A DNA stretch of 64,000 nt, taken from NCBI RefSeq assembly GCF_036489515.1, contig NZ_DASXFO010000067.1:4251-68250 (forward strand). Direction: 5' to 3'. This document shows positions 1-64,000 of the stretch, piece after piece. A program made the translations under genes and the position numbers. Positions within the stretch are counted from its first letter, which is position 1, and each line of letters opens with the position of its first letter. Origin of the DNA: Acidocella sp. (GTDB lineage: Bacteria > Pseudomonadota > Alphaproteobacteria > Acetobacterales > Acetobacteraceae). A model generated the notes under the pieces. That model was not told the origin of the DNA, ran no database searches, and saw nothing but the letters and a program-made list of their open reading frames with translations.

Positions 1-1
1 G

Positions 2-136
2 CGCGTGCTGCGCGAGGCGATGCTGCGCATCGGCGAGCGCCTGCCGCCGGTCCGCCACGCGATGGTGGCAAAGCTGATGGAGAAGACCACCAAGCCGCGC
101 GGGCCTCTCGGAGAGAGGAAAGCGGCCGCTTTTTAA
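2..136 (+). CDS. 3' end of an unidentified protein-coding gene (partial; 5' part lies outside the window)
   Basis: The frame is open from the window edge with strong G/C third-position bias. It ends ...GERKAAAF-TAA (134-136). The last codons and the stop lie inside repeat copy 1. Confidence 0.45.
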   Translation, partial: RVLREAMLRIGERLPPVRHAMVAKLMEKTTKPRGPLGERKAAAF

Positions 137-257
137 AAAAAGCGGCGCAAAAATTTTTGGTTATGCTGGGTCGTGGGCGTTGGCGCCGACGACGCCCATG
201 GCCCCAGGAGCAAAAAACTACTTTTTGTTCACAAAAAGTAGGCTTCCTCTTTGCTTG
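117..257 (+). repeat. Mosaic three-palindrome intergenic repeat, copy 1 (full length A-B-C)
   Basis: GA-rich left end, then module A GAAAGCGGCCGCTTTTTAAAAAAAGCGGCGC. Module B is the hairpin GCTGGGTCGTGGGCG...CGCCCATGGCCCCAG. Module C is CTACTTTTTG-TTCA-CAAAAAGTAG, followed by a CT-rich right end. Confidence 0.9.
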
Positions 258-313
258 TCACGGGCCGGCCAGCCACGCTTTTTTCGGCGCGGCATTGGTG
301 GCATAGTTTGGGA

Positions 314-2353
314 ATGAAATTTTATTCCCTCTACGCTCAGGGGTTTGCCCGCGTGGCCGCCTGCACCACCGAGACGGCGCTGGCGGACCCCGCCCGCAAT
401 GCCGAAGCCGTGCTGGCGGCTGCCCGTGACTGCCATGAGCGCGGCGTGGCAGTGGCGGTTTTCCCGGAACTGACATTGTCGGGCTATTCCATCGAGGATC
501 TGCTGCTCCAGGACACGGTTCTGGACGCGGTGGAAGATGTCATTGCTGTCTTGGTGGCGGCGTCAAAAGAGCTGTTGCCCGTGCTGGTCGTGGGCGCGCC
601 GTTGCGCCATGCCGGCCGGCTCTACAACACGGCGCTCGTCATCCATCGCGGGCGCGTCCTGGGCGTCGTTCCGAAATCCTATCTGCCGACCTATCGGGAG
701 TTTTACGAAGGGCGGCAAATCGCGGCCGGCGACGACCTTCGCGGAGACATCACCGTCGGGGGCCAGGCCGTCCCGTTCGGCAACAACCTCATTTTCGCCG
801 CCGAGGATGTGCGCGGCCTCGCGTTGCATGTGGAGATCTGCGAGGATTTCTGGGTCCCGGTGCCGCCGAGCGCGCTCGCTGCTTTGGCCGGGGCGACCAT
901 CCTCGCGAATCTCTCCGGCAGCCCGATTACGATCGGTCGTGCCGAGAGCCGGCGGTTATTGGCGCAATCGGCCTCCATGCGCTGCCTCGCGGCCTATATC
1001 TACGCCGCGGCGGGCGCCGGGGAGAGCACGACGGAAGTCGCCTGGGATGGCCAGGTGATGATTTACGAAAACGGGGTCTGCCTGGCCGAGGCGGAACGTT
1101 TCCCCGAAGCGGGGCAATCGGTCATCGCCGATATCGACCTGGATCTGCTCCGCCAGGAACGGATGCGGATGGGGACCTTCGATGACAATCGCCGGACCCA
1201 TGTGGCGGCGGATGCGTTCCGCACCATCTCGTTCCGGCTGGCCCCGCCGATGGGCAATCTCGGTCTGCAACGCCGCGTCGAGCGCTTTCCCTTCGTGCCC
1301 TCCGACCCCGCGCGGCTGGAACAGGATTGCTTTGAGGCCTACAACATCCAGGTTTCCGGTCTGGTCCAAAGGCTCCGCGCGACCGGCCTCAAGCATGTGG
1401 TTCTGGGCATTTCCGGCGGCCTTGATTCAACCCATGCCTTGATCGTCGCGGCCCGCGCCATGGATCGGCTGGGCCTGCCGCGGCGCAATATTCTCACCTA
1501 CACCATGCCGGGCTTTGCCACCGGCGAAGACACCAAGGCCAATGCCTGGCGCCTGATGACCAGCCTCGGCACCAGCGCCAGCGAACTCGACATCCGCCCC
1601 GCCGCGCGGCAGATGCTGGCCGATCTCGGTCATCCTTTCGGTCAGGGGGAGCCGGTTTACGACATCACCTTCGAGAACGTGCAGGCGGGATTGCGGACCG
1701 ACTATCTGTTCCGCCTCGCCAACCAGAACAATGCCTTCGTCATCGGCACTGGCGACCTCTCCGAACTCGCACTCGGCTGGTGCACCTATGGCGTCGGCGA
1801 CCAGATGTCGCATTACGCCGTCAATGCCGGCGTCCCGAAAACGCTGATCCAGCATTTGATTCGCTGGGTGGCGCGCTCCGGTGGGTTCGGCGATGCGGTC
1901 GGCGCCACGCTCGAAGCGATTCTGGACACGGAAATTTCCCCCGAGCTCGTCCCGGTCGAGGCCGGCGCCACGCTGCAGAGCACGGAAGCGAAAATCGGCC
2001 CTTATGCGCTGCAGGATTTCAATTTGTACTACACGCTGCGCCACGGTTTCCGGCCTTCGAAAATCGCCTTTCTGGCTTTGCATGCCTGGGGCGACGTACA
2101 GGCCGGGGCCTGGCCGGCCCATTTTCCCGAAACGCGGCGGACGCAATACAGCCTTGGCGAGATCCGGAAATGGCTGGAGCTTTTCCTGCGGCGGTTCTTC
2201 GCCTTCAGCCAGTTCAAGCGCTCCGCCATGCCGAATGGCCCCAAAGTGGTTGCCGGCGGCTCGCTCTCCCCACGCGGCGACTGGCGCGCGCCTTCCGACG
2301 GCAACGCCACGGCCTGGCTCGATGAGTTGGCGCGCAACGTGCCGAAGGCGTAA
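314..2353 (+). CDS. nadE: Glutamine-dependent NAD+ synthetase (long form)
   Basis: N-terminal nitrilase-type glutaminase domain ([16 protein letters not shown] Cys motif). C-terminal NAD synthetase domain with PP-loop ISGGLDST. I chose the ATG at 314 because the upstream start at 251 lies in repeat sequence. Confidence 0.9.
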
Positions 2354-2397
2354 AGCGGCCGCTTTTTTGTTCACAAAAAGAAGCCTTCCCCTTCACT
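2352..2397 (+). repeat. Mosaic repeat, copy 2 (internal-deletion derivative: left half of A fused to right half of C)
   Basis: AAAGCGGCCGCTTTTTTGTTCACAAAAAGAAGCCTTCCCCTTCACT. The junction falls in the shared T-run. It lies between convergent nadE and the small minus-strand gene. Confidence 0.8.
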
Positions 2398-2430
2398 AAA
2401 ACGGCCCGGGGCGGCGCACCGTCCCGGGCT
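2397..2430 (-). terminator. Candidate intrinsic terminator of the small minus-strand gene
   Basis: On the minus strand, GCCCGGG-12 nt-CCCGGGC is followed by CGTTTTAG, about 20 nt after the stop at 2448. Confidence 0.45.
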
Positions 2431-2447
2431 TTGAGAAGGCGCCGGGT

Positions 2448-2645
2448 TCAGGAGCTCTTGGGGCCCTGATGGCCGGGTTTCCCGTGTTGCTCCTGACCAC
2501 CGCGCGTGCCAGGGGCGGTTTTTTCACGGTCGGCTTCGTTGCTCGCCGATTTTCCCGGAGGGTTGCTCGCCGGCTTGCGGCCCTGCTCGCCTGCTTTCCC
2601 TTGCTGTTCGTGAGAACGGCCGGGAGGTCCGCCCGTATTGGCCAT
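2448..2645 (-). CDS. Small hydrophilic Gly/Pro/Lys/Gln-rich protein (65 aa), function unknown
   Basis: The ATG is preceded by AAGAGGAGAGAAAC (strong SD about 6 nt upstream), and a terminator-like hairpin lies downstream. The low-complexity sequence resembles small stress-induced proteins, but I could not assign a family. Confidence 0.55.
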   Translation of the reverse strand: MANTGGPPGRSHEQQGKAGEQGRKPASNPPGKSASNEADREKTAPGTRGGQEQHGKPGHQGPKSS

Positions 2646-2761
2646 GTTTCTCTCCTCTTGATTGTTTTGAAAGACGCCATTTTTGGCTCAGTTGATATAC
2701 GCCATCCACAGGCGTCGTTTTCTCATTATTTGTTTAATTGGAATTCATCATGGTGGATGGA

Positions 2762-2866
2762 GGAAAGCGGCCGCTTTTTGAAAAAAGCGGCGCAAAAACT
2801 CCTTGTCCTCTGGGCCTGAGGCTGTGAAACCAGCACGGCTCCAAAGAAGCCTTCCTTATCTTACCT
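2762..2866 (+). repeat. Mosaic repeat, copy 3 (module A + alternative module B' + right terminus; no B or C hairpins)
   Basis: GGAAAGCGGCCGCTTTTTGAAAAAAGCGGCGCAAAAA, then CCTCTGGGCCTGAGGCTGTGAAACCAGCACGGCTCCAAAGAAGCCTTCC. The B' core GAAACCAGCACGGC recurs inverted at 28212-28262. Confidence 0.7.
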
Positions 2867-2948
2867 AACCGACACATGACGTTACGGAAATGTGGTGCGG
2901 TATCCGGCATTTCCGATCTAAACTCGTGCCAGATATGGAGCGTCGAAT

Positions 2949-4061
2949 ATGACCGCAGTCCGATTGCTGGTTGGCACCCGCAAAGGGGCGTTCATTCTCT
3001 CAAGCGACGATCGCGAGCGCTGGTCGGTCGCCGGTCCGTATTTTCCCGGTTGGGAGATTTTTCATCTCAAAGGATCGCCGATCAATCCGGATCGGATCTA
3101 TGCCTCCCAAAGTTCCGGCTGGTTCGGCCAGGTGATGCAACGTTCCGAGGATGGCGGTCAGACCTGGTCCGTGATCGACAATCGTTTTGCCTATGAGGGC
3201 GTGCCTGGAACCCACCAATGGTATGACGGCACGCCTCATCCCTGGGAGTTCCGGCGCGTCTGGCATATCGAGCCGTCTCTCTTCAGCGCCGATACGCTTT
3301 ATGCCGGTGTGGAAGATGCCGCCTTGTTCCAATCCGAGGATTCGGGCCAGTCCTGGCAGGAGGTTTCGGGCCTGCGGCGCCAGGATACAGGCCCGAACTG
3401 GATGCCAGGCGCTGGCGGCATGTGTCTGCACACGATCTTGCTGCACCCGACCGATCCGGCGCGGATTTTAGTCGCCATTTCGGCCGCGGGCGCGTTTCGG
3501 AGCGACGATGCCGGCCGGCGCTGGAAGCCGATCAATCACGGCTTGAATTCATCCCATCTGCCCGACCCGACCGCGGAGATCGGCCATTGCGTTCACCATA
3601 TCGCCATGCACCCATCCCGCCCGGACACGCTGTTCATGCAGAAACATTGGGATGTGATGCGGTCGGACGATGCGGGGGAGAACTGGCGGGAGATCAGCGG
3701 CGATCTGCCGACGGATTTCGGTTTCGTCATTGACGTTCATCCCCATGAGCCCGAAACGCTATACGTCGTACCGATCAAGAGCGATGCGGAGCATTTTCCC
3801 CCGGACGGAAAGCTGTGCGTGTATCGGAGCCGGAGCGGTGGTCATGAGTGGGAGCCGTTGACAGAGGGCCTCCCGCAACGGGATTGCTACGTCAATGTGC
3901 TGCGCGACGCCATGTCGGTCGATCGGCTGGATCCGGGCGGGGTGTATTTCGGCACGACGGGCGGGCAGATCTATGCCTCCGCGGATTCCGGCGACCATTG
4001 GCGCGCCATCGTCCGGGACCTGCCGGCGATCTTGTCGGTCGAGGCCCAGACGCTGCCATGA
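2949..4061 (+). CDS. BNR/Asp-box repeat beta-propeller protein (often annotated sialidase-like or Ycf48-like); cytoplasmic, function unknown
   Basis: Six Asp-box motifs (S-x-D-x-G-x-x-W): [48 protein letters not shown]. No signal peptide. Confidence 0.8.
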
Positions 4062-4369
4062 CCGCCACGATCCACGTGGAATTGCCCGCAAGCCTGCGGC
4101 AACTGGCGCAACTCAGTTTTGACACGGAGATCGACCTTGCCGTCATCGGCACGGCCAGTATTGGTGCCGTTCTCGAGAGTCTGGAGGCGCGCTATCCGGC
4201 GCTACGAGGCACAATGCGCGACCAGGACAGTAAGCGGCGGCGGCCCTTTATCCGTTTTTTCGCGTGCCAGAAGGATGTCTCGCATCAGGCTGCGGACGCG
4301 CCGCTCCCGCGTGCGGTCGCTGAAGGACGCGAACCATTCATCATCATCGGCGCCATCGCGGGAGGATGA
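4058..4369 (+). CDS. MoaD/ThiS-family ubiquitin-like small protein ending in Gly-Gly
   Basis: 103 aa, C-terminus ...GAIAGG-stop. The ATG overlaps the upstream stop (ATGA at 4058-4061). Confidence 0.7.
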
Positions 4370-4376
4370 AGCGGTA

Positions 4377-4522
4377 GGAAAGCAGCCGCTTTTTAAAAAA
4401 AGCGGCGCAAAAATTTTGCTCCGCTGGGTCACGGGCGTTGTCAGCGACAAGCCCGTGACCCAGCATCAATAAAGCTTTTTTTGCTTCTTTTTGTTCACAA
4501 AAAGAAGCCTTCCCCTTTTCTT
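4377..4522 (+). repeat. Mosaic repeat, copy 4 (full length)
   Basis: A-B-C architecture. The B stem is GGGTCACGGGC/GCCCGTGACCC and the C stem is GCTTCTTTTTG/CAAAAAGAAGC, both compensated variants. Confidence 0.9.
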
Positions 4523-4544
4523 GTCTGAGCGATATGGCAAACCA

Positions 4545-5198
4545 ATGCCCTGGACACGCGAACAGATGGCCGCGCGTGCGGCCCAAGAATTGAATGACGG
4601 CGACTACGTCAATCTGGGGATCGGCATCCCGACCCTGGTTGCCAATTACATACCGGACCATGTCGCGGTGACCTTGCAGAGCGAAAACGGCATGCTGGGG
4701 ATGGGCCCGTTTCCTGATCCGGCCGACGTCGATCCCGATCTCACCAACGCCGGAAAACAGACGATTTCTGCTCTTCCCACCTCGTCGTTCTTTTCCTCCG
4801 CCGAGAGTTTCGCCATGATTCGCGGCGGCCATATCGACCTTGCGATTCTCGGGGCGATGGAGGTTTCCGTAAAGGGCGATCTCGCGAACTGGGCCGTGCC
4901 TGGAAAATTCGTAAAAGGCATGGGGGGCGCGATGGATCTCGTCGCCGGGGTCAAACGCATCGTCGTGGTGATGGAACATACCTCGAGAGACGGCCACTCC
5001 AAGATCGTCGAAGAATGCAGCCTGCCACTGACCGGTGCGGGTGTGGTAGACTTGATCGTCACGGATCTCTGTGTGCTGGCCTGTGACAAGGTGAAGGGCG
5101 GTTTGACGCTGCGCGAGCTGGCACCGGGTGTGAGCCTTGATGAGGTAAGGCAGAAGACCGAAGCTGCCTTCAGGATAGAGGAAGCAGCCGCTTTTTGA
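4545..5198 (+). CDS. scoB: 3-oxoacid CoA-transferase, subunit B (no adjacent subunit A)
   Basis: N-terminus [16 protein letters not shown], catalytic-Glu motif LQSENG, and [15 protein letters not shown]. The last codons ...EEAAAF-TGA lie in repeat copy 5. Confidence 0.85.
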
Positions 5199-5322
5199 AA
5201 AAAGCGGCGCAAAAACTTTTACTATGCTGGGCCACGGGCGTTGTCCCCGACAAAGCCCATGGCCCAAATTAATAAAGTTTTTTTGCTACTTTTTGTTCAC
5301 AAAAAGTAGCCTTCTCTTACTC
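5180..5322 (+). repeat. Mosaic repeat, copy 5 (full length)
   Basis: A-B-C architecture. It fills the whole gap between convergent scoB and the ABC ATPase gene. Confidence 0.9.
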
Positions 5323-5323
5323 T

Positions 5324-6061
5324 CTACAGAATCTGACTAAGAAATGCCTGCGTTCGCGGATCGCGCGGGGCGGAAAAAAACTGCGCCGGCGGGGCGTGCT
5401 CGACGATCACGCCCCGATCCGTGAAATAGACCTCGTTTGCGACCTCGCGGGCGAAGCCCATTTCGTGGGTCACCAGGATGCAGGTCATGCCTTCTTCGGC
5501 GAGCTGGCGGATGGTCAGCAGAACTTCACCGACGGTTTCCGGATCGAGTGCGGCGGTTACTTCGTCGAAGAGCATCAGATCCGGCTTCATTGCGAGTGAC
5601 CGCGCGATGGCGACACGCTGTTGCTGCCCGCCGGAAAGCTCGCCCGGGTAGGCATGTTCCTTGCCCTCGAGACGAACTTTCTTGAGCAAGGCGTAGGCTT
5701 CCGCTTCGACCTCTTTTTTGGGACGCTTCAGCACCTGGATTGGCGCCATCATCACGTTCTGCAGCGCGGTTCGGTGCGGAAACAGATTGTACTGCTGGAA
5801 TACCATGCCGACATGCTTGCGCAGCTTCAGCTTGTCGAGCTTAGGGTCGTTCACCTCGATGCCCAACACCTTGATCGAGCCGATTTCGAACGGCACCAAC
5901 GCGTTGACGCAGCGGATCAAGGTCGATTTTCCGGATCCCGACGGGCCGATAATGCAGGCGACGTCGCCCTTCGAAACAGCAAGACTAACGCCCTTGATGA
6001 CTTCGACATGGCCGAATGATTTGTGCAGATTGTCGATGACGACGAGTGGTTCGGTGGTCAT
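5324..6061 (-). CDS. Polar amino-acid ABC transporter, ATP-binding protein
   Basis: Walker A GPSGSGKST, signature LSGGQQQRV, Walker B LMLFDE. The ATG at 6061 lies just after the upstream stop. Confidence 0.9.
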   Translation of the reverse strand: MTTEPLVVIDNLHKSFGHVEVIKGVSLAVSKGDVACIIGPSGSGKSTLIRCVNALVPFEIGSIKVLGIEVNDPKLDKLKLRKHVGMVFQQYNLFPHRTALQNVMMAPIQVLKRPKKEVEAEAYALLKKVRLEGKEHAYPGELSGGQQQRVAIARSLAMKPDLMLFDEVTAALDPETVGEVLLTIRQLAEEGMTCILVTHEMGFAREVANEVYFTDRGVIVEHAPPAQFFSAPRDPRTQAFLSQIL

Positions 6062-6062
6062 G

Positions 6063-6911
6063 TCAGTTCCGTACCTGATAGCGGCGTTCAAGGCGTTGGG
6101 TCGCCCATGCGATGGGATAGGTATAGATGAAGAACATCAGCAAGACATAGGCGTAGATGGGCGCCAGCAGGTTGGGCCGGCTGCCTTCCGCCGCCAGGAC
6201 CTGGCCGGCCAGCGTCACCACCTCGTTCACGCCGACGATCGAGGCGAGTGTCGTCGAGGTGGTGAGGATGGCGTAAAGGTTCATCCACGGCGGCAGCATG
6301 CGTTTCACGCTCTGCGGCAGGATGATCAGCCATAGTTGCTGTCGCCTCGTGAAGCCGAGTGATTCGGCGGCTTCCCATTGGCCGGGAGGGATCGAGAGCA
6401 CCCCGCCGCGCACGATCTCCGCGACGTTGGCCATGACCGGTAGAGCGAGGCCGATCACCGCCTTCAGCCAGCCCGGGAGGCTGATGGTGTGCGACCCGAC
6501 ATGGATCTGGAAGGGCAGCAGAAAGATCATGAAAAACAGCAGGACCAGCCAGGGGGCATTGCGGAAGAACTGGGTCAGCAGCCAGGACATCGCGCGGGTC
6601 GGCCGGGATGGTGTGATCAGTCCGAGGCCGAGAAACGCCCCCAGGACCGTTCCGATGGCCATGGAGAGGAAGCTGATGAGTATGTTCAGCCCGAAACCGC
6701 GCAACAGCAGGGGGGTCCAGTTTGCGAGGACGGCCAGCACGCCGGCCTGCGTGGCCTGTCCCGTTGCGGCATCGGCGGCAGCCGACGAGAAGAGGATAAT
6801 GGCCGCCAACACGATGCCATGCCAGGGGGCCAGCCGTAGCGTCGGCAGACCGCCCGGCTGGCGTTGCAAAGTCGCATTCAGTGGCAGGATGACGGGAAAT
6901 TTCGCGCTCAT
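6063..6911 (-). CDS. Amino-acid ABC transporter permease
   Basis: Multi-TM protein with EAA-loop EAAESLGFTRRQ. The start overlaps the upstream stop (ATGA). Confidence 0.85.
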   Translation of the reverse strand: MSAKFPVILPLNATLQRQPGGLPTLRLAPWHGIVLAAIILFSSAAADAATGQATQAGVLAVLANWTPLLLRGFGLNILISFLSMAIGTVLGAFLGLGLITPSRPTRAMSWLLTQFFRNAPWLVLLFFMIFLLPFQIHVGSHTISLPGWLKAVIGLALPVMANVAEIVRGGVLSIPPGQWEAAESLGFTRRQQLWLIILPQSVKRMLPPWMNLYAILTTSTTLASIVGVNEVVTLAGQVLAAEGSRPNLLAPIYAYVLLMFFIYTYPIAWATQRLERRYQVRN

Positions 6912-7663
6912 GTTCCGAGACCCGGTCGACGCAAGGCGCGCTCCCATGCGTGCATCGCGAAAACCAGAATGCCCACCAAGGCGATATAGATCACGAACAG
7001 GACGAGCATCATCTCGGGCACATTCTCATTGTCCGACCAGATCTGGTTGGACACATAGAGAAGTTCGGGAACGGCGATGGCATAAGCGAGCGTCGTGGTC
7101 TTGACCAGATTGACGAGGTTGTTGGTGAGTGCTGGCAGGCAGATGCGCAAAGCGAGTGGCAATGTCACCTGAATGTAAGTCTGCAGCCGCGTAAAGCCGA
7201 GTGATTCGGCCGCCTCGGTCGTGGCGGTCGGAATCGCCTCGATGCCGGAGCGAAAAATTTCCACATTGAACGATCCGGCAAAGCAGATCAGCGACAGGCA
7301 GGCCCAGGCGAAACCGTTGATCAGCGGCTCCTCGAAGCCCACGCCGTTTCTCATTTTGGGGAGTAGCGCGCTTAACCCGAAATAGAAAAAATACATTTGC
7401 ACAAGCGGGGGCGTGTTGCGGAACAGCTGGATGTAGCCCTCAACGAGCCACCGTATCCATCCTTGCCGCGACATCTGTCCCCAGGCGCCGACGATGCCCA
7501 GCAGCACTGAGCCGACGATGGTGACGCCGGACAGCTCCAGCGTCACCCAAAACCCATTCAGAAACCGCGCGCGATCGTAGGGATCATAGAAAATCGTGAA
7601 GTTGACGCCGGTAGTGTCGTTAAGATGCGAAAACCAGTTAGCGATGGCGAGACCCGGCGTCAC
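6908..7663 (-). CDS. Amino-acid ABC transporter permease
   Basis: Multi-TM protein with EAA-loop EAAESLGFTRLQ. GTG start with AAGGA upstream. Confidence 0.85.
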   Translation of the reverse strand: MTPGLAIANWFSHLNDTTGVNFTIFYDPYDRARFLNGFWVTLELSGVTIVGSVLLGIVGAWGQMSRQGWIRWLVEGYIQLFRNTPPLVQMYFFYFGLSALLPKMRNGVGFEEPLINGFAWACLSLICFAGSFNVEIFRSGIEAIPTATTEAAESLGFTRLQTYIQVTLPLALRICLPALTNNLVNLVKTTTLAYAIAVPELLYVSNQIWSDNENVPEMMLVLFVIYIALVGILVFAMHAWERALRRPGLGT

Positions 7664-7684
7664 TCTCTTTTCCTTCGAGACGCG

Positions 7685-8497
7685 TTAGGATTTGTATTTG
7701 TCGTGCTGTTGCACGGCATAGGCAGAGTGGGGGATCCCATACTTCGTTTCTAGGGAGAGGATATATCCGGTCTTTTCCCAATCCTCGCTTGCCTTGGAAA
7801 CGAAAGCGGCGAAAGCGGGCTCGCCGTTCTTGACGGCCATGCCCCAGGGCACCGCGCCGAGAGTGGGCAGCGGCATATCATAGGCTTTCCAGGTCGGATC
7901 CGTCAGTTTTCCTGCGATCGCAGTGTCATCGTAGAGGAACGCGTTGCAGCGGCCTTGTTGCAGGGCGGTCAGAGCTTCGGCCACGCCGGTGAAGGCGACC
8001 AGCTCAGCGCCATATTTCTCGCCGACGTCCTTGTTGTAGAAGGAACCTTGAATGGCGCAGACCGGCATCCCTTTCAGAGCGTCCCAGCTCGTTAGTTTCA
8101 CGGTCTTCGGGACCATCACGTTATAGCCGGACGCGTAGTAGTTAGGGTGAATGATATCGACGATTTTTTCTCGTTCCGGCGTATCGTTCATCGTCGCGAT
8201 CAGCAGATTGATTTTGCCTTGCTGCAGGAACTGGATTCGATTCGCTGCGACCACGGGGACGAATTGCACTTTCACGCCGAGACGCTGCGCCAGATTGCGC
8301 GCGAGGTCGGGTTCGATGCCGATGCTCGCCCCGGTCGGGCTCAGATAGCCGAACGGCGGATAGTCGGCTTTAACTCCCACCACCAGGACACCGCTGGACT
8401 TGATGTCCTGAAGTTCATCGGCCCGCGCCATGTTTGGCCCGAAGACGACCATCGCGCCAACCAGCAATCCCAGACAAGCCACTTTGTTTTGAATCAT
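7685..8497 (-). CDS. Amino-acid ABC transporter substrate-binding protein (family 3)
   Basis: N-terminal signal peptide (...FGPNMARA) and a periplasmic-binding fold sequence pattern. It is the first gene of the minus-strand ABC operon. Confidence 0.85.
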   Translation of the reverse strand: MIQNKVACLGLLVGAMVVFGPNMARADELQDIKSSGVLVVGVKADYPPFGYLSPTGASIGIEPDLARNLAQRLGVKVQFVPVVAANRIQFLQQGKINLLIATMNDTPEREKIVDIIHPNYYASGYNVMVPKTVKLTSWDALKGMPVCAIQGSFYNKDVGEKYGAELVAFTGVAEALTALQQGRCNAFLYDDTAIAGKLTDPTWKAYDMPLPTLGAVPWGMAVKNGEPAFAAFVSKASEDWEKTGYILSLETKYGIPHSAYAVQQHDKYKS

Positions 8498-8889
8498 AGG
8501 CCACCCTCCCTTATGAACACCCCTGAAATGATGGGGTCGACGACGACGTAAGGCTTTCGACTCTCATGATTCCATGGTGCCTAGTTTGGCGGCGTGTGGC
8601 AAGGATTGCCTTCATAACGCCCACCAAAAACAAAATTTTGAGACGATTACTCGAAAAAGTACGAAATTATCGTTATTTTCGGTTGTTGTGAGACGGAGTA
8701 GAAACGAAAAAACCATCCGTGCTCAATATTTAAGCGCCCGCACGGGAGGCATTCTGGCACCTACGGGGCGAGGTAAAGTGCCGTGGACATGGGTGGTAGC
8801 CGTACGTTTGGTTCCTAGATATGCAGCGTCGGGTTCGCGCGGGCAAAGTGCCCGTGCGAGCCCATGACTTTGTGAGTGAAGGAATTGCA

Positions 8890-9750
8890 ATGAACACCAG
8901 TCATCCAGCTCTGGCGGCCGGACGTGTCGCCGTCATCACCGGTGCGGCGAATGGCATCGGCCTCGCGGCCGCCAAGCGCTTTGCTTCCATGGGTATGAAA
9001 ATCGTCATGGCGGACCTGGCGTCAGAGGCCCTGCAGCTTGCGGCGCACGAAGTTGCGGCGGTGCAGCCGAACGGTCAGGCCGAGGTTCTGGTGGTCGCGA
9101 CCGATGTCAGCGATCTCGGCCAGGTCCAGGCGCTGGCGGACGCCGCTTACAGTCGCTTCGGTGAAGTGGCCGTGCTGATGAACAATGCGGGGATCGGTAA
9201 CGGCGGCGGGCCGTGGGAGCATATCGATCGTTGGCGGAAGGTCCTGGAGGTCAATCTGTGGGGCGTCATCAACGGCGTGCAGACATTCGCGCCGCGGATG
9301 CTGGCGCAAAAGACCGCCGGCGCCATCATCAATACCGGTTCGAAGCAGGGGATCACCTGCCCGCCGGGCAATACCGCCTATAACGTCAGCAAGGCCGGGG
9401 TGAAGGTGATGACCGAAGCTTTGGCGCATAGCCTGCGGAATGAGGCGGGCGCCCACATCTCCGCGCATCTGCTGATCCCGGGCTCGACCTTTACGGAAAT
9501 GACCCGCGCGGGTCTGACCGGCAAGGAAAGCACGGCCTGGACCGCGGATCAGGTGATCGACATGCTGGTGACAGAGATGGCGGCGGGCACGTTCTACATC
9601 CTCTGCCCCGATAACGAGGTGACACGCGATGTGGATAACCGCCGTATCCTCTGGGCCGCGCAGGACGTGATCAAAGGACGTCCGGCATTGTCGCGCTGGC
9701 ACGCTGACTACAAGGATGAGTTTCAGCGGTTTTTGAACGCCGATAAGTAA
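8890..9750 (+). CDS. Short-chain dehydrogenase/reductase
   Basis: ITGAANGIGLA (TGxxxGxG) and YNVSKAG (YxxxK). Confidence 0.85.
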   Translation: MNTSHPALAAGRVAVITGAANGIGLAAAKRFASMGMKIVMADLASEALQLAAHEVAAVQPNGQAEVLVVATDVSDLGQVQALADAAYSRFGEVAVLMNNAGIGNGGGPWEHIDRWRKVLEVNLWGVINGVQTFAPRMLAQKTAGAIINTGSKQGITCPPGNTAYNVSKAGVKVMTEALAHSLRNEAGAHISAHLLIPGSTFTEMTRAGLTGKESTAWTADQVIDMLVTEMAAGTFYILCPDNEVTRDVDNRRILWAAQDVIKGRPALSRWHADYKDEFQRFLNADK

Positions 9751-9889
9751 AAGAAAGTAGCCGCTTTTTAAAAAAAGCGGCGCAAAAACCTTTGCTAATG
9801 CTGGGCCATGGGCTTTGTCGGGGACAACGCCCATGGCTCAGGAGCAGAAAACTACTTTTTGTTCACAAAAAGTAGCCTTCCCTTCACTA
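9751..9889 (+). repeat. Mosaic repeat, copy 6 (full length)
   Basis: A-B-C architecture with the GAAAGTAGCCGC variant of A. The right terminus ...CCTTCACTA contains the pqiC stop codon (minus strand). Confidence 0.9.
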
Positions 9890-10474
9890 TTCTTGGAGGG
9901 CCGCCTGCGCCACGCCGGCAGCGATCTGATCGGCGGCGGACGCCCATAAAGCGCTCATGGCGGCGACAACATCGGGTGCCGTGGCGCCGGAGGCGAGCGT
10001 GCGGTTGATGGTCTGCACGCTCAGCAATGTATGGCCAGCGCCGGCTTTCAGGGCCACCTGCATGGTCAGTTCGACGGCGCCCACGGACGGATCAAAACGC
10101 AGCACGTTGATTTCGACCTGCAAATCGGACGGCATTTCGATGGAGCCGCCGCTGTCGATGACGGTGGCGCCGTTCAAGCGCTGCGCCAGATCTTCGACCA
10201 TCGTCGTTTGCAGCGTGTCGGCGAATGGACCGGCCCAGACGGAGTTGGGGAATGAACCGGCTTCGAAGCGGCTGACCGGCGTGGGGACGTTGCCCTGGTC
10301 GAGATAGGCAGGGATGCTGATCCGGCGGACGCTGATGGTGAGGGGCGCGACGTGCTCGATCGGCCCCGGCTCACTCGCCAACCGGTATTGTGTCACCGGC
10401 GCCGAGGTGCAGGCCGCGGTGAGGGCGGTCACCATGAAGGCGGCGATGGCACGGATCGATCGAGCCCGGTTCAT
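9887..10474 (-). CDS. pqiC: PqiC-type ABC-transport auxiliary lipoprotein
   Basis: Lipobox LTAAC. It follows pqiB with an ATGA overlap. Confidence 0.75.
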   Translation of the reverse strand: MNRARSIRAIAAFMVTALTAACTSAPVTQYRLASEPGPIEHVAPLTISVRRISIPAYLDQGNVPTPVSRFEAGSFPNSVWAGPFADTLQTTMVEDLAQRLNGATVIDSGGSIEMPSDLQVEINVLRFDPSVGAVELTMQVALKAGAGHTLLSVQTINRTLASGATAPDVVAAMSALWASAADQIAAGVAQAALQE

Positions 10475-12078
10475 TGGTTGCCCCGTCCCAGAAGCAACGC
10501 CTGAGGGTGGCGGTTCAGATAGTCCGCCAGCATCCTGATGGAACGCAGAGTGTCGTTTGCCTCATTCATGAGTTGGTCCAGGTTGCGTTGGAAATCTGAA
10601 TCGTTGCCGTAGGTTTGCGTCACCGTCTGCAGCGTGCCGTTCGCATTGCGCAGCGTCTTGTTGAGTTCCGTCAGGCTTTGTCCGATTTGCGGATTGGACA
10701 GTGTGCCGTTAGCCGTGGTCAGCAGCTTGTTGAGGTTGTTGCTGAGCTGATCGAAGGGCACTTTCGACAGATTGTTGGAGATGCTGGCGAGGGAATTGAT
10801 GATGTCGTCGAGTCCGCCGGACTGGCTGGGAATGACCAGGGCATCACCTTCTTTGGTGATCTTTGTCGGTTTGGCGCCGGCGATCCAGGCAAACGTAATC
10901 TCTTTCTGGCCGGTGACGTAGCTGACGGTGTCGAGCTGCGCGCGCAGGCCTTGATCGACCATTTTCTGGAGAACCTGGTCAGGACTTAGGGTCTTGGGGA
11001 ATTGTCCGGCCTCCAGAACGCGTTCCGGCTGGATCTCCATGAACACCCTGGCCTTGGCTGTGCCGGCGTAGGGATCGATGATGAGCTTGACGCTTTGCAC
11101 CACGCCGATCTGGATGCCGAGAACATCGACTGGTGCGCCGTGTGCCAGGCCCGCGACGGAGCTGGTGAAGTAGGAAACAACCGGAATTTGGTTCTGGTAG
11201 CCGGCGGATTTGGCGTCGTCGTGGGAGTCGAACAGGGGAAACACGGCGTTGTCGGGGCTGGGCGCGCTGCCCCTGCCTTCAAGTGGCAGATCGAAGGTCA
11301 CGCCTCCCGAGATGATGGCTTGCAAGGACTGAAATTCGATATGGAAGCCGCCGTTCTGAAATTGGGCGGTGATCCCGGACGATTTCCAGAAATGACTTTG
11401 TGGACGAATCAGATGGTCGAAGGGCGCTCGGACAAAAATATCCACGGTGACCGGGCCGAGACCGTTCCCGATATCATATCCAAGCACTTCGCCAACGACG
11501 ATGTCACGGTAGAAGACGGGCGAGCCGGCGGCCAACGAGCCGATGGTTTCGGTTTTCAGCTGGTAGGTTTGGCCCGGCTCGTCGGAGCGCACACCAGGGG
11601 GGCCTTCCAGGCCGGTAAAATGGTCTTGGTATTGGCCACCGGGCAGCCCCGGGTCGACGGCGATATAGGCGCCGGAGACGAGCGTCTCGAGGCCCGATAT
11701 GTTGCTGGCGCTAAAATTGGGCCGCACGACCCAGAACCGGGCATGGGAGGTGAGGAAGCGCCTGCCGATATCGTTCATGCGCACCCGGACCACCACCTGG
11801 CTGTTGTCGCTGCTGAGATCGACGCTTTCCACGGTGCCGAGGGCGACGGCCTTGTACTTGACCTGCGTCTGACCGGCCGTAATGCCTTCGCCGCTGGTAA
11901 AGGTGACGGTTAGCAGTGGCCCCTGTTCAAGAAGCGTTCGATACCCCAGATAAACGGCAATGACCGCGGCAATGAGCGGTACCAGCCAGACAAGGGAAAA
12001 GCGCGGGCGACGCACATGCGCGGGCGGCGGACTTTGCGGGGGCGGCGCGTTGCTGGTGGCGGGAGCGTCGACAGGCAT
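10471..12078 (-). CDS. pqiB: PqiB (MCE/MlaD-domain intermembrane transport protein)
   Basis: N-terminal TM segment followed by repeated MCE-like segments. I chose the ATG at 12078, just after the pqiA stop. Confidence 0.8.
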   Translation of the reverse strand: MPVDAPATSNAPPPQSPPPAHVRRPRFSLVWLVPLIAAVIAVYLGYRTLLEQGPLLTVTFTSGEGITAGQTQVKYKAVALGTVESVDLSSDNSQVVVRVRMNDIGRRFLTSHARFWVVRPNFSASNISGLETLVSGAYIAVDPGLPGGQYQDHFTGLEGPPGVRSDEPGQTYQLKTETIGSLAAGSPVFYRDIVVGEVLGYDIGNGLGPVTVDIFVRAPFDHLIRPQSHFWKSSGITAQFQNGGFHIEFQSLQAIISGGVTFDLPLEGRGSAPSPDNAVFPLFDSHDDAKSAGYQNQIPVVSYFTSSVAGLAHGAPVDVLGIQIGVVQSVKLIIDPYAGTAKARVFMEIQPERVLEAGQFPKTLSPDQVLQKMVDQGLRAQLDTVSYVTGQKEITFAWIAGAKPTKITKEGDALVIPSQSGGLDDIINSLASISNNLSKVPFDQLSNNLNKLLTTANGTLSNPQIGQSLTELNKTLRNANGTLQTVTQTYGNDSDFQRNLDQLMNEANDTLRSIRMLADYLNRHPQALLLGRGNQ

Positions 12079-12079
12079 T

Positions 12080-13408
12080 TTACGGGGTTCCGGGTTCCAG
12101 ATCGCGCGCGTGATGGGCATGGATTTGTGGTGCTTCGGCCGCGTCCCACATTAGACGCGGGTCGAAGGTGGAAACGGCGAACATCGTCAGCACGACGACG
12201 GCGGCAAAGCACGCGGCGCCCACTTCGGCGCGTACATAGGCGATTTCGCCGAAATGCACGAGTGCGACCAGAATCGATATCATGAAGACGTCAATCATTG
12301 ACCAGCGGCCGATGAATTCCACGATTTTGAAAGCATGGGTCCGGCCGACCAGGCGGCTGCTGCTGCCGGCCTGGGTGAGGATGAGCATGTATGCCAGGGA
12401 TATGAGCTTGGCGAGGGGAATGACCATGCTGGCAAAAAACACCAGAAGTGCCAGCGGCCATAGGCCATAACTCTCAAGTTCAACGATGCCGCCCATGATG
12501 GTGAAGGAATGGGAAGTTTCCAGCTGGGTAATCAGCATGACCGGGTAGATGTTCGCGGGCATGTAAAGGAGGGCTGCGGCGATCATCAGAGCCCAGCTGC
12601 GGCTGATGCTATAAGGCTTGCGATGGTGCAGGATTTCCTCGCAGCGGTGGCATCGTTCACCGGGATGGGCATGGTTGACCATGCCGCAGGCATGGCAGCC
12701 GATGTACGTGAAAGCCGGTCGATCGGCAGGCTGACGCGCAACATTTTCCGGGGCGGAAGGGCTGTCAGCCTCATGCAAGGCGCGCCAGACGGCCTCCTTG
12801 TCGAGGGCGGCATCGGCGGCGGCCATGGAGATCATCAAGCCGATGAGAAGATAAACTGCGGTGTCGAGATGAACCGTGGCGATGGCGGTGAGGCGCGTAT
12901 AAGCGACCAGAAACCCGAGGAGATAGACATCGATCATGGCCCAGGGAGCGACCGTTCCGTAGAAACGAAAGATCCTTTTGAGCACGCGGGGCGCCACAAA
13001 CCGGGTCTCCAGTCCAATCAGCGTGACCAGCATGATGCCAAGCTTGAGGCCGGGAAATATGACGGTGACGGCCAGGACGAGCAGGCCGACATTGGAGAAG
13101 TGCTGCAGGATCAGGCGCACAGGGCCGGTTTCAAGAAAGGCGAGTTGAAATCGCCCATACACCGAGATCTCCAGAAACGGCGCCACCAGCGCGAATATAT
13201 AAAACAGCAGGGCCGCAAGACCGCAGGCAAGAGGAAATTCAAACGGGACTCTCCGCATGCGCCACAAGGTATAATGACAGCGTGGGCAATCCGCGACCAG
13301 GCCCGGACGCATGTCCGGGAGGACCGAAAACAGGCCGCATCTTGGGCATTCCCGCCAAGCCTCGGTCGGTGATCCACAGGTCAATGTCGCCACGCCGGAA
13401 CCGGGCAT
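12080..13408 (-). CDS. pqiA: PqiA (paraquat-inducible protein A family)
   Basis: Two zinc-finger-like CxxC pairs (CPRC...CPRC and CHAC...CHRC), each followed by TM blocks. Confidence 0.8.
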   Translation of the reverse strand: MPGSGVATLTCGSPTEAWRECPRCGLFSVLPDMRPGLVADCPRCHYTLWRMRRVPFEFPLACGLAALLFYIFALVAPFLEISVYGRFQLAFLETGPVRLILQHFSNVGLLVLAVTVIFPGLKLGIMLVTLIGLETRFVAPRVLKRIFRFYGTVAPWAMIDVYLLGFLVAYTRLTAIATVHLDTAVYLLIGLMISMAAADAALDKEAVWRALHEADSPSAPENVARQPADRPAFTYIGCHACGMVNHAHPGERCHRCEEILHHRKPYSISRSWALMIAAALLYMPANIYPVMLITQLETSHSFTIMGGIVELESYGLWPLALLVFFASMVIPLAKLISLAYMLILTQAGSSSRLVGRTHAFKIVEFIGRWSMIDVFMISILVALVHFGEIAYVRAEVGAACFAAVVVLTMFAVSTFDPRLMWDAAEAPQIHAHHARDLEPGTP

Positions 13409-13636
13409 TACAAAGTGTGGTCTTGAGGGCTTGTCATTGCTTCGCCGGGGAAGGCGGCAACAGATGACTCGTTGCGCTGCGGAAATTCAGTGATTTACCC
13501 TTTCGATCAAGCTTCTGTGTCATGGTTCCGTGCAGATTTAGGCGATATGCTTTTCAGTCTGCAAGTCATGGGCGCTGGCGCCGACACGAGCGGCCGGGGC
13601 CGAGTCCCTTTTTACAGGATATGGGGAGCCGGAAGC

Positions 13637-14464
13637 TCAAAACCCCGTGCTTTTCAAAAGGGCGGGGAGCAGGTGAGAGTGAAGAATCATTTGCACGGCG
13701 GCGGACAGGATAAAAATCAGGACGATTGCACGGAAGATCGCGGGTGGTAAGGCGTCCCGGAGAGGCCGGCCTAATTGAATGCCGATCACGACGGGGATGG
13801 CTGCGAGTGCCGAAAACAACAGATCAGCTCCGCTGGCGTGGCGTGATTGCCCGAAAGTGAGGATCAGGGCCGCGATAGAGATGATTAGGACAAGGGCGAT
13901 CTGCTTGGTGAACTGCTTGCCCGTCGCACCTGTGGCCAACAGATAGGTCGCCAACAGCGGTCCGGGAATCGCGGAAATACCTTCCATCAGGCCACAAACA
14001 AACCCGACCACAAGACCGACCGGGCCTGCGGTCCGTTTGGGGAGTTTGAATTTTGGGGTGACCAGCAGCACCAGGCAGGCTGTGAGGAGGATGAGGCCGG
14101 CAAGGCCGACCGCAAGATGCCCCGGGATGCTGAGGAGAATTTTGACACCCAGCGCAATGCCGATGACGGTGCCGATCACGAGAAAGCCGATATGTTTGAG
14201 CGTCTTCCAGGTATGTCCGCCCTCGAAAGCCTGAGGGACATTGCCGATCATGATCGGCAATGAGAGCAGGAGCACCGCCTGTTTTACCGACAGAATGCCC
14301 GTCAGGAGCGGGAGGGCGACAAGCGGTACGCCAATGCTGACCACGCCCTTCACCAGCCCACCCACCAAAAGTGTACAAATGAGGATGAGCCACTCACGGG
14401 TCGAAAGAGCCTGCAAAGTCGGCCAGAGGAGACTGTGAGGGAAGGTAAGGTGAAACAGCGACAT
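13637..14464 (-). CDS. TauE/SafE-family anion exporter membrane protein
   Basis: 275 aa polytopic, Gly-rich hydrophobic protein with a two-half repeat pattern. Confidence 0.6.
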   Translation of the reverse strand: MSLFHLTFPHSLLWPTLQALSTREWLILICTLLVGGLVKGVVSIGVPLVALPLLTGILSVKQAVLLLSLPIMIGNVPQAFEGGHTWKTLKHIGFLVIGTVIGIALGVKILLSIPGHLAVGLAGLILLTACLVLLVTPKFKLPKRTAGPVGLVVGFVCGLMEGISAIPGPLLATYLLATGATGKQFTKQIALVLIISIAALILTFGQSRHASGADLLFSALAAIPVVIGIQLGRPLRDALPPAIFRAIVLIFILSAAVQMILHSHLLPALLKSTGF

Positions 14465-14514
14465 GGCGGTCGTGTAACGTTTGCCAGACGTATCGGCAAT
14501 GTAGGCTGGAAAAA

Positions 14515-14660
14515 GGAAGCAGCCGCTTTTTAAAAAAAGCGGCGCAAAAACTTCTTCTATGCTGGGCCATGGTCATTGTCGGCGACAACGCCCATGGCCC
14601 CAAGTTAACAAAGTTTTTTTGCTTCTTTTGGTTCACAAAAAGAAGTCTTTCCTCTTGCTT
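14515..14660 (+). repeat. Mosaic repeat, copy 7 (full length, slightly degenerate)
   Basis: A-B-C architecture. It lies between tandem minus-strand genes. Confidence 0.85.
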
Positions 14661-14683
14661 GCCCCTGCAGCTTCTAACTTTTT

Positions 14684-15697
14684 CTAAAAACCTTCCAAGA
14701 CCAGCTTGCCTTTTGTACTTCCGGATTCAAGAAGCGCGTGGGCGGTTTTCAAGTTGCCGGCGTTAATTTTGCCGAGCGTTTCACTGAGAGTTGTGCGGAT
14801 CGCCCCCGCATCGACGAGCCGCGACACTTCATTCAGCAGAGCGTGCTGGGCTTGAATGTCCGGGGTTTGGAACAGCGAGCGCGTGAACATGAGTTCCCAG
14901 TGAACGGAAATGCTCTTGCGCTTGAACGGCATGATGTCGAGCGTCGCCGGGTCATCAATGACGCAGAGGCGCCCTTGCGGCGCGATCAGTTCGACGATCG
15001 AGGCGAGATGCTGGTCCGTCTGGGTCGTGCAAAATACGAAACTGGGGGCGGCAAGACCCTGCGCGGCAATTTCCTGGGCGAGCGGCTTGCTGTGGTCCAG
15101 GACGTGATGAGCGCCAAGAGACCGGACCCAGTCCTGGGTTTCGGGCCGTGAGGCGGTCGCGATGATCGTGAGGTCGGTGAGCTGACGCGCCAGTTGAATG
15201 GCCATCGAGCCGACGCCGCCGGCACCGCCGATGATGAGGATCGAAGGTGCGATGCCACTCACGGGCCGTTTGACGTCGAGGCGGTCGAACAAGGCTTCCC
15301 AGGCGGTGATTGCCGTCAACGGAATGGCGGCCGACTCGGCCCAGTTGAGAGAGCGCGGCTTGGCGCCGACGAGGCGCTCATCCACCACATGAAATTCCGC
15401 GTTTGTGCCCGGGCGGGTGAGGGCGCCGGCGTAGAACACTTCGTCTCCGGCCTTGAACAGGCTCGTCTCGCTGCCCGTCGCGACGACGACGCCTGCCGCA
15501 TCCCACCCCAGGATTTTTGCAGACCCCGCTTCCGGCGCCACGCCCCGCCTTACTTTTGCATCCACGGGATTGACGGAGACGGCGCGGATTTCAACGAGCA
15601 GGTCCTTGGGGCCTGGAACAGGGGCTGGCGTTTCGATGTCGAGCAGCGCTTCTGCATGCTGAATGGGAAGGCAAGTTTTATAACCGACTGCGCGCAC
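14684..15697 (-). CDS. Zinc-type (MDR) alcohol dehydrogenase / quinone oxidoreductase family protein
   Basis: IIGGAGGVGSMAIQLA nucleotide-binding motif. GTG start with AGGAG 7 nt upstream. Confidence 0.8.
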   Translation of the reverse strand: MRAVGYKTCLPIQHAEALLDIETPAPVPGPKDLLVEIRAVSVNPVDAKVRRGVAPEAGSAKILGWDAAGVVVATGSETSLFKAGDEVFYAGALTRPGTNAEFHVVDERLVGAKPRSLNWAESAAIPLTAITAWEALFDRLDVKRPVSGIAPSILIIGGAGGVGSMAIQLARQLTDLTIIATASRPETQDWVRSLGAHHVLDHSKPLAQEIAAQGLAAPSFVFCTTQTDQHLASIVELIAPQGRLCVIDDPATLDIMPFKRKSISVHWELMFTRSLFQTPDIQAQHALLNEVSRLVDAGAIRTTLSETLGKINAGNLKTAHALLESGSTKGKLVLEGF

Positions 15698-15796
15698 GGA
15701 AATCTCCTAAAATAACTTGATGCTAATGTTGCTCTTCATGAAAATTTTCAAGTGCAGGATCAAGAGCCGCCTGTCTCGTGCTCCAGGCCGGCTTCT

Positions 15797-15952
15797 GGGA
15801 GAGAGGAAAGCGGCCGCTTTTTAAAAAAAGCGCCGCAAAAATTTTTATTGTGCTGGGCCATGGGCGATGTGACCGACAACGCCCATGGCCCAGCATAAAT
15901 AAAGTTTTTTTGCTTCTTTTTGTTCACAAAAAGAAGCCTTCCCCTTCGCTTC
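15797..15952 (+). repeat. Mosaic repeat, copy 8 (full length)
   Basis: A-B-C architecture with the GGGAGAGAGG left terminus also seen in copy 1. It lies in the divergent promoter region between the ADH gene and mmsA. Confidence 0.9.
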
Positions 15953-16059
15953 CTCGAGGTGCTTGCCCCTCGCCGGATCTGGACTAAAGTTCCAGATGAT
16001 CTTAAAAAATCGAATTCATTAAAGGCAAAAACTAAAATAATCGAAGGGAGTTTACGGCG

Positions 16060-17571
16060 ATGCAATCAGGATTTGGGGCGGGAATCACGATCCCTCATTT
16101 TGTCGGCGGCAAACCCTTGGTCGGCGCGGGACGCTTCGGCGATGTCTACAATCCTGCGACCGGGCATAGTGCCGCGAGGGTCCCGTTGGCCTCAGCGCAA
16201 GAGGTCGCCGATGTTGTGGCCATCGCCCAGGCGGCCTTTCCGGGCTGGGCGGCGCAAACGCCGTTGCGGCGGGCCAGGGTGATGTTCAAATTCAAGGAAC
16301 TGTTGGAACGCCATGCCGACGAGATTGCATCGATAATCTCAGCCGAGCACGGCAAGGCTGTCAGCGATGCGCTGGGTGAAATCATGCGGGGCCTCGAAGT
16401 GGTCGAGTTCGCCTGTGGAATACCGCAGCTTCTGAAAGGTGATTTCACCGAAGAAGTGGGGAAGGGCGTCGATAGCTGGTCGGTGAGACAGCCTTTGGGG
16501 GTCGTGGCAGGAATTACCCCCTTCAACTTTCCGGCCATGGTGCCGCTCTGGATGATCCCGGTGGCCTTGGCTTGCGGCAATTGCTTCGTTTTAAAGCCGT
16601 CAGAACGTGACCCATCGGCGTCCGTGCGGCTTGCCGAGCTGTTGCAGGAGGCTGGTCTTCCCGACGGCGTGTTTAACGTCGTTCATGGCGACAAAGAAGC
16701 CGTCGATGCGATTCTCGAAAACCCGGACATCAAAGCCGTCAGCTTTGTCGGTTCCACACCCATTGCGGAATATATTTACAAAACCGGCACGGGAAATGGC
16801 AAGCGTGTGCAGGCGCTGGGTGGTGCCAAGAATCACATGGTGATCATGCCTGACGCCGACATGGAACAAGCTGCGGATGCGCTCATGGGGGCTGCTTATG
16901 GTTCTGCTGGCGAGCGGTGCATGGCGATTTCTGTCGCCGTCGCGGTTGGTTCGGCGGGTGACAAGATTGTCGAGCGACTGATCCCCAGAATTGAGGCATT
17001 GAAGATTGGTCCTGGCGCCGACGCCGCTACTGAAATGGGTCCGCTCGTGACCAAGGCGCATTTGGACAAAGTGCACCGCTATGTCGAGATCGGGCTGGAG
17101 GAGGGCGCAAAACTGCTCGTGGACGGCCGAAACTTTCGCGCGCCTCAAGGGTATGAGGGGGGATTTTTTCTCGGCGGCTGCTTGTTTGATCATGTCTTGC
17201 CAAATATGAGGATCTACCAGGAAGAGATCTTTGGCCCCGTGCTGGGAGTCGTGCGGGTTGATTCCTTTGACGAGGCTGTCAAACTGGTCGATGACCACGA
17301 ATACGGAAATGGTACCGCGATTTTCACGCGCGATGGCGACGCAGCGAGGGACTTCGCGCATCGCATTCAGGTCGGTATGGTCGGCATTAACGTACCCATT
17401 CCCGTACCGATGGCATTCCATTCATTCGGCGGCTGGAAGCGTTCCTTGTTCGGCGACCATCATATGCATGGTAGTGAAGGGGTTCGTTTCTTTACAAAGC
17501 TCAAGGCTGTAACCTCAAGGTGGCCGACCGGTATTCGCAAGGGGGCCGATTTTATCATGCCGACGATGTAA
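16060..17571 (+). CDS. mmsA: CoA-acylating methylmalonate-semialdehyde dehydrogenase
   Basis: Aldehyde dehydrogenase fold with catalytic Cys in AGERCMAIS and an N-terminus IPHFVGGK typical of MmsA. GGGAG SD. Confidence 0.85.
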
Positions 17572-17584
17572 TATCCTGCGTGCA

Positions 17585-17733
17585 GGAAGCGGAGCAGAAG
17601 ACTTCTTTTTGTGAACAAAAAGAAGCAAAAAAACTTTATTAATTTGGGCCATGGGCATTGTCGGTGACAACGCCCATGGCCCAGCATCGTAAAAATTTTT
17701 GCGCCGCTTTTTTTAAAAAGCGGCCGCTTTCTA
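17585..17733 (-). repeat. Mosaic repeat, copy 9 (full length, inverted)
   Basis: C-B-A order on the plus strand. It lies between convergent mmsA and the LysR gene. Confidence 0.9.
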
Positions 17734-17740
17734 AACCTTG

Positions 17741-18640
17741 CTAAGCCAGATGCGTGCCAAGGTCTGCCGATGTCGCGATCGAGAGGAGCGTCCCGGCAAT
17801 CGGCGACAATGGTTCACGGTTCGGCAAAACGAGCCCTAACATCTGGGAAGCCGCGGGCTCGACAAGCGGCAATGCGCAAAGGTCAGGCATACCTCCGAGC
17901 ATGAGCTGGAATGTATGGGGCATGATGCTGGACCAGTTGCCCAAGGTCGTATGGGCATAGACGCCTAGGAATGTGTTGCTCACAACAACAGGACTGACAC
18001 GCGTGCCGACCGACGCCGTGATCTCGTCGATGATTTGGCGGTTTTGCATGGTTTCACTCAGCAAGCAGAGACGTTCCTTGGCCGCTTCCGCCCAGGTGAT
18101 TGTGCTCCTGTCTGCGAATTTTTCGCTGCGGCGGGTCACGAAAACATAGCGTTCCGTGTAGAGCGGAATGCAGCGGATATTTTCAAGTGGCTTGTGCTCG
18201 ATATAAGTGATGCCGGCATCAATCTCAAATGTCTCGATCGCGTTCTGGATGGCTCTCGAGGTCATCGATTGAACATTGATGGTGACATTGGGATGCTGCG
18301 AAGCATAAATCTGGGTGATAAAGGGGACTGCCGGCATTGCTGCGGGTATCACCCCGAGTTGAAGGGTGCCCGATAAACCGGACGGCGAGCCGCTCAGGCC
18401 TTCCCGTAGGCTGTCATAGTCGGAGAGGATGCGGCGCCCCCATTGCAGGACTTTTTCTCCGTCCGGCGTGAGCCCCATGAACCGGTGACCACGGACGACC
18501 AGGACAACTTGCAGATCTTCTTCAAGTTTTCGGATGGCGGCGGACAGGGTCGGCTGCGCTATATTGCAGATTTCGGCAGCGCGGGCGTAGTGTTTTTCAC
18601 GCGCCAGAGTCACAAAATAGGAAAGATGTCGGATTAACAT
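17741..18640 (-). CDS. LysR-family transcriptional regulator
   Basis: N-terminal HTH (ICNIAQPTLSAAIRKLE) and a LysR substrate-binding domain pattern. Confidence 0.85.
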   Translation of the reverse strand: MLIRHLSYFVTLAREKHYARAAEICNIAQPTLSAAIRKLEEDLQVVLVVRGHRFMGLTPDGEKVLQWGRRILSDYDSLREGLSGSPSGLSGTLQLGVIPAAMPAVPFITQIYASQHPNVTINVQSMTSRAIQNAIETFEIDAGITYIEHKPLENIRCIPLYTERYVFVTRRSEKFADRSTITWAEAAKERLCLLSETMQNRQIIDEITASVGTRVSPVVVSNTFLGVYAHTTLGNWSSIMPHTFQLMLGGMPDLCALPLVEPAASQMLGLVLPNREPLSPIAGTLLSIATSADLGTHLA

Positions 18641-18972
18641 TCAACGTGCCAGTTCATGAGGGGGAGTCTATAGGTCGATAAGATTGCCGATGGCGAGTAT
18701 CGGATTTTACGCGGTTGTGGACAAGGGAAGGCCTGAAATGCCACCCTATGAGATGCCATCTGTTTCAAGGTGACAGGTTTATGAAGGATGTCAGGCTCGG
18801 CTGGCAAGCCCCACCCACCCGAGGCCGCGCCAAGCTGCGGCGTGCTTCACACCATCCTGGCGGCCTGCCGATCATACGGTCGCGTCGCCCCTCCCAATCG
18901 AACGGATCGCGTCAATGGCCGCCTTGCCTGGCGAAGCGTCGCAGCCGAAAAGGCCACGCAACGGACCATGAT

Positions 18973-20496
18973 CTATCGCTCCGGTCCTACTGAATATTGC
19001 TTTATCGTCGCGTCGGTTTGCGCAGAGACTTCGGAGAGTGTGACTTCATATCCCCAAAGATTGGCGAGATGGCGGAGGACATCTTTTATGTCCCGTTCGT
19101 CGATAAGGCGCCCATTGTAAATTCTATGTTGCAGGATCAGTTTGCGATCCCCGTTCAAGTCGACATCGACGATTTCGATCTCAGGTTCGTTTTGAATGAT
19201 GTCGAACTGGTCGGCAAGATTTGTACGAATGGTCCGATAACCATGTTCGTTATGAATGGCCTTTACCAAAAGGTCCGATTTCCCGTCATCGTAAAGGTCG
19301 AAAAATTTCATTTTTCGGATGAGGTGAGGGCTCAGATATTGTCGTATGAAACTCTCATCTCGATGGTTCGTCCAGGCGTCCTTTAGAGCCCCGACCCAGT
19401 CTTTGCACCCGGAAAGTTCCGGGTTCCAGGCTTTATCCTCGTCGGTTGGATGTTCGCAGACACGTTTAATGTCCTGCATCAACCCGAAGCCAAAGGCATA
19501 AGGATTAATGCCATAGTATCCGGGATGGTCATAGTCCGGCTGAAATACCGCGGCGGTATGACTTTGGAGAAACTCCAACATGGCGCCCTCGGTCAAAAAG
19601 CCACGCTGGTGCAATCTGTTCATGATGTAATAATGAACGAATGTCGCGCATCCTTCGTTCATCATCTTGGTTTGCTTCTGGGGATAAAAATACTGCGCGA
19701 CATGCCGGACGATCCGCAGGATTTCCCGCTCCCAAGGCTTGAGGAGGGGGGATTTTTTTTCTAGAAAATACAGGATATTTTCTTCGGGAAGCCCAAGCAA
19801 ATTTCTTCTTTCTGAAACGCTGTGAGGCGCGTTCAGGTTCTTCGGGGAAGAAGGGACGGTGTTCCAGAGTTCATTGTAGGAGCGCTCCTGTTCCTCAAGT
19901 CTTTCTCTGGTCTTGCGTTCCTCATCGCTCAGATTGAATGTCTTGCGCTTTGGGTAGCGACTGACGCCTTGCGCCATAAGAGCATGGGCCGCATCGAGGA
20001 TCCGCTCTACTTCGGCTTCCCCATAACGAGCTTCACAGGTCGAAATATAGCCTTTGGCGAATTCAAGGTATGAAAGAATGCCGTTTGCATCCGTCCATTG
20101 CCGAAACAGATTGTTGTTCTTGAAAAAATAATTGTGGCCGAATGCGGCGTGAGCGATCACCAAAGTTTGCATCATCATGGAGTTCTCTTCCATGAGATAG
20201 GAGATGCATGGGTTCGAGTTGATGACGATTTCATAGGCAAGGTTACGAAGGCCATGACGATAAAGAAGTTCGTCTTGTGCGAAATTCTTTCCGAATGACC
20301 AATGTTGATACATCAAGGGCATGCCGATCGAAGAGTAAGCATCCAGCATTTGTTCAAAGGTAATGATCTCGATCTGGTTGGGATAAAGATCGAGGGCGAG
20401 ATCGTGCTCAGCGATGATGCTGATTTCGTGGTAAATGCGTTTAAGGCTCTCGAAATCCCAGTCTTTCGCACCCTTGTCTGTCGTTGCGTAATTCAT
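18973..20496 (-). CDS. spoVR: SpoVR/YcgB-family protein
   Basis: Third gene of the prkA-yeaH-spoVR triad. I chose the ATG at 20496 with GAGG upstream; a GTG at 20508 is an alternative start. Confidence 0.85.
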   Translation of the reverse strand: MNYATTDKGAKDWDFESLKRIYHEISIIAEHDLALDLYPNQIEIITFEQMLDAYSSIGMPLMYQHWSFGKNFAQDELLYRHGLRNLAYEIVINSNPCISYLMEENSMMMQTLVIAHAAFGHNYFFKNNNLFRQWTDANGILSYLEFAKGYISTCEARYGEAEVERILDAAHALMAQGVSRYPKRKTFNLSDEERKTRERLEEQERSYNELWNTVPSSPKNLNAPHSVSERRNLLGLPEENILYFLEKKSPLLKPWEREILRIVRHVAQYFYPQKQTKMMNEGCATFVHYYIMNRLHQRGFLTEGAMLEFLQSHTAAVFQPDYDHPGYYGINPYAFGFGLMQDIKRVCEHPTDEDKAWNPELSGCKDWVGALKDAWTNHRDESFIRQYLSPHLIRKMKFFDLYDDGKSDLLVKAIHNEHGYRTIRTNLADQFDIIQNEPEIEIVDVDLNGDRKLILQHRIYNGRLIDERDIKDVLRHLANLWGYEVTLSEVSAQTDATIKQYSVGPER

Positions 20497-20504
20497 GGCA
20501 AGCC

Positions 20505-21788
20505 TCACTTTGCCTTTTTGGTCGGCGCAAAAAGGTCGCGAAAAACAGGAAAAATTTGCGATCGGTCATTGACCTTCCGTGCGGCGATCGGCTCCCCACC
20601 ACGAATGAGGGCTTCATATGTTCGCCAGAGGTCGGTCATCTGGGCCATGCCATCCTGATGACCGACTTCAATATAGGCAAAATACTGACAGGCGGGCAAA
20701 ATCCTGTCGCGGAGAAGCGCTATGACCTTGGCATTGTCGCTGGGAACGTTGTCACCGTCAGAGGCCTGGGCGGCATAAATGTTCCAATTGTCGGCAGGGT
20801 ATCGCTCTCCCACAACACGGAGCATCTCCTCAAATGCCGTCGAGACCACGGTGCCACCGGTCTCGGTGCTGAAAAAGAAGGTCTCTTCGTCGACTTCGCG
20901 CGCCAGATGCGTATGGCGAATGAAGACAAGGTCCACGTCCTTGTAGCGCCGGCGCAAAAAAAGATAGAGCAGCTTGTAGAAGCGCTTGGCCAGATCTTTC
21001 ATATGTTCCGTCATCGAGCCCGAGACATCCATCAAACAGAACATGACGGCGCTGGTGACAGGCTGCGGGACGAGTTCAAACCGGTTATAGCGAACGTCGA
21101 GCGGGTCGATAAAGGGGATGCGTTGGCTTCTCCTCCGCTGCCTCTCGAGTTGTTCAGAAAGTTCCGCGCATTTTTGGACGCGGTCCGGATCGTCCGACTC
21201 TGCAAGGCGGGCGATTTCCGCTTCGAAGGCCGCGAGTGTGGCAGGATGCGGCCGTTTGAGGGCGATGCGACGTGCCAGGCTGTTCCTCATGGTCCGCATG
21301 AGATTCATGTTGGGCAATGAGCCGCTGAGCGCATGCCCGGCGCGAACCGGCGTAAAATTGTCGGACGACTTCATTTGCTTACGCAAGAGGTCGGGGAGCT
21401 CAAGGTCGTCAAAAAAAATGTCGAGAAATTCTTCCTGGCTGAGCACGAACTGAAAACCGTCATCGCCGTCGCCATCGAGCGATGCCTGGCGGCCGCCCAA
21501 GCCGCTTTGCGATGAGGGGCGCTTGATGCGGTCTCCTTCTTCATATTGTTTGTTGCCGGGAAGCACATGGTCCCGTTGGCCCAAAGCGGAGGAATGCCGT
21601 ATTTGCGGTTCTTTTAACCGGCTTGTTCTGACCCAGATCTTTTCATCTCCGCCGAGGTCGGAAATGCCGCGTTCCGCGGTTGCCTTATGAACAGCTTCCG
21701 CCAGTTCTTGTTTGGCGCGCCGGATAAATCGCCGACGGTTCGACAGGCTCTTGCCTTGGGGGTTCAAACGACGGTCGATGATGTTCAT
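20505..21788 (-). CDS. yeaH: YeaH/YhbH-family protein (DUF444, vWA-like)
   Basis: Middle gene of the triad, with the characteristic N-terminus MNIIDRRLNPQGKSLSNRRRF. Confidence 0.85.
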   Translation of the reverse strand: MNIIDRRLNPQGKSLSNRRRFIRRAKQELAEAVHKATAERGISDLGGDEKIWVRTSRLKEPQIRHSSALGQRDHVLPGNKQYEEGDRIKRPSSQSGLGGRQASLDGDGDDGFQFVLSQEEFLDIFFDDLELPDLLRKQMKSSDNFTPVRAGHALSGSLPNMNLMRTMRNSLARRIALKRPHPATLAAFEAEIARLAESDDPDRVQKCAELSEQLERQRRRSQRIPFIDPLDVRYNRFELVPQPVTSAVMFCLMDVSGSMTEHMKDLAKRFYKLLYLFLRRRYKDVDLVFIRHTHLAREVDEETFFFSTETGGTVVSTAFEEMLRVVGERYPADNWNIYAAQASDGDNVPSDNAKVIALLRDRILPACQYFAYIEVGHQDGMAQMTDLWRTYEALIRGGEPIAARKVNDRSQIFPVFRDLFAPTKKAK

Positions 21789-21805
21789 GTTACGTGCTCA
21801 TCTGG

Positions 21806-23752
21806 CTATCCCGCTTGCTTCACGCGCATATACCACTCCACGAGGCGTCGGACCTGTCGCTCGGTGTATCCACGCGTCATCATGCGCTCGAGGAATTCGG
21901 AATGTTTTTTCTCAGTCTCAACTTCTTTTTTGGTGCCGAAACTGATGACGGGCAAAAGGTCTTCGACCTGACTGAACATCCGCCGTTCGATGACCTCGCG
22001 GATTTTTTCGTAGGACGTCCATGAAGGGTTTTTGCCCTCACGTTGCGCCCGCGCGCGGAGGGCGAATTTAACGACCTCGTTGCGGAAATCCTTGGGGTTG
22101 GCAATTCCGGCGGGCTTTTCGATCTTGGTCAATTCCAGGTTCAGTTGCTCGCGATCCATCATTTGTCCGGTATCGGGATCCTTGAAGTCGAGATTCTCGA
22201 TCCAGGCATCGGCGTAATCAAGATAGCGGTCAAACAGATTCTGTCCGTAGTCGTTGTAGGATTCGAGATAGGCTTTCTGGATTTCATTGCCGATAAATTC
22301 GGCATAGCGCGGTGCCAAAACGCCCTTGATGAATTCCAGATATTGTTTCTCGATGTCGTCGCCGAACTGCTCTCGTTTGATGGATTGCTCCAGCACAAAC
22401 ATTAAATGTACAGGATCGGCGCCAACCTCGCGCGTGTCATGGTTGAAGGTCGCGGAAAGGACCTTGAAGGCGAACCGGGTAGAGATGCCTTCCATGCCCT
22501 CGTCGACCCCGGCGGTATCGCGATACTCCTGCATGGTCTTCACATTCGGTTCGGTTTCCCGCAAATTTTCGCCGTTATAGACCCGAAGTTTTGCAAACAG
22601 ATTGGAGTTCGGGTGGGGGCGCAAGCGCGATAGGACGGCGAATCGCGCGAGCATTTCCAGCGTTGCCGTCGCACAGGGCGCGGCTGCCAACTCGCTGTTA
22701 CGGATCAGCTTCTCGTAAATTTTCTGCTCTTCGGTCACACGCAGGCAATAGGGAACCTTGATCACGCAGATCCGGTCGATGAAGGCTTCATTGTTTTTGT
22801 TGTGTTTGAAGCTCTGCCATTCTGCCTCATTCGAGTGGGCCAGGATGATGCCCTGGAAGGGGATGGCACCGATATTTTCGGTGCCGATATAATTGTTTTC
22901 CTGCGTCGCGGTCAGCAAAGGATGAAGGATTTTGATGGGCGCCTTGAACATCTCGACGAATTCGAGGATCCCCTGGGTGGTTCGGTTGAGGCCGCCGGAA
23001 TAGCTGTAGGCATCCGTGTCATTCTGACTGTGCAGTTCGAGCATGCGGATGTCGACTTTTCCGACCAGGCTGGAAATGTCCTGGTTGTTCTCATCGCCGG
23101 GCTCGGTTTTCGCAATTCCGATCTGACGCAACCGCGAGGGGTATAATTTCGTGACGGTGAATTTTGAAATGTCACCGCCGAATTCGTCCAGGCGCTTGAC
23201 CGCCCAGGGCGACATCAGGCCCGGCAGCCGGCGCGGCGGGATGCCGAACTGGGTTTCGAGCTCCGCGCCCATATGGTCGGGATGAAACAGGCCGAGCGGT
23301 GTTTCAAAGATGGGGCTGAGCTGCGTCCCGGCTTTGAGCACATAGATCGGGATCTGCTCCATCAGTTGCTTCAGGCGCTCGGCGATAGAAGATTTTCCTC
23401 CGCCCACCGGGCCAAGAAGGTAGAGAATTTGCTTGCGCTCTTCGAGCCCTTGCGCGGAATAGCGAAAGAAATTGACGATCCGCTCGACCGTGTCTTCCAT
23501 GCCGAAAAAATCGGCAAAGGCGGGATACATTTTGATCGTACGGTTCATGAAAATCCGTCCGAGGCGCGGGTCTTTCGCGGTATCAATCATTTGTGATTCA
23601 CCGATCGCGGCGACCATGCGCTCGGAGGCGGAGGCGTAGGTCATGGGGTCTCGCCGGCACAGATCGAGATATTCGAGGAGCGACATTTCGTTTTGCCGCT
23701 GGGCCTCATATGACTGCATCGAGCGAGAGAAAAGCTGGTCGATCATACCCAT
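21806..23752 (-). CDS. prkA: PrkA-family serine protein kinase (AAA+-like)
   Basis: 648 aa with P-loop LLGPVGGGKSS. First gene of the triad. Confidence 0.9.
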   Translation of the reverse strand: MGMIDQLFSRSMQSYEAQRQNEMSLLEYLDLCRRDPMTYASASERMVAAIGESQMIDTAKDPRLGRIFMNRTIKMYPAFADFFGMEDTVERIVNFFRYSAQGLEERKQILYLLGPVGGGKSSIAERLKQLMEQIPIYVLKAGTQLSPIFETPLGLFHPDHMGAELETQFGIPPRRLPGLMSPWAVKRLDEFGGDISKFTVTKLYPSRLRQIGIAKTEPGDENNQDISSLVGKVDIRMLELHSQNDTDAYSYSGGLNRTTQGILEFVEMFKAPIKILHPLLTATQENNYIGTENIGAIPFQGIILAHSNEAEWQSFKHNKNNEAFIDRICVIKVPYCLRVTEEQKIYEKLIRNSELAAAPCATATLEMLARFAVLSRLRPHPNSNLFAKLRVYNGENLRETEPNVKTMQEYRDTAGVDEGMEGISTRFAFKVLSATFNHDTREVGADPVHLMFVLEQSIKREQFGDDIEKQYLEFIKGVLAPRYAEFIGNEIQKAYLESYNDYGQNLFDRYLDYADAWIENLDFKDPDTGQMMDREQLNLELTKIEKPAGIANPKDFRNEVVKFALRARAQREGKNPSWTSYEKIREVIERRMFSQVEDLLPVISFGTKKEVETEKKHSEFLERMMTRGYTERQVRRLVEWYMRVKQAG

Positions 23753-23836
23753 GCGTGACTCCTGTCTTCAAATTCTGTGCGGCCGCGTCCTCTTTTTCCG
23801 GCGCATTCGGATGTTCCATGTTTCATTGTTGATCTA

Positions 23837-23852
23837 AGCAAGTATAGTGCCT
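23837..23852 (-). promoter_or_regulatory. Sigma-54 (-24/-12) type promoter upstream of prkA
   Basis: The minus strand reads AGGCAC-TATAC-TTGCT, that is GG-N10-GC with a near-consensus TGGCAC-N5-TTGCW. It lies about 85-100 nt upstream of the prkA ATG. Confidence 0.6.
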
Positions 23853-24252
23853 AAATAAGGCTACGTGATACAAGATATGGGTTTTGTTACAATTTCCCTG
23901 AAAAGCCTCAGCTTTTTGATTTTGTATAAATTGTCCCGGTTCTTCTGAGCCTAAAAGTCTAAGCCCGATAGTGGCGGATTCGCCAGAAGAAAAGTCAAAG
24001 AACACAGGAATTTATCGGCATCTGCCTCGGTCCATCTGATTTACGAAGGGAAAAGAAGATTTCAAGGTCGCATTCCTTGCGCTTTCCTTTCGGGCCCATG
24101 AATACGTCTTGGTTTCTTACTTAATTTTCGCAACACGATCGGAGACTTAAGTGGGCGAGTCGCGGCGACAGGCGGGCATTTTTGCGTTTGGGGACGGGCC
24201 TTTAAACTTAACTTGGTTTGTGTTTATTTTTGGTTTCAATTGAAAATAAAAC

Positions 24253-25674
24253 ATGGACAACATTGATCCTCTTGAAGCGCTGGACAGCCGCGCCTTTTCC
24301 CGTGTCGCGGACGCCCAACGCTCCTCAGGAAATCATGTGCGAATTTTACGCGATGGGCCGGAGACTTTCGCGGTCTGGTTGCAAGCGATCGATCGCGCGT
24401 CCGCAACGGTTCATCTGGAAAACTACATCATCCAGGAAGATGAAATCGGCGCGGCTTTTTGCGCAGCGCTCATCAACGCCCGGAAAAGAGGCGTGGCGTG
24501 CAAGCTCATCTATGATTGGCTGGGATGTGTGGCCAGGACCTCGCGGCGGTTTTGGAACCAACTGTCCGATGCGGGGGTGGAGGTGCGCCAATATAACCCA
24601 CCGCGGTTTGCGAACCCTTTGCGTTTGATCAGCCGTGACCACCGGAAGGTTCTGTGCGTCGATGGCACGGTGGCCTTTACGGGTGGGCTTTGCATTGGTC
24701 ATGACTGGGTGGGAAATCCGGCGCGGGGCGTTCCGCCATGGCGGGATACGGCGGTGGAAATCCATGGTCCGGCGGTGGCCGACGTCGAGGCGGCGTTTTG
24801 GGACAGTTGGGAGGCGGTGAGGGGGCTGGGCCCTCCGCCTTCGGGCTGGCAGCCTGAAATTGCCCTCCCGGCCGGCGACAGTGACGTGTCGGTGATCGCC
24901 GGTCGTCCGGAAGCGATGGGGTTGTATCGCCTGGAGCAACTTGTCGCGGAAGTGGTGGAACGGTCGCTCTGGTTAACCGATGGCTACTTCGTGGCGACAA
25001 CCGGGTATGTGCGCGCCCTGGGGGGCGCCGCGCGGGCGGGGGTTGATGTCCGTCTGCTTGTCCCTGGGTCGAGCAATTGGCCGCTGGTCGGGGCGTTGTC
25101 CAAATCGGCTTATCGTCCTTTGCTGCAGGCGGGGGTGCGTGTCTTCGAGTGGAACGGTCCGATGTTGCATGCGAAAACGGCCGTTGCCGATGGCTGCTGG
25201 ACACGGATCGGTTCGAGCAATTCCAATCTGGCGAGCTGGGTTTCCAATCGTGAACTCGACGTGACGATCATGGACCGGGAGCTCGCGGGACAGATGGAAA
25301 AAATTTACCTGGCAGATTTACAAGGCAGCACGGAGATTGTGTTGCGCAAGGGCCGAGGCGAAACAAAAACAGTTCCGGTTTCGCCCGGTCATCAGGTTTC
25401 CCTGGTGAGACCGAAGGCCGGGCGGCTGCTTTCGGGTATGATCGGCCTTGGCAGCACGTTGGTGGCATTGCTGTCCCAGCGGCGGCATGTTCAGCCGACG
25501 GAGGCGCTGGTGATATGGACCGGTGGCGCGGTGCTGGTCTTTCTGGCGCTGATCGCCTTTTTCTTCCCGCACGTGATTGCCTGGACCATTGCCTTAATCG
25601 CCTTGTGGTCGGGCATCGGTCTGTTCATGAAAGCCTGGCGGCTCTGGAGTTCAGCTGGCACGACAGACAAGTAG
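24253..25674 (+). CDS. Phospholipase D / cardiolipin synthase-family protein with C-terminal TM helices
   Basis: Two HxKxxxxD motifs (HRKVLCVD and HAKTAVAD), with a hydrophobic C-terminal region. Confidence 0.8.
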   Translation: MDNIDPLEALDSRAFSRVADAQRSSGNHVRILRDGPETFAVWLQAIDRASATVHLENYIIQEDEIGAAFCAALINARKRGVACKLIYDWLGCVARTSRRFWNQLSDAGVEVRQYNPPRFANPLRLISRDHRKVLCVDGTVAFTGGLCIGHDWVGNPARGVPPWRDTAVEIHGPAVADVEAAFWDSWEAVRGLGPPPSGWQPEIALPAGDSDVSVIAGRPEAMGLYRLEQLVAEVVERSLWLTDGYFVATTGYVRALGGAARAGVDVRLLVPGSSNWPLVGALSKSAYRPLLQAGVRVFEWNGPMLHAKTAVADGCWTRIGSSNSNLASWVSNRELDVTIMDRELAGQMEKIYLADLQGSTEIVLRKGRGETKTVPVSPGHQVSLVRPKAGRLLSGMIGLGSTLVALLSQRRHVQPTEALVIWTGGAVLVFLALIAFFFPHVIAWTIALIALWSGIGLFMKAWRLWSSAGTTDK

Positions 25675-25675
25675 A

Positions 25676-26269
25676 ATGAAAATCATCAGCTGGAATCTGC
25701 GGCATTCGCGCGGGGCCGAGGTCGTTCATATTCAGGAATTGGTTTGCGAGCATCGGCCCGACTTGCTTCTCATGCAGGAAGTAACAGCCGAGATCGACGG
25801 GGTGGCAGACCGGCTTGGCGGCTATTATGCACGGTCGGCCTTACCGGGACGCAAGCACGGACTCGCCGCGTGGAGTCCTCATCCCTTTCATCGGCCCGCC
25901 CAAAATCTGGCTTTGCAACGCGGCGTCCTTGTACGCCGGATCTGTCAACTTCTGGAGTGCGAGGGCTACACCATCGCCAATGTCCATCTGTCGCATGGGC
26001 AAATGCTGAACCGGCTGCAGTTGCGGCGGATCGCCCGGGCACTATCGCCGCGGGCGGCGATCCTGGGGGATTGCAATATGATCGGCGCCCCCTTTCTGCG
26101 TGGCTTCCAGGACGTCGGGGCGCGCCAGCCCACGCATCGTTCGGCGGGCCTGGTCCCCTTGCGCTTGGATCGCTGTTTCGTTCGAGGCTTCCATTGCACC
26201 GGGGCCGCGGTTCTGGCGCCGGGGGCGTCAGACCATCATCCATTGCTGGTGTCGCTGGTGGCTATCTGA
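25676..26269 (+). CDS. Endonuclease/exonuclease/phosphatase (EEP) family protein
   Basis: MKIISWNL... N-terminus and C-terminal SDHHPL motif. It starts 2 nt after the PLD stop. Confidence 0.75.
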   Translation: MKIISWNLRHSRGAEVVHIQELVCEHRPDLLLMQEVTAEIDGVADRLGGYYARSALPGRKHGLAAWSPHPFHRPAQNLALQRGVLVRRICQLLECEGYTIANVHLSHGQMLNRLQLRRIARALSPRAAILGDCNMIGAPFLRGFQDVGARQPTHRSAGLVPLRLDRCFVRGFHCTGAAVLAPGASDHHPLLVSLVAI

Positions 26270-26387
26270 GCGTCAGCCGGCACTGTTGGGGCGATTGCTC
26301 CCGCTCTGCCCCTGCGGTACGAACAAACAGTTCGGCCGCACCGCACAGCAGATTGGCCGCAACCCAGCGATTTTTCGGGAGGGTATA

Positions 26388-27161
26388 ATGGGTCATGAAA
26401 CATTGCTTCTTACCCAAGAGGCGGCGGTCACGGTGGTTCAGCTCAACCGCCCGCAGGCGCTGAATGCGCTGAACAGCCAGGTGCTTCAGGAACTCGGGGA
26501 AGTCTTTTCCGAATACGAGCGCGATCCTAGCAAGCGCTGCCTGATTTTAACCGGCAACGAAAAAGCCTTCGCCGCGGGCGCCGATATCAAGGAGATGCAA
26601 CCGAAGGGCTTCGCCGCCATGTACGGTGAAAATTTCTTTGCCGGCTTCGAGCGCATCACCGCGACCCGGAAGCCGTGGTTTGCGTCGGTTGCCGGATTCG
26701 CCCTGGGCGGCGGGTGCGAACTGGCGATGATGGCGGATTTCATCATCGCGGCCGATACCGCGAAATTCGGCCAGCCCGAGATCAAATTGGGGATTGGGCC
26801 AGGGATGGGGGGCTCGCAACGTCTCACCCGGGCGGTCGGCAAGGCAAAGGCGATGGAGATGTGCCTGACCGGGCGGATGATGGAGGCTGAGGAAGCTGAG
26901 CGGTGCGGCTTGGTCGCCCGGATTGTCCCAGCCAGCCAGTTGCATGAAGAAGCGTTGAAGACGGCGCAAACCATCGCCGGGATGCCGCCGCTTGGGGCGA
27001 TGGCGGTTAAGGAAATGGTGAACGCGGCCTTTGAAACCGGCCTGGCTCAAGGATTGCTGTTTGAGCGGCGTCTGTTCAACGGCCTGTGCGCCACGGCAGA
27101 CAAGGCGGAAGGAATGTCCGCCTTTATGGAAAAGCGCAAGGCGGTGTGGCAGGGGCGTTAG
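26388..27161 (+). CDS. Enoyl-CoA hydratase (crotonase family)
   Basis: FAAGADIKEM and GGGCELAMMAD motifs. ATG at 26388. Confidence 0.85.
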   Translation: MGHETLLLTQEAAVTVVQLNRPQALNALNSQVLQELGEVFSEYERDPSKRCLILTGNEKAFAAGADIKEMQPKGFAAMYGENFFAGFERITATRKPWFASVAGFALGGGCELAMMADFIIAADTAKFGQPEIKLGIGPGMGGSQRLTRAVGKAKAMEMCLTGRMMEAEEAERCGLVARIVPASQLHEEALKTAQTIAGMPPLGAMAVKEMVNAAFETGLAQGLLFERRLFNGLCATADKAEGMSAFMEKRKAVWQGR

Positions 27162-27310
27162 AAAGCGGCCGCTTTTTGAAAAAAGCGGCGCAAAAACTTT
27201 TGGCTATGCTGGGTCATGGGCGTTGTCACCGACCACGTCCATGACCCAGCATGGCAAAGTTTTTTTGCTACTTTTTGTTCACAAAAAGTAGCCTTCCCCT
27301 TCACTTACTT
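27159..27310 (+). repeat. Mosaic repeat, copy 10 (full length)
   Basis: A-B-C architecture. It begins at the hydratase TAG stop, and the B stem is GGGTCATGG/CCATGACCC. Confidence 0.9.
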
Positions 27311-27364
27311 AAGAAATCGATACAAAATCTCTTAAATCATCTGACGACGGGCAGGGAGACCGAC

Positions 27365-28210
27365 ATGCGCTATCTGATGGCAATGGTGTTTATGCTGTGC
27401 CTCGTGGGACAGGCTCATGCCCAGGAACTGGTCCACTTTCCGTCTCTCGATGGGCCACCGGCAACGCAATTGGACGGCTATCTTTGGCGCGCCCCGGGGC
27501 CGGGGCGGTCCCCGGCCATCGTCCTTCTCCATGGCTGCAGCGGCATGTTCACAAAGTCAGGAAAGATCTACTCACGCGATCGCGACTGGGCCATGCGCTT
27601 CACCTCCATGGGCATGAGCGTCCTCGAAGTTGACAGCTTCGGACCACGGCACCACGGCCAGATGTGCTCACCGCGGACGTTCAGTCCGAGCCTCTACGCA
27701 GCACGGGCTTTCGATGCCTATGCGGCACTCCGCTACCTGCAGTCCCAAAACTTTGTCGAACCGGATCGGATCGGTCTGCTCGGTTGGTCTCAAGGCGGCG
27801 GGACCGTCCTGAATACCATAAGGACGTCAAGCCGAGCCCGTCCGACCTCTCTTCCCGACGGTGACTTCCGCGCCGCCGTCGCCTTCTATCCCGCGAGCTG
27901 CCGGAAGCGGGTACAGGGCGCCGTTTGGTCCAGTTCCGTGCCGCTCCTCGTTTTGATCGGCGCGGATGATGTCTGGACGCCGCTTCCCCCCTGTCTCGCT
28001 TTGATGAACTCGCCGGCTCCGAATACCAAAGTGACCATGAAGATCTATCCGGGCGCCTATCACGACTTTGATTGGCCAAACCTACCCGTGCACCAGATCC
28101 CAGCGTTTCGGACCAAGAAGGGCGTCATCCCGATCGAAGGCACAAACAATGCCGCCCGCGCCGATGCGCTCCAGCGCGTGCCGGCTTTCTTCGCGTCCTA
28201 CCTTCGGTAG
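27365..28210 (+). CDS. Secreted dienelactone hydrolase-family alpha/beta hydrolase
   Basis: Signal peptide (...VGQAHA) and nucleophile elbow GWSQGG. Confidence 0.75.
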   Translation: MRYLMAMVFMLCLVGQAHAQELVHFPSLDGPPATQLDGYLWRAPGPGRSPAIVLLHGCSGMFTKSGKIYSRDRDWAMRFTSMGMSVLEVDSFGPRHHGQMCSPRTFSPSLYAARAFDAYAALRYLQSQNFVEPDRIGLLGWSQGGGTVLNTIRTSSRARPTSLPDGDFRAAVAFYPASCRKRVQGAVWSSSVPLLVLIGADDVWTPLPPCLALMNSPAPNTKVTMKIYPGAYHDFDWPNLPVHQIPAFRTKKGVIPIEGTNNAARADALQRVPAFFASYLR

Positions 28211-28211
28211 C

Positions 28212-28262
28212 GGAAGGCTTCTGTAGGCCGTGCTGGTTTCAACGCCACGGGCTCAGTCCGAG
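28212..28262 (-). repeat. Mosaic repeat fragment (right terminus + alternative module B', inverted)
   Basis: The reverse complement CCTCGGACTGAGCCCGTGGCGTTGAAACCAGCACGGCCTACAGAAGCCTTCC aligns with 2807-2855. Confidence 0.6.
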
Positions 28263-28331
28263 GCGGCAGCTTCGATGTTCCCGTCGTCCCGCTGCACCAG
28301 CACGACGAAATGCGCGCCGGCGGACGGTGGA

Positions 28332-28369
28332 GGCAAGCAGCCGCTTTTTTTAAAAAGCGGCTGCTTGCC
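28332..28369. repeat. Module-A-type perfect palindrome between convergent genes (possible bidirectional terminator)
   Basis: GGCAAGCAGCCGCTTTTT-TT-AAAAAGCGGCTGCTTGCC, with 18-bp perfect arms. It lies 5 nt from the coxG-like stop. Confidence 0.7.
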
Positions 28370-28373
28370 TTCT

Positions 28374-29003
28374 CTAAATCCGCCCGAGCACCGCCAGCGT
28401 CGCGACGATGCCGACGCCGGCGCCGGCCACGAGCCAGGCGAAGCGATCGATCAGGGGGAAATATCCAGCGGCAGCCACCGGCAGGGCGGCAGCGGCCGGC
28501 ACGGCGGATGCCACATGCACGGCGGCCGGGGTCGGCGCTGCTTCCCCCACCGGCACGGCAACGTCGCCGGTGATCGCGCGGCCGAAATTCTCAAAGAATT
28601 CCCCGGCCAGCTTGTTGGCCACGCCGCCGATGAGACGGCTGCCGACGCTGGCAAGCTTGCCGCCGATGTCCACTTCGCAACGGTACCGCAGGATCGTGCC
28701 GTCGCCATCCGGCGTCAGCCGCACCTGCGCGCTGCCCTTGGCAAACCCAGCCGGGCCGCCCTGCCCGCGTCCGGACAAAGTGTAGCCGTGCGGCGGATCG
28801 AGGTCGGAGAGTTCCACCTTCCCCTTGAAGGTCGCCGAGACCGGGCCGATTTTCGCCGTCACCGTGGCGGTGAATTCGGCGTCGCCGGTCTGCTCCAAGG
28901 TTTTGCAACCGGGCAGGCTCACTTGCAGCACCGCCGGGTCGTTCAGAGCCTCCCACACGCGCTGCGGAGGCGCGGGGATGCGGTATTCGCCCTCGAGGTT
29001 CAT
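28374..29003 (-). CDS. CoxG-like SRPBCC-family protein with C-terminal membrane anchor
   Basis: The N-terminal pattern MNLEGEYRIPAPPQRVWEALNDP is typical of CoxG, and the tail is hydrophobic. ATGA overlap with the upstream gene. Confidence 0.75.
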   Translation of the reverse strand: MNLEGEYRIPAPPQRVWEALNDPAVLQVSLPGCKTLEQTGDAEFTATVTAKIGPVSATFKGKVELSDLDPPHGYTLSGRGQGGPAGFAKGSAQVRLTPDGDGTILRYRCEVDIGGKLASVGSRLIGGVANKLAGEFFENFGRAITGDVAVPVGEAAPTPAAVHVASAVPAAAALPVAAAGYFPLIDRFAWLVAGAGVGIVATLAVLGRI

Positions 29004-29887
29004 GCGCCGGCGTAGAGGCGGAACAGGGCCTGGGTGCCCTCATCGTCATGACCGGCGGCGGCCAGCCGGTCGTACAGCGCCTTGGCCTGGGTCAGGCCCG
29101 GCAAGGCCAGCCCCAGTGTCTCCGCCTCGGCGAGTGCGATGCCCATATCCTTGATGAAATGGCGCACATAGAAACCGGGGGCGAAATCGCCGTCGAGCAT
29201 GCGCGGGCCGAGATTGTTCAGCGCGAAGCTGGCCGCCGCCCCGGCGCCGATCGATTTCAGCACGACCTTCGGATCGAGCCCGGCCTTCTTGGCGTAAGCG
29301 AGGCTCTCGCACACCGCCATCATGTTCGAGGCGATGGTGATCTGGTTCGCCATCTTGGTGTGCTGCCCGGCCCCGGCCGCGCCCTGGCGCACCACGTTCT
29401 CGCCCATCAGCGCCAGCAGCTTGCGGACATGTTCGACCGCCGGTTCCGCGCCGCCGATCATGATCGAGAGCTTGGCATTGCGGGCGCCGACATCGCCGCC
29501 GGAAACCGGCGCGTCCAGCACCGCAACCCCCTTGGCCGCGCCTGCCGCGGCGATGCGCTGCGCCAGCGAGGGGCTGGAGGTGGTCATGTCGATCAGCACC
29601 GTGCCGGGCCGCGCCCGTGCTACCAGCCCATCCGGCGCCAGATAGATGTCTTCGACGTCCTGCGGGAAGCCGACCATGGTGATCACCACGTCGCACACCG
29701 CGGCGATCTCGCCGGGCTGGTCATGCCACGTAGCACCCCGGGCGATCAGCTGTTCGGCTTTCGCCCGGCTGCGGTTGTAGACATGCAACTGATAACCGCC
29801 GGCCAGAATATGCCCGGCCATGCTCTGGCCCATGATGCCGAGGCCGATGAACCCGACCGTCTTGATGTCCGAAAAATCCATGCTCAA
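29000..29887 (-). CDS. NAD(P)-dependent 3-hydroxyisobutyrate dehydrogenase-family oxidoreductase
   Basis: Rossmann motif GFIGLGIMG and beta-hydroxyacid dehydrogenase signature regions. Confidence 0.8.
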   Translation of the reverse strand: MSMDFSDIKTVGFIGLGIMGQSMAGHILAGGYQLHVYNRSRAKAEQLIARGATWHDQPGEIAAVCDVVITMVGFPQDVEDIYLAPDGLVARARPGTVLIDMTTSSPSLAQRIAAAGAAKGVAVLDAPVSGGDVGARNAKLSIMIGGAEPAVEHVRKLLALMGENVVRQGAAGAGQHTKMANQITIASNMMAVCESLAYAKKAGLDPKVVLKSIGAGAAASFALNNLGPRMLDGDFAPGFYVRHFIKDMGIALAEAETLGLALPGLTQAKALYDRLAAAGHDDEGTQALFRLYAGA

Positions 29888-29915
29888 AAATCCCTGTGCT
29901 TCAGGTCTGGGTGTG

Positions 29916-32270
29916 TCAGGTACGGCCGCGCAGCAGGCCGCGCAACGTGGGAGGGGTCAAAGGCTGATGCGTGGCGGTGACGCCGAACGGTGAGAGCGCA
30001 TCGTTGACGGCATTGGTCACGGCGCCGATCGCGCCCATCACCCCACCCTCGGCCATGCCCTTGATGCCGGCCGCGGTGCGCCGGTTCGGCGTGTGCATCG
30101 GCAGGATCTCGAAATTCGGCAACTCGCTGGCCGTGGCGACCAGATAATCGGCCAGCGTGCTGCTCAGGTTCTGACCCGAAGCGTCATAGACCACATGCTC
30201 GAACAGCGAGCCGCTCAGCCCCATGGCGATGGCGCCCTGCTGCTGGCCGCGCACCACCACCGGGTTCAGCACCATGCCGCAATCCTCGGCCACCACATAG
30301 CGCAAAATAGTGACGCGCCCGGTCGCCACGTCCAGTTCGACCTCGCAGGCATGGCTGCTGTTGGAATAGGTCATCGCCGGCGGGTCATAGGCGTGCGAGA
30401 CGTCGAGGCCGGGCTCCATGCCGGGCGGCAGCGCCAACGGGTCGAGATAGGCGACGCGGGCGATATCCGTCAGGCTGATGCCGGTGCCGGTCCAGTCGCC
30501 GCCGATCAGCCGCTCCACCCTACCCTCGCGCAGCCGCAGATCGCCGGCGCTGTTCAGCGTCAGCAGATGTGCCGCGATGTTAAGAACCTTCTCCTGGGCT
30601 TTGCGCGCGCAAAGATAGAGCGCCCCGCCGCCCGCCGTGGCGCCGCGCGCGCCGCGGCTGCCCATGCCGTAGGGCGCGACATCGGTATTGCCGAGCTCCA
30701 GCTGCACGTTGGCGGCGTCCACGCCCAGCCCTTCCGCGACCGCTGACGGCAACGAGCTTTCATAGCCCTGCCCGGTCGCCTGCAGCCCGACCGAGGCCCG
30801 CACCGTGCCGGTCGGCTCGATCCGCACCCAGGCGGACTCGTGCCCGGAACCGGCAATGCCGGCGGCCTTGTAGAAGCGCGAGCCGTAAGTGGTCGGCTCC
30901 ACCACAGTGCACAGACCCAGGCCGAGATAGCGCCCGGCTGCGCGTGCAGAAATCTGGCGATGACGGAAATCTTCATAGCCGATGGCGGCAACCACCGCTT
31001 CCAGCGTCTCGGACGGGGTGATGTCCTCCAGCAGCTCGCCGGTCGGCATTGTGTAAGGCAGCTCGGAGGCCTGCAGCATATTGACGCGGCGCACCTCCAG
31101 CGGGTCGAGGCCGAGCTGGCGCGCCACCGCGTCCAGCGTGCCGTCCATCACCCAGCTCGCCATCGCCATCGGCGCGCGCATCGGCCCGGCACCGCATTTA
31201 TTCGTCAGCGCGATCCGCACCTCATAGGCGTAATCGGCGATGCGGTACGGGCCGGTGAGGATCAGCGCGATCACCCGCGCGATGTAATTGCCGGGGAAGA
31301 AGCAGTAGGCGCCGAAATCCTCGGTGAGGGTGAGTTCGAGGCCGAGAATGCGGCCGTCGGCGGCCACGGCGGCACGGGTCTCGCAGCGCGCCTCGCGGGC
31401 ATGGCTGGCGCCTTGCAGATTCTCCAGCCGGTCCTCGCGCCAGCGCACCGGGCGGTTCAAGTGCCGGGCCAAAGCGGCGACCGTGAGTTCCTCGCGGTAC
31501 AGAGCGATCTTCTGGCCGAACCCGCCACCGACATCCGGGCAGATCACGGTGATCTGCGATTCCGCCAGGTTCAGGCGCCGTGCCAGCGACGTGCGCAACG
31601 GGTGCGGCACCTGGTTGCCGGTATGGAAGGTGAGATGCTGGCGGCCCTCGTCCCACACCACAGCACAGCCGCGGGTTTCCAGCGGCAATTGCGTCTGCCG
31701 GTGTTGCGAGAAGTGCGCGGTGACCACTTCATGCGCCGCCTTGAAACGCGCCGCCACGTCGCCGGCGGAAAAATGCTGTTCCGAGAGCTGGTTGCTGGCC
31801 AAGTCCTCGTCAACGCGCGGCGCACCGGGGCGAAGTGCGGTGTCCATATCCGCCACGGCGCCCAGGATATCGTATTCGACCTCGATCGCCTCGGCGGCGT
31901 CCTCGGCCAGATAGCGGTCGGTGGCGACAACGCAGGCGACCAGATCACCCTGGAACCGCACTTTCTCCACCGGGAAAGGCAGCATCGACGTCGGCTGCAA
32001 CCCCTCGATCGGTGGCGCCATCTGCTGCACGCTCGCCCATTGCGCGACGTCGCGTCCGGTGAAGATGCCGGCGATACCCGGCATGGCGGCGGCGGCTTCG
32101 GTATCGATCCGCACGATGCGCGCATGGGCATGCGGGGAACGGAGGAACGTCACGTGCAGCGCCTGCGGGATCACGATGTCGTCGACATAGCGGCCGGCGC
32201 CGGTCAGGAAGCGCCGATCCTCGCGGCGCGGCAGAGCCCGGCCGATCTGCGTGAAAGGCGCCTCCGTCAT
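29916..32270 (-). CDS. Xanthine dehydrogenase-family molybdopterin-binding large subunit (substrate unknown)
   Basis: GGGFGQK motif and an N-terminus [24 protein letters not shown] typical of the family. The ATG at 32270 overlaps the small-subunit stop (ATGA). Confidence 0.85.
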   Translation of the reverse strand: MTEAPFTQIGRALPRREDRRFLTGAGRYVDDIVIPQALHVTFLRSPHAHARIVRIDTEAAAAMPGIAGIFTGRDVAQWASVQQMAPPIEGLQPTSMLPFPVEKVRFQGDLVACVVATDRYLAEDAAEAIEVEYDILGAVADMDTALRPGAPRVDEDLASNQLSEQHFSAGDVAARFKAAHEVVTAHFSQHRQTQLPLETRGCAVVWDEGRQHLTFHTGNQVPHPLRTSLARRLNLAESQITVICPDVGGGFGQKIALYREELTVAALARHLNRPVRWREDRLENLQGASHAREARCETRAAVAADGRILGLELTLTEDFGAYCFFPGNYIARVIALILTGPYRIADYAYEVRIALTNKCGAGPMRAPMAMASWVMDGTLDAVARQLGLDPLEVRRVNMLQASELPYTMPTGELLEDITPSETLEAVVAAIGYEDFRHRQISARAAGRYLGLGLCTVVEPTTYGSRFYKAAGIAGSGHESAWVRIEPTGTVRASVGLQATGQGYESSLPSAVAEGLGVDAANVQLELGNTDVAPYGMGSRGARGATAGGGALYLCARKAQEKVLNIAAHLLTLNSAGDLRLREGRVERLIGGDWTGTGISLTDIARVAYLDPLALPPGMEPGLDVSHAYDPPAMTYSNSSHACEVELDVATGRVTILRYVVAEDCGMVLNPVVVRGQQQGAIAMGLSGSLFEHVVYDASGQNLSSTLADYLVATASELPNFEILPMHTPNRRTAAGIKGMAEGGVMGAIGAVTNAVNDALSPFGVTATHQPLTPPTLRGLLRGRT

Positions 32271-32752
32271 TTCCGCCCCGCGCGCATCACCGCCGCGGCC
32301 TTTTGCACCGCGGTGACGATGTTCTGGTAACCGGTGCAGCGGCAAATATTGCCGGAGAGCACGTCGCGGATTTCCGCCTCGCTCGGGTCCGGGTTGTCGC
32401 GCAGATAGGCTTCGAATGTCATCACGATGCCGGGCGTGCAAAAGCCGCATTGCAGCCCGTGCTCCTCGTGCATCGCCTGCTGCAACGGGCTGTACACGCC
32501 GCCCTGCGCGACCGCCTCGATGGTGGTGACCTCATGCCCCTCCATCTGCACCGCATAAGTCAGACAGGCACGGGCCGGCCGGTCGTCGATCAGCACGGTG
32601 CAGGCGCCGCACACCCCGTGCTCGCAGCCGACATGCGTGCCGGTGAGGTGCAATTTTTCGCGCAGCACATCGGAGAGCAGATATCGTGGCGATACGGCGA
32701 CCTCGTGCGTTTCACCGTTGACGGACAGAGAAATCAACATCTGCTCAGCCAT
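32267..32752 (-). CDS. (2Fe-2S)-binding small subunit of molybdenum hydroxylase
   Basis: Cys clusters [11 protein letters not shown] and CGFCTPG...CRCTGY. Confidence 0.9.
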
Positions 32753-33614
32753 TCTTCTGCGCCGCCTCCCGCGCCAGGGCCGCAGCGACGGCGCGCCCGA
32801 CCAGGGTCATCGTCAAGTCGCGGCGATACGCGGCCGGGATGCGCGCATCATCCTCCGGCGCGATGGAAGCCGCCACGGCTTCGGCCAGTTCGGCGGCCCA
32901 CGCCTCATCCGGCGCTCGGCCGAGGAAGGGGACCAGAAAATCGGTCCAGGATACCGGCGCGATGCCGACACCGCCCAGCGCCAGCGCCATATGCGCGACC
33001 TCCCCGGACGGGGTACGCCGGACCGTCGTCGCAACCGAAACGATAGCGAAATCGCCATGGCGCTGGGTGAAAATTTCCAGCCCCCACCCCGCTTGCGCCA
33101 CCGGAAAGCGCACGGAGACGATCATCTCGTCCGGCTGCACCGAAGTGACCAGGCTGGAGACGAAAAAATCTTGCGCCCGCACCATGCGCGTGCCGGTGCG
33201 GCCAGCGATGCTGATTTCCGCGTCGAGCAGCGTGGCGATCAGAGGCAGCTGCGCGGCCGGGTCGGCATGCGCCAGGCTGCCGCCCAGCGTGCCGCGCTGG
33301 CGAATCGCGTAATGGCCGATGCTGGCGGCGGCGGCGGCGAGAATGGGACAGGCGGCGGCCACCTGGCCGTCGGTCGCCACGCGATGATGCCGCGTCAGGC
33401 TGCCGATCTCCAGCGCGCCCGGCGCCGTCCGCACAAAGTCCAGCTCCAGCAGATCGTTGAGGTCGATGAGGTGCGCCGGCCGCGCCAGACGCAGATTGAG
33501 CATGGGCCCCAGACTTTGCCCGCCCGCGAGCAATTTTGCATCGGAGCTGGCCAGCAGATCGAGCGCGTCGGCGACTGTCTGCGGCCGGTGATAGGCGAAG
33601 GGGGCAGGCTTCAC
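32745..33614 (-). CDS. FAD-binding medium subunit (CoxM-like) of molybdenum hydroxylase
   Basis: LLAGGQSLGPML FAD-binding motif. GTG start. Confidence 0.8.
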   Translation of the reverse strand: MKPAPFAYHRPQTVADALDLLASSDAKLLAGGQSLGPMLNLRLARPAHLIDLNDLLELDFVRTAPGALEIGSLTRHHRVATDGQVAAACPILAAAAASIGHYAIRQRGTLGGSLAHADPAAQLPLIATLLDAEISIAGRTGTRMVRAQDFFVSSLVTSVQPDEMIVSVRFPVAQAGWGLEIFTQRHGDFAIVSVATTVRRTPSGEVAHMALALGGVGIAPVSWTDFLVPFLGRAPDEAWAAELAEAVAASIAPEDDARIPAAYRRDLTMTLVGRAVAAALAREAAQKNG

Positions 33615-33691
33615 GGCGTAATTTTGGCTCTCATCAAGGTCGGGCCCTTAATCGCCTGTCAGCCGGCCCGCTGCAACCCCCGGCCGCGGGC

Positions 33692-33840
33692 GGAAGAAAG
33701 CGGCCGCTTTTTAAAAAAAGCGCCGCAAAAATTTTTGTTATGCTGGGCCATGGGCTGTGTCGGCGACAACGCCCATGGCCCAGCACAATAAAGTTTTTTT
33801 GCTACTTTTTGTTCACAAAAAGTAGCCTTCCCTTGCTCTA
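33692..33840 (+). repeat. Mosaic repeat, copy 12 (full length)
   Basis: A-B-C architecture. It lies upstream of the coxM-like gene and abuts the SDR remnant. Confidence 0.9.
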
Positions 33841-33960
33841 AACCAGCACGCCACCGCCATCGACGGTGACGACCTAGCCGGTGCTGAAAGTCTGGCGCAT
33901 CAGGTACAGATAGGTTTCCGCCACCTCGTCGGCCTCGCCGACCCGCTTATCCTTGTAACT
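33838..33960 (-). pseudogene. Remnant of an SDR-family gene 3' end with an in-frame stop
   Basis: The minus strand reads ...SYKDKRVGEADEVAETYLYLMRQTFSTG-TAG-VVTVDGGGVLV-TAG, a typical SDR C-terminus. The internal TAG is at 33874-33876, and no intact upstream body is present. Confidence 0.65.
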
Positions 33961-34068
33961 AATATGCCACCCCGAGGCTATTGATCGCCGCCTTGTATCG
34001 GCCCCCGGAGAACGGACAAGACCCACGTAACGCGCCGCCGCGATGGGCAACGCCGGAACAAGGCTTGG

Positions 34069-34157
34069 GTAAGCAAAAATAAAGGAAGGCTAGTTTTTGT
34101 GAACAAAAATTAGCAAAAAACTTCGCCAATCTGGGTCGGAAGCGTGGTCGCCGACAA
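34069..34157 (-). repeat. Mosaic repeat, copy 13 (truncated, inverted: right terminus + degenerate C + half of B)
   Basis: GTAAGCAAAAATAAAGGAAGGCTAGTTTTTGTGAACAAAAATTAGCAAAAAAC...CTGGGTCGGAAGCGTGGTCGCCGAC. Confidence 0.65.
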
Positions 34158-34348
34158 AAAACCCCGGCAATGCCGGGCGTTTCAGCGGCAAGCCAAAAAA
34201 ATATGCAATAAATGCAAGCCGCTATGTGCTCTACGCCAAATGCATTTCGCGCATACCCCAGAAAAATTCACAAGTTTTTCAACCAGAAGCTGCTGACTCC
34301 CCGGCTTCGGGTGGTGACGAACGCGCCTCGGTGCATTAGGAATGGTTA

Positions 34349-34834
34349 ATGACCATGCCTAACTTCGTGAAAACCCCGTCGCTGCGGGGCCCCAGGAGTT
34401 TTCCCTGGCTTATCGCCTTGGCGCTGTCCGCCGGGTTGTCCGGCTGCGCCTCGCTGAGCCGGTACGAACAATCTCTCGTCCCTCCCCGTCCGGACACTGC
34501 GCCACCTCCCGCTCCCGCGGTGCTGCGCGAAGCGGAAGCTCGCGGGTATGAGGAAGGCCTGGAAGCGGGCAAGCGCATCCAGGCCCGCCACGATCAATCT
34601 CTCGCGCAGGCGACGCAGACCAAGGCTCCCACCGTGGCCCCGGTGGTTGCACCGGAACCCGTCGCGAAAACACAGTGCGCAGCGGCGACCCAGAAACCCG
34701 ACGACCCGCCCCCGCCGGCGGTGAAGCCCACCCCAGCTGCGGCAAACGCCACCGCCATGCGGACGAACAACCCCGACGCGTTCGCCCCCAGCGGCCCGGC
34801 GCGGCCACTCGGCGCCTCGCCGGATCCGTTTTAA
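34349..34834 (+). CDS. Pro/Ala-rich lipoprotein, function unknown
   Basis: Signal peptide with lipobox LSGC. Low-complexity proline-rich C-terminal half. Confidence 0.55.
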   Translation: MTMPNFVKTPSLRGPRSFPWLIALALSAGLSGCASLSRYEQSLVPPRPDTAPPPAPAVLREAEARGYEEGLEAGKRIQARHDQSLAQATQTKAPTVAPVVAPEPVAKTQCAAATQKPDDPPPPAVKPTPAAANATAMRTNNPDAFAPSGPARPLGASPDPF

Positions 34835-34842
34835 GCCGACGT

Positions 34843-34976
34843 CTCGGAGAGAAGTAAGCAGCCGCTTACTTCTGCTATGCTGGGCCATGGGCGTTGTCAT
34901 CGACAGCGCCCATGGCCCAGATTAATAAAGTTTTTTTGCTACTTTTTGTTCCCAAAAAGTAGCCTCCCTTCCTTTG
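34843..34976 (+). repeat. Mosaic repeat, copy 14 (module A replaced by a short palindrome GAAGTAAGC-AGCC-GCTTACTTC; B and C intact)
   Basis: The left terminus CTCGGAGAGA matches copy 1. The C loop is TTCC instead of TTCA. Confidence 0.85.
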
Positions 34977-35083
34977 ACAAACCCGACCCGCGCATCAGTC
35001 CATTGTTTTTGCGCGGCATCTCTGCCAAGCCAGAACGCGCTAAACAGGTCCACCTCTCTGCCATTTTTATAGCCCTGGCGCCC

Positions 35084-37105
35084 ATGCCGAAATTAGATGA
35101 AGTCTCGTTCGCGCTAAAAACGTTCCTCGGGGCGATGATGGCTTTGTACCTGGCCTTCTGGTTGGGGCTCGACAATCCGTATTGGGCGATGGCGACCGCC
35201 TATATCGTCGCCAATCCCCTCACCGGGCCGATGCGCTCGAAGGCGCTCTACCGTTTCATCGGCACGTTCACCGGCGGCACCGCCGCGGTGGCGCTGGTGC
35301 CGAACCTGGCCAATGCGCCGCTGCTGCTCAGCCTCGCTTTGTCCCTCTGGGTCGGGCTCTGCCTGTATCTCTCACTGCTCGACCGTACCCCGCGCGCGTA
35401 CATGTTCATGCTGGCCGGCTACACCGCGGGCATCATCGGCTTTCCCAGCGTCGATGCGCCGCAGCTGATCTTCCAGACCGCGCTCACCCGGGTGGAGGAG
35501 ATTACGCTCGGCATCGTCTGCACCACCGCGGTCGGCACCGTGGTGTTCCCGCGCGCCATCGGCCCGGTGCTGGCGCGGCGCATCGCCGCCTGGGTGAAAC
35601 CAGCGATCGACTGGGCGACCGCCGCCCTGGCCGGGCGCGAGGATGAAGCCGATATCGGCGCGGCGCGGCGGCAGCTGGCGGTCGAGGCCACCGACGTGGC
35701 GATGATGACGACGCAACTCGCCTACGACACCTCGCATCTGCAAAGCGCGGTGCGCTACATCGTGCATCTGCGCATTTATGTGCTGAGCATGATGCCGGTG
35801 CTGAGCTCCATCAACGACCGCGTCGCCGAATTGCGGCGGCTGGACGGCATCACCCCGGCGCTGCAGCAGGTGCTGGATGCGGTGCGCGACTGGATCCAGC
35901 TCGGCGGGCCGGAAAGCAGCGCCGGCCTGAACATGCAGATCCACGCGCTGGAGCACGACGGTTTGTCCTGGAGCGGGCTGCTGCGCGCCAGCCTCGCGCG
36001 GCGGCTCGAGGAGCTGGTGACCCTGATGCATCACGCGCGCGCCATCCGCCGGCACATCGTCGACGGCGACCCGGCCCCCGACGGGCTGTTGCTGCGCGCG
36101 GAATACCTCGCCAATGCCTCGCTCCTGCGCGATCACGGCATGTCCCTGCTCTCCGCCATCGCCGCCATCGTCGCCACCCTGCTCACCTGCGTTTTCTGGA
36201 TCGAATCCTCCTGGCCCGCCGGCGGCACGGCGGCGGTGATGGTCGCCATCGCCTGCTCGTTTTTCGCCGGACTGGACGATCCGGCCCCGGCCATCGCCCG
36301 CATGCTGCGCGACGTGCTGGTGGTCAGCGTCTTCGACGGCCTGTATCTTTTTGTCGTCCTGCCACGGGTGGAAACCTTCGCCGCTCTGGGCCTGGTGCTG
36401 CTACCAGCCGCTTTGGTGGTCGGCGTGCTGATGTCCCGCCCGGCGACGTTCATGACCGGCATGGTCATAGGCGCGTTCGGGCCCACCATCCTGGCGCTGA
36501 ACAACGGCTATAACAGTAATTTCGGCGCTTACGCGAATGCCATCCTAGCAACGATCGGCGGCATGGCGGTGGCGCTGGTGGCGACCAGGCTGATCCGCTC
36601 GGTCGGTGCAGAATGGAGTGCCAAGCGCCTGATGCGCGCGGCCTGGCGCGACATCGCCACCGTGGCGCAAACCAAGGGCGCCGCCGATCGCGCCGCGCTG
36701 ACCGGGGTGATGGTGCAGCGCTTGGGGCAGATGATGCCGCGCCTGGCCGCCGTCTCCGCGGGGGCCGATGAGGCGGCGGTGGCCTTGCTGCGCGACCTGC
36801 GGGTCGGGCTCAACCTGATCGGCCTGCAGGATCTGTTCGATACGCTCCCACCGGCGGCGCGAGAGCGCACCGGCGAGGCGCTGTCCAGCATCGCCGCCTT
36901 CTATGCGAAGAATCCGCGCCAGGCGCCGCCGGAAGCGACGCTGGCGGCGATCGACGCGGCGATACGCAGTCTCACTGGCGACGCCGTCCGCTACGGCGAG
37001 GCCCTGATGCTGCTCTCTGGTTTGCGCAGCGTGCTGTTCACCGGTGCGCCGCCCCCGCCGGTCGAGAGCTGGTATGCCGCCCCCGGCGCGAGGGCCGTCG
37101 CATGA
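35084..37105 (+). CDS. FUSC/AaeB-family aromatic-acid efflux membrane protein
   Basis: About 670 aa with two polytopic hydrophobic halves separated by a cytoplasmic region. The N-terminus is MPKLDEVSFALKTFLGAMMALYLAFWL. I excluded the upstream in-repeat start. Confidence 0.75.
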   Translation: MPKLDEVSFALKTFLGAMMALYLAFWLGLDNPYWAMATAYIVANPLTGPMRSKALYRFIGTFTGGTAAVALVPNLANAPLLLSLALSLWVGLCLYLSLLDRTPRAYMFMLAGYTAGIIGFPSVDAPQLIFQTALTRVEEITLGIVCTTAVGTVVFPRAIGPVLARRIAAWVKPAIDWATAALAGREDEADIGAARRQLAVEATDVAMMTTQLAYDTSHLQSAVRYIVHLRIYVLSMMPVLSSINDRVAELRRLDGITPALQQVLDAVRDWIQLGGPESSAGLNMQIHALEHDGLSWSGLLRASLARRLEELVTLMHHARAIRRHIVDGDPAPDGLLLRAEYLANASLLRDHGMSLLSAIAAIVATLLTCVFWIESSWPAGGTAAVMVAIACSFFAGLDDPAPAIARMLRDVLVVSVFDGLYLFVVLPRVETFAALGLVLLPAALVVGVLMSRPATFMTGMVIGAFGPTILALNNGYNSNFGAYANAILATIGGMAVALVATRLIRSVGAEWSAKRLMRAAWRDIATVAQTKGAADRAALTGVMVQRLGQMMPRLAAVSAGADEAAVALLRDLRVGLNLIGLQDLFDTLPPAARERTGEALSSIAAFYAKNPRQAPPEATLAAIDAAIRSLTGDAVRYGEALMLLSGLRSVLFTGAPPPPVESWYAAPGARAVA

Positions 37106-37308
37106 TCGGCGAAATCGACCTGTTCGGCGTGTTCTTGCCGCCGCTGCTGGTGTGGCTGGGCCTCGGCCTGCTGCTTTCCGCCGCCATGCGCTGGAGCCTC
37201 TCCCGGATCGGGCTGTACCGCTATGTCTGGCACCGGCCGCTCTTCGACCTCGCCCTCCTCGTCATCCTGACCGGCGCGGTCAGTTATGCCGCCCAGCGTC
37301 TCTTCTGA
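37102..37308 (+). CDS. DUF1656/AaeX-like small membrane protein
   Basis: 68 aa with two TM segments. ATGA overlap with the FUSC gene. Confidence 0.65.
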   Translation: MIGEIDLFGVFLPPLLVWLGLGLLLSAAMRWSLSRIGLYRYVWHRPLFDLALLVILTGAVSYAAQRLF

Positions 37309-37320
37309 AAACGGGATTCC

Positions 37321-38193
37321 ATGAAAGCCGCATCGCTGATCCTCCGCCTTCTGGTCACCATCCTGATCGTCGCCGTCGCCGCAATCGTCGCCTGGCAGCT
37401 CTGGATCTATTACATGGAGGATCCCTGGACCCGCGACGGCGCGGTGCGCGCCGACACGGTGCAGCTGGCGCCCGACGTGTCGGGTCCGGTGACGCAGGTG
37501 TTCGTCCATGACAACGAAATGGTGAAGGACGGCGAACCGCTCTTCCAGATCGACCCGACGCGTTTCGTGCTGGCGATCGCCCAAGCCCAGGCCGAGACCG
37601 CCCGCGCCAAGGCGGCGATGCAGGATGCAGAGCGCACCGCGAACCGTTATACCAGCATCGCCAACAACGCCGTGTCCAGCGAGTCCCGCGACAACACCAT
37701 CAGCGCCGCGCAGCAAGCCACGGCGGCATACGCTCTGGCACAGGCCAACCTGGCGCTGGCCAAGTACAATCTGCAGCGCGCCACCGTGCGCGCCACGGTG
37801 AACGGGACCATCACCAACTTCTCGATGCGGCCCGGCGATTTCGTGACCGCCGGCAGCCCGGTTCTGGCGCTGGTCGATGCCGATTCGCTCTATGTCGACG
37901 GCTATTTCGAGGAAACCAAACTGCGGCAGATCCAGATCGGCGATACCGCGCAAATCACGCTGATGGATGGCAGCCCGGCGATCATCGGCCATGTGCAGGG
38001 GTTTGCCGCCGGCGTTACCGACAGCCAGCGAACCGCGAGCCCGACCTTGCTCGCGGATGTGAACCCCACCTTCACCTGGGTGCGCCTGGCGCAGCGCGTG
38101 CCGGTGCGCATCGTCCTCGACCACGTCCCCGCCGGCACCAAACTGATCGCCGGCATGACCTGCACCGTCGTCATCGGCCCGGTCCGGGGCTAG
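37321..38193 (+). CDS. HlyD/AaeA-family efflux periplasmic adaptor
   Basis: N-terminal TM segment, coiled-coil region and a beta-barrel pattern (...GYFEETKLRQIQIGD...). Confidence 0.8.
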   Translation: MKAASLILRLLVTILIVAVAAIVAWQLWIYYMEDPWTRDGAVRADTVQLAPDVSGPVTQVFVHDNEMVKDGEPLFQIDPTRFVLAIAQAQAETARAKAAMQDAERTANRYTSIANNAVSSESRDNTISAAQQATAAYALAQANLALAKYNLQRATVRATVNGTITNFSMRPGDFVTAGSPVLALVDADSLYVDGYFEETKLRQIQIGDTAQITLMDGSPAIIGHVQGFAAGVTDSQRTASPTLLADVNPTFTWVRLAQRVPVRIVLDHVPAGTKLIAGMTCTVVIGPVRG

Positions 38194-38345
38194 GGAAAAG
38201 GAAGGCTACTTTTTGTGAACAAAAAGTAGCAAAAAAAACTTTGTTAATTTGGGTCATGGGCTTTGGCGCTGACAACGCCCATGGCCCAGCATAACAAAAA
38301 TTTTTGCGCCGCTTTTTTTAAAAAGCGGCTGCTTCCTTCTCTTCA
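38192..38345 (-). repeat. Mosaic repeat, copy 15 (full length, inverted)
   Basis: C-B-A order on the plus strand. It contains the last 9 codons and the stop of the flavoprotein gene. Confidence 0.9.
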
Positions 38346-39448
38346 AGCCTCGTCCGCGCGGCCAGAAATCCGATGCTGGCGGGAAACTTCTCAATTCCAT
38401 AAAACCAGGCGCCGCCCAGAAACGGGATGGACCGCGCGCGATCCAGCCATCCGGCGCGGCGGATTTGCCCGGCGACTTGGCCCGCCAAGCGGCGGTGATA
38501 GGTTTCCGCCCCCTCTCCGGCGATTATGCAGCGCGCCGCCAGGGCGGCGCTGTGCAAGGCGATCGCCATGCCGTCCCCGGTGAAGGACGGGATTACCGCC
38601 GCCTGATCGCCCAGCCGATAACAATTCGCCGCGTCGTCCCGGGCGTGGCGGTGCACGAAACCGTAGGGCATGCGCGCGATACTGAGCGGGGCGCGCAGCT
38701 GCTCAGCACCGCGCAGCCGTGCGGCGAGACGCGGGCAGCTCTCCTGCACAGTGGCGAGAACCTCGGGCCAGCTGCCCAGGCGCCGCAGCACGGCCGCCTC
38801 GATGACCAGACAGAGATTCGCGCGTCCGCCCTCGACCGGCTGCAGCCCGGCATACCCGCCGGCGAAGAGAATAAGCTCCACGTGACCCGACAGCTTATCG
38901 CGCTCGGCGGCCTGCAACCGGAAATAAGTTTTAAAGCCGACCAGCGTGCCCGGTGACGCCGGCCGGGCCAGCCCCCGCGTCTCATGCTTGCCGGTCGCCA
39001 GCAGCAGCGTTTTGGGCCCGAAATTTTCCGCCGCGGTTTCCACAATGCCATCGCTGATGCGGCGGACGGCCACACCGCGCCGCACTTGCGCCCCGGCTTG
39101 CGCCGCCAGCGCCAGCACCGCCTCATCCAGCACCTGCCGGGAGATGCCGAGCCCGCGAAACGGCAAAGGCGCACGCACTTCCCGCCGCCCGCGCACCAGG
39201 CGGACGTGATCGATCACCTCGCCGCCCAACCCCGCCACATTCAGGCCAAGCCGCTCCAGCGTCGCCACCGCCTCGTAGCTCAGAAACTCGCCACACACTT
39301 TGTCTTTCGCCACCGCCTCACGCTCCAGCAGCAGCACGTCACGCCCGGCCTGGGCCAGGAGCACAGCGGCGGCCGCCCCCGCCAGCCCGCCGCCGGCGAC
39401 GAGGATATCTGGTCGCGCCGCGACCGGGATTTCCGGTCGCGCCGTCAT
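38318..39448 (-). CDS. FAD-dependent oxidoreductase (geranylgeranyl-reductase/hydroxylase-like), third gene of the PKS operon
   Basis: GxGxxG motif ILVAGGGLAGAAAA. The start overlaps the methyltransferase stop (ATGA). The C-terminal ...KEAAAF-TAA lies in repeat copy 15. Confidence 0.75.
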   Translation of the reverse strand: MTARPEIPVAARPDILVAGGGLAGAAAAVLLAQAGRDVLLLEREAVAKDKVCGEFLSYEAVATLERLGLNVAGLGGEVIDHVRLVRGRREVRAPLPFRGLGISRQVLDEAVLALAAQAGAQVRRGVAVRRISDGIVETAAENFGPKTLLLATGKHETRGLARPASPGTLVGFKTYFRLQAAERDKLSGHVELILFAGGYAGLQPVEGGRANLCLVIEAAVLRRLGSWPEVLATVQESCPRLAARLRGAEQLRAPLSIARMPYGFVHRHARDDAANCYRLGDQAAVIPSFTGDGMAIALHSAALAARCIIAGEGAETYHRRLAGQVAGQIRRAGWLDRARSIPFLGGAWFYGIEKFPASIGFLAARTRLEEKEAAAF

Positions 39449-40143
39449 TTCAGCCGGCTGACAGTGTAGCGGAACAGCAAATGCCAGTTGATCTCGGCTT
39501 GAATGTTTATGTCCGCCAGAAGCCTCTCCCAATCTTCGCGGATGAAGGAACGGGCTATGGAAATCTGCCCGTCGCACCGCACGATGCGGTTCCAGCGCAT
39601 CAGCCGGGCCAGGAGCGGATATAAGTAATAAGCTGCCTTGTGGCGGTGCAGATCGGCGACATGCCAGCCGCATTGCGCCTGTGCCTCCATCCAGGCGAGC
39701 AGGCGCAGAATCTCCGCGCTGGTCAGGTGATGGGTCAATTGCGAGGTGACGATGAAATCCGGCCGCTGCGGCAACACCGCGGCAAACACATCGCCGGTGC
39801 GATAATCGATTTTTTGCGTCGGATCCGCCGCCCGCGCGGCGGCCGCGGCGCGCGGGTTCATGTCGATGCCGGACAATGCCGCCACAAAGCCGCGCCGTGC
39901 CGCCCAGGCGGCGATCGCCCGCAGCAAATCGCCCTGGCCATAGCCGATATCCAGCACCGCGATTGAGCTCCCCGGCGGCCAGGATTTTGTGGCGCGGCCG
40001 AGCCAGCGCAAGGTCGGCCCGTGCGTCAAAGTCACCCGGTTCACCACGGCCAGATCGGCCAGGCAGCGCCGATACACCGCCTCGTCCAGACCCGGCTCAT
40101 CCATCGCCTCGGCCAGCATGGCGCGGGACGAAAACTCCATCAT
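39445..40143 (-). CDS. Class I SAM-dependent methyltransferase
   Basis: SAM motif I VLDIGYGQGD. The ATG at 40143 overlaps the PKS stop. Confidence 0.75.
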   Translation of the reverse strand: MMEFSSRAMLAEAMDEPGLDEAVYRRCLADLAVVNRVTLTHGPTLRWLGRATKSWPPGSSIAVLDIGYGQGDLLRAIAAWAARRGFVAALSGIDMNPRAAAAARAADPTQKIDYRTGDVFAAVLPQRPDFIVTSQLTHHLTSAEILRLLAWMEAQAQCGWHVADLHRHKAAYYLYPLLARLMRWNRIVRCDGQISIARSFIREDWERLLADINIQAEINWHLLFRYTVSRLK

Positions 40144-41192
40144 GACATCGAGAAGCGGAATGTCTCGGCGACCATGCCCGGGCCAAAAGCCATGGCCAGG
40201 CCAAGCTGCCCAGGTGCTGCGCTCCGCAGCATGCCGGCCAGCACGAACATCACGGTGGCGGAGGACATATTCCCCTGCGCCGCGAGCACCACGCGCGACG
40301 GTGCCAGCGCCGCCTCCGGCAAGCCCAAGCCCGCCTGCACCGCATCCAGCACCGTGCGCCCGCCGCCATGCACGGCCCACAGATCAATCTTCTGGTCCTC
40401 CCCCCGCAACAGCGTCCGCGGCGAGTCGCGTAAGGTGCGCAAGATCGCCACCGGCACCTGGCCGGAGAGGTGCATGACAAACCCCTGATCGCCAATCTGC
40501 CAGGTAATATATTCCTCGGTTCCGGGGATCAACACGTTCACGAAATCGCCCAGGCAGAGCCCCTCCGGTTCCGCCGTCACCAGCGCCGCCGCAGCACCAT
40601 CGCCGAACAGCAGGGACGAGAGCGCCTCCTCCAGGCCCGTGGTTTCCTGCAAATGCAGCGTGCACAGCTCGACATTCACGACCAGCACCCGCGCCGCCGG
40701 ATCGGCCAGCACGATCGCCTGCGCCGCGCGCAAGGCTGGAACCGCGGCGGAACAGCCCATGAAGCCGATCAGCAGCCGCTGCAGATCAGGCCGCAGCCCG
40801 AGCTGTCGCGCTAAAATCTGGTCCAGCCCGGGGGCGACGAAGCCGGTGCAGGATGCGAGGATGAGATGCGTCACATCCCGCACCGGCCGGCCCAGCGCCT
40901 CGACAGCCTGCATGGCCAGAACCGGCGCGTGCGTGGCGTAGGCACGCATGCGCGCCGCCGTCCCCGGATAGGCGCCACGGCGGTAGAATCCCTCCCGCGC
41001 CTCATCCGCCTCGACCATGCCGTCCTGTTGCAGCACCGAATAGCGGTGCGCGATGCCGGCACGATCGGCCATCCGCTCGAACACGATACGGTGCCGCCCG
41101 TCCAGCGCCTTGGCGATGAAATCGCGGTACGCCGCGTGGATGTCATGCGGCGGTATGGCCGTGCCGATGCGATTGATGAAAGCACGGTTCAT
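40140..41192 (-). CDS. Type III polyketide synthase (chalcone/stilbene synthase family)
   Basis: Cys-His-Asn triad contexts: LILASCTGFVAPG, WAVHGGGRTVLD, GNMSSATVMFVL. ATG at 41192 with GAGG upstream. Confidence 0.85.
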   Translation of the reverse strand: MNRAFINRIGTAIPPHDIHAAYRDFIAKALDGRHRIVFERMADRAGIAHRYSVLQQDGMVEADEAREGFYRRGAYPGTAARMRAYATHAPVLAMQAVEALGRPVRDVTHLILASCTGFVAPGLDQILARQLGLRPDLQRLLIGFMGCSAAVPALRAAQAIVLADPAARVLVVNVELCTLHLQETTGLEEALSSLLFGDGAAAALVTAEPEGLCLGDFVNVLIPGTEEYITWQIGDQGFVMHLSGQVPVAILRTLRDSPRTLLRGEDQKIDLWAVHGGGRTVLDAVQAGLGLPEAALAPSRVVLAAQGNMSSATVMFVLAGMLRSAAPGQLGLAMAFGPGMVAETFRFSMS

Positions 41193-41225
41193 GTCCTCTA
41201 TCTGTGCCACCGCCGGAACGGATCA

Positions 41226-41296
41226 AGGGAAGGAGAACTTCTTTTTGTAACCACAAAGAAACCTTTGTAACCCAAAAGCGGCCACTTTCCTCTCCT
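41226..41296 (-). repeat. Mosaic repeat, degenerate deletion derivative (inverted) immediately upstream of the PKS gene
   Basis: GGAAGGAGAACTTCTTTTTGTAACCACAAAGAA...AAAAGCGGCCACTTTCCTCTCC, that is a C remnant fused to an A remnant and the left terminus. Confidence 0.55.
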
Positions 41297-41527
41297 TCGA
41301 AGCCGGCCTGGCGCATGCCCTCACGGCAATTTTCCGCCCGGCCTTCCTTGCCCTGGGCCGCTACAGAACCGGCCCAATTCTTGACACAATGGAGGCCTAA
41401 TCGCCGCAGTGTCGTTTACGTATCGTTACAGCTAACCCCGCCACCTGCGGAACGGAGCCTCGTCTTTCATGTCGCCCTGCCTCACCCGGAACGAACGCTA
41501 CGCTGAACAGCGCCACGGAGCGCGGGC

Positions 41528-41737
41528 ATGAGCTTTTTCGATGCGGGCAAAAAACGCTTCAATTGGGCCCCGTCCCTACCGCTGCAGACCTCCGTCCGCG
41601 CCGAGCCAGGCTGCGTGCAATGCGGCAGCCGGCTCGAATCGGCGGCCGTCGGAAAGCTCAATTTTTTAGGGACATGCTTCAACTGCTCGGTCTGGGTGTC
41701 CGAGGATGACGAGGACTTCGAAGAGCTCGAGGACTGA
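41528..41737 (+). CDS. Small zinc-ribbon protein with acidic tail (69 aa), function unknown
   Basis: CVQC...CFNC pairs and a C-terminal SEDDEDFEELED. GGAGCG lies 8 nt upstream of the ATG. Confidence 0.45.
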   Translation: MSFFDAGKKRFNWAPSLPLQTSVRAEPGCVQCGSRLESAAVGKLNFLGTCFNCSVWVSEDDEDFEELED

Positions 41738-41740
41738 AGC

Positions 41741-41886
41741 GGAAGTAAGCGGCCGCTTTTTAAAAAAAGCGGCGCAAAAATTTTTTTACGCTGGGGCATG
41801 GGCGTTGTCGCTGACGCAACCCATGACCCGGCATAGCAAAGTTTTTTTGCTACTTTTTGTTCACAAAAAGTAGTCCCTTACTTCCT
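41741..41886 (+). repeat. Mosaic repeat, copy 16 (full length, with an exact 9-nt terminal inverted repeat)
   Basis: Left end GGAAGTAAG and right end CTTACTTCC. The right end overlaps the speE stop. Confidence 0.9.
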
Positions 41887-42745
41887 AGGGCAGATGCTTC
41901 GCGATGTAAGGCGGCAGCCAGAATGACGCGACGTGAATTTCCGGCGACCAGTACTGGCTCTTGCCGGTGATCCCCGCCGCCTCGGCGCGTCTTGCGATCT
42001 CCTCGACCGGCAGCCGGGTAGACGCGGCGTCCTTGCCCGACCAGCCCAGCGTCATATAGCCGCCGACATAGGTCGGCACCGCCGCGACATAGGCGCTGAC
42101 ATGGGAGAAGAATTGCGCGCGGCGCCGCGACGTCTCGGCCAACTCGTCAGCCTGCATGAACGGCACGCCACATTGGTTCACGACGATGCCGCGCGGTGTC
42201 AGAATCCGCGCCGCGTTCTGGTAGAACGCATCGGTGAACAGCACCTCGCCGACGCCGATCGGGTCGGTTGAGTCGACGATGATCACATCGAACGCGCCGT
42301 CAGGCGCTTGGGCCACATAGTCGATGCCGTCGCCGACGATCACGTCCGCACGCGGATCGTTCCAGGCATCGCCGCCGATGCCGGACAGGAACCGCTTGGC
42401 AAGATCAATGACCTCGCCGTCGATCTCCACCATCACCGCGCGCTCGACGCCTTTATGCATCAACACATGCTTGAGCACGCCGCCATCGCCGGCGCCGATG
42501 ATCAACACATTCTTGGCCGCGCCATGCGCCAGCAGCGGCACATGCGTCAGCATTTCCTGATACACGAACTCATCGCGCTCGGTGATCTGCACGACGCCGT
42601 CCAGCGTCATCACGCGGCCATGGCTGTCGGTTTCGAAAATGGCAATATCCTGGAACGGGCTTTGCACCCGCGCCAGTTGCCGCGTGAAACGAAAGCGCTG
42701 TCCCCAATCCGGGTACAGCGTCTCATTCAGCCAGGTATCTGTCAT
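41885..42745 (-). CDS. speE: Spermidine synthase
   Basis: N-terminus MTDTWLNETLYPDWGQRF and the IIGAGDGGVLKHV motif. Confidence 0.9.
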   Translation of the reverse strand: MTDTWLNETLYPDWGQRFRFTRQLARVQSPFQDIAIFETDSHGRVMTLDGVVQITERDEFVYQEMLTHVPLLAHGAAKNVLIIGAGDGGVLKHVLMHKGVERAVMVEIDGEVIDLAKRFLSGIGGDAWNDPRADVIVGDGIDYVAQAPDGAFDVIIVDSTDPIGVGEVLFTDAFYQNAARILTPRGIVVNQCGVPFMQADELAETSRRRAQFFSHVSAYVAAVPTYVGGYMTLGWSGKDAASTRLPVEEIARRAEAAGITGKSQYWSPEIHVASFWLPPYIAKHLP

Positions 42746-42799
42746 GCTATCCCCGCTCGCAAAGCCTGCGGCCGGTGCAAAAACCGGCCGCATGATGTG

Positions 42800-43252
42800 T
42801 CAGGCGATCAGGCCGCGCTTCTGTTCGCTGACCTGGATATGGGTGGGCCCAAAAGCTTCCTTCAGGAAGGGGAGCACCTTGTACGGGTCGCAGACGCCGC
42901 ACATGAACACGTCGAGCGCCGCGAAATTGCGCTCCGGCCACGTGTGAATGGAAATGTGGCTTTCCGCCAGCACGACCACGCCGCTGACGCCGCCATTCGG
43001 GGAGAAATGATGGAAATGGCTGTGCAGAATCGTCGCCCCAGCCTCCACCGCGCCGGCGCAGAGCGTCTCGTCGATCAGCTGCGGGTCGGCGAGATTCGTC
43101 GCGCCCCACAGATCGATGAGCAGATGCATGCCGGCAAACTTCACGCCGTCGCGTTCCACGAAATAGTCTTTAGCCGGCTCCACGGAGACCGTTGTCGTCT
43201 GGTTTTCGCTCGGAGTCTCCGAGACCATCCCCAGTCGGGCAAGTGCGTTCAT
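42800..43252 (-). CDS. speH: S-adenosylmethionine decarboxylase proenzyme (small, pyruvoyl type)
   Basis: Self-processing motif [13 protein letters not shown]. Confidence 0.85.
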
Positions 43253-43431
43253 TTTCGAACCCCCTCAACTAGTAGACAGCCATCAGGGGCACGACACCAC
43301 GTCGTGCCCCCCTGGGCCAAGAGCGCCGGCTTATGCGGCCATACCCCCCTCATGGCAAGTGTTTTTTTGCCCCTGGAATGTGAAATTTACGTCGCCGTTT
43401 TCTCCAGGTGTTTCCTGCCTTTTTTGCGCCA

Positions 43432-46301
<2,870 letters not shown>

Positions 46302-46302
<1 letters not shown>

Positions 46303-46679
46303 CAAAGACTCTCCAAAAATTCGCGATAGGCGTCCTGGTCCAGCAGCGTGTTCAGCGCGGCGGGATCGGCCAGGCGCAGGCGGAAAAACCAGCCCTCCGC
46401 TTCCGGCGCGCTGTTCACCAGCGCCGGCTCGTCGATGATCGCGGGATTATGCTCAGCGACGGTGCCGGTGAGCGGCGCGTACAGGTCGGAGGCGGCTTTC
46501 ACGCTCTCCACCACCGCGCAGGCCTCGCCCTTGGCGACGGACCGCCCCGGCTCCGGCAGTTCCACGAACACGATGTCACCCAGCGCGTTCTGCGCATGGT
46601 CGGTGATGCCGACGGTGACGAGGCCGTCGGCCTCGAGGCGCACCCATTCATGGTCCTTGGTAAAATATGTCTGCGACAT
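46302..46679 (-). CDS. gcvH: Glycine cleavage system H protein
   Basis: Lipoyl-Lys context ESVKAASD. I chose the start [13 protein letters not shown]. Confidence 0.9.
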
Positions 46680-46690
46680 AACGAGTCCTT

Positions 46691-47743
46691 TCAACGGGCG
46701 TAGCGGTGAGGAATGAAGGGCAGCGGCGCGACCGTGCCGGCGAGCGGCTTGTCGCGCACGATGAGGGTGAGCGCGGTGCCGGCGGCGGCGAAATCGGCCT
46801 GCACGTAACCGAGGGCGATCGGCGCGTTCAGGCTGGGCGCGAAACCGCCGGAGGTGACCTGGCCGATCGGCCTGCCGTCGGCGCTGTGGATTGCCGCGCC
46901 GGCGCGGGCCGGGGCGCGGCCGTCGAGCCTGATCCCGACGAGCTTTTGCTTAGCCCCTTGCTCCTGCATCGCGCGCACCTGGGCGGCACCGAGAAAATCC
47001 CAATCGGTCTTGCGACGCTTGCCGATCGCCCAGGCGAGATTGGCTTCGATCGGGTTGGTCTCGGCGCCGATCTCGTTGCCGTACAGGCACAGCCCGGCCT
47101 CCAGCCGCAGCGAATCGCGCGCCCCCAGCCCCGCCGGCACCGCCCCGCGACGGAGCAAAAGCTCCGCCAGCGCCTCGGCCTGCGCCGCGGCACAGCCGAT
47201 CTCGAACCCATCTTCCCCGGTATAGCCGGAGCGGCTGACGATGCAGGGAATGCCCTCGATGGTGACGCCGGCCGCGTCCATGAATTTCAGCGCCGCCGCT
47301 TCGGGCAGAAGCGAGGCAGCCTGCGGCCCCTGCAGCGCCAGCAGTGCGCGGTCGAATTGCGGCGTCACGCTCACGCCATGGGCGCGCAAATGCGCGACGT
47401 CATCGTGTTTGCGGCTGGCATTGAGCACCAGCTGGAAACGATCGCCGAGATTGGCGACCATCAGATCGTCGACGATGCCGCCGGTCTCGTTCATCAGCAG
47501 CGTGTAGCGCTGCCGCCCCGGCGCCAAGCCGCGCACATCGCCGGTCACGACCGCCTCGAGCGCCACCGCGTCGGCAACGTCCGCCTGGCCCATATGCGAG
47601 ACGTCGAACAACACCGCGCCCTCGCGGCAGGCGGTATGCTCGGCGATGATGCCACTATATTGCAGCGGCATCTCATAGCCGGCGAACGCGACCATCCGCG
47701 CGCCGAGCCGCCTATGCAGGCTATCCAAAGGTGATTTCAGCAC
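46691..47743 (-). CDS. gcvT: Glycine cleavage system aminomethyltransferase T
   Basis: N-terminus LKSPLDSLHRRLGARMVAFAGYEMPLQY. GTG start with GGGGGA SD. Confidence 0.9.
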   Translation of the reverse strand: MLKSPLDSLHRRLGARMVAFAGYEMPLQYSGIIAEHTACREGAVLFDVSHMGQADVADAVALEAVVTGDVRGLAPGRQRYTLLMNETGGIVDDLMVANLGDRFQLVLNASRKHDDVAHLRAHGVSVTPQFDRALLALQGPQAASLLPEAAALKFMDAAGVTIEGIPCIVSRSGYTGEDGFEIGCAAAQAEALAELLLRRGAVPAGLGARDSLRLEAGLCLYGNEIGAETNPIEANLAWAIGKRRKTDWDFLGAAQVRAMQEQGAKQKLVGIRLDGRAPARAGAAIHSADGRPIGQVTSGGFAPSLNAPIALGYVQADFAAAGTALTLIVRDKPLAGTVAPLPFIPHRYAR

Positions 47744-47789
47744 ATTTCCCCCAAAACAGATCAGCGCCCGGCCAAGTGCCGTGCCAACT

Positions 47790-47980
47790 GACCCCCCTCT
47801 GTTTTGGGACCTGAGAGATTCGGGCGCGGTGACGCCCTTGACCCCGTCGGTGCGGCGGAGATTCGCCGGCTTTCCAGAGTGTCCCGCTTACGAACGCAGC
47901 CCTTTTGCCTGAGCGTTTCCGGGGGCCGGTTGCGCCTTCGGCGGCGGGTAAAGTCCCCCGCTCTCTCCTGCGTCCGAATA
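47790..47980 (-). promoter_or_regulatory. Tandem glycine riboswitch (two aptamers) in the gcvT leader
   Basis: Minus-strand aptamer 1: ACGCAGGAGAGAG...CGCCGAAGGCGCAA...CTCAGGCAAAAGGGCTGCGT. Aptamer 2: CTCTGGAAAG...GCACCGACGGGGTCAA...CTCTCAGGTCCCAAAACAGAGG. Confidence 0.9.
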
Positions 47981-48046
47981 AGGACACCGCATAGTGACGC
48001 AGGGGCCGAGTTTTGCAAAGCTAATTTTCAGGTCGTGGAGGCATCA

Positions 48047-48160
48047 GGCAAAGAGAAGACTACTTTTTGTGAACAAAAAGTAGCAAAAAAACTTTGTTAT
48101 GCTGGGCTATCGGCTTTGTCTGGGACGAGGCCCATGGCCTAGGCTTCTTTCCTATCTCCA
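48047..48160 (-). repeat. Mosaic repeat, copy 17 (inverted; C intact, B degenerate, A absent)
   Basis: AGAAGACTACTTTTTGTGAACAAAAAGTAGCAAAAAAACTTTGTTATGCTGGGCTATCGGC...CCCATGGCCTAGGCTTCTTTCC. Confidence 0.75.
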
Positions 48161-48224
48161 AGAAGCTAGCCTATGTTGACGCGCCGCCCCTGCTGCCGGG
48201 CGCGACAAAACCCAAGTGAGGTCC

Positions 48225-49157
48225 ATGGCTGACGATCCATACAAGACGCTCGGCGTCGACAAGAGCGCCAGCGCCGAAGATATCCGCGCCGCCTATCGCA
48301 GGCTGGCAAAGAAACACCATCCGGACCTCAACCCCGGCAACAAGGCGGCGGAAGAGGCGTTCAAGAAGGTTACCGCAGCCAACGAGCTGCTCTCCGACTC
48401 GGAAAAGCGCGCCCGCTACGACCGCGGCGAGATCGACGCCTCCGGCGCCGAACGCGAGCGGCCACGCACCTATCGCAACTATGCCGAAAACAGCCGCGGC
48501 GAGCGTTACGCCCATGCCGGCCCCGGCCCTGGATTCGGCGGCGGTGGCTTCGCCGATGAGGGGTTCGAGGACCTGTTCGCGAATATTTTCCAGCAGCGCG
48601 GTGGCCCCGGCGGCCCGGCGCGCGGCCAGGATGTGCGCTACGTGCTGCAGGCCTCGTTCCTGGACGCGGTGAACGGCACCACCAACCGCCTCACGCTGCC
48701 GGACGGCCAGACGCTGGACGTGAAAATCCCTCACGGCACCGCCCAAGACGACGTGCTTCGCCTGCGCGGCCGTGGCCAGCCCGGACGCCAAGGCGGCCCA
48801 GCCGGCGACGCGCTGATCGAGATCCATATCACCCCGCACCGTTTCTACCGCCGCGAGGGCCAGGATATCTTTCTGGACCTGCCGGTGAGCCTGAGCGAGG
48901 CGGTGCTGGGCGCCAAGGTGAACGTGCCGACCCCGCGCGGGCCCGTGGCCATGACGCTGAAACCCCATGCCGATATCGGCACCGAATTGCGGCTGCGCGG
49001 CCGCGGCGTGCCGGCACACGGCAAGCTGCCGGCCGGCGACCTCTACGTGAAGCTGCGCGTGGTCATCGGCCCGGCGGACGAAAAACTGGAAACCTTTCTC
49101 CGCACCTGGACGCAGCCCGGCTTCGACCCCCGCGCCGGGATGGGAGACGCAGAATGA
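48225..49157 (+). CDS. cbpA: Curved-DNA-binding DnaJ-class co-chaperone
   Basis: J domain DPYKTLGV...HHPDLNP with no zinc-finger region, followed by cbpM. A GTG at 48216 is an alternative start. Confidence 0.85.
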
Positions 49158-49471
49158 TGGTCACGCTCGAGCGGCTGCGCCTGGAGATCAGCGGCCTCGA
49201 CGAGGCCGAGCTGGAACGCTGGATCGACGCTGCCCTGGTCCGCGCCGAGGGGGCGGAAGGCGCGCGGCTGTTCGAGGAGATCGACGTCGCGCGCATCCGG
49301 TTGATTTTCGAGCTGCGCCACGAATTGGACATCGAGGAACAGGCGCTGCCGGTGGTGCTGTCACTGATGGACCAGCTCTACGACCTGCGCCGGCACGGCG
49401 CGAAACTCAACGCAGCGCTGGCGGACCTGCCCGTGGAGGTCCGCCAGGCCATTTTGCGCCGGCTTGGTTAA
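49154..49471 (+). CDS. cbpM: Chaperone-modulator protein CbpM (MerR-like fold)
   Basis: 105 aa. ATGA overlap with cbpA. Confidence 0.75.
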
Positions 49472-49622
49472 GGAGAAGAAAGCACTACTTTTTGTGAACA
49501 AAAAGTAGCAAAAAAACTTTGCTCTGCTGGGCCATGGGCGTTGTCGCCGACACAGCCCCAGGCCCAGAGTCGCAAAAGTTTTTGCGCCGCTTTTTTTAAA
49601 AAGCGGCTACTTTCCTTTACCT
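49472..49622 (-). repeat. Mosaic repeat, copy 18 (full length, inverted)
   Basis: C-B-A order on the plus strand. It lies between convergent cbpM and pdxJ, and the pdxJ TAA lies in the left terminus. Confidence 0.9.
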
Positions 49623-50339
49623 AACTCGCGCCTGCAACATCAGCCGGCGCATCTCCCGGATCGCGGCCGGCAGGCCGGTGAGCAGTGCTTCGCCGATCAG
49701 GTAATGGCCGATGTTCAGTTCGCGCACCTGCTTCAAGGCCGCGACCGGGCCGACATTGGCGAAGGTCAGTCCGTGCCCGGCATGGCATTCCAGCCCGAGC
49801 TCTGCGGTGAGCCGCGCCGCCGCCGCCAGATGTTCCAGCTCGCCCGGTTTGTCATGGGCATAGGCGCCGGTATGCAGCTCCACCACCGCGGCCCCAACCT
49901 CGGCGCTCGCACGCACCTGCGCCGGTTCCGGGTCGATGAACAGCGAGACGCGGATCCCCGCCGCGTTCAGCCGGGCGATGATAAGCGTGAGTGTGGCGCG
50001 ATGGCGCACCACGTCGAGCCCGCCTTCGGTGGTGATCTCCTCACGCTTCTCCGGCACGATGCACACGGCATGCGGCTTCAGGCGACAGGCGATCTCCGTC
50101 ATCTCGTCGGTCGCGGCCATTTCCAGGTTCACCGGCGCACCGTTCCAGGCGCGGATGCGCTCGGCATCCTCGTCGCGGATATGCCGGCGATCCTCGCGCA
50201 AATGGATGGTGATGCCGTCCGCCCCCGCCGCCACGGCCGCTTTGGCCACGGTCAGCGGGTCAGGATGCACGCCCCCGCGCGCGTTGCGCAGGGTCGCGAC
50301 GTGGTCGATGTTGACGCCTAATCTGATCGTTTCAGTCAT
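49617..50339 (-). CDS. pdxJ: Pyridoxine 5'-phosphate synthase
   Basis: N-terminus LGVNIDHVATLRNARG and the HLREDRRHI motif. Confidence 0.9.
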   Translation of the reverse strand: MTETIRLGVNIDHVATLRNARGGVHPDPLTVAKAAVAAGADGITIHLREDRRHIRDEDAERIRAWNGAPVNLEMAATDEMTEIACRLKPHAVCIVPEKREEITTEGGLDVVRHRATLTLIIARLNAAGIRVSLFIDPEPAQVRASAEVGAAVVELHTGAYAHDKPGELEHLAAAARLTAELGLECHAGHGLTFANVGPVAALKQVRELNIGHYLIGEALLTGLPAAIREMRRLMLQARVR

Positions 50340-50343
50340 GGCG

Positions 50344-51735
50344 TCAGATATGCAGCGCCCGCCCGTCCGCCGCCAGAGCGGCTTCCTTCACGGCCTCGCT
50401 CAAAGTCGGATGCGCATGGCAGATGCGCCCCACATCCTCGGCTGAGGCGCCGAACTCGATCGCGGTGGTGAGCTCGGCAATCAGCGTGCCGGCGTCGGGC
50501 CCGAGAATATGCGCGCCGAGCAGCCGGTCCGTGCCTTTCTCGGAGAGAACTTTGACGAAGCCGTCGGTGGCGCCCATGGCGCGGGCGCGGCCGTTGGCGG
50601 TGAAGGGGAACTTGCCGACCACATAGCTCACCCCGGCGGCCTTCAGCTCTTCCTCGGTTTTGCCGACCGCGGCGACTTCCGGCCAGGTGTAAACCACGCT
50701 CGGGATGGCGTCGTAATTCACATGCCCAGCCTGGCCGGCCAGGCGCTCGGCGACTGCCACGCCCTCATCCTCGGCCTTATGTGCCAGCATCGGCCCGGCG
50801 ATCACGTCGCCGATCGCGTACACGCCGGGCACGTTGGTGGCGAAATGCGCGTCGGTCTTCACCCGGCCGCGCTCGTCCGTCTCAACACCCGCCGCCGCAA
50901 GGTTCAGCCCCTCGGTATAGGCATAACGGCCGATCGACAGCAGCACGATGTCCGCCTTAATCTGCTCCGCCTCGCCGCCTTTGGCGGGCTCGACCGAGAG
51001 CGTCACGCCCTTGTCGGACACAGCGGCCGCGGTGACCTTGTGGCCGAGCATGAATTTGAAGCCCTGCTTGGCGAGCACTTTCTGGAACGCGGTCGAAACC
51101 TCGTTGTCCATGCCCGGGGTGATACGGTCCAGGAACTCGATGACCGTGACCTCGGCGCCCAGACGGCGCCAGACGCTGCCCAGCTCCAGGCCGATCACGC
51201 CGCCGCCGATGACGACCATGTGGCCGGGAACCTTGTCCAGCTCCAGCGCGCCGGTCGAGGTGACGATGCGCTTTTCGTCGACTTCCACGCCCTTCAGCGG
51301 CACGGAGTCGCTGCCCGTGGCGATGACGATGGATTTCGCCGCGTAATCCTTGCCTTCGACCGCGATCGTGTTCGGGCCGGTAAAGGCCGCGGCGCCCTTG
51401 ATCCAGGTGATCTTGTTCTTCTTGAACAGGAATTCCACACCCTTGGTATTGGCCGTGACCACCTCGCCCTTGCGGGCCTGCATCCGCGCCAGGTCCAGCT
51501 TGACCTCGCCGATCATGATGCCGTGGTCTTTCATGTCATGCGACATCTGGTGGAAGTTTTCGGAAGATTGCAGCAACGCCTTAGAGGGGATGCAGCCGAT
51601 GTTCAGGCAGGTACCGCCCAAAGTGGCCCGCTTTTCGACGCAGGCGACCTTCAGACCCAGTTGGGCCGCGCGAATGGCGCAGACATAGCCTCCGGGCCCG
51701 GAGCCGATCACGATAACGTCGAAATTCTCAGCCAT
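50344..51735 (-). CDS. lpdA: Dihydrolipoyl dehydrogenase
   Basis: GSGPGGY FAD motif, redox-active CLNIGCIPSK, and C-terminal HAHPTLSE. Confidence 0.95.
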   Translation of the reverse strand: MAENFDVIVIGSGPGGYVCAIRAAQLGLKVACVEKRATLGGTCLNIGCIPSKALLQSSENFHQMSHDMKDHGIMIGEVKLDLARMQARKGEVVTANTKGVEFLFKKNKITWIKGAAAFTGPNTIAVEGKDYAAKSIVIATGSDSVPLKGVEVDEKRIVTSTGALELDKVPGHMVVIGGGVIGLELGSVWRRLGAEVTVIEFLDRITPGMDNEVSTAFQKVLAKQGFKFMLGHKVTAAAVSDKGVTLSVEPAKGGEAEQIKADIVLLSIGRYAYTEGLNLAAAGVETDERGRVKTDAHFATNVPGVYAIGDVIAGPMLAHKAEDEGVAVAERLAGQAGHVNYDAIPSVVYTWPEVAAVGKTEEELKAAGVSYVVGKFPFTANGRARAMGATDGFVKVLSEKGTDRLLGAHILGPDAGTLIAELTTAIEFGASAEDVGRICHAHPTLSEAVKEAALAADGRALHI

Positions 51736-51928
51736 TGCTTTTCCTCACTTCGCAGGTTTGTGAACGCGCGGAGGTCATACCCCCCCTCCCCCTATCAGGC
51801 AATTCAACCCAGCAATCACCTGAAAGCTGGTCAGGTCGTAACGACGATTTAATGCCCTGGCCCTTTCCGCCGCCGATCCGGTTCACAACGTTAATGAATG
51901 AGATTGAAGTTTCCGGGGGGAGAGAACC

Positions 51929-52108
51929 ATGACCTTGATTCTGATCATCGTGCTGCTGGTCCTGATTTTTGGCGGCGGCGGCGGGTATTACGCACACCGC
52001 TCCTACGGCGGTTATGGTTCCGGCGGCTTGCTCGGCGTCATCCTTATCGTGCTGATCGTGGTCTGGCTGTTCGGCGGGTTCGGGGGGCCGGGCTATTATC
52101 ATTATTAA
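51929..52108 (+). CDS. Small Gly/Tyr-rich two-TM membrane protein (59 aa; DUF3309-like), below the ORF-track cutoff
   Basis: MTLILIIVLLVLIFGGGGGYYAHRSYGGYGSGGLLGVILIVLIVVWLFGGFGGPGYYHY. GGGGAGAG SD 5-6 nt upstream of the ATG. Confidence 0.55.
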   Translation: MTLILIIVLLVLIFGGGGGYYAHRSYGGYGSGGLLGVILIVLIVVWLFGGFGGPGYYHY

Positions 52109-52262
52109 AGCGAAGCGGAAGACTACTTTTTGTGAACAAAAAGTAGCAAAAAAACTTTGTTAATGCTGGGTCATGGGCGTTGTCAGTGACAACGCCCATG
52201 ACCCAGCATAGCCAAAAGTTTTTGCGCCGCTTTTTTTAAAAAGCGGCCGCTTTCTTGCCTGA
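52109..52262 (-). repeat. Mosaic repeat, copy 19 (full length, inverted; B is a perfect 22-3-22 palindrome at 52163-52209)
   Basis: ATGCTGGGTCATGGGCGTTGTC-AGT-GACAACGCCCATGACCCAGCAT. Confidence 0.9.
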
Positions 52263-52289
52263 GCGGGTCCGGCATGGCTTATTCCTAAC

Positions 52290-53492
52290 ATGCCCCCCCT
52301 TTCCGCCCGTATCGGCCGAACCCAACTTGCCGCCACCTTCGCCATGGCCGCGCGCGCCCGCGCGCTGCGCGCCGCAGGACAGGACGTCATTTCCCTCTCC
52401 CTCGGCGAGCCGGATTTTCCGACCCCCGACCATGTGATCCACGCCGCCTACGAAGCGGCACGGCGCGGCGAGACCAAATACCCGCCGCTCGCCGGCACCG
52501 AGGCGCTCAAGGCCGCGATCGCGAAAAAATACCTGCGCGACCAGAAGCTCGACGTGCCGGTGCAGAACATCCTGGTCACCAATGGCGGCAAGCAGGCGAT
52601 TTTCAATGTCATCATGGCGGTGATCGACGAGGGCGACGAGGTGATCATCCCCGCCCCCGCCTGGGCCGGCTATGAACAGACCGTGCAATTCGCCGGCGGC
52701 CGCACCGTGTTCATCCCGTGTCCACAGGAGCAGAATTTTGTGCTCCGGCCGGAAGCGCTGGAAGCCGCCATCACCCCGCGCACCCGCCTGCTGCTGCTGA
52801 ATTACCCGAACAACCCTTCCGGCGCCGCCTGCGATGAAGCGGCCCTTTCCGCCATCGCCGAGGTGCTGCGCCGCCATCCGGATATCTGGGTGCTGTCGGA
52901 CGATATTTATGAGCATCTGCTGTTCGACGATTTCCGCTACGCGACGCTGGCGGCGGTGGCGCCGGATCTGGCCGAGCGCATCGTGACCATGACCGGCGTG
53001 TCAAAAACCTATGCCATGACCGGCTGGCGCATCGGCTTCTGCGCCGGCCCGGCGGCGCTGATCAAGGCGATGACCGTGGCGCAGGCGACCGCCACCTCCG
53101 GCGTCTCCTCGGTAGGCCAGGCGGCGGCGCTGGCGGCGCTGGAAGGCAAGCAGGATTATTTGGAGGAACGCCGCGCCGCGTACCAGGCACGGCGCGATCT
53201 GGTTGTGGCGCGGCTGCGCGAGGCGCCGGGCCTGTCCTGTCACACTCCTGACGGCGCGTTCTATGTCTTTCCGGATATTTCCGGCTGCATCGGCAAAACC
53301 ACGCCGGGCGGAACAAAAATCCTCAGCGACGATGATTTCGCCATGGCGCTGCTGAACGAGGCACACGTGGCTGTGGTGCAGGGCTCGGCCTTCGCCATGA
53401 GCCCGCATATCCGCATCTCCACCGCCACCGCCGAGGCGGTGCTGGCCCGCGCCTGCGCGCGAATCGCCGATTTCTGCGCCGGGCTGCGCTGA
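52290..53492 (+). CDS. Aspartate/aromatic-type PLP-dependent aminotransferase (class I)
   Basis: PLP-Lys context GVSKTYAMTGWRIG and NYPNNPSG. Confidence 0.85.
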   Translation: MPPLSARIGRTQLAATFAMAARARALRAAGQDVISLSLGEPDFPTPDHVIHAAYEAARRGETKYPPLAGTEALKAAIAKKYLRDQKLDVPVQNILVTNGGKQAIFNVIMAVIDEGDEVIIPAPAWAGYEQTVQFAGGRTVFIPCPQEQNFVLRPEALEAAITPRTRLLLLNYPNNPSGAACDEAALSAIAEVLRRHPDIWVLSDDIYEHLLFDDFRYATLAAVAPDLAERIVTMTGVSKTYAMTGWRIGFCAGPAALIKAMTVAQATATSGVSSVGQAAALAALEGKQDYLEERRAAYQARRDLVVARLREAPGLSCHTPDGAFYVFPDISGCIGKTTPGGTKILSDDDFAMALLNEAHVAVVQGSAFAMSPHIRISTATAEAVLARACARIADFCAGLR

Positions 53493-53524
53493 ACCTCGCA
53501 TAACTTGCATGACCTCAGTTGATT

Positions 53525-53561
53525 GTTGCGACTGACGGGCCACATGCCCGTCAGTCGCAAC
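53525..53561 (+). promoter_or_regulatory. Perfect 16-bp inverted repeat (5-nt loop) between the aminotransferase gene and ohr
   Basis: GTTGCGACTGACGGGC-CACAT-GCCCGTCAGTCGCAAC. It ends 4 nt before the ohr GGAGG SD, and no T-run follows. Confidence 0.5.
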
Positions 53562-53575
53562 CAACGGAGGAACAG

Positions 53576-53998
53576 ATGAAGCCTTTATATTACGCACACG
53601 GCCACGCCACCGGCGGCCGCACCGGCCAAGGTGCGAGCGATGACGGAAGGTTGTCGGTGCAGCTCAGCACGCCCAAGGAACTGGGCGGCGATGGCGGGCC
53701 GGGCACCAATCCGGAGCAGATGTTCTCCATCGGCTATTCCGCCTGTTTCCTCGGCGCGATGAAATTCGTCGCCGGCAAAGAGAAGGTGCAGCTGCCGCCG
53801 GAAACGAAAGTGTCGGCCGAGATCGGCATCGGCCCACGCGATGACGGCGCCGGATTCGGCATCACCGCGGCGCTGACGATCACCGCACCCGGCGTGGAAA
53901 AAGCCGCTCTCGAAGATCTGGTGCAGAAGGCGCATATCGTCTGCCCCTATTCCAACGCCATCCATAAGACGGTGGACGTGAAGCTCACCGTCGCCTGA
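53576..53998 (+). CDS. ohr: Organic hydroperoxide resistance protein (Ohr/OsmC family)
   Basis: Conserved Cys contexts GYSACFLGA and HIVCPYSNA. GGAGG SD. Confidence 0.85.
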   Translation: MKPLYYAHGHATGGRTGQGASDDGRLSVQLSTPKELGGDGGPGTNPEQMFSIGYSACFLGAMKFVAGKEKVQLPPETKVSAEIGIGPRDDGAGFGITAALTITAPGVEKAALEDLVQKAHIVCPYSNAIHKTVDVKLTVA

Positions 53999-54141
53999 GG
54001 CAAGGAAGGCTTCTTTTTGTGAACAAAAAGAAGCAAAAAAACTTTTTTATGCTGGGCCATGGGCGTTGTCAGCGACAACGCCCATGGCCCAGCGGACCAA
54101 AAATTTTTGCGCCGCTTTTTTTAAAAAGCGGCTACTTCCCT
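53999..54141 (-). repeat. Mosaic repeat, copy 20 (full length, inverted)
   Basis: C-B-A order on the plus strand. It lies between convergent ohr and the LysR gene, and the LysR TAG stop lies in GAAGTAGCC of the left terminus. Confidence 0.9.
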
Positions 54142-55013
54142 GCCATCGCCTCCTCCACAAAACTGGCGAATTGCCTGGCCTTGGCGCTGGCCATGCGGCC
54201 GGTGGGAAACACCACCCACAGGTCGATCGGCGGCAAGGTCCAAGCTTGCAGTAGTTTTCTCACGGCGCCGCTCGCCAGTTCAGGCGCGAACATCCAGTCC
54301 GAGGCGATGGTCAGGCCGATATCGGCCAGCACCGCGGCGCGCAGGCCTTCCGCAGCGCTTGTCCGCACGCGCCCGTGCACCGCAACCGACACCGCCGCGC
54401 CATCGCGCATGAATGACCAGACGCTCGGCATTTGGCTGTAGACCACCGTCTCATGTTCGGCGAGATCCGCCGGGCTGTGCGGTTCTCCAGCCTTTGCGAG
54501 ATAGCCGGGTGTCGCGAACACTGATCGCCCTCCGGTCGCCAGCTTGCGCGCCACCGCCGACGAGTCAGCTAACGCCCCCATGCGCAGCGACAGATCCACC
54601 CCTTCGGCAACCAGGTCGATCACGCGATCGTCGAGGATGATTTCGATGTCGAGCTCGGGATGGGCCTCGAGAAAACGCGGCAAGATCGGCATGATGTGCA
54701 AGCGCGCGAAGGTAGTCGCCGCCGAGACGCGCAGCCGGCCGGTCAGCCCCGCGCCTGCGCCGCGCGCGGCGATTTCGGCTTCATCGGCCTCCTGAATCGC
54801 GGCGCGGGCGCGCTCGTAGAAGCGTAAGCCCGCCTCGGTCGGGCTGAGGCCGTGCGTGGAGCGGATCAGCAGGCTCACCTGCAGCCGGGTCTCCAGTTGA
54901 GCAATTGTTTTGGAGATCGCCGGCTGGCCGACATTCAGCTGGCGCGCGGCTGCGGAAAAAGAGCCGGTTTCCACCACCCGCACGAAGGTCGCCATTGCCT
55001 GATGCCGGTCCAT
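54132..55013 (-). CDS. LysR-family transcriptional regulator (divergent from the peroxiredoxin-like gene)
   Basis: HTH MATFVRVVETGSFSAAARQLNVGQPAISKTIAQLE. ATG at 55013. Confidence 0.85.
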   Translation of the reverse strand: MDRHQAMATFVRVVETGSFSAAARQLNVGQPAISKTIAQLETRLQVSLLIRSTHGLSPTEAGLRFYERARAAIQEADEAEIAARGAGAGLTGRLRVSAATTFARLHIMPILPRFLEAHPELDIEIILDDRVIDLVAEGVDLSLRMGALADSSAVARKLATGGRSVFATPGYLAKAGEPHSPADLAEHETVVYSQMPSVWSFMRDGAAVSVAVHGRVRTSAAEGLRAAVLADIGLTIASDWMFAPELASGAVRKLLQAWTLPPIDLWVVFPTGRMASAKARQFASFVEEAMAGK

Positions 55014-55138
55014 GCCATTCCTTTCAGGAATTGGCATTATCGCCTTGAGCCTTCTGCCATGTCCAGCACCAAAGAGGCATGTTTCTGATCGCGATGCGGA
55101 TTGGCCGTTTCGCCCCCCAAGGCAAAAGGACCCTCCCC

Positions 55139-55810
55139 ATGTCACTCCAGGACAGACTCGACGCCTTCAAGGCCGATTTCGAGGCGGGCAAGCCGCCCTA
55201 CGAAACTCGCCCCGCGGTGATCGAGACCATGCACCGGGCCACCGCTGAACTGATCGCCTCCGGCGCCGCCGGCCGCGCGCTGAAAGCCGGCGACAAGGCA
55301 CCCGCCTTCATCCTTAACGACCCCGAGGGCAACGCCGTCTCCTCAGCCGATTTGTTGGCCAAGGGGCCATTGGTGCTCAGCTTCTATCGGGGCGTGTGGT
55401 GCCCCTATTGCAACATGGACCTGCAGGCGCTGCAGGCGGCGCTGCCCGCAGTGCAAAATCTCGGTGCCAGCCTGGTTGCCATCTCCCCGCAGAACGCGCC
55501 CAACAGCCGCAAATCGGTGCGCCAGAACGGGCTCGGCTTCCCGATCCTCTCGGACCCGCACAACGATGTTGCCGCAGCCTTCGGCCTGCGCTTCGAACTG
55601 CCGGACTATCTGGTCGAGCTGTATAAGGGGTTCAAGAACGACCTGCCGACGTTCAACGGCGATCCGAGTTGGACGCTGCCGATGCCGGCGCGTTTCGTGA
55701 TCGGGCAGGACGGGACCATCCTCTATGCCGAGGTGAACCCGGATTATACGCGCCGCCCCGATCCGGAGGAGATGCTGCCGGTGCTGCGCGGCGCCCTCGT
55801 CAAAGCTTGA
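55139..55810 (+). CDS. AhpC/TSA (redoxin)-family peroxiredoxin-like protein
   Basis: FYRGVWCPYCN CxxC motif. Confidence 0.75.
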   Translation: MSLQDRLDAFKADFEAGKPPYETRPAVIETMHRATAELIASGAAGRALKAGDKAPAFILNDPEGNAVSSADLLAKGPLVLSFYRGVWCPYCNMDLQALQAALPAVQNLGASLVAISPQNAPNSRKSVRQNGLGFPILSDPHNDVAAAFGLRFELPDYLVELYKGFKNDLPTFNGDPSWTLPMPARFVIGQDGTILYAEVNPDYTRRPDPEEMLPVLRGALVKA

Positions 55811-55861
55811 TGCAACCAGAACGTCCCCCGTACCGTACCGGTGCGGGGGGCGGATGTTGCT

Positions 55862-56686
55862 CTAGCCTTGGATGAAAGCCAGCAGGTCGGCGTTGATGGT
55901 GGCCGCCTCGGTCGTCGGCATGCCGTGCGGGAAGCCTTTATAGGTTTTCAGGGTGCCGTTTTTTACCAGTTTCGCCGAGAGTGGCCCGGAATCGGCATAG
56001 GGCACGATCTGGTCGTCATCGCCATGCATCACCAGCACCGGCACCGAGATCTTCTTCAGGTCTTCGGTGAAGTCGGTCTGTGAGAAGGCGACGATGCCGT
56101 CATAATGCGCCTTGGCCCCGCCCATCATGCCTTGGCGCCACCAATTCCAGATCACGCCCGGCGCGGGCTTCGCGCCGGGCCGATTGTAGCCATAGAACGG
56201 TCCGGACGGCACATCGTAATAGAACTGGGCGCGGCTGGCGGCGAGTTGGGCCTGCAGCCCGTCGAATACCTCCTTGGGCAGGCCTCCCGGATTGGCCTCC
56301 GTTTTCACCATCAATGGTGGCACCGCGCTGATGAGCACCGCTTTCGCCGCGCGGCTTTCGCCGTGGCGCGCCAGATAGTGCACCACTTCGCCGCCCCCCG
56401 TGGAGTGGCCGACATGCACCGCGTCCTTCAGATCCAGATGTGCGGTCAGAGCCGCGAGGTCGTCGGCATAATGATCCATGTCATGGCCGCTGCCGGTCTG
56501 CGTGGAGCGGCCATGGCCGCGCCGGTCATGCGCGATCACGCGGAAGCCCTGGGCGAGGAAGAAGAGCATCTGCGTGTCCCAATCGTCCGCCGAGAGCGGC
56601 CAGCCATGGCTGAACACGATGGGCTGCCCCATGCCCCAGTCCTTGTAGAAGATTTCGGTGCCATCCGTGGTGGTGATCGTAGACAT
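55862..56686 (-). CDS. Alpha/beta hydrolase of the non-haem haloperoxidase (chloroperoxidase) type
   Basis: N-terminus [26 protein letters not shown], and nucleophile elbow GHSTGG. Confidence 0.8.
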
Positions 56687-57174
56687 GAGCTCGACCCTTT
56701 CCTGTTGGGAAGCTGAACAGCCCTGATGTCGATCGACGTCGATCGCGGCATGGAAAACGTGCGGAACGTCGACCTATAATGCTATGATAAACGAGATATT
56801 GTCAGGCGCCGCAGCGTTACATTCCCATGCAACGCTGTCACGAGCGACCAAAGCTGCGGCAGGATTTTGTGAGGCACAGCAAGTGATCACGAAACACCGG
56901 GATTATCTCAACCTAACGATCTCTCAATGGCAATTCAAGCCGATTCGGTTTATCGCTACGTTAGCTCCTGGAATTGAATTTTCCTTATATAATGCACGAA
57001 ATTAAAAATTCTGTTCCGACCCTGAAGAGTTGCAGCCTGCTCTCGTTTATACGGCAATGATCTCAATTATCGATTTGTTTTTTCTTTAAGATTTTATCGG
57101 TCAAACTGAAATCTAATTGAGCCGCAATACCGTCAACTTCGGACACGACCATAAAACCAAAAAGGGACACAACC

Positions 57175-57711
57175 ATGAGCAAGACGACATCCGCAGGCAA
57201 AACGCACACGCGGGAATATCTTGGTACACCAACTGATTTAACAGCGGAGGCCACGAAAGATATTTCCGCTGCCTTGAGTGGATTGCTGGCCGACGCTTTT
57301 GCCCTTTACATGAAGACGAAAAATTTCCACTGGCATATGAGTGGCCGCCACTTTAGAGACTACCATCTGCTGCTCGACGAGCACGCGACGCAAATTTTTG
57401 CCATGACGGACCCGATTGCCGAACGGGCGCGCAAAATTGGCGGCACGACACTGCGCTCCATTGGCCAGATTTCCAAGCAGCAACGTATCCTCGACAACGA
57501 CGCGGACTATGTCGAACCGCAGGACATGCTGGCCGAATTACGCGATGACAACAAGCAGCTGACGTCAAGCTTGCGGCAGGTCCATAATGTCTGCGACGAA
57601 TATGGCGACGTCGCCACCGCGAGCCTGCTTGAAACCTGGATCGATGAAACCGAGCGGCGCACCTGGTTCCTCTTCGAAGCAACCCGCGACACTTTTGGCC
57701 ATAACGAATAG
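57175..57711 (+). CDS. dps: Dps-family DNA-protection/ferritin-like protein
   Basis: Ferroxidase-site context KNFHWHMSGRHFRDYHLLLDEH. Confidence 0.9.
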   Translation: MSKTTSAGKTHTREYLGTPTDLTAEATKDISAALSGLLADAFALYMKTKNFHWHMSGRHFRDYHLLLDEHATQIFAMTDPIAERARKIGGTTLRSIGQISKQQRILDNDADYVEPQDMLAELRDDNKQLTSSLRQVHNVCDEYGDVATASLLETWIDETERRTWFLFEATRDTFGHNE

Positions 57712-57737
57712 GCCGCTCTAGACCGGCTTATCGGGTA

Positions 57738-57897
57738 TAAGAAAGCAGCCGCTTTTTAAAAAAAGCGGCGCAAAAATTTTTGGTCCTCTGGGCCATGGGC
57801 GTTGGGCGTTGTCACCGACAACGCCCATGGCCCAGATTATAGAAGTTTTTTTGCTACTTTTTGTTCACAAAAAATAGTCTTCCCTTGCACTTACCTC
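57738..57897 (+). repeat. Mosaic repeat, copy 21 (full length; 7-nt tandem duplication GGGCGTT in the left arm of B)
   Basis: A-B-C architecture. It lies between convergent dps and the PQQ-propeller gene. Confidence 0.9.
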
Positions 57898-57900
57898 GGG

Positions 57901-59922
57901 TCACGGTAACGAGAAAACCACCACTGCCGGCGGGCCGTTGCCGCCGAAGAAGGCCGATATCGCGCCCGAGGTGACGGCGACATATTGCTTGCCGTTCTGC
58001 TCGTACGAAACGGTGCCGCCACCGACGCTGCCACCGGTGTTGAAGCGATATAACACGTCGCCGGTCGCGGAATTCATCACCAGGAAGTTGTCGTCAAGGT
58101 CGCCGGTGAACAGGACGCCGCCCGAAGTCGCGACGATGCCGGCGACCAGCGGTGTCGGTGCCTGGTATTTCCAATTCACCTTGCCGGTTGCGGCATCGAA
58201 CGCCGTGAGCCACCCCTTCGCCTGATCGCGCGGATCGGGTATGACCGAACCGCCGTAATAATGCTGTTCCGACGTGTAGGCCGGCGGCGCCGGGAACTTC
58301 TTGAATGTCGCACACCAGTCGACCGCGCTGACGAATAGCTGCTTGCTTACCGGGTCGAAGGCGGGACCATTCCACTCCAGGCCGCCCAGCAAACCGGGGC
58401 AGCGATGCGCGCCATCGACGGTCGGCTCAGCGTCGACATTTTCGTGCGTCGTGATCGGCACTTCGTAGAGCACGTTATGGGTCGTGCGGTCGACCACGCG
58501 CAGCAGCCCGTCCTTGCCGGCAACCGCCATGAGGAGGCGATCGGCATCGCCAACCTGCAGATCGAACAACGGACTCACCTGACTGAGATCAGAGTCGTGT
58601 TCGTCGTGCATGACGAACTGGTGATACCACAGGAGCTTGCCGGTTCGGACATCGAGGGCGAGCAGGGAATCGGTGTAGAGATCCGCACCTGGCCTCACCG
58701 CGCCATAGAAATCGGGAGCTGGATTCCCGACCGGCACGTAGAGGACACCGGCTTTGGTGTCGAGCGAGAGCGGCGTCCAGAGGCTGCCGCCGCCATGCTG
58801 CAGGGCAGCCTGATCCTTCCAGCTGCTGGCCCCAGGCTGGCCCGGCTTGGGAACGAGATAGAAACGCCACAGCGGCGCACCAGTCTCGAGCTTGAACGCG
58901 CCGATCCAGTTCTGCGCGCCGTAATCCGCGCCGGCCGGCCCATAGACCACCATATCTCCCCAAATCAGCGCCGGCATGCTGAGGTACTGGCCGTTGGTGG
59001 CGCTCGCGATCTGCTGGCTCCACAGGAGCGATCCACTCGCCAGATCGAGGGCGATCAGGTGGCCGTCCGCGACGCCTCGCACGAGCTTGCCGTCCTTGAT
59101 GGCGACGCCGCGATTGGTCGGTGAGATGATGGGGCCCTGCAATGGCCAGGTATAGGCCCAGACCTGGCGGCAGGTGGTGGCGTCGATCGCCACCGTCGTT
59201 GGGCCGAACGTCAGATACATGACCCCCTTATAAACGAGCGGATCAGTCTGGGTCGGCGCCGCTTCATCGGCGCGGTACAGGCAGACCGGCCGGAGCGTGG
59301 CAGCATTCGCGGGCGTGATGTGCTTGAGATCGACAAAACGCGTGCCGGCATAGTCATGGGTGGCGTAAAGCCAATCCCGACTGTCGCTGGCCGCATCGTC
59401 AAGTTGTGTCTGGCTGGGCCCCACGACCTCCGGCACCGGCGCAGCGGCAGAGGCCGTACTGGCTGCGGCGCCTTTCAAGGTCGCGAGATAGGCGATGAGA
59501 TTGGCGCGTTCCACCGTGGAAGGAACCGTCGCCTCCATGGTCGTGCCAGGAACCATCTGAGCAGGGCCGGTCAGGAATTGGCTAAGCGTGGCGTCGTTCC
59601 ACACCAGGCCGGAACTCTTGAGCGCGCTGCTATAGTCGAACCCCGGAAGCGAACCCGCCTTGCGCCCGACGACGCCGGCGAGCGAGGGGCCAAAGCCCGA
59701 GCCACCGGCGACATTGGAGTGACACACCGCGCACTCGGTATTGAAAACTTTCTGCCCGGCGCTGACATCGCCCTGGGCCCATGCCGGACTACTCGCGACA
59801 GCACAGCCCAGCGCGAAAACGGCAATCAGAACGAAGCGGGTGCAAGAGCGGCCGAGCCGCCCTCCGCTTCCTCCCTTTGTATTTGGATTCGCGCGGCTAT
59901 TTGGATTCACGTGGCGAGCCAT
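57901..59922 (-). CDS. Secreted fusion of N-terminal class I cytochrome c and a PQQ-dependent-dehydrogenase-like beta-propeller
   Basis: Signal peptide, haem motif CAVCHS with a downstream GTTM, then DWLYATHDYAGTRF... and propeller repeats. ATG at 59922 with GGAGG upstream. Confidence 0.75.
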   Translation of the reverse strand: MARHVNPNSRANPNTKGGSGGRLGRSCTRFVLIAVFALGCAVASSPAWAQGDVSAGQKVFNTECAVCHSNVAGGSGFGPSLAGVVGRKAGSLPGFDYSSALKSSGLVWNDATLSQFLTGPAQMVPGTTMEATVPSTVERANLIAYLATLKGAAASTASAAAPVPEVVGPSQTQLDDAASDSRDWLYATHDYAGTRFVDLKHITPANAATLRPVCLYRADEAAPTQTDPLVYKGVMYLTFGPTTVAIDATTCRQVWAYTWPLQGPIISPTNRGVAIKDGKLVRGVADGHLIALDLASGSLLWSQQIASATNGQYLSMPALIWGDMVVYGPAGADYGAQNWIGAFKLETGAPLWRFYLVPKPGQPGASSWKDQAALQHGGGSLWTPLSLDTKAGVLYVPVGNPAPDFYGAVRPGADLYTDSLLALDVRTGKLLWYHQFVMHDEHDSDLSQVSPLFDLQVGDADRLLMAVAGKDGLLRVVDRTTHNVLYEVPITTHENVDAEPTVDGAHRCPGLLGGLEWNGPAFDPVSKQLFVSAVDWCATFKKFPAPPAYTSEQHYYGGSVIPDPRDQAKGWLTAFDAATGKVNWKYQAPTPLVAGIVATSGGVLFTGDLDDNFLVMNSATGDVLYRFNTGGSVGGGTVSYEQNGKQYVAVTSGAISAFFGGNGPPAVVVFSLP

Positions 59923-60156
59923 CGGTGCCTCCAACAGGTCGATCGAACGATACCTCCTGGTTCCCGGCCTTTCAACATAATTGCGCCTGCCCGAGACTTG
60001 GGCCGGCCCTCGCGAGACAGGCCGGCTTATTGAAGCGGTCCGGATCCAGCGTTACTCGATCCCTGATTGTTTAGTTGCAATTTCAACCTGATTCCCGGAT
60101 CGTATCACACAACGATGCCGGGCAGATCGGCAAACGACGTCACAGGCAGGCACAAA

Positions 60157-61248
60157 ATGGCAACACCAAACGGTCCGCCACGCAAGTGGCGAGCTCCCAA
60201 AATTCCTGGAGTCGTTTGGCGGGCTCTGAGCTTCGTGCTGGCGGCGGTGGTCCTCATCGTCTGCTACACCCAATGGAACCGCTGGGAGGGCGAAGCACGC
60301 TACCAGACCACCGACGATGCCTATCTGCAGACCAACCTCACACCGCTCAGCGCCCAGGTTGCGGGCTATGTCCGCGCCGTCCCGGTGCAGGATTACGCCC
60401 AGGTGCAGGCCGGCCAGCTCATCGTGCAGATCGTCGATGACAATTACCGCGCGACCCTTGCCCAGGCCGTGGCCAATGTCGCCTCCGCCAAAGCGAAGAT
60501 CGCGGGGGTAGAGGCGCAGCACCCGCTCCTTGAGGCCAATCTCCGGGCGGCGCAGGCGGTTGTCGCGTCCACCACCGCAACCTTGGCACAAAACGGCCGC
60601 GACGTAGCGCGGCAGCAGAGGCTGTTGAGCACCGGTTCGTCCTCGGTTGAAGAACTGGAACGGGTGCAAACGACCCGGGCCCAGCTGACCGCGCAGCTTG
60701 CCCAGAACCGCGCCCAGGCTGATGCGGTGGCGCGGCAGATCGACCTGCTGGCGTCGCAACTCGACCAGGCCATAGCCGCCTTGGCCGCGGCGCAGGCCGC
60801 CATGCGGCTCGCCGCGATCAATCTCGGCTACACGCAGATCGTGGCCCCCACCGACGGGTTCATCGGCCTGAGACAGGTCTTGCCCGGACAATATCTGGCG
60901 CCGGGGACCCAGGTCACGACCCTTGCAGAATTACCGCTGATCTGGGTGCTCGCTAACTACAAGGAAGTTCAGTTAACCCGTGTACGGATCGGCCAACCGG
61001 CCTCGATTACGGTCGATACGTTTCCGGGGCATACGCTGCACGGCCATGTCATTGCCATCTCGCCGGCATCGGGCGCGCAATTCGCCTTGCTGCCGCCGGA
61101 CAACGCCACCGGCAACTTCACCAAAATTGTTCAGCGCATTGCTGTTAAAATCAGCATCGACGATCCGGACGGGCTCGGTGGCCGGCTGCGCTCCGGCATG
61201 TCCGCCATCCCCACGATCGACACGGCGAACTACCGGCAGCGACCATGA
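60157..61248 (+). CDS. HlyD/EmrA-family efflux periplasmic adaptor
   Basis: N-terminal TM segment, long Ala/Gln-rich coiled coil, and a barrel region. An ATG at 60115 is an alternative start. Confidence 0.8.
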   Translation: MATPNGPPRKWRAPKIPGVVWRALSFVLAAVVLIVCYTQWNRWEGEARYQTTDDAYLQTNLTPLSAQVAGYVRAVPVQDYAQVQAGQLIVQIVDDNYRATLAQAVANVASAKAKIAGVEAQHPLLEANLRAAQAVVASTTATLAQNGRDVARQQRLLSTGSSSVEELERVQTTRAQLTAQLAQNRAQADAVARQIDLLASQLDQAIAALAAAQAAMRLAAINLGYTQIVAPTDGFIGLRQVLPGQYLAPGTQVTTLAELPLIWVLANYKEVQLTRVRIGQPASITVDTFPGHTLHGHVIAISPASGAQFALLPPDNATGNFTKIVQRIAVKISIDDPDGLGGRLRSGMSAIPTIDTANYRQRP

Positions 61249-62831
61249 GCGAAATTGTCGCACCACCGCCCGCCCCGCCGGGCGAACAGGCCATTCCGTG
61301 GCTGGGCCTCACCGCCGTGCTGCTCGGTACGTTCATGTCCACGCTGACCGGCCGGCTCTCGACCTTCGGGCTCACCGATGTCCGCGGCGCCCTCCATGCC
61401 GGGTTCGATGAGGGCGCCTGGATCACCACCGCGTTCACCGTGGCGCAGATGCTGATCACGCCGATCGCGGTGTGGATCGGCAGCATCTACGGGCCGCGCC
61501 GGATTCTCATCGTGGCCGCGCTCGAATTTGCCTTCGCGTCCTTTCTGCTGCCGTTTTCGCAAAACCTCACGACATTTCTGGCGCTGCAGTTTCTCGCCGG
61601 GCTCGGCTCGGGTTGTTTCATTCCCCTGACGCTGAGCTTCATCTTGCGCAACATGCCGCCGCGGCTATGGGCCTATGGCGTTGCGCTCTATGCGCTGAAC
61701 CTGGAGCTGTCACTCAACATCTCGGCATCGGTCGAAGGCTGGTATGTCGACAACCTCACCTGGCACTGGATTTTCTGGCAGAACGTGCCGCTCGCACTCG
61801 GCATGGCCGCCTGCCTGTTCTGGGGCGTGCGCTCGCTGCCGCCACCGCCACGGATCCACACGGACGGCTATGGCCTGATGTCATGCGGGCTCGGGCTGGC
61901 GCTGATCTATGCGGCGCTCGACCAGGGCAACCGGCTCGACTGGGGGAGTTCCGGACTGATCTGGGGTTTAACCCTCGCCGGGATCATCATGATTGTCTCC
62001 TTCGTGGTCCATGGACGCACAACGCCTGATGCGTGGCTGGATTTCAAAGTCGCGACGGCATGGCCGTTGCCCCTTCTGCTTTTGATGATTGCCATCCTGC
62101 GCCTGACGATCCTCTCAACCTCCTATCTGATCCCCTATTATCTGGGCGGCGTACGCGGTTTCCGGGCGCTGCAGGTCGGCGATACGCTGATCTGGATCGC
62201 CGCCCCGCAGCTGATCATCTGCCCCCTCGCCGCCTTCATGCTGCGGCGCTCCGACCCACGCATCACCGCCTCACTGGGCCTCTGTCTGGTCGGCCTGGCC
62301 TGCATGGCGGTCGCCTACACGCTGACCCCGTCCTGGGGATCGGATCAGTTTCTGCCCTCGCAGCTGATGCAGGCGGTCGGGCAAAGCTTTGCCCTGTCCG
62401 GGATCGTTTTCACCGGCGTACTGAACCTCAAGCCGCAGGACGCCTTGTCCTTCGGGGCGATGCTGCAGATTGCCCGGCTCTTTGGCGGCGAGGCGGGCAC
62501 GTCGTTCATTACGACCATGTCGCGGATTCGTGAGCAGCGCGCTTCCAATCTCATCGGTCTGCATTTGCAGATCGGCAGCCAGGACGTGCAACAGCGGCTT
62601 GCGATCTATGGGCGGGTGCTTGCCCGCAGCAGCCATCAGCCGCAGGCGGCACCGGTGATCCTCGGCAATCTGGTGCGGACGATGGCGACCACCCAGGCGA
62701 CGATCGACTGCTTCGTCGCGGTCGCGGCTTTTGCGGTGTTCGGACTCTTCATGCTTTTGCTTGTCCTGCCCGCACCGCCGCGCACGCCAGCGTCACACAT
62801 ACCGTTCTTTTCACGAAAGAAACCGGGATGA
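61245..62831 (+). CDS. DHA2 (EmrB/QacA)-family MFS efflux transporter, 14-TM type
   Basis: 528 aa polytopic protein. ATGA overlap with the adaptor gene. Confidence 0.8.
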   Translation: MSEIVAPPPAPPGEQAIPWLGLTAVLLGTFMSTLTGRLSTFGLTDVRGALHAGFDEGAWITTAFTVAQMLITPIAVWIGSIYGPRRILIVAALEFAFASFLLPFSQNLTTFLALQFLAGLGSGCFIPLTLSFILRNMPPRLWAYGVALYALNLELSLNISASVEGWYVDNLTWHWIFWQNVPLALGMAACLFWGVRSLPPPPRIHTDGYGLMSCGLGLALIYAALDQGNRLDWGSSGLIWGLTLAGIIMIVSFVVHGRTTPDAWLDFKVATAWPLPLLLLMIAILRLTILSTSYLIPYYLGGVRGFRALQVGDTLIWIAAPQLIICPLAAFMLRRSDPRITASLGLCLVGLACMAVAYTLTPSWGSDQFLPSQLMQAVGQSFALSGIVFTGVLNLKPQDALSFGAMLQIARLFGGEAGTSFITTMSRIREQRASNLIGLHLQIGSQDVQQRLAIYGRVLARSSHQPQAAPVILGNLVRTMATTQATIDCFVAVAAFAVFGLFMLLLVLPAPPRTPASHIPFFSRKKPG

Positions 62832-64000
62832 GGCTGACGCAAGGCGCAACGTCCCTCGCCACCCTGGCCTGGCTCGCCGGTTGCGCGGCGGGACCCGACT
62901 ACAAGCCACCGACACCGCCGCCGGGTGCTGCAGCGCCTTTCGTCGCGGTGCAATCTTCCGCGTCCACGACTGCGGCGCCTCCGAACGCCTGGTGGAAACT
63001 ATACGACGATCCGGTTCTGAACAGCCTCATCGCGCGCGCCTTCACGGCCAATGAGGACCTCAAAACGGCGGAAGCGAATCTTGCCTCCGCCCGCGCAATC
63101 CTGGAGGGCGCCCGCTCGAACCTGTTTTACCCGCAAACCCAAGTGGAACTGGCCGGCGTTTATGGCCGTGACCCAACCTTTAACGAGATACTGGAACTCA
63201 CGGGCCGCAAGCCGCAAACCACATGGCTGTTCGATTCGCTGTTCGATATGTCCTACGAGCTGGATCTGTTCGGCCATGTCCGGCGCTCGATCGAAGCGGC
63301 ACGGGATAATCGCGAGGCGGTCGAGGCGGCGCGAGACGATCTGCGCGTGACGATCGCCGCCGAGACCGCGCGGGCCTATGGGCAGATCTGCACGTTCGGC
63401 GAAGAAATCGCGGTGGCGCGGCAGTCGCTGGCACTGGTGACGCAACAAGAGAAGATTATTGAGCAACGCCGTGACGCAGGGGCGGGCTCCACCTTCGACG
63501 TGGTCAGGTCACAGGTTCTGGTCGCTCAGGTCCGCGCCACCATTCCGCCGCTGGAAGGCCAGCGGCGGGCTGCCTTGTTCGAGCTGACCGCGCTGCTCGG
63601 CGCGACGCCGTCGAACGCCCCCGTAACGGTGGATTCCTGTGTCGCGCCGCCACGGCTTGCGACCCTGATGCCGGTCGGCGATGGTGCCGCTTTGCTGCGC
63701 CGCCGGCCCGATATCCGCGAGGCGGACCGCAAGCTCGCCACGGCGCTTGCCGAGATCGGCGTCGCCACCGCCGATCTGTTTCCGAGGGTCTCCTTGAGCG
63801 GCTTTTACGGCGGCGCCAACACCCAGATCAGCACCCTCACCGCGAATAGCGGGCTGGTCTGGGGAGTCGGTCCCTCGATCAGTTGGACCTTTCCCAATAT
63901 GAGCGGACCGCTCGCCCGGCTCGCACAAGCCAACGCCAACGCCGCCGCTTCCCTCTCGAACTTCAATTCGGTGGTGCTGCAGGCGTTGAAGGAAACGGAA
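62828..64000 (+). CDS. NodT-family outer-membrane efflux lipoprotein (partial; continues past the window end)
   Basis: Absent from the ORF track because no stop occurs in the window. Lipobox LAGC, then PDYKPP and WWKLYDDPVLNSLI, which are typical of the family. ATGA overlap with the MFS gene, and the frame stays open to 64000. Confidence 0.8.
   Translation, partial: MRLTQGATSLATLAWLAGCAAGPDYKPPTPPPGAAAPFVAVQSSASTTAAPPNAWWKLYDDPVLNSLIARAFTANEDLKTAEANLASARAILEGARSNLFYPQTQVELAGVYGRDPTFNEILELTGRKPQTTWLFDSLFDMSYELDLFGHVRRSIEAARDNREAVEAARDDLRVTIAAETARAYGQICTFGEEIAVARQSLALVTQQEKIIEQRRDAGAGSTFDVVRSQVLVAQVRATIPPLEGQRRAALFELTALLGATPSNAPVTVDSCVAPPRLATLMPVGDGAALLRRRPDIREADRKLATALAEIGVATADLFPRVSLSGFYGGANTQISTLTANSGLVWGVGPSISWTFPNMSGPLARLAQANANAAASLSNFNSVVLQALKETE

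Follow-up and report, generated by a model that had tools for sequence, protein, structure and literature searches.

REP/BIME elements in E. coli bind gyrase and IHF, and pairs of REPINs and RAYTs have been described as persisting across many species. Here we compare with such elements a three-hairpin DNA repeat of about 150 nt that is present in 64,000 nt of Acidocella sp. DNA (the window, by which we mean this whole stretch), at a density of about one copy per 3 kb and past the ends of genes. The copies probably form an unnamed family of composite palindromic intergenic repeats (REP/BIME- or MITE-like) with a core that resembles a bidirectional intrinsic terminator.

The element runs from a purine-rich end through hairpin A, a run of five to six A, the GC-rich hairpin B, a run of seven T (T7) and hairpin C to a pyrimidine-rich end. 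In the copy that serves as our exemplar (33690-33840, + strand), the purine-rich 5' end GAAGAAAG is found at 33693-33700 (family consensus nAAGnAAG), hairpin A, GCGGCCGC-TTTTT/AAAAAAA-GCGCCGC, at 33700-33726 and the A-tract spacer AAAAATTTTT at 33727-33736 (CAAAAAACTTT in most species). Hairpin B (33737-33793) has a GC-rich core at 33742-33784 with a 3-nt loop and an AU-rich base extension (CTTT...AAAG); T7 lies directly past its base (33794-33800), followed by hairpin C, GCTACTTTTTG-TTCA-CAAAAAGTAGC, at 33801-33826 and the pyrimidine-rich 3' end CTTCCCTTGCTCT at 33827-33840, all on the + strand. The initial annotation gave B a stem of about 20 bp, which becomes about 28-30 bp once the AU-rich extension is included. 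Its description of the 3-nt loop as hypervariable agrees with the nine different triplets that we see among 16 copies. Module A was said usually to contain a NotI site; the site, GCGGCCGC, does exist, but only in 7 of the 15 full copies, the others reading GCAGCCGC or GTAGCCGC.

A and C are two paralogous, sequence-conserved, AT-centred hairpins on either side of the GC-rich hairpin B, and some species have an A that hardly differs from C. The sequence of B is variable and its length ranges from 39 to 73 nt across species, while its frame is kept (A5-6, CTTT, hairpin, AAAG, T7). The whole unit is pseudo-palindromic, that is, each strand gives a small hairpin, an A-tract, a strong hairpin and a U-run. 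In the 5' flank, information begins to climb at about -14 nt, ahead of the T-run of A, with a purine fraction of 0.8-0.99; at the 3' end the pyrimidine fraction is 0.9-1.0 over about 8 nt and still raised to about +20. The two ends pair with each other in the MFE fold, and their copy-specific complementarity is weak (z about 3.5, a tiny effect).

In the window, 15 copies are full, in one more the first hairpin is substituted, and six are truncated or rearranged; together they make up about 2.9 kb or 4.5% of the window, and the tally matches the 16 full and six partial copies counted initially. A covariance model recovered every locus listed at that time, as did a profile trained on the 15 full copies. 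Furthermore, a repeat search of the window recovered families of 14-18 copies, and simple patterns gave 27 strand-hits for module C (GCTACTTTTTGTTCACAAAAAGTAGC, up to three mismatches) and 7 matches for module B, with 0 expected in each case (for module C, in shuffles).

Many of the copies occupy gaps between convergent genes. Full copies fill such gaps at 5175-5324 (+; stops 5198 and 5324), 9748-9890 (+; stops 9750 and 9887), 17587-17736 (-; stops 17571 and 17741), 49470-49619 (-; an exact fit, stops 49471 and 49617) and 53995-54144 (-; overlapping both stop codons, 53998 and 54132). Two more lie in convergent gaps at 38191-38341 (-), where the - strand gene ends within hairpin A (stop 38318), and at 57735-57892 (+), where 7 nt (GGGCGTT) are duplicated in tandem within B's left arm. 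Among the other full copies, the one at 4373-4522 (+) begins 4 nt past a stop at 4369 and leaves 23 nt to the start of the following gene (4545), that at 14510-14660 (+) is downstream of an ADH gene on the - strand, that at 27156-27306 (+) overlaps the stop codon at 27159-27161 and that at 41740-41888 (+) abuts the speE stop codon (41885). Copies at 15801-15951 (+) and 52108-52259 (-) are in divergent intergenic regions. The copy at 113-256 (+), between co-directional genes and upstream of nadE, belongs to a subfamily without T7 and has the spacer AGGAGCAAAAAA; T7 is also missing from the copy that begins at 9748.

The incomplete copies are diverse. Directly past the nadE stop (2353), the left arm of A is fused to the right half of C with B deleted (2352-2397, +), and a copy at 2758-2867 (+) retains A and a type-2 B (…GTGAAACCAGCAC…), its C end being truncated. 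A rearranged copy fills the convergent gap at 28211-28373 (-; stops 28210 and 28374), with an extended hairpin A at 28327-28372, then about 75 nt of unrelated GC-rich DNA, and a type-2 B remnant with the C end at 28212-28260. At 34075-34158 (-) we find the right arm of B, the T-run and a C variant, CTAATTTTTGTTCACAAAAACTAG, and at 34849-34977 (+) B and C are intact and A is replaced by a short hairpin, GAAGTAAGCAGCCGCTTACTTC. A copy without A is located at 48045-48157 (-), between a glycine riboswitch and a dnaJ-like gene, and a degenerate C-like remnant at 41228-41268 (-) has a weak profile match (E = 0.0037).

The family is not confined to the window, a possibility that the initial annotation had raised. 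In 811 kb from about 28 species-level MAGs of related uncultured Acetobacteraceae (Acidocella-related) the profile gave 200 matches, 99 of them full length; the family is also present in 20 IMG/VR contigs, and 80 unrelated pdxJ control loci gave zero matches. Searches of Rfam, of plasmid and phage collections and of the full-text literature (with sequence strings) returned no match. The proposal of a dispersed mosaic palindromic repeat of the BIME/RIME/Correia kind, outside any recognised family, is thus supported by about 28 species-level genomes and by the lack of a match in these searches. As had been suspected, no gene of the window accounts for the repeat: its ORFs belong to housekeeping genes, and none of them encodes a transposase, integrase or HUH enzyme.

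The MFE fold of the element is a four-way junction, with z = -9.4 for the + strand and -7.9 for the - strand. The stems of the hairpins covary between species, with 93.2% paired cells compared to 77.3% in shuffles, and the covariation score is 0.334 compared to 0.102 in shuffles (reached by 0 of 500), slid controls giving at most 0.075. In hairpin A, the four stem positions beside the T/A tracts (1-4) form Watson-Crick pairs in 44-47 of 48 unique cross-species arm pairs, and eight compensated stem types occur (CCGC/GCGG, GTTC/GAAC, CTTC/GAAG, GCGC, GTGC/GCAC, GCTC/GAGC, GTCC/GGAC and CTCC/GGAG). Hairpin C retains its TTCA loop with compensated variants of the stem (CTAC/GTAG versus CTTC/GAAG) and of the closing pair (G-C in 78 copies versus C-G in 12). 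Intermediates with G·T or A·C are hardly ever seen, which indicates that the pairing constraint is symmetric between the strands.

A stable fold with covariation also speaks for structured, cloverleaf-shaped non-coding RNA genes with their own expression and a trans-acting function. We regard this as very improbable, given that promoter-like sites were not found in or beside the copies, both orientations occur relative to genes, a transcript would stop at the internal T7 run, past B, and the two strands fold equally well. There is also neither an Rfam match nor an ARAGORN call, and the copy number, by extrapolation, is in the thousands per genome.

At orthologous sites, identity is 91% for A, 95% for the first spacer, 91% for the second (T7) and 95% for C (a value biased upward, as loci were fetched by the exact module C pattern), compared to about 86% (85.6%) for the flanks. 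Among species with 77-93% identity, A and C surpass the coding DNA next to them in conservation; the termini are the least conserved part (3' flank 59% identical), and the inner part of B is only 42% identical. The B module is exchanged between copies: swaps of type-1 and type-2 B occur where the flanks are 91.5% identical. Element orientation is also flipped in place. The site of the 17587-17736 copy holds an element in a related MAG locus (L019) too, where A and C have changed places and B carries a 54-nt insertion. Gene conversion among copies, and not selection on each of them, could account for how well A and C are conserved. We take A and C as putative recognition sites for a trans-acting factor, most plausibly either a mobilising enzyme or a host protein that binds DNA or RNA.

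The element is still mobile or was so until recently: an orthologous site may carry it in one genome and lack it in another. Three clean comparisons of filled and empty sites show insertion without target duplication, two of them directly past a stop codon. In L019 the 15801-15951 site is empty, and so is the 14510-14660 site, with a plain GC hairpin and TTTTCT in its place. Locus L205 is filled between a TAA stop and the ribosome-binding site of the next gene (L204 and L208 are empty), and L024 has its insert where a TGA and an ATG codon overlap, a site that is empty in L108 and L062. Copies also occur on a Baseplate_J-containing contig from the same metagenome, the element having entered a phage-tail gene cluster. 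Direct repeats in the flanks are not longer than in shuffled pairings (4.51 versus 4.39±0.09), and any target duplication at the two cleanest junctions is limited to 1-2 nt.

These data bear on an ordinary non-autonomous DDE-type MITE, with the pseudo-palindromic ends as terminal inverted repeats for a transposase encoded elsewhere, and with hairpins and gene-end position as by-products of tolerated insertion that have no host function. Size, AT-rich ends, inverted terminal symmetry (AAGnAAG…CTTnCTT), high copy number, truncated copies and the presence/absence polymorphism all fit, and in a genome of 62% GC the AT-rich targets are concentrated at stop codons, which could explain the stop adjacency. 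We consider it unlikely all the same: target duplication is not seen, a longer element with the same ends was not found in the sampled loci, the internal hairpins covary, A and C are more conserved than the coding DNA that flanks them, and the termini are conserved least. Missing target duplications and a conservation that follows structure favour a mechanism that recognises hairpins (through single-stranded DNA, or by recombination and gene conversion) over a cut-and-paste DDE transposase.

Such a mechanism would be at hand if the element moved in the manner of REPINs or IS200/IS605, as single-stranded DNA and by means of an HUH (Y1) enzyme, for which RAYT or TnpA are candidates, that recognises A and C with B as passive cargo. 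The two similar subterminal hairpins, one per end and nearly identical in some species, agree with this, as do the missing target duplication, the structure-based conservation, the persistence of the family across many species and the GTAG/CTAC tetranucleotide at the base of hairpin C in one subfamily. We treat this as a tentative possibility, for GTAG is not conserved (CTTC/GAAG is commoner, 55 copies versus 29), the two clean junctions lack a conserved flanking target tetranucleotide and copies lie in either orientation relative to genes without bias. About 1.1 Mb of sampled DNA, a small fraction of each genome, yielded no mobilising gene, and tblastn and a motif regex gave no Y1/HUH gene there.

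Copies begin 0-20 nt past stop codons (median gap 2-19 nt, versus 58-76 nt to the downstream start codon), none was seen within ORFs, and orientation relative to genes is unbiased (28 same, 42 opposite). Copies occupy 56% of convergent, 27% of co-directional and 14% of divergent intergenic regions; within the window, 9 of 10 convergent junctions carry one, in line with the initial remark that most operon boundaries are occupied. Some copies are found in divergent promoter regions, or in operons between a stop codon and the next start.

Nearly saturated convergent junctions and a position independent of orientation would also suit a host element acting at the DNA level, in which A and C with their phased A/T tracts bind a nucleoid-associated protein or topoisomerase; it would relieve supercoiling between convergent genes and spread by gene conversion, not transposition. 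The symmetric pairing constraint with hardly any wobble intermediates and the sequence conservation of A, C and the spacers fit as well, and module swaps and orientation flips at fixed sites point to gene conversion between copies. On the other hand, there are clean de novo insertions inside operons and in the phage-tail gene cluster, and the two arms of the stems change their bases together, a freedom that a protein binding the duplex by its sequence would not allow. We therefore find this decidedly improbable.

For the composite repeat with a terminator-like core, judged from its sequence, we infer that the core of hairpin B is a bidirectional intrinsic terminator or a 3'-end RNA hairpin, independent of orientation. 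It would end transcription from either direction, whichever way the element lies, and copies would therefore be kept where genes end and at almost every convergent junction. An A-run of 5-6 (74 of 78 parsed copies), a run of exactly seven T (69 of 78) and a median dG of -23 kcal/mol on either strand make up a terminator-like frame, and a plain GC hairpin at two orthologous sites in a relative (in one case followed by TTTTCT) hints at functional equivalence. Several observations count against termination. An AU-rich stem of about 8-12 nt separates the GC-rich part of B from T7, a gap that is suboptimal for an intrinsic terminator and is predicted to be unpaired in a sizeable minority of copies. 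Two copies in the window lack T7, a generic terminator scan of the window did not flag B and found sites at chance level (23 versus 23.7; 24 versus 18.3), and strong termination would be harmful for copies in divergent promoter regions or inside operons.

Beyond the initial annotation, our analysis adds the cross-species covariation, the frame of A-tract, hairpin and T7, the stop-codon-adjacent insertion without target duplication and the contrast between conserved A and C and a fast-changing B. The three-hairpin repeat of Acidocella-related genomes can be grouped in general terms with REP/BIME, ERIC, Correia and other MITE-like elements, and it seems to be a new, as yet unnamed family inside this known class of small palindromic intergenic repeats.

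The repeat studied here is an intergenic unit of about 150 nt with three hairpins in a fixed order, the AT-centred outer hairpins A and C and the GC-rich middle hairpin B. A 26-nt pattern for module C (at most 3 mismatches) gave 27 strand-matches in the window and a 43-nt pattern for module B gave 7, compared with 0 for either pattern in shuffles; a repeat search of the window returned families of 14-18 copies. Using an nhmmer profile and a covariance model built from the 15 full copies, which align with a mean column identity of 81%, we recovered every locus listed in the initial annotation. Besides these 15 three-module copies, there are 6 truncated or rearranged ones and one copy (34849-34977) in which a different short first hairpin precedes intact B and C modules. 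Together the copies sum to ~2.9 kb, or 4.5% of the window, which has a GC content of 61.6%. The earlier description and interpretation, that of an unnamed mosaic palindromic repeat similar to BIME, RIME and Correia elements, hold with two minor corrections: the NotI site, said to be usual, is found in 7 of the 15 full copies, and the T-run after hairpin B (T7) is missing from the copies at 113 and 9748.

The anatomy of the element was read from a cross-species alignment, throughout which the order of the modules is constant. A purine-rich 5' end (nAAGnAAG) is followed by hairpin A, which has a species-specific stem of 4-7 bp around a constant centre, T5-6 (G) A6-7. Then come spacer 1 (CAAAAA(A)CTTT), hairpin B (GC-rich, 39-73 nt, highly variable in sequence between species), spacer 2 (AAAG T7 G), hairpin C (CT(A/T)CTTTTTG-TTCA-CAAAAAG(T/A)AG) and a pyrimidine-rich 3' end (CTTnCTT). 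In some species A differs little from C once four loop bases are taken out (compare TCTTCTTTTTACAAAAAGAAGC with GCTTCTTTTTGTTCACAAAAAGAAG). This makes A and C paralogues and the unit as a whole a pseudo-palindrome, so that the profile matches every copy on both strands. A copy-specific closing stem between the two ends was considered and rejected: the ends are inverted in composition (AAGnAAG against CTTnCTT), copy-specific complementarity is barely above that of shuffled pairings, and what complementarity there is is compositional only.

Several variants of this plan were seen. In one subfamily, present at window positions 205-217 and 9839-9851 and also in other genomes (e.g. copies on the comparison loci L060 and L090), the AAAG-T7 spacer is changed to AGGAGCA(A/G)AAAA and hence has no T-run. 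The copy at 57735-57892 has a 7-nt tandem duplication (GGGCGTT GGGCGTT) in the left arm of B (57787-57813). The loop triplets of B (e.g. 33762-33764 and 54071-54073) partly form reverse-complement pairs (AGC/GCT, GGC/GCC, CCC/GGG), and where the left arm of B is imperfect the loop tends to be GGN. The complementary triplets could stem from a flip-flop inversion of the hairpin tip, or from subfamilies, which explain them equally well.

Folded as a single strand, the element forms a four-way junction (z = -9.4 on the plus strand, -7.9 on the minus strand and -8.0 as DNA). Hairpin B has a median dG of -23 kcal/mol on either strand; an A-run of 5-6 is present in 74 of 78 copies and T7 in 69 of 78. 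Between the GC core of B and the T-run there are 8-12 nt of AU-rich stem, for which pairing is not predicted in every copy. Covariation was tested on a model-fitted alignment of 150 matches, which includes many loci on both strands and was fitted to the structure. Standard pairs make up 93.2% of the cells, compared with 77.3% in shuffles, and both sides have changed in 41 of 47 pairs. The covariation score is 0.334 against 0.102 in shuffles, with 0 of 500 shuffles reaching it, and at most 0.075 with slid partners. Because of these two properties of the alignment, a second count was made on anchored, alignment-free hairpin arms. Positions 1-4 of hairpin A are Watson-Crick paired in 44-47 of 48 unique arm pairs, with 8 stem types. 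In hairpin C, CTAC/GTAG alternates with CTTC/GAAG and the closing pair is either G-C or C-G, with the TTCA loop kept.

We also tried to read the strand of action from the counts of G·U against A·C. G·T wobble and A·C intermediates are nearly absent from the stems, with no asymmetry between them, and hairpin B folds equally on both strands; therefore, the constraint is symmetric between strands. This symmetry fits a both-strand or DNA-level function better than a one-strand RNA.

By the metagenome gene calls, the window has 10 convergent gene junctions, and the repeat is present at 9 of them; leaving out one hypothetical ORF of 69 aa makes this 8 of 9. Both stop codons are often a few nt from the element ends, as at 5198/5324, 9750/9887, 49471/49617 and 53998/54132. 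The sole convergent junction without an element, 55811-55861, has a plain GC-rich hairpin (CCCCCGTACCGTACCGGTGCGGGGG) with no flanking T-run. Wider placement statistics were obtained with rough ORF calls on the window and all comparison loci. No element was found inside an ORF. The copies occupy 56% of convergent, 27% of co-directional and 14% of divergent intergenic regions, absolute values which are biased upward because each locus was chosen for carrying a copy. The median gap is 2-19 nt to the upstream stop codon, compared with 58-76 nt to the downstream start. Between co-directional genes 28 copies have the same orientation and 42 the opposite one, that is, no preference.

The genes around the window copies are housekeeping genes (gcvTHP, pdxJ, nadE, speE), and copies of either orientation occur. 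A truncated copy (48045-48157) is immediately upstream of a tandem glycine riboswitch (47789-47980, minus strand, aptamers of 69.6 and 45.7 bits), which itself precedes gcvT-gcvH-gcvP. Unrelated to the repeat, a three-gene prkA - DUF444 - spoVR-like operon (18973-23752, minus strand), a conserved stress/starvation cluster, is found between repeat-bearing regions.

A module C scan of a species-representative genome collection gave at least 114 stretches, all of those listed being Acetobacteraceae/Rhodospirillales MAGs from lakes, peat and soil, under labels that include Acidocella sp., Rhodovastum and several 'Asaia bogorensis'. On these 811 kb the profile finds at least 200 elements, 99 of them full length, and many of the listed loci have 2-5 copies per 8 kb. 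With elements in at least about 28 species-level Acetobacteraceae genomes, the repeat is a dispersed family, as had been proposed, and is not confined to the window. As a specificity control we used unrelated pdxJ metagenome loci, mostly from distant taxa (n = 80), which gave no match. The element is also carried by 20 IMG/VR contigs. Among them is L205, which encodes Baseplate_J and comes from the JGI metagenome 3300036790; window genes are found on two contigs of the same metagenome (Ga0376660_0000069 and Ga0376660_0001391).

In the collections and literature searched, the element matches no described family, which agrees with its having been called unnamed. No match was found in 72,556 plasmids and 50,697 phage records, nor in the full-text literature searched with diagnostic strings of the element. 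At Rfam gathering thresholds, the glycine riboswitch is the only match in the window and no family is found on the copies; when matches are reported by E-value instead, the top one for a copy is a generic miRNA hairpin model (33.6 bits, compared with a threshold of 100). CGTC repeats are missing from Acetobacteraceae according to a survey of GTAG/CGTC REPs, in which the element is not described (Di Nocera 2013, PMC3733652).

The comparison with L019, a locus from an 'Acidocella sp.' MAG that is syntenic with window positions 10879-19387 at ~80% identity, gives filled and empty sites. From this synteny we take the host to be an Acidocella-like species of the Acetobacteraceae. Two of the three window copies compared (14510 and 15801) are absent from L019, and at one of the empty sites L019 has the same stop codon, then a simple GC hairpin and TTTTCT. 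The third site is occupied in both (window 17587-17736, L019 6277-6481) with A and C exchanged, and the L019 copy has a 54-nt insertion within the right arm of B. Such a reversal, in which A and C are on opposite sides and the element is inverted in place, is seen in two orthologous pairs, the second being L052 5975-6105 and L102 470-600.

Cleaner cases came from an all-against-all comparison of the available loci. In a phage-tail operon of L205, the interval from a TAA stop to the following gene's ribosome-binding site (GGAG) is exactly taken up by a near-consensus copy, and two relatives (L204 and L208) have only TAAGGGGAGAACTGATCCATG at the same point, a junction that we read manually. L024 has a copy that parts two genes whose stop and start overlap (TGATG) in its relatives L108 and L062, and in L089 a copy is found in place of a plain GC-rich hairpin seen in L037. 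The two clean junctions (L205 and L024) leave room for a duplication of at most 1-2 nt. Among 99 copies no target duplication was found, the longest direct repeat between flanks averaging 4.51 nt, compared with 4.39±0.09 nt for shuffled partners.

Many of the repeat-bearing 'viral' contigs (L203-L220, e.g. L205 1-14558) are mutually syntenic at 77-99% identity. They encode a Baseplate_J / glycine-rich tail-fibre module, with the repeat between genes and one insertion polymorphism, and represent a phage-tail-like cluster (prophage, tailocin or similar) that is conserved in several hosts. A ~1-kb segment that encodes small membrane or coiled-coil proteins (lysis-like) directly adjoins a copy in L204 (2147-3148) and L205 (2119-3170) and is missing from L215; this difference suggests gene gain or loss at the edge of the element.

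The window ORFs contain no transposase, integrase or HUH gene detectable with Pfam. In REP genomes, RAYT genes are usually flanked by REPs; a search for RAYT/IS200/Y1 HUH enzymes by tblastn and motif regex, of low power with the queries used, found none in ~1.1 Mb, which is a small part of each genome. A 137-aa ORF beside the L205 copy was considered as an HUH enzyme and rejected, since it looks like a coiled-coil membrane (lysis-type) protein. A longer, autonomous parent element with the same ends was also looked for, and no pairs of half-elements 0.3-5 kb apart are found in the 114 loci and the window.

Orthologous copies show which parts of the element are kept. We compared ten copies between genomes with a flank identity of 77-93% (mean 85.6%). 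Hairpin A is 91% identical, spacer 1 95%, spacer 2 with T7 91% and hairpin C 95%, where the value for C is inflated by how the loci were fetched and those for A and the spacers are unaffected. On the other hand, the outer part of B is about 70% identical and the inner part 42%, and the 3' flank of the element only 59%. In three pairs the type of the inner B differs, GGGCGTTGTC-nnn-GACAACGCCC (type 1) being replaced by …GGCGTTGAAACCAGCAC… (type 2), even where the flanks are 91.5% identical. Both types occur within the window, type 2 at 2758 and 28212. The swaps of B and the flips of orientation point to gene conversion between dispersed copies, which could pair in either alignment. The pattern of identities also points to a constraint that would act on sequence in A, C and the A/T spacers and on structure only in B. 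With B swapped and A and C steadier than the neighbouring genes, the element is a clear case for parting selfish spread from host use.

The repeat also affects gene calling and assembly. One might think that it supplies stop codons in all frames, as ORFs end at its edge. However, just 38-42% of copies have a stop in each of the three frames, compared with 83% of random 45%-GC sequence, and both of the cleanest empty sites show that the stop codon predates the insertion. Because it is unusually poor in stop codons, the element is a source of spurious gene calls. In the metagenome annotation, small ORFs or extended starts run across copies at 15760-16065 (minus strand), 34922-35053 (minus strand), 51929-52108 (plus strand) and 27251 (start of the DLH gene). 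A search for strain-level empty sites by exact-protein look-ups returned only contigs broken inside the element. Two such short-read contigs (L198 and L200, Logan, from another sequencing run, SRR11833918) encode identical proteins and stop 28-56 nt inside the repeat. Assemblies break at the element, and the SRR11833918 sample has the same insertions. Contig breaks inside the element and spurious ORFs across it are a practical annotation hazard in this clade.

The element is dispersed, structured, insertion-polymorphic, free of target duplications and placed just after stop codons; its mechanism of spread and its function are inferred. The universally kept A5-6 / hairpin / T7 frame probably serves as an intrinsic terminator that works in both directions, or as a hairpin at RNA 3' ends. 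Such a role would account for the independence of orientation, for the near-saturation of convergent junctions and for orthologous sites at which the element has taken the place of an ordinary hairpin terminator. A generic terminator and promoter scan gave counts at chance level, picking A and C and not singling out B. Furthermore, strong termination would be harmful at several copies, those within operons or in divergent regions. The proposed role in termination agrees with a recent report that E. coli REPs in 3' UTRs partially terminate transcription and stabilise mRNA (bioRxiv 10.64898/2026.03.23.713779). Hairpins A and C are best explained as putative recognition sites for a trans-acting factor, either a mobilising enzyme or a host protein. 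More speculatively, and in our opinion rather improbably, the element may be a self-propagating '3'-end cassette' with a bidirectional terminator as its cargo and A and C as handles for an enzyme. The cassette would have inserted precisely after stops by a duplication-free, hairpin-recognising mechanism, displaced ordinary terminators throughout a clade of Acetobacteraceae and become the usual mark of gene ends there. It is an old dispute whether REP-like elements serve mainly to terminate transcription, to stabilise mRNAs or as parasites; since the frame is explicit and nearly all convergent junctions are occupied, the question becomes directly testable in a new lineage.

Several known structures were set aside. 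An integron attC/VCR site does not fit, as there is no co-oriented cassette array and no integrase, and the ends are AAGnAAG / CTTnCTT and not GTTRRRY. Uptake sequences (DUS/USS) are found in coding and non-coding DNA, whereas all 27 module C matches in the window are intergenic and inside the composite element. ARAGORN finds no tRNA-like cloverleaf, and likenesses of C or the ends to DnaA boxes, LexA boxes or attC are, by eye, coincidental or absent.

Bidirectional intrinsic terminators are similar to the element in having an A-tract, a GC-rich hairpin and a T-tract on both strands, in lying just after stops or at convergent junctions and in a hairpin that is constrained in structure and free in sequence. 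Nevertheless, ordinary terminators are unique sequences, while the element is a 150-nt repeat with two extra conserved hairpins, and its GC core is 8-12 nt off the T-run.

Like the REP/BIME repeats of Enterobacteria and Pseudomonas, the element consists of extragenic, high-copy mosaic palindromes that are enriched at gene 3' ends and convergent junctions, with stems conserved by compensatory change and no target duplications. There is no evident sequence similarity between the two. REPs are 20-40 nt long and form variable arrays, whereas the element is a fixed three-hairpin module of ~150 nt with an explicit A-tract / hairpin / T7 frame. REPs also have a head, a terminal tetranucleotide conserved as GTAG or CGTC, which the element lacks: the base of its C stem is CTTC/GAAG in 55 copies and GTAG/CTAC in 29 (one subfamily), with the tetranucleotide paired and no unpaired head. 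Judged by this head, the element would fall outside the REP/RAYT family, and by its lack of a target duplication it would fall outside the DDE-type MITEs, with which it shares insertion polymorphism between related genomes (the L019, L205 and L024 comparisons). E. coli has roughly one BIME per 15 kb; with about one copy per 3 kb in the window, the element exceeds this density.

Correia elements (NEMIS) of Neisseria resemble it in length (~100-155 bp), inverted-repeat ends, hundreds of copies, frequent adjacency to genes and presence/absence polymorphism between strains, and they are reported to affect transcript ends and processing. However, their terminal inverted repeats are 26 bp long and they duplicate a TA target, while for the element no duplication was found, its ends are only compositionally inverted, and taxon and sequence differ. 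ERIC/IRU and RIME are imperfect palindromes of ~110-130 bp in transcribed intergenic regions and share the pseudo-palindromy of the whole element. RIME is alphaproteobacterial and confined to Rhizobiaceae, and ERIC is enterobacterial; descriptions of the two mention neither a conserved A-tract / hairpin / T7 core nor a density as high.

In function and architecture, the element is closest to the REP/BIME, ERIC/RIME and Correia-type repeats, and we file it as an unnamed addition to the well-known class of small palindromic intergenic repeats. If it is as dense throughout the genome as in the window (one copy per ~3 kb, ~4.5% of the DNA), it would be among the most abundant small bacterial repeats reported. 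Within this class it stands out by density, by a range that covers the family, by the fixed design of three hairpins and by the sharp contrast between conserved outer hairpins and a swappable, terminator-like core.

Follow-up and report, generated by a model that had tools for sequence, protein, structure and literature searches.

The stretch of DNA analysed here (64 kb, hereafter the window) raises the question of why a single repeat fills almost every gap between genes that meet tail to tail, and whether it acts there as a terminator or simply prefers gene 3′ ends. The repeat unit is about 140 bp long, imperfectly palindromic overall and built of three modules, an A arm, a B hairpin and a C arm; its ends are short inverted repeats of 8 nt (AAGRAAGC ... 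GCTTYCTT). Arms A and C are themselves palindromes with the layout clamp-T5-centre-A5-clamp, and the copies stand out as AT-rich islands within a 62% GC genome. Copies were detected with a Hamming scan and an nhmmer profile, and re-reading of the sequence refined the extents of partial copies. The census comprises 22 copies or relics (15 full A-B-C, 6 partial and 1 relic that was added on re-reading), deleted and hybrid forms among them (Table 1).

Table 1. Copies of the repeat, and private hairpins, in the window (w/o, without; B2, second-type B hairpin)
Positions	Strand	Feature	Setting	Further evidence
116..250	+	Full A-B-C variant w/o T7 tract	Upstream of nadE; left neighbour off window, junction class unassignable	nhmmer 129 bits, model positions 2-142
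2352..2392	+	Hybrid: left half of arm A + right half of arm C, B deleted	Directly after nadE stop codon	
2403..2431	.	Private GC-rich hairpin	3′ of nadE, within doubtful ORF 2396-2680(-)	ORF w/o homologue
2761..2862	+	Partial: arm A + B2 + right half of arm C only		
4376..4516	+	Full	Co-directional, BNR protein/scoB	137 bits
5179..5317	+	Full	Convergent, scoB/ABC ATPase; scoB stop codon (5196-5198) within arm A	153 bits, ORF list, Pfam
9751..9884	+	Full, w/o T7 tract	Convergent, SDR/pqiC	
14513..14653	+	Full, read C-first	Co-directional, TauE(-)/ADH(-)	L019 orthologous site w/o copy, private hairpin there
15804..15945	+	Full	Divergent, ADH/mmsA	Missing from L019 orthologous site
17594..17732	-	Full	Convergent, mmsA/LysR	L019 orthologous copy in opposite orientation
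27160..27300	+	Full	Co-directional, enoyl-CoA hydratase/DLH	
28212..28370	-	Rearranged: C-side end + B2 remnant (28212-28258), ~80 nt other sequence, arm A (28331-28370)	Convergent, DLH/coxG	
33694..33834	+	Full; used for folds	Divergent, coxM/lipoprotein region	158 bits
34082..34158	-	Partial: arm C variant + degenerate B	Divergent, coxM/lipoprotein region	
34852..34969	+	Internal arm A deletion	Co-directional, lipoprotein/FUSC	
38197..38338	-	Full	Convergent, HlyD/flavoprotein; flavoprotein ORF extends into arm A	
41222..41300	-	Decayed relic: degenerate arm C + right half of arm A, B lost	Divergent, PKS/Zn-ribbon	
41743..41878	+	Full	Convergent, Zn-ribbon/speE	
48051..48150	-	W/o arm A	Divergent region between gcv glycine riboswitch and cbpA	Full in close relative L195
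49477..49616	-	Full	Convergent, cbpM/pdxJ; spans whole gap between both stop codons	
52114..52256	-	Full, read C-first	Co-directional, DUF3309/aminotransferase	Site varies among relatives
54003..54141	-	Full	Convergent, ohr/LysR; LysR ORF ends within arm A	
55822..55852	.	Private 14-bp GC hairpin w/o U tract	AhpC/abhydrolase, sole convergent junction w/o element	
57739..57886	+	Full, 7-nt duplication in B	Convergent, dps/PQQ	

Genes were set with Pfam and a codon-usage caller, giving ten solid convergent junctions: scoB/ABC, SDR/pqiC, mmsA/LysR, DLH/coxG, HlyD/flavoprotein, Zn-ribbon/speE, cbpM/pdxJ, ohr/LysR, AhpC/abhydrolase and dps/PQQ. The preliminary description had counted ten filled junctions out of eleven; near-saturation stands, but the count becomes nine of ten (eight full copies and one rearranged), because the small gene proposed opposite nadE is unsupported. 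We rejected that junction on the negative codon score of ORF 2396-2680(-) (-17.6), the lack of any homologue among 5.8 billion proteins and the overlap with a strong private hairpin at about 2403-2431. Nor is every filled junction a plain repeat copy or a solo module-A palindrome, as had been suggested: the copy at DLH/coxG is rearranged, interrupted by an 80-nt insert, and comprises more than arm A. Three ORFs end inside arm A. The single exception at 55811-55861 (AhpC/abhydrolase) does lack the repeat and carry a private GC-rich hairpin.

Occupancy of convergent junctions in the window exceeds that of all other junctions (9/44; one-sided Fisher p = 7.5e-5), of divergent junctions (3/10; p = 0.0099) and of co-directional junctions with real spacers (6/14; p = 0.024). 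Counted over all spacers, the element is present at 6 of 34 co-directional and at 3-4 of 10 divergent junctions. We compared about 900 kb from some 30 other Acetobacteraceae genomes, where it occupies 54 of 93 convergent (58%), 92 of 451 co-directional (20%) and 4 of 85 divergent junctions (5%); these loci were picked for carrying arm C, so the absolute occupancy is inflated whereas the class ratios are not. The order convergent > co-directional >> divergent persists there under stricter gene thresholds, and copies begin a median of 9 nt past the upstream stop codon, whereas the median gap to the next start is 58 nt. A preference for 3′ ends, or retention there, is thus borne out in the window and in the other genomes, but specificity for convergent junctions is not, as about 60% of copies elsewhere lie at co-directional junctions. 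The count of at least 13 copies with a gene reading into the A side was likewise reproduced (9 convergent and 4 co-directional), but not the fixed orientation that it seemed to imply: in 11 copies a gene also enters from the C side, and full co-directional copies in other genomes are C-first in 33 cases versus A-first in 16. The A-side count is uninformative; convergent copies have genes entering from both sides.

The element belongs to a mobile, REP/MITE-like family, which the preliminary description did not recognise: orthologous sites in relatives differ in whether a copy is there at all, and copies may be inverted, nested or decayed. In L019, a syntenic relative with about 80% nucleotide identity, the co-directional and divergent copies are missing and the convergent copy is inverted, with a 54-nt nested insert. 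At dps/PQQ the close relative L195 carries its copy the other way round, with different flanks. Independent occupation of the same junction in opposite orientations, seen in relatives, also supports a preference for 3′ ends. At the aminotransferase/DUF3309 site the window matches L195, L197 has other arms, L196 retains a footprint and L198 is empty. The cbpM/pdxJ copy is common to the window, L195, L196 and L197 in the same orientation; it is absent from L198, in which both genes overlap, and that genome (82% pdxJ identity) has no copy in 13.7 kb. Convergent copies are more often common to relatives than co-directional ones. Module order is reshuffled in other genomes (A-B-C, C-B-C and A-B-A). 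A target duplication, a target motif and a transposase partner were looked for and none was found. Some copies split genes that are contiguous in relatives (L024/L020 versus L062/L108); a strong terminator would be polar between such genes, a point against a terminator role.

The centre of the element suggests what it may do at these sites. B is a sequence-variable GC-rich hairpin lying, on both strands, between conserved A5 and T5-7 tracts. Among 73 copies from about 25 genomes, B changes sequence or type while CAAAAACTTTT and AAAGTTTTTTTGC are at least 90% conserved, which confirms the symmetrical flanking by A/T tracts described earlier, and hairpin pairing is kept through compensatory changes. 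The RNA of one full copy (33694..33834) folds into a three-hairpin junction of -78 kcal/mol on both strands (z = -10.6 and -8.7), and the consensus fold has outer A5:U5 pairs. Sites without the element have a private GC hairpin in the equivalent position; junctions with it keep no other hairpin. Judged from sequence, B has the anatomy of a putative bidirectional intrinsic (Rho-independent) terminator, and this anatomy suggests that transcription would stop there. An AU-rich extension separates the U tract from the strong part of the stem, and a simple terminator scan neither flagged B nor found an excess over shuffles.

Our hypothesis, which we consider probable, is that a two-way terminator travels on a mobile element whose copies persist at sites where stopping transcription costs nothing or brings a benefit. 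This explanation builds on mobility, placement bias, structure and tract conservation as observed. The terminator reading and the 3′-end preference both survive, and the evidence suggests that they act together. The centre, with its A tract, GC-rich hairpin of free sequence and AAAG followed by T5-7, reads the same on both strands. New copies would land or persist almost only just 3′ of stop codons, where a two-way terminator would be harmless or could substitute for a weak native one, and selection would purge those that interrupt an operon or separate a gene from its promoter; tail-to-tail pairs would thereby become nearly saturated. How the element moves, and what share of the bias comes from targeting and what share from selection, we infer rather than observe. 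The arms probably serve mobilisation; a terminator role does not by itself account for how strongly arms A and C are conserved. The occupied divergent junctions of the window also count against the explanation that we favour.

The same placement might arise if the repeat were purely selfish and had no effect on transcription, with promoter-free spacers as a safe haven, possibly aided, in a GC-rich genome, by targeting of AT-rich sequence or of stop codons. The high turnover, the inverted copies at the same junction in relatives, the numerous decayed copies and the abutment of element ends on stop codons all fit this account, as does the overlap of pdxJ and cbpM in L198 without any terminator, which indicates that a terminator is not required there. 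We nevertheless judge it unlikely, although it deserves some weight, as the A/T tracts stay fixed while B drifts or is swapped, pointing to constraint on a terminator-like layout; the compensatory changes that preserve hairpin pairing, and the presence of another hairpin only at junctions without the element, also argue against it. A role at the level of DNA, in which gyrase or a nucleoid protein recognises the phased A/T tracts and the cruciform-prone palindromes and so relieves positive supercoiling between convergent genes, would account for the AT-rich islands, for palindromic arms whose sequence is kept across genera and for the near-saturation of convergent junctions; such relief has reportedly been suggested as a function of BIMEs in E. 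coli and of GapR in Caulobacter. This role seems distinctly improbable: no recognisable known binding site was identified in the element, pair changes tolerate G:U, which suggests selection on RNA rather than DNA, and co-directional junctions hold most copies elsewhere.

An ancestral terminator or insulator motif, evolved by the host at gene ends and conserved vertically without mobility, would explain the cbpM/pdxJ copy held in one orientation by four related genomes and the more frequent sharing of convergent copies. It is already largely refuted, and we give it very little credence, by the presence/absence, inversion, nesting and architecture shuffling at orthologous sites, by the empty 13.7 kb of L198 and by near-identical arms at 22 unrelated window sites. 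Just as hard to credit is the idea that the element is a signal for regulation or for uptake, its arms being transcription factor sites or DNA-uptake sequences. The 24-nt arm C does match exactly in at least 30 genomes, and AAAAAGCGGC loosely resembles what we take to be the Pasteurellaceae uptake signal, ACAAGCGGT, a lead only; but the element is scarce in divergent regions, which bear promoters, its arm clamps covary rather than hold their sequence (73 copies, about 25 genomes), the arms occur nearly always within the composite element, and uptake sequences are common inside genes, where element copies are not.

Several known systems share parts of this design. Bidirectional intrinsic terminators between convergent genes have been described across the genomes of E. 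coli and B. subtilis, and resemble the element in having an A tract, a GC-rich hairpin and a T tract, strand-symmetric and placed right after two facing stop codons; here, by contrast, the terminator-like core rides on a repeated mobile unit with extra arms instead of being unique local sequence, and its U tract is preceded by an AU-rich extension of the stem, not directly by the GC stem. BOX in Streptococcus pneumoniae and RIME in Rhizobium are modular intergenic mosaic repeats, RNA-structured, that affect expression of neighbouring genes. They share an A-B-C style of intergenic repeat with variable module content, but have no sequence relationship to the element, other hosts, another module logic (boxB is tandemly repeated) and no such pronounced terminator-like centre. 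Like the MITEs Correia (CREE/NEMIS) of Neisseria and ERIC/IRU of enterobacteria, the element is non-coding, about 100-150 bp, palindromic overall and bounded by terminal inverted repeats, with presence/absence polymorphism and long RNA hairpin folds. Correia elements can function as either a terminator or a promoter, and RNase III cleaves them. Unlike Correia, which duplicates TA, the element shows no target-site duplication, and unlike these MITEs it has inverted ends of only about 8 nt, no identified IHF site, no known parent insertion sequence and an explicit A-tract/hairpin/T-tract module at its centre.

Closest in habit are the REP/BIME repeats of E. coli and Pseudomonas, which are also high-copy extragenic palindromes forming mosaics of hairpin units and linkers, almost confined to convergent and tandem gaps and rarely divergent, with positions that differ between strains and the same proposed roles as terminator, attenuator or mRNA 3′ stabiliser. 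The element differs in being a fixed three-hairpin module with its own inverted ends. It lacks a conserved head of the GTAG or CGTC type (in arm C, GTAG belongs to the stem, covarying to GAAG), its arms are AT-rich at the centre (T5...A5) where REP stems are GC-rich, and no RAYT gene was seen. E. coli REPs, which act as terminators and stabilisers, are about 60% convergent, 40% tandem and 1% divergent, and occupy about 30% of convergent junctions compared with about 90% here (bioRxiv 10.64898/2026.03.23.713779); REPs of other species have a similar placement bias (PMC3733652). The placement of the element agrees with this rule, which is already known for REP-type repeats; what looks new is the repeat family, apparently undescribed, a non-autonomous mobile element of the REP/BIME/MITE kind and a mosaic palindrome that has multiplied in one branch of the Acetobacteraceae.

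Repeat searching, a mismatch-tolerant module scan and an nhmmer profile trained on 15 aligned copies all concur on the consensus of the A-B-C element, AAGAAAGC(A/G)GCCGCTTTTTAAAAAAAGCGGCGCAAAAATTTTTGnTATGCTGGGCCATGGGCGTTGTCnnnGACAACGCCCATGGCCCAGCATAAnAAAGTTTTTTTGCTACTTTTTGTTCACAAAAAGTAGCCTTCCCTT, in which a palindromic arm A is followed by a GC-rich hairpin B, flanked by A/T-rich linkers, and by a palindromic arm C. Its ends are terminal inverted repeats (AAGRAAGC ... GCTTYCTT) with a sharp edge in a 60-copy profile, and the entire unit is an imperfect palindrome, so that the opposite strand of each copy also scores with nhmmer (about 60 versus 150 bits). The 64 kb hold 22 sites: 15 full copies, 6 partial copies and 1 decayed relic that the scans missed and that was seen on re-reading only. 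The partial copies, found by the scans and refined in extent by re-reading, include an A/C hybrid without B and forms that lack half of C, lack all of A or are rearranged with an 80-nt insert. C-B-C and A-B-A forms and further arm variants are present in other genomes.

Window genes were mapped by Pfam annotation of about 55 open reading frames (ORFs) and a codon-usage caller trained on long ORFs. Together these give 54 internal junctions, of which 10 are convergent, 10 are divergent and 34 are co-directional. The element occupies 9/10 convergent junctions, 6/34 co-directional junctions and 3/10 divergent junctions (4/10 with the relic). Convergent junctions are enriched relative to all other junctions (p = 7.5e-5), to divergent junctions (p = 0.0099) and to co-directional junctions that have a real spacer (p = 0.024). 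The enrichment reported in the preliminary description is therefore real, and its count of 10 of 11 convergent junctions becomes 9 of 10. We dropped the eleventh, between nadE and a small gene, because the small ORF has no homologue among 5.8 billion proteins; it also has a negative codon score and overlaps a strong private hairpin past nadE. The AhpC/abhydrolase junction lacks the element, as had been stated, and carries a private 14-bp GC hairpin without a U tract. From the codon-usage calls, a small lipoprotein and a CxxC...CxxC protein appear to be real genes.

An exact scan with arm C, over a set with a single genome for each species, gave at least 114 8-kb blocks from about 30 assemblies; among the matches listed, all are from Acetobacteraceae/Acetobacterales (Acidocella, Rhodovastum and metagenome-assembled genomes (MAGs)). 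The preliminary description had proposed comparing repeat position with gene orientation class, and in about 900 kb of these blocks, with gene calls made in this analysis, the comparison goes the way it expected: the element occupies 54 of 93 convergent (58%), 92 of 451 co-directional (20%) and 4 of 85 divergent junctions (5%), absolute values that are inflated because each block was selected for arm C, although the class-to-class ratios are not. The ordering is robust under stricter gene thresholds. None of the 80 mostly distant loci from a PdxJ-based metagenome scan has the element, and the sole close one (L115) has a different neighbour gene. A BLAST search of a plasmid collection gave no match.

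Copies lie at a median of 8–9 nt from a stop codon, and co-directional copies in other genomes sit a median of 9 nt past the upstream stop codon and 58 nt ahead of the next start. This is the position of a bidirectional intrinsic terminator, directly downstream of stop codons, and three window ORFs (scoB, the flavoprotein and the LysR regulator) end within arm A, with their stop codons inside the element. Copies show no fixed orientation with respect to transcription, which is what a near-palindrome would lead one to expect. At least 13 copies had been described as having a gene that reads into the A side, but 9 of those are convergent, with a gene reading into each side, and at 11 copies a gene runs into the C side. 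Among full co-directional copies in other genomes, 33 are C-first and 16 are A-first (p = 0.02).

On either strand, a typical copy is predicted to fold into a three-way junction, with a closing stem made by the inverted ends, hairpin A, the long hairpin B and hairpin C (-78 kcal/mol; z = -10.6 and -8.7 for the two strands). The A and C stems are 11 bp in the consensus fold of the window copies, and the outermost pairs of B are A5:U5. In 73 copies drawn from many genomes, arm A shows covariation in its clamp (GCCGC/GCGGC to GTTCT/AGAAC and others, with 9–13 sequences for each pair), and a single pair in arm C occurs as UA or AU (41 versus 29 copies). Hairpin B comes in two main types and is hypervariable in both length and sequence, yet the hairpin itself is kept. 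Conservation of the linkers CAAAAACTTTT and AAAGTTTTTTTGC is 90% or higher in these copies. The core reads GCAAAAA(C/T)TTTT - hairpin - AAAGTTTTTTTGC, with T7 on one strand and T5 on the other right after the CUUU:AAAG stem base. A transcript of either strand would contain an A tract and a GC-rich hairpin with this base, followed at once by U7 (A-to-C) or U5 (C-to-A). By sequence, B and its linkers have the layout predicted for a bidirectional intrinsic terminator. The case for termination draws on anatomy and conservation because crude consensus scanning did not flag B: the strict and simple terminator-promoter patterns passed over it and gave no excess of terminator-like sites over shuffles, and the simple scan flagged just arms A and C, read outward.

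Presence and orientation differ at orthologous sites. An Acidocella MAG locus (L019) shares synteny and about 80% nucleotide identity with 10.9–19.4 kb of the window. In L019 the co-directional TauE/ADH copy is missing and a private GC hairpin with T4 stands in its place; the divergent ADH/mmsA copy is missing too, and the mmsA/LysR convergent copy is in the opposite orientation with a 54-nt insert nested in B. That insert may itself be mobile, a second small element with hairpins as its target. We compared the contexts of PdxJ homologues using independent gene calls. The cbpM/pdxJ copy has the same orientation in three relatives with 90–96% PdxJ identity. L198, from a 3.2-Mb contig with 82% PdxJ identity, has no copy in 13.7 kb, and its pdxJ and cbpM overlap each other inside a small AT-rich palindrome. 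The dps/PQQ copy is flipped in the closest relative, L195, with different flanks, and the aminotransferase/DUF3309 junction shows four states in five genomes (a matching copy, a copy with other arms, a footprint or an empty site). Numbers of orthologous pairs in the sampled blocks are small: co-directional pairs are one-sided in six cases and shared in three, and convergent pairs are shared in two cases found automatically and two more at block edges, with none one-sided. In L195 the LysR-AhpC pair is missing and the abhydrolase gene directly faces ohr over a truncated copy (arm A and half of B), which suggests a deletion or insertion with its joint in the repeat.

In-situ inversion as the sole cause of flipped copies is rejected, as the flanks differ between flipped versions. 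That one and the same junction has repeatedly been occupied independently, in opposite orientations, speaks for some targeting or for very frequent insertion. The element resembles a miniature inverted-repeat transposable element (MITE) in its terminal inverted repeats and in being small and non-coding with presence/absence polymorphism at orthologous sites, but neither 60 copies nor filled-versus-empty comparisons show a direct target-site duplication. Empty orthologous sites are not simple and contain private hairpins or footprints. An IS200/IS605-type element would fit the hairpin arms at either end and the absence of a duplication, whereas the conserved flanking motif of such elements was not seen: the 60 copies share no tetra- or pentanucleotide, and their flanks, purine-rich on the left and pyrimidine-rich on the right, extend the inverted repeat. 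No transposase-like gene was found in the Pfam annotation of the window, nor, in the window plus about 1 Mb of fragments, among 28 genes flanked by two copies, whose translations all look like those of ordinary genes.

Placement is that of REP/BIME repeats, which are high-copy, extragenic, convergent or tandem and rarely divergent; the rule is the classical REP rule and is not new. The same REP location bias is known across many species, and CGTC-type REPs are absent from Acetobacteraceae (PMC3733652). A REP is a short (20–40 nt) imperfect palindrome whose GTAG or CGTC head lies outside the stem. Arm A has no head of this type, and the GTAG of arm C sits within the stem and alternates with GAAG by compensatory change (41 versus 29 copies), so we rejected a RAYT-type REP identity. 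Rfam has no family for the element; at the gathering threshold it returned only a glycine riboswitch pair in the window, and a permissive scan added only sub-threshold miRNA-hairpin noise. By-eye likenesses to the alphaproteobacterial SOS box (GTTC-N7-GTTC), an IHF site and an uptake sequence are weak and in the wrong context, and were set aside. No description of the family in Acetobacteraceae was found in the literature, of which coverage was incomplete, so an earlier one is possible. Because the REP head and the MITE duplication are missing and Rfam, plasmids and literature gave no match, we regard the element as a new family of a known kind. Two features stand out: near-saturated convergent junctions in this lineage (about 90% in the window versus about 30% for REPs in E. 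coli; bioRxiv 10.64898/2026.03.23.713779) and an explicit terminator-like core. E. coli REPs act as terminators and stabilisers in a context-dependent manner (bioRxiv 10.64898/2026.03.23.713779). Two Acidocella-like genomes have a different palindromic repeat at the convergent junction past pdxJ, and different repeat families may use the same kind of site or have ends in common.

Coordinates of features in the window, or in the named locus from another genome
Feature	Position	Strand	Observation
Small ORF past nadE	2396-2680	-	
Private hairpin past nadE	~2403-2431		
scoB-like gene	4062-4545		Lone CoA-transferase subunit gene, no partner subunit gene nearby; preceded by 480 nt without convincing ORF and a repeat copy
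Longest ORFs of scoB, DLH, FUSC	4491-4544, 27251-27364, 34877-35002		Begin within copies; these starts are probably wrong
scoB, flavoprotein, LysR ORFs	5179-5198, 38318-38338, 54132-54141		Last residues and stop codons come from the repeat
prkA / DUF444 / spoVR-like operon	~18000-24000		Low GC (0.53 versus ~0.63 elsewhere); no copy at its junctions or at flanking LysR/SpoVR and PrkA/PLD
Small lipoprotein (lipobox)	34349-34834		
Type III polyketide synthase, methyltransferase, FAD-dependent oxidoreductase operon	38333-41210	-	Repeat copies bound both sides
Decayed relic	41222-41300		
CxxC...CxxC protein	41528-41737		
Tandem glycine riboswitch aptamers	47789-47980	-	RF00504, 69.6 and 45.7 bits; upstream of gcvT-gcvH-gcvP
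Partial copy	48051-48150		Just beyond the riboswitch pair
Inverted repeat over aminotransferase start codon	52257-52292; also L195-L198		GGCATGGC-N8-GCCATGCC, conserved in 5 genomes; may be a 5' regulatory hairpin; unrelated to the A-B-C element
LysR-AhpC difference	53576-56686; L195 1314-2582		
AhpC/abhydrolase junction	55811-55861		
Private hairpin in that junction	55822-55852		
Hairpin-forming insert, ~54 nt	L019 6368-6425		CCCTCCGGGGCTATTCC...CAGCCCCTCC, within 3' arm of B
Different palindromic repeat past pdxJ	L201 7220-7320; L202 7220-7260		GGGGTCCAGGGGCAGAGCCCCTGG...; L201 ends GGAAAGGCC...GGCCTTTCC resemble A-B-C ends

The evidence is best read as a mobile mosaic element of REP/MITE-like type whose core resembles a terminator, and which would persist at places where stopping transcription in both directions does no harm or is of benefit. 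Such an element explains the order of occupancy (convergent above co-directional, and both far above divergent), the position hard by stop codons, the lack of an orientation preference and the conservation of tracts next to a hairpin of free sequence. The same reading accounts for the absence of any other hairpin at junctions with the element and for the private hairpins at those without it (AhpC/abhydrolase, nadE, and TauE/ADH in L019). The preliminary description had read the repeat as a bidirectional terminator or insulator, or as an insertion preference for gene 3' ends; placement and layout support this in part, and copies follow no orientation rule. The bias may combine purifying selection with targeting, for example of AT-rich surroundings of stop codons in a genome of high GC content. 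We consider it possible, if on balance doubtful, that the element acts as a two-way terminator cassette that spreads itself and that, in this lineage, took over termination at about 90% of tail-to-tail gene pairs and displaced private hairpins, its arms serving as recognition sites for a putative mobilising enzyme that makes no target duplication. A mobile element, instead of local evolution, would in that case supply and renew terminators.

The family leads to annotation errors, through ORFs extended into copies and stop codons within them, and its copies mark the joints of rearrangements. The variable copy positions could be used to type strains of Acidocella-like bacteria. Should the terminator interpretation prove right, the element might offer a compact two-way terminator part for GC-rich alphaproteobacteria. 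The family would then be a clean natural case of a mobile bidirectional terminator saturating convergent junctions, and a tool to ask what share of a genome's termination signal comes from repeats.

Follow-up and report, generated by a model that had tools for sequence, protein, structure and literature searches.

The bases at positions 4423-4508 form two hairpins, B and C, whose stems recur elsewhere in the 64-kb window, the whole stretch of DNA analysed here, with substitutions in both arms that leave them complementary. The question raised by this locus is whether pairing is what is being maintained, as an earlier note on this DNA proposed, or whether the paired changes mark clonal subfamilies that are explained by copying, which the same note named as the result that would speak against its proposal. 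All of the sequences quoted in that note are present where it placed them, and the bases 4423-4508 are non-coding, in agreement with its statement that no coding frame is involved.

Architecture of the element

The bases 4423-4508 are hairpins B and C of one repeat copy, which spans 4376-4514 on the plus strand and belongs to an element of ~140 nt. The element features, in order, AAGN repeats, hairpin A, an A-tract, hairpin B, a T-tract, hairpin C, and NCTT repeats. The purine-rich left end carries two to four AAGN repeats, and the right end is pyrimidine-rich (from CTTCC onward in the focal copy). Hairpins A and C are A/T-rich, and C is related to A in inverted orientation. Hairpin B is G+C-rich, long, and variable in sequence between copies of the element. 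Its stem had been taken as 10 bp, but it is actually ~20 bp, or 25 bp including the A/U-rich base, and it is closed by a loop of 3 nt. The loops are T5(A/G)A7 in hairpin A, NNN in hairpin B, and TTCA in hairpin C. Hairpin B is flanked by C-A5-7-CTTTT on one side and by AAAG-T7-G on the other, and these flanks are mirror images that are near-invariant family-wide. The architecture, the A-tract, the T-tract, and hairpin C are conserved throughout the family, whereas the A stem and the whole B module vary among genome groups.

The element is quasi-palindromic, in that its left third and right third are inverted relatives, and terminal inverted repeats are present between the left 40 nt and the right 40 nt. 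The family model scores 60-75 bits against its own reverse complement versus ~150 bits in the forward sense. Folding of the whole element gives a closed four-way junction on either strand (z-scores −9 to −12). The purine-rich left flank and the pyrimidine-rich right flank do not pair in a copy-specific manner (6.27 versus 6.34 in permutations), and the closing stem is therefore a family-level inverted repeat rather than a covarying helix.

The focal copy (4376-4514) was matched by nhmmer to model positions 2-140 with 135.8 bits in the A-B-C orientation. It sits between co-directional genes, with the upstream stop TGA at 4367-4369 and the next start at 4545 according to JGI gene calls, and all of its parts are on the plus strand. 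Hairpin A at 4382-4408 reads GCAGCCGC TTTTTAAAAAAA GCGGCGC, that is GCAGCCGC-T5A7-GCGGCGC, and was determined from the consensus fold, the RNA fold, and the stem haplotypes of the family; its stem consists of GCCGC/GCGGC with a T5/A5 extension and has one bulged purine in the 5' arm. The left linker (AAAAATTTT, 4409-4417) and the right linker are reverse complements, and their pairing lengthens the base of hairpin B. Hairpin B at 4423-4464 is of the window's own type (B1), has the loop AGC, and features a 1-nt deletion in the 3' arm. It carries the doubly compensated variant GGGTCACGGG...CCCGTGACCC, in which GGGTCACGGG is 4426-4435 and CCCGTGACCC is 4452-4461 within the full stem GCTGGG...CCCAGC (4423-4464). 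The right linker at 4471-4482, AAAGC followed by T7, provides the T-tract after the extended B hairpin and is near-invariant across the family. Hairpin C at 4483-4508 has the GCTTC/GAAGC allele, GCTTCTTTTTG TTCA CAAAAAGAAGC.

Copies in the window

A profile search determined that the window holds 21 non-overlapping copies of the element, or ~1 copy per 3 kb. Sixteen are full length and five are partial (one solo hairpin A, one A/C hybrid, and three truncated copies). The orientations are mixed, with 14 plus and 7 minus among the 21 HMM hits, and the spacing is irregular. All 21 copies are intergenic or overlap gene ends by 20 nt at most. The C-hairpin pattern has 18 matches in the window versus 0 expected by chance. 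Ordinary chromosomal genes border the copies, encoding NAD synthase, CoA transferase, ABC transporters, and aldehyde dehydrogenase and including the glycine cleavage operon, as confirmed by independent JGI gene calls and Pfam matches. An integron attC array was considered and rejected on the mixed orientations, the irregular spacing, and the housekeeping neighbours.

Nine of the 11 convergent gaps in the window hold a copy, which usually fills the gap. The full copy at 5179-5316 (plus) fills the gap between the genes of a CoA transferase (stop 5198, inside the element) and an ABC-transporter ATPase (stop 5324). Full copies at 9751-9882 (plus), 41743-41877 (plus), and 49480-49616 (minus) are likewise bordered by convergent genes, with stops at 9750 and 9887, 41737 and 41885, and 49471 and 49617, respectively. 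The full copy at 17596-17732 (minus) lies between an aldehyde dehydrogenase gene and a LysR-type regulator gene, and that at 38199-38338 (minus) has the stop of the minus-strand gene (38318) within the element. A full, near-consensus copy at 54003-54141 (minus) separates the genes of an OsmC-family protein and a LysR-type regulator, and the TAG stop of the latter (54132-54134, in GTAGCC) is located in the 5' arm of hairpin A. The full copy at 57739-57884 (plus), between the genes of a ferritin and a PQQ-dependent dehydrogenase, features a 7-nt tandem duplication in the 5' arm of B, and a solo hairpin A occupies a convergent gap at 28340-28370 (minus).

Seven window copies are between co-directional genes and three are in divergent gaps. 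The former include the focal copy, a full copy between two minus-strand genes at 14513-14652 (plus), and a full copy at 52116-52256 (minus); the latter include a full copy at 15804-15943 (plus) and a partial copy with B and C and no A at 48053-48142 (minus), which adjoins a glycine riboswitch. The two aptamers of this riboswitch are the only Rfam hits in the window. The element itself has no Rfam family match at the gathering score in the window, where it gives sub-threshold generic hairpin (miRNA-precursor) hits only.

The other full copies are at 116-248 (plus), where an upstream ORF ends with a TAA at 134-136 inside the loop of hairpin A, at 27160-27298 (plus), which also contains a stop (27161), and at 33694-33832 (plus), which is the top match to the family model. 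The copy at 34852-34968 (plus) lacks the loop and 3' arm of hairpin A and the left linker. The other remnants are a hybrid at 2364-2390 (plus) that joins hairpin A's 5' arm to the 3' half of C, a hairpin A with a variant B 5' arm at 2761-2831 (plus), and a degenerate copy spanning B and C at 34084-34158 (minus).

Pairing in the window

The form GGGCCATGGG/CCCATGGCCC of the B stem had been assigned to most copies. It is the commonest form, yet copies that match it exactly in both arms number only ~6 of 17. The variant GGGTCATGGG/CCCATGACCC was confirmed in two further copies, those at 27160-27298 and 52116-52256. The two forms of hairpin C were recovered as CTAC/GTAG in 12 window copies, which agrees with the earlier count, and as CTTC/GAAG in five copies and not four, the copy at 14621 having been missed. 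Within the window the outermost C pair resembled G-C/G.U covariation, but family-wide it is unconstrained, with C, A, T, and G all occurring. The B loop is variable, but it does not differ in almost every copy, as there are 10 triplets among 17 copies with ACC found four times and GGC three times. The two arms change together in the cited variants, but half-changed copies are found at 217 (T.G and G.T wobble pairs in the copy at 116-248), 5285 (C/A), 38205 (C/A), and 41849 (G/A).

In the 15 full copies of the window used for statistics, 97% of the cells are paired, and there are 9 double-changed cells versus 3.8 in shuffles (0/500). The pairs changed on both sides (3 versus 2.5 in shuffles, 236/500) and the extra pair types (14 versus 14.0) are not significant. 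The 20-bp B core, tested in 26 distinct copies of the type found in the window, gave 4 pairs versus 3.4 (242/500) and nothing significant; uncompensated cells number 77 and compensated cells 7. On the measures that are robust to relatedness, covariation is flat for the window and the B core, but it is significant for an enlarged B set.

The family and its stems

The window is 100% identical to two contigs of the JGI metagenome 3300036790, Ga0376660_0000069 of 338 kb and Ga0376660_0001391 of 57 kb, and extension of the source contig via its edge proteins added 13 kb with 5 more B-carrying copies. The closest named relative is an Acidocella MAG that is syntenic with ~80% nucleotide identity. One genome per species was scanned for the C hairpin with its covarying pair left free, which gave at least 113 loci, and among the matches listed all are from Acetobacteraceae/Rhodospirillales MAGs. 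A scan of metagenomes with a half-B pattern contributed only 9 loci to the set. In total, over 217 copies were collected, of which 123 are full length, and the family occurs in more than 30 Acetobacteraceae/Rhodospirillales assemblies. A plasmid search gave no match, and literature searches for the motif and for Acetobacteraceae repeats returned no description of the element.

Comparison across these genomes revealed nine distinct, fully complementary stems in the inner four pairs of hairpin A. These are CCGC, GTTC, GCGC, CTTC, CTGC, GCTC, GTGC, CTCC, and GTCC, each with its exact complement, and at least 8 double changes are needed to connect them. Several of these stems coexist in one assembly, including four in JBEPTZ. 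Watson-Crick cells make up 93% of hairpin A, a share that falls to 71% after shuffling of the 3' arms between copies and to 28-30% in slid pairings. Hairpin C features four complementary variants, CTTC/GAAG, CTAC/GTAG, CTGC/GCAG, and GTTC/GAAC. B modules of unrelated sequence form a single hairpin in 93 of 100 copies, with z below −2 in 68.

The window's B type was analysed again in an enlarged set of 33 copies and 25 pairs, which includes the A/U-rich base and five more copies from the same genome and leaves out chimeric and indel-bearing copies. In this set 11 of the 25 pairs are changed on both sides versus 7.7 in shuffles (3/500), and there are 31 extra pair types versus 25 (0/500); with slid pairing as a control, the values are 3-9 pairs and 13-19 types. 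With more copies, more compensated B variants appear, such as GGGCTATGGG/CCCATAGCCC and AACCTGGG/CCCAGGTT.

Paired changes among the copies of one genome are weak evidence, and it was the cross-genome comparison that decided the pairing question. The A stems, the B modules, and the enlarged B set, rather than the window examples, show that stem pairing is maintained across the family while the sequence changes. The earlier proposal of maintained pairing thus holds family-wide, but it does not follow from the examples that were cited for it, for which the window covariation is within what chance and relatedness produce. Pairing is not strictly enforced in every copy, because ~12 copies have a chimeric B with at least 5 mismatches and, at two positions of the B stem, between a third and half of the copies lack a pair. 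Overall ~14% of the B cells are mismatched, and the B stems are ~85-90% paired while the loop varies freely.

Exchange and mobility

The A-T and T-A alleles of hairpin C coexist in six related genomes, and the more distant genomes have T-A only. The C allele is unlinked to the B type, the linker variant, the A-loop variant, the 3' flank, and the genome. The most economical reading is that the C swap is one old event that was reshuffled by recombination. Orthologous copies in the loci L049 and L036 differ in hairpin A (GGCGC/GCGCC versus GCCGC/GCGGC) and in hairpin C (GTAG versus GAAG), and between those in L083 and L095 the B type differs, as does the outer pair of hairpin A (T-A versus C-G). 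B arms are also found as chimeras of two types. Because orthologous copies bear different alleles, the variants move among copies as whole hairpins, and copy descent together with conversion therefore explains the joint arm changes in the cited cases. For the cited cases this comes close to the outcome that the earlier note named as speaking against its proposal, and the general conclusion of maintained pairing stands. On the simplest account, compensated stem variants would arise rarely and in limited number, and copy descent together with recombination or conversion between copies, in tracts that span the whole hairpin, would spread and reshuffle them. This would also be why the arms seem to change together in the window.

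The region of the window that is syntenic with Acidocella MAG L020 shows that copies are gained, lost, and flipped between species. Two of the three copies there (14513-14652 and 15804-15943) are absent from the orthologous sites of L020, and the third (17596-17732) is present in the opposite orientation, with a 54-nt insert in B in the L020 copy. No target-site duplication was found, as the filled and empty sites that were compared (the window versus L020 and L090 versus L038) have replaced, diverged spacers; two other apparent empty sites were discarded as spurious alignments. No autonomous insertion sequence with the ends of the element was seen in the sampled loci, and to our knowledge there is no parent insertion sequence for it.

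Position and proposed function

Gap occupancy over all loci is 41% for convergent, 17% for tandem, and 7% for divergent gaps. The median distance from the stop codon to the start of the element is 5.5 nt in convergent and 8 nt in tandem gaps, and the end of the element is ~40 nt upstream of the next start. No bias of orientation relative to transcription was found (20 versus 32, p = 0.13). Orientation, position, and reading direction spoke against readings of the element as a small-RNA gene or a Shine-Dalgarno donor.

The A-tract and the T-tract mirror each other, and RNA from either strand therefore features a long hairpin between an A-tract and a U-tract, as in a two-way intrinsic terminator. 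This layout and the placement just after stop codons make a 3'-end role the best-supported function. Judged from position and sequence, the likeliest role would be that of a bidirectional terminator and/or mRNA stabiliser. The element may persist by forming hairpins at mRNA 3' ends on either strand, where B and its two flanking tracts would terminate transcription in both directions and/or stop 3' exonucleases, and A and C would serve as the inverted ends of the element. The lack of orientation bias and of asymmetry between G.T and A.C mismatches, which are equally common (16 versus 18), fit a function on two strands, although a constraint at the DNA level predicts the same mismatch symmetry. 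The equal frequencies do not distinguish an RNA hairpin from a DNA cruciform, or one strand from the other. Some features fit a terminator less well. The T-run is 9-10 nt past the perfect G+C-rich B stem and abuts only a weak, bulged A/U-rich lower stem, and hairpin B, unlike A and C, was not called by a simple terminator scan. A selfish repeat that is merely tolerated at 3' ends would be enriched there as well.

Taken together, we hold with moderate confidence that this is a dispersed intergenic repeat of the REP/BIME/MITE class that is kept as a hairpin-forming module of mRNA 3' ends, with variants spread by descent and conversion. A bolder version, which we regard as doubtful, is that a self-propagating two-way terminator cassette took the place of the usual terminators at most gene ends of one Acetobacteraceae clade. 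The cassette would insert after stop codons, sometimes donating the stop, and would move in a hairpin-dependent manner by a putative enzyme.

Alternative explanations

The paired changes may instead reflect mutational symmetry without selection, either through hairpin-templated strand switching (quasi-palindrome correction) or through a symmetric hotspot such as deamination of methylated C in GGCC. The C swap is consistent with this, as no A/A or T/T intermediates were found in ~120 copies. So is the variable B pair 7 (C-G to T-A), for which 43 copies include 5 with T-A (two genomes), 3 with T.G, 4 with C.A, and 2 with G.A, so that half-changed copies are at least as frequent as the T-A variant. 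On both strands pair 7 falls on the inner C of GGCC, and the observed changes are all of the C-to-T type, and a symmetric C-to-T hotspot is therefore a possible cause. GGCC has an observed/expected ratio of 0.84, and this depletion is too mild for the methylation hotspot to be adopted, although it is retained as a rival. A hotspot also cannot account for the transversion swaps in A and C or for the unrelated B modules. Strand-switching correction is not efficient here, given the persistence of chimeric arms and of mismatches in B. Mutational symmetry is accordingly considered unlikely.

A comparably low probability is given to the proposal that single-stranded DNA hairpins are recognised by a putative HUH/tyrosine transposase (RAYT or IS200/IS605-like), such that only paired variants proliferate and the 3'-end role is secondary. 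Insertion polymorphism and orientation flips between species, the conserved bulged base in hairpin A, and the full pairing of each stem variant, as if propagation requires pairing, agree with it. Transposases of this kind act on one strand, and the mismatches show no strand asymmetry. A tblastn search of 0.97 Mb of loci with RAYT and IS608 TnpA queries found nothing below E = 0.9, which is a weak test. GTAG, which tags many REPs (PMC3733652), is present in one C allele, but this GTAG sits within the stem and the widespread C allele is GAAG.

Pure copy descent, with young copies whose paired changes are neutral subfamily markers under no selection for pairing, fares worse still and is given little credence. 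It agrees with the flat window and B-core tests, with the 77 to 7 ratio in the B core, and with C alleles and a B T-A variant that are shared between genomes. At the level of the family it is already largely refuted, because the nine complementary A stems, four of them in JBEPTZ, require repeated double changes, B modules without sequence similarity are still hairpins, the extended B stem is significant on both the pair and the pair-type counts, and loops vary while stems do not. Palindromes that are bound in double-stranded form by a dimeric protein, for instance a nucleoid protein or a recombinase, with half-sites changing symmetrically to fit it, are very improbable, since a single protein would not need several symmetric A-stem variants in one genome and B forms a hairpin without any conserved sequence, even though A and C are A/T-rich inverted repeats with A-tracts and C has the highest sequence conservation of the modules.

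Comparison with known repeats

The favoured reading, a repeat kept as a 3'-end hairpin module, has precedents, and the element is best filed in the REP/BIME/MITE class of bacterial repeats as a new family for which no earlier description was found. REP and BIME elements are extragenic palindromes of 3' UTRs and convergent gaps that have been proposed as terminators and mRNA stabilisers (PMC3184786; bioRxiv 10.64898/2026.03.23.713779), and for E. coli REPs both termination and protection from 3' exonucleases have been proposed (bioRxiv 10.64898/2026.03.23.713779). Like the REP, BIME, and REPIN repeats of enterobacteria and pseudomonads, the element is a short, extragenic, high-copy mosaic of hairpin modules in which stems are kept by compensatory change and modules recombine (the B chimeras, the A/C hybrid, and the solo A). 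Unlike these repeats, with which it has no sequence similarity, it is a fixed three-hairpin composite of 140 nt with A/T-rich side hairpins. REPs carry a GTAG/CGTC tag (PMC3733652), whereas the element has no conserved GTAG/CGTC foot, GTAG being limited to one C allele and located inside the stem. No RAYT gene was found in the 0.97 Mb sampled, in the weak test described above.

SPRITE is a dispersed ~100-nt repeat with an intrinsic-terminator-like fold for which termination and 3' exonuclease protection have also been proposed (PMC3184786). It resembles the element in this fold and differs in phylum, in sequence, and in having a single terminator-like hairpin, whereas the core of the element is symmetric (A-tract, hairpin, T-tract) and is flanked by two more hairpins. 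BOX of S. pneumoniae shares a modular A-B-C arrangement with inverted-related end modules and a variable middle (PMC3184786). Its sequence is unrelated, boxB varies in copy number while the single B of the element varies in type, and the location bias differs.

The bacterial MITEs Correia/NEMIS, ERIC, and bcr1 are similar in their size of 100-160 bp, in having terminal inverted repeats and long stem-loop transcripts, and in insertion polymorphism between relatives, and bcr1 shows compensatory changes (PMC3184786, PMC2229807). In contrast to MITEs, the element is without a demonstrable target-site duplication or TA termini, and each of its terminal repeats is itself a hairpin. The CIR/RIME repeats of alpha-proteobacteria are ~110-bp intergenic repeats with hairpin arms joined by linkers, and CIRs are defined by a conserved GANTC methylation site in the loop (PMC2229807). 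Relative to these repeats, the element features three hairpins instead of two, and GANTC (GAGTC/GACTC) occurs only in some B flanks and is not conserved.

Implications

The element stands out for its density, its placement directly after stop codons, and its symmetric terminator-like core. At ~1 copy per 3 kb there could be roughly a thousand copies per genome. The family model can improve annotation of 3' ends, of false small ORFs (such as 2469-2819), and of stop codons donated by the repeat, and it also marks the lineage in metagenomes. If the elements end or stabilise transcripts, one mobile, recombining repeat would supply most of the gene-end signals in this group. If so, this would explain differences in gene-end structure between species, and Acidocella-like bacteria would be a natural system for the takeover of a housekeeping role by a repeat.

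Hairpin B variation

The middle hairpin of the repeat, hairpin B, varies in a manner that involves both its loop and its arms. The 3-nt B loops in the window and in alignments A2 and A3 include triplets that are reverse complements of each other, which form the pairs GGC/GCC, AGC/GCT, CCC/GGG, and ACC/GGT. The same set of sequences holds an asymmetric variant of B, in which one arm reads GCTGTGTC and the other GACAACGC; relative to hairpins A and C, this variant is found both ways round. The paired loop triplets together with the two orientations of the arm variant suggest that the B hairpin flips inside the element. Hairpin B also carries length changes. In the copy at 57739-57884, the B 5' arm has the 7-nt stretch GGGCGTT twice in tandem (57797-57810), and the copy at 6280-6472 of L020, a syntenic locus from an Acidocella MAG, contains a 54-nt, partly palindromic insert within the B 3' arm. 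The L020 copy is the ortholog of the window copy at 17596-17732 and lies in the opposite orientation.

Element ends and decay products

Each end of the element is built from 2-4 degenerate copies of a tetranucleotide, which is AAGN at the left end and NCTT at the right end (e.g. 4370-4384 and 4509-4523). No copy-by-copy covariation was found between the AAGN left and NCTT right ends, and their complementarity exists at the family level only. Decay of the repeat has left three products: a hybrid remnant that joins the A 5' arm to the C 3' half (2364-2390), a solo hairpin A (28340-28370), and a copy that has lost its left linker along with the loop and 3' arm of hairpin A (34852-34968). The deletions behind these products appear to have occurred between T and A runs.

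Sequence context

A partial copy of the repeat (48053-48142) is located just past a tandem glycine riboswitch on the minus strand (47789-47980), whose two aptamers score 69.6 and 45.7 bits; downstream of the riboswitch is the gcvT-gcvH-gcvP operon (46691-47743, 46302-46694, and 43432-46305). Across the whole window CTAG is strongly depleted (16 observed vs 47 expected) and AATT is in excess with a ratio of 1.5, which is partly due to the A5T5 linkers of the repeat. Parts of the window are matched with 100% identity by two distinct contigs from JGI metagenome 3300036790, both of which continue beyond it: Ga0376660_0001391 over 1-14061 and Ga0376660_0000069 over 39154-64000. It follows that the window was taken from another assembly of this organism, either a different one or one in which the contigs are joined.

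Stop codons supplied by the repeat

The left end of the element often contains stop codons in two or more reading frames, e.g. TAAGTAAGTAGCC. A JGI-called gene of 116 amino acids without a Pfam match (2469-2819, plus strand) extends into the partial repeat at 2761-2831; either the call is spurious or, possibly, the repeat has changed where a gene ends. Several flanking ORFs terminate within the repeat (134-136, 5196-5198, 27159-27161, 38318-38320, and 54132-54134), where they use either the TAA in the loop of hairpin A or the TAG of GTAGCC, and the element therefore provides the final few codons and the stop of these ORFs.
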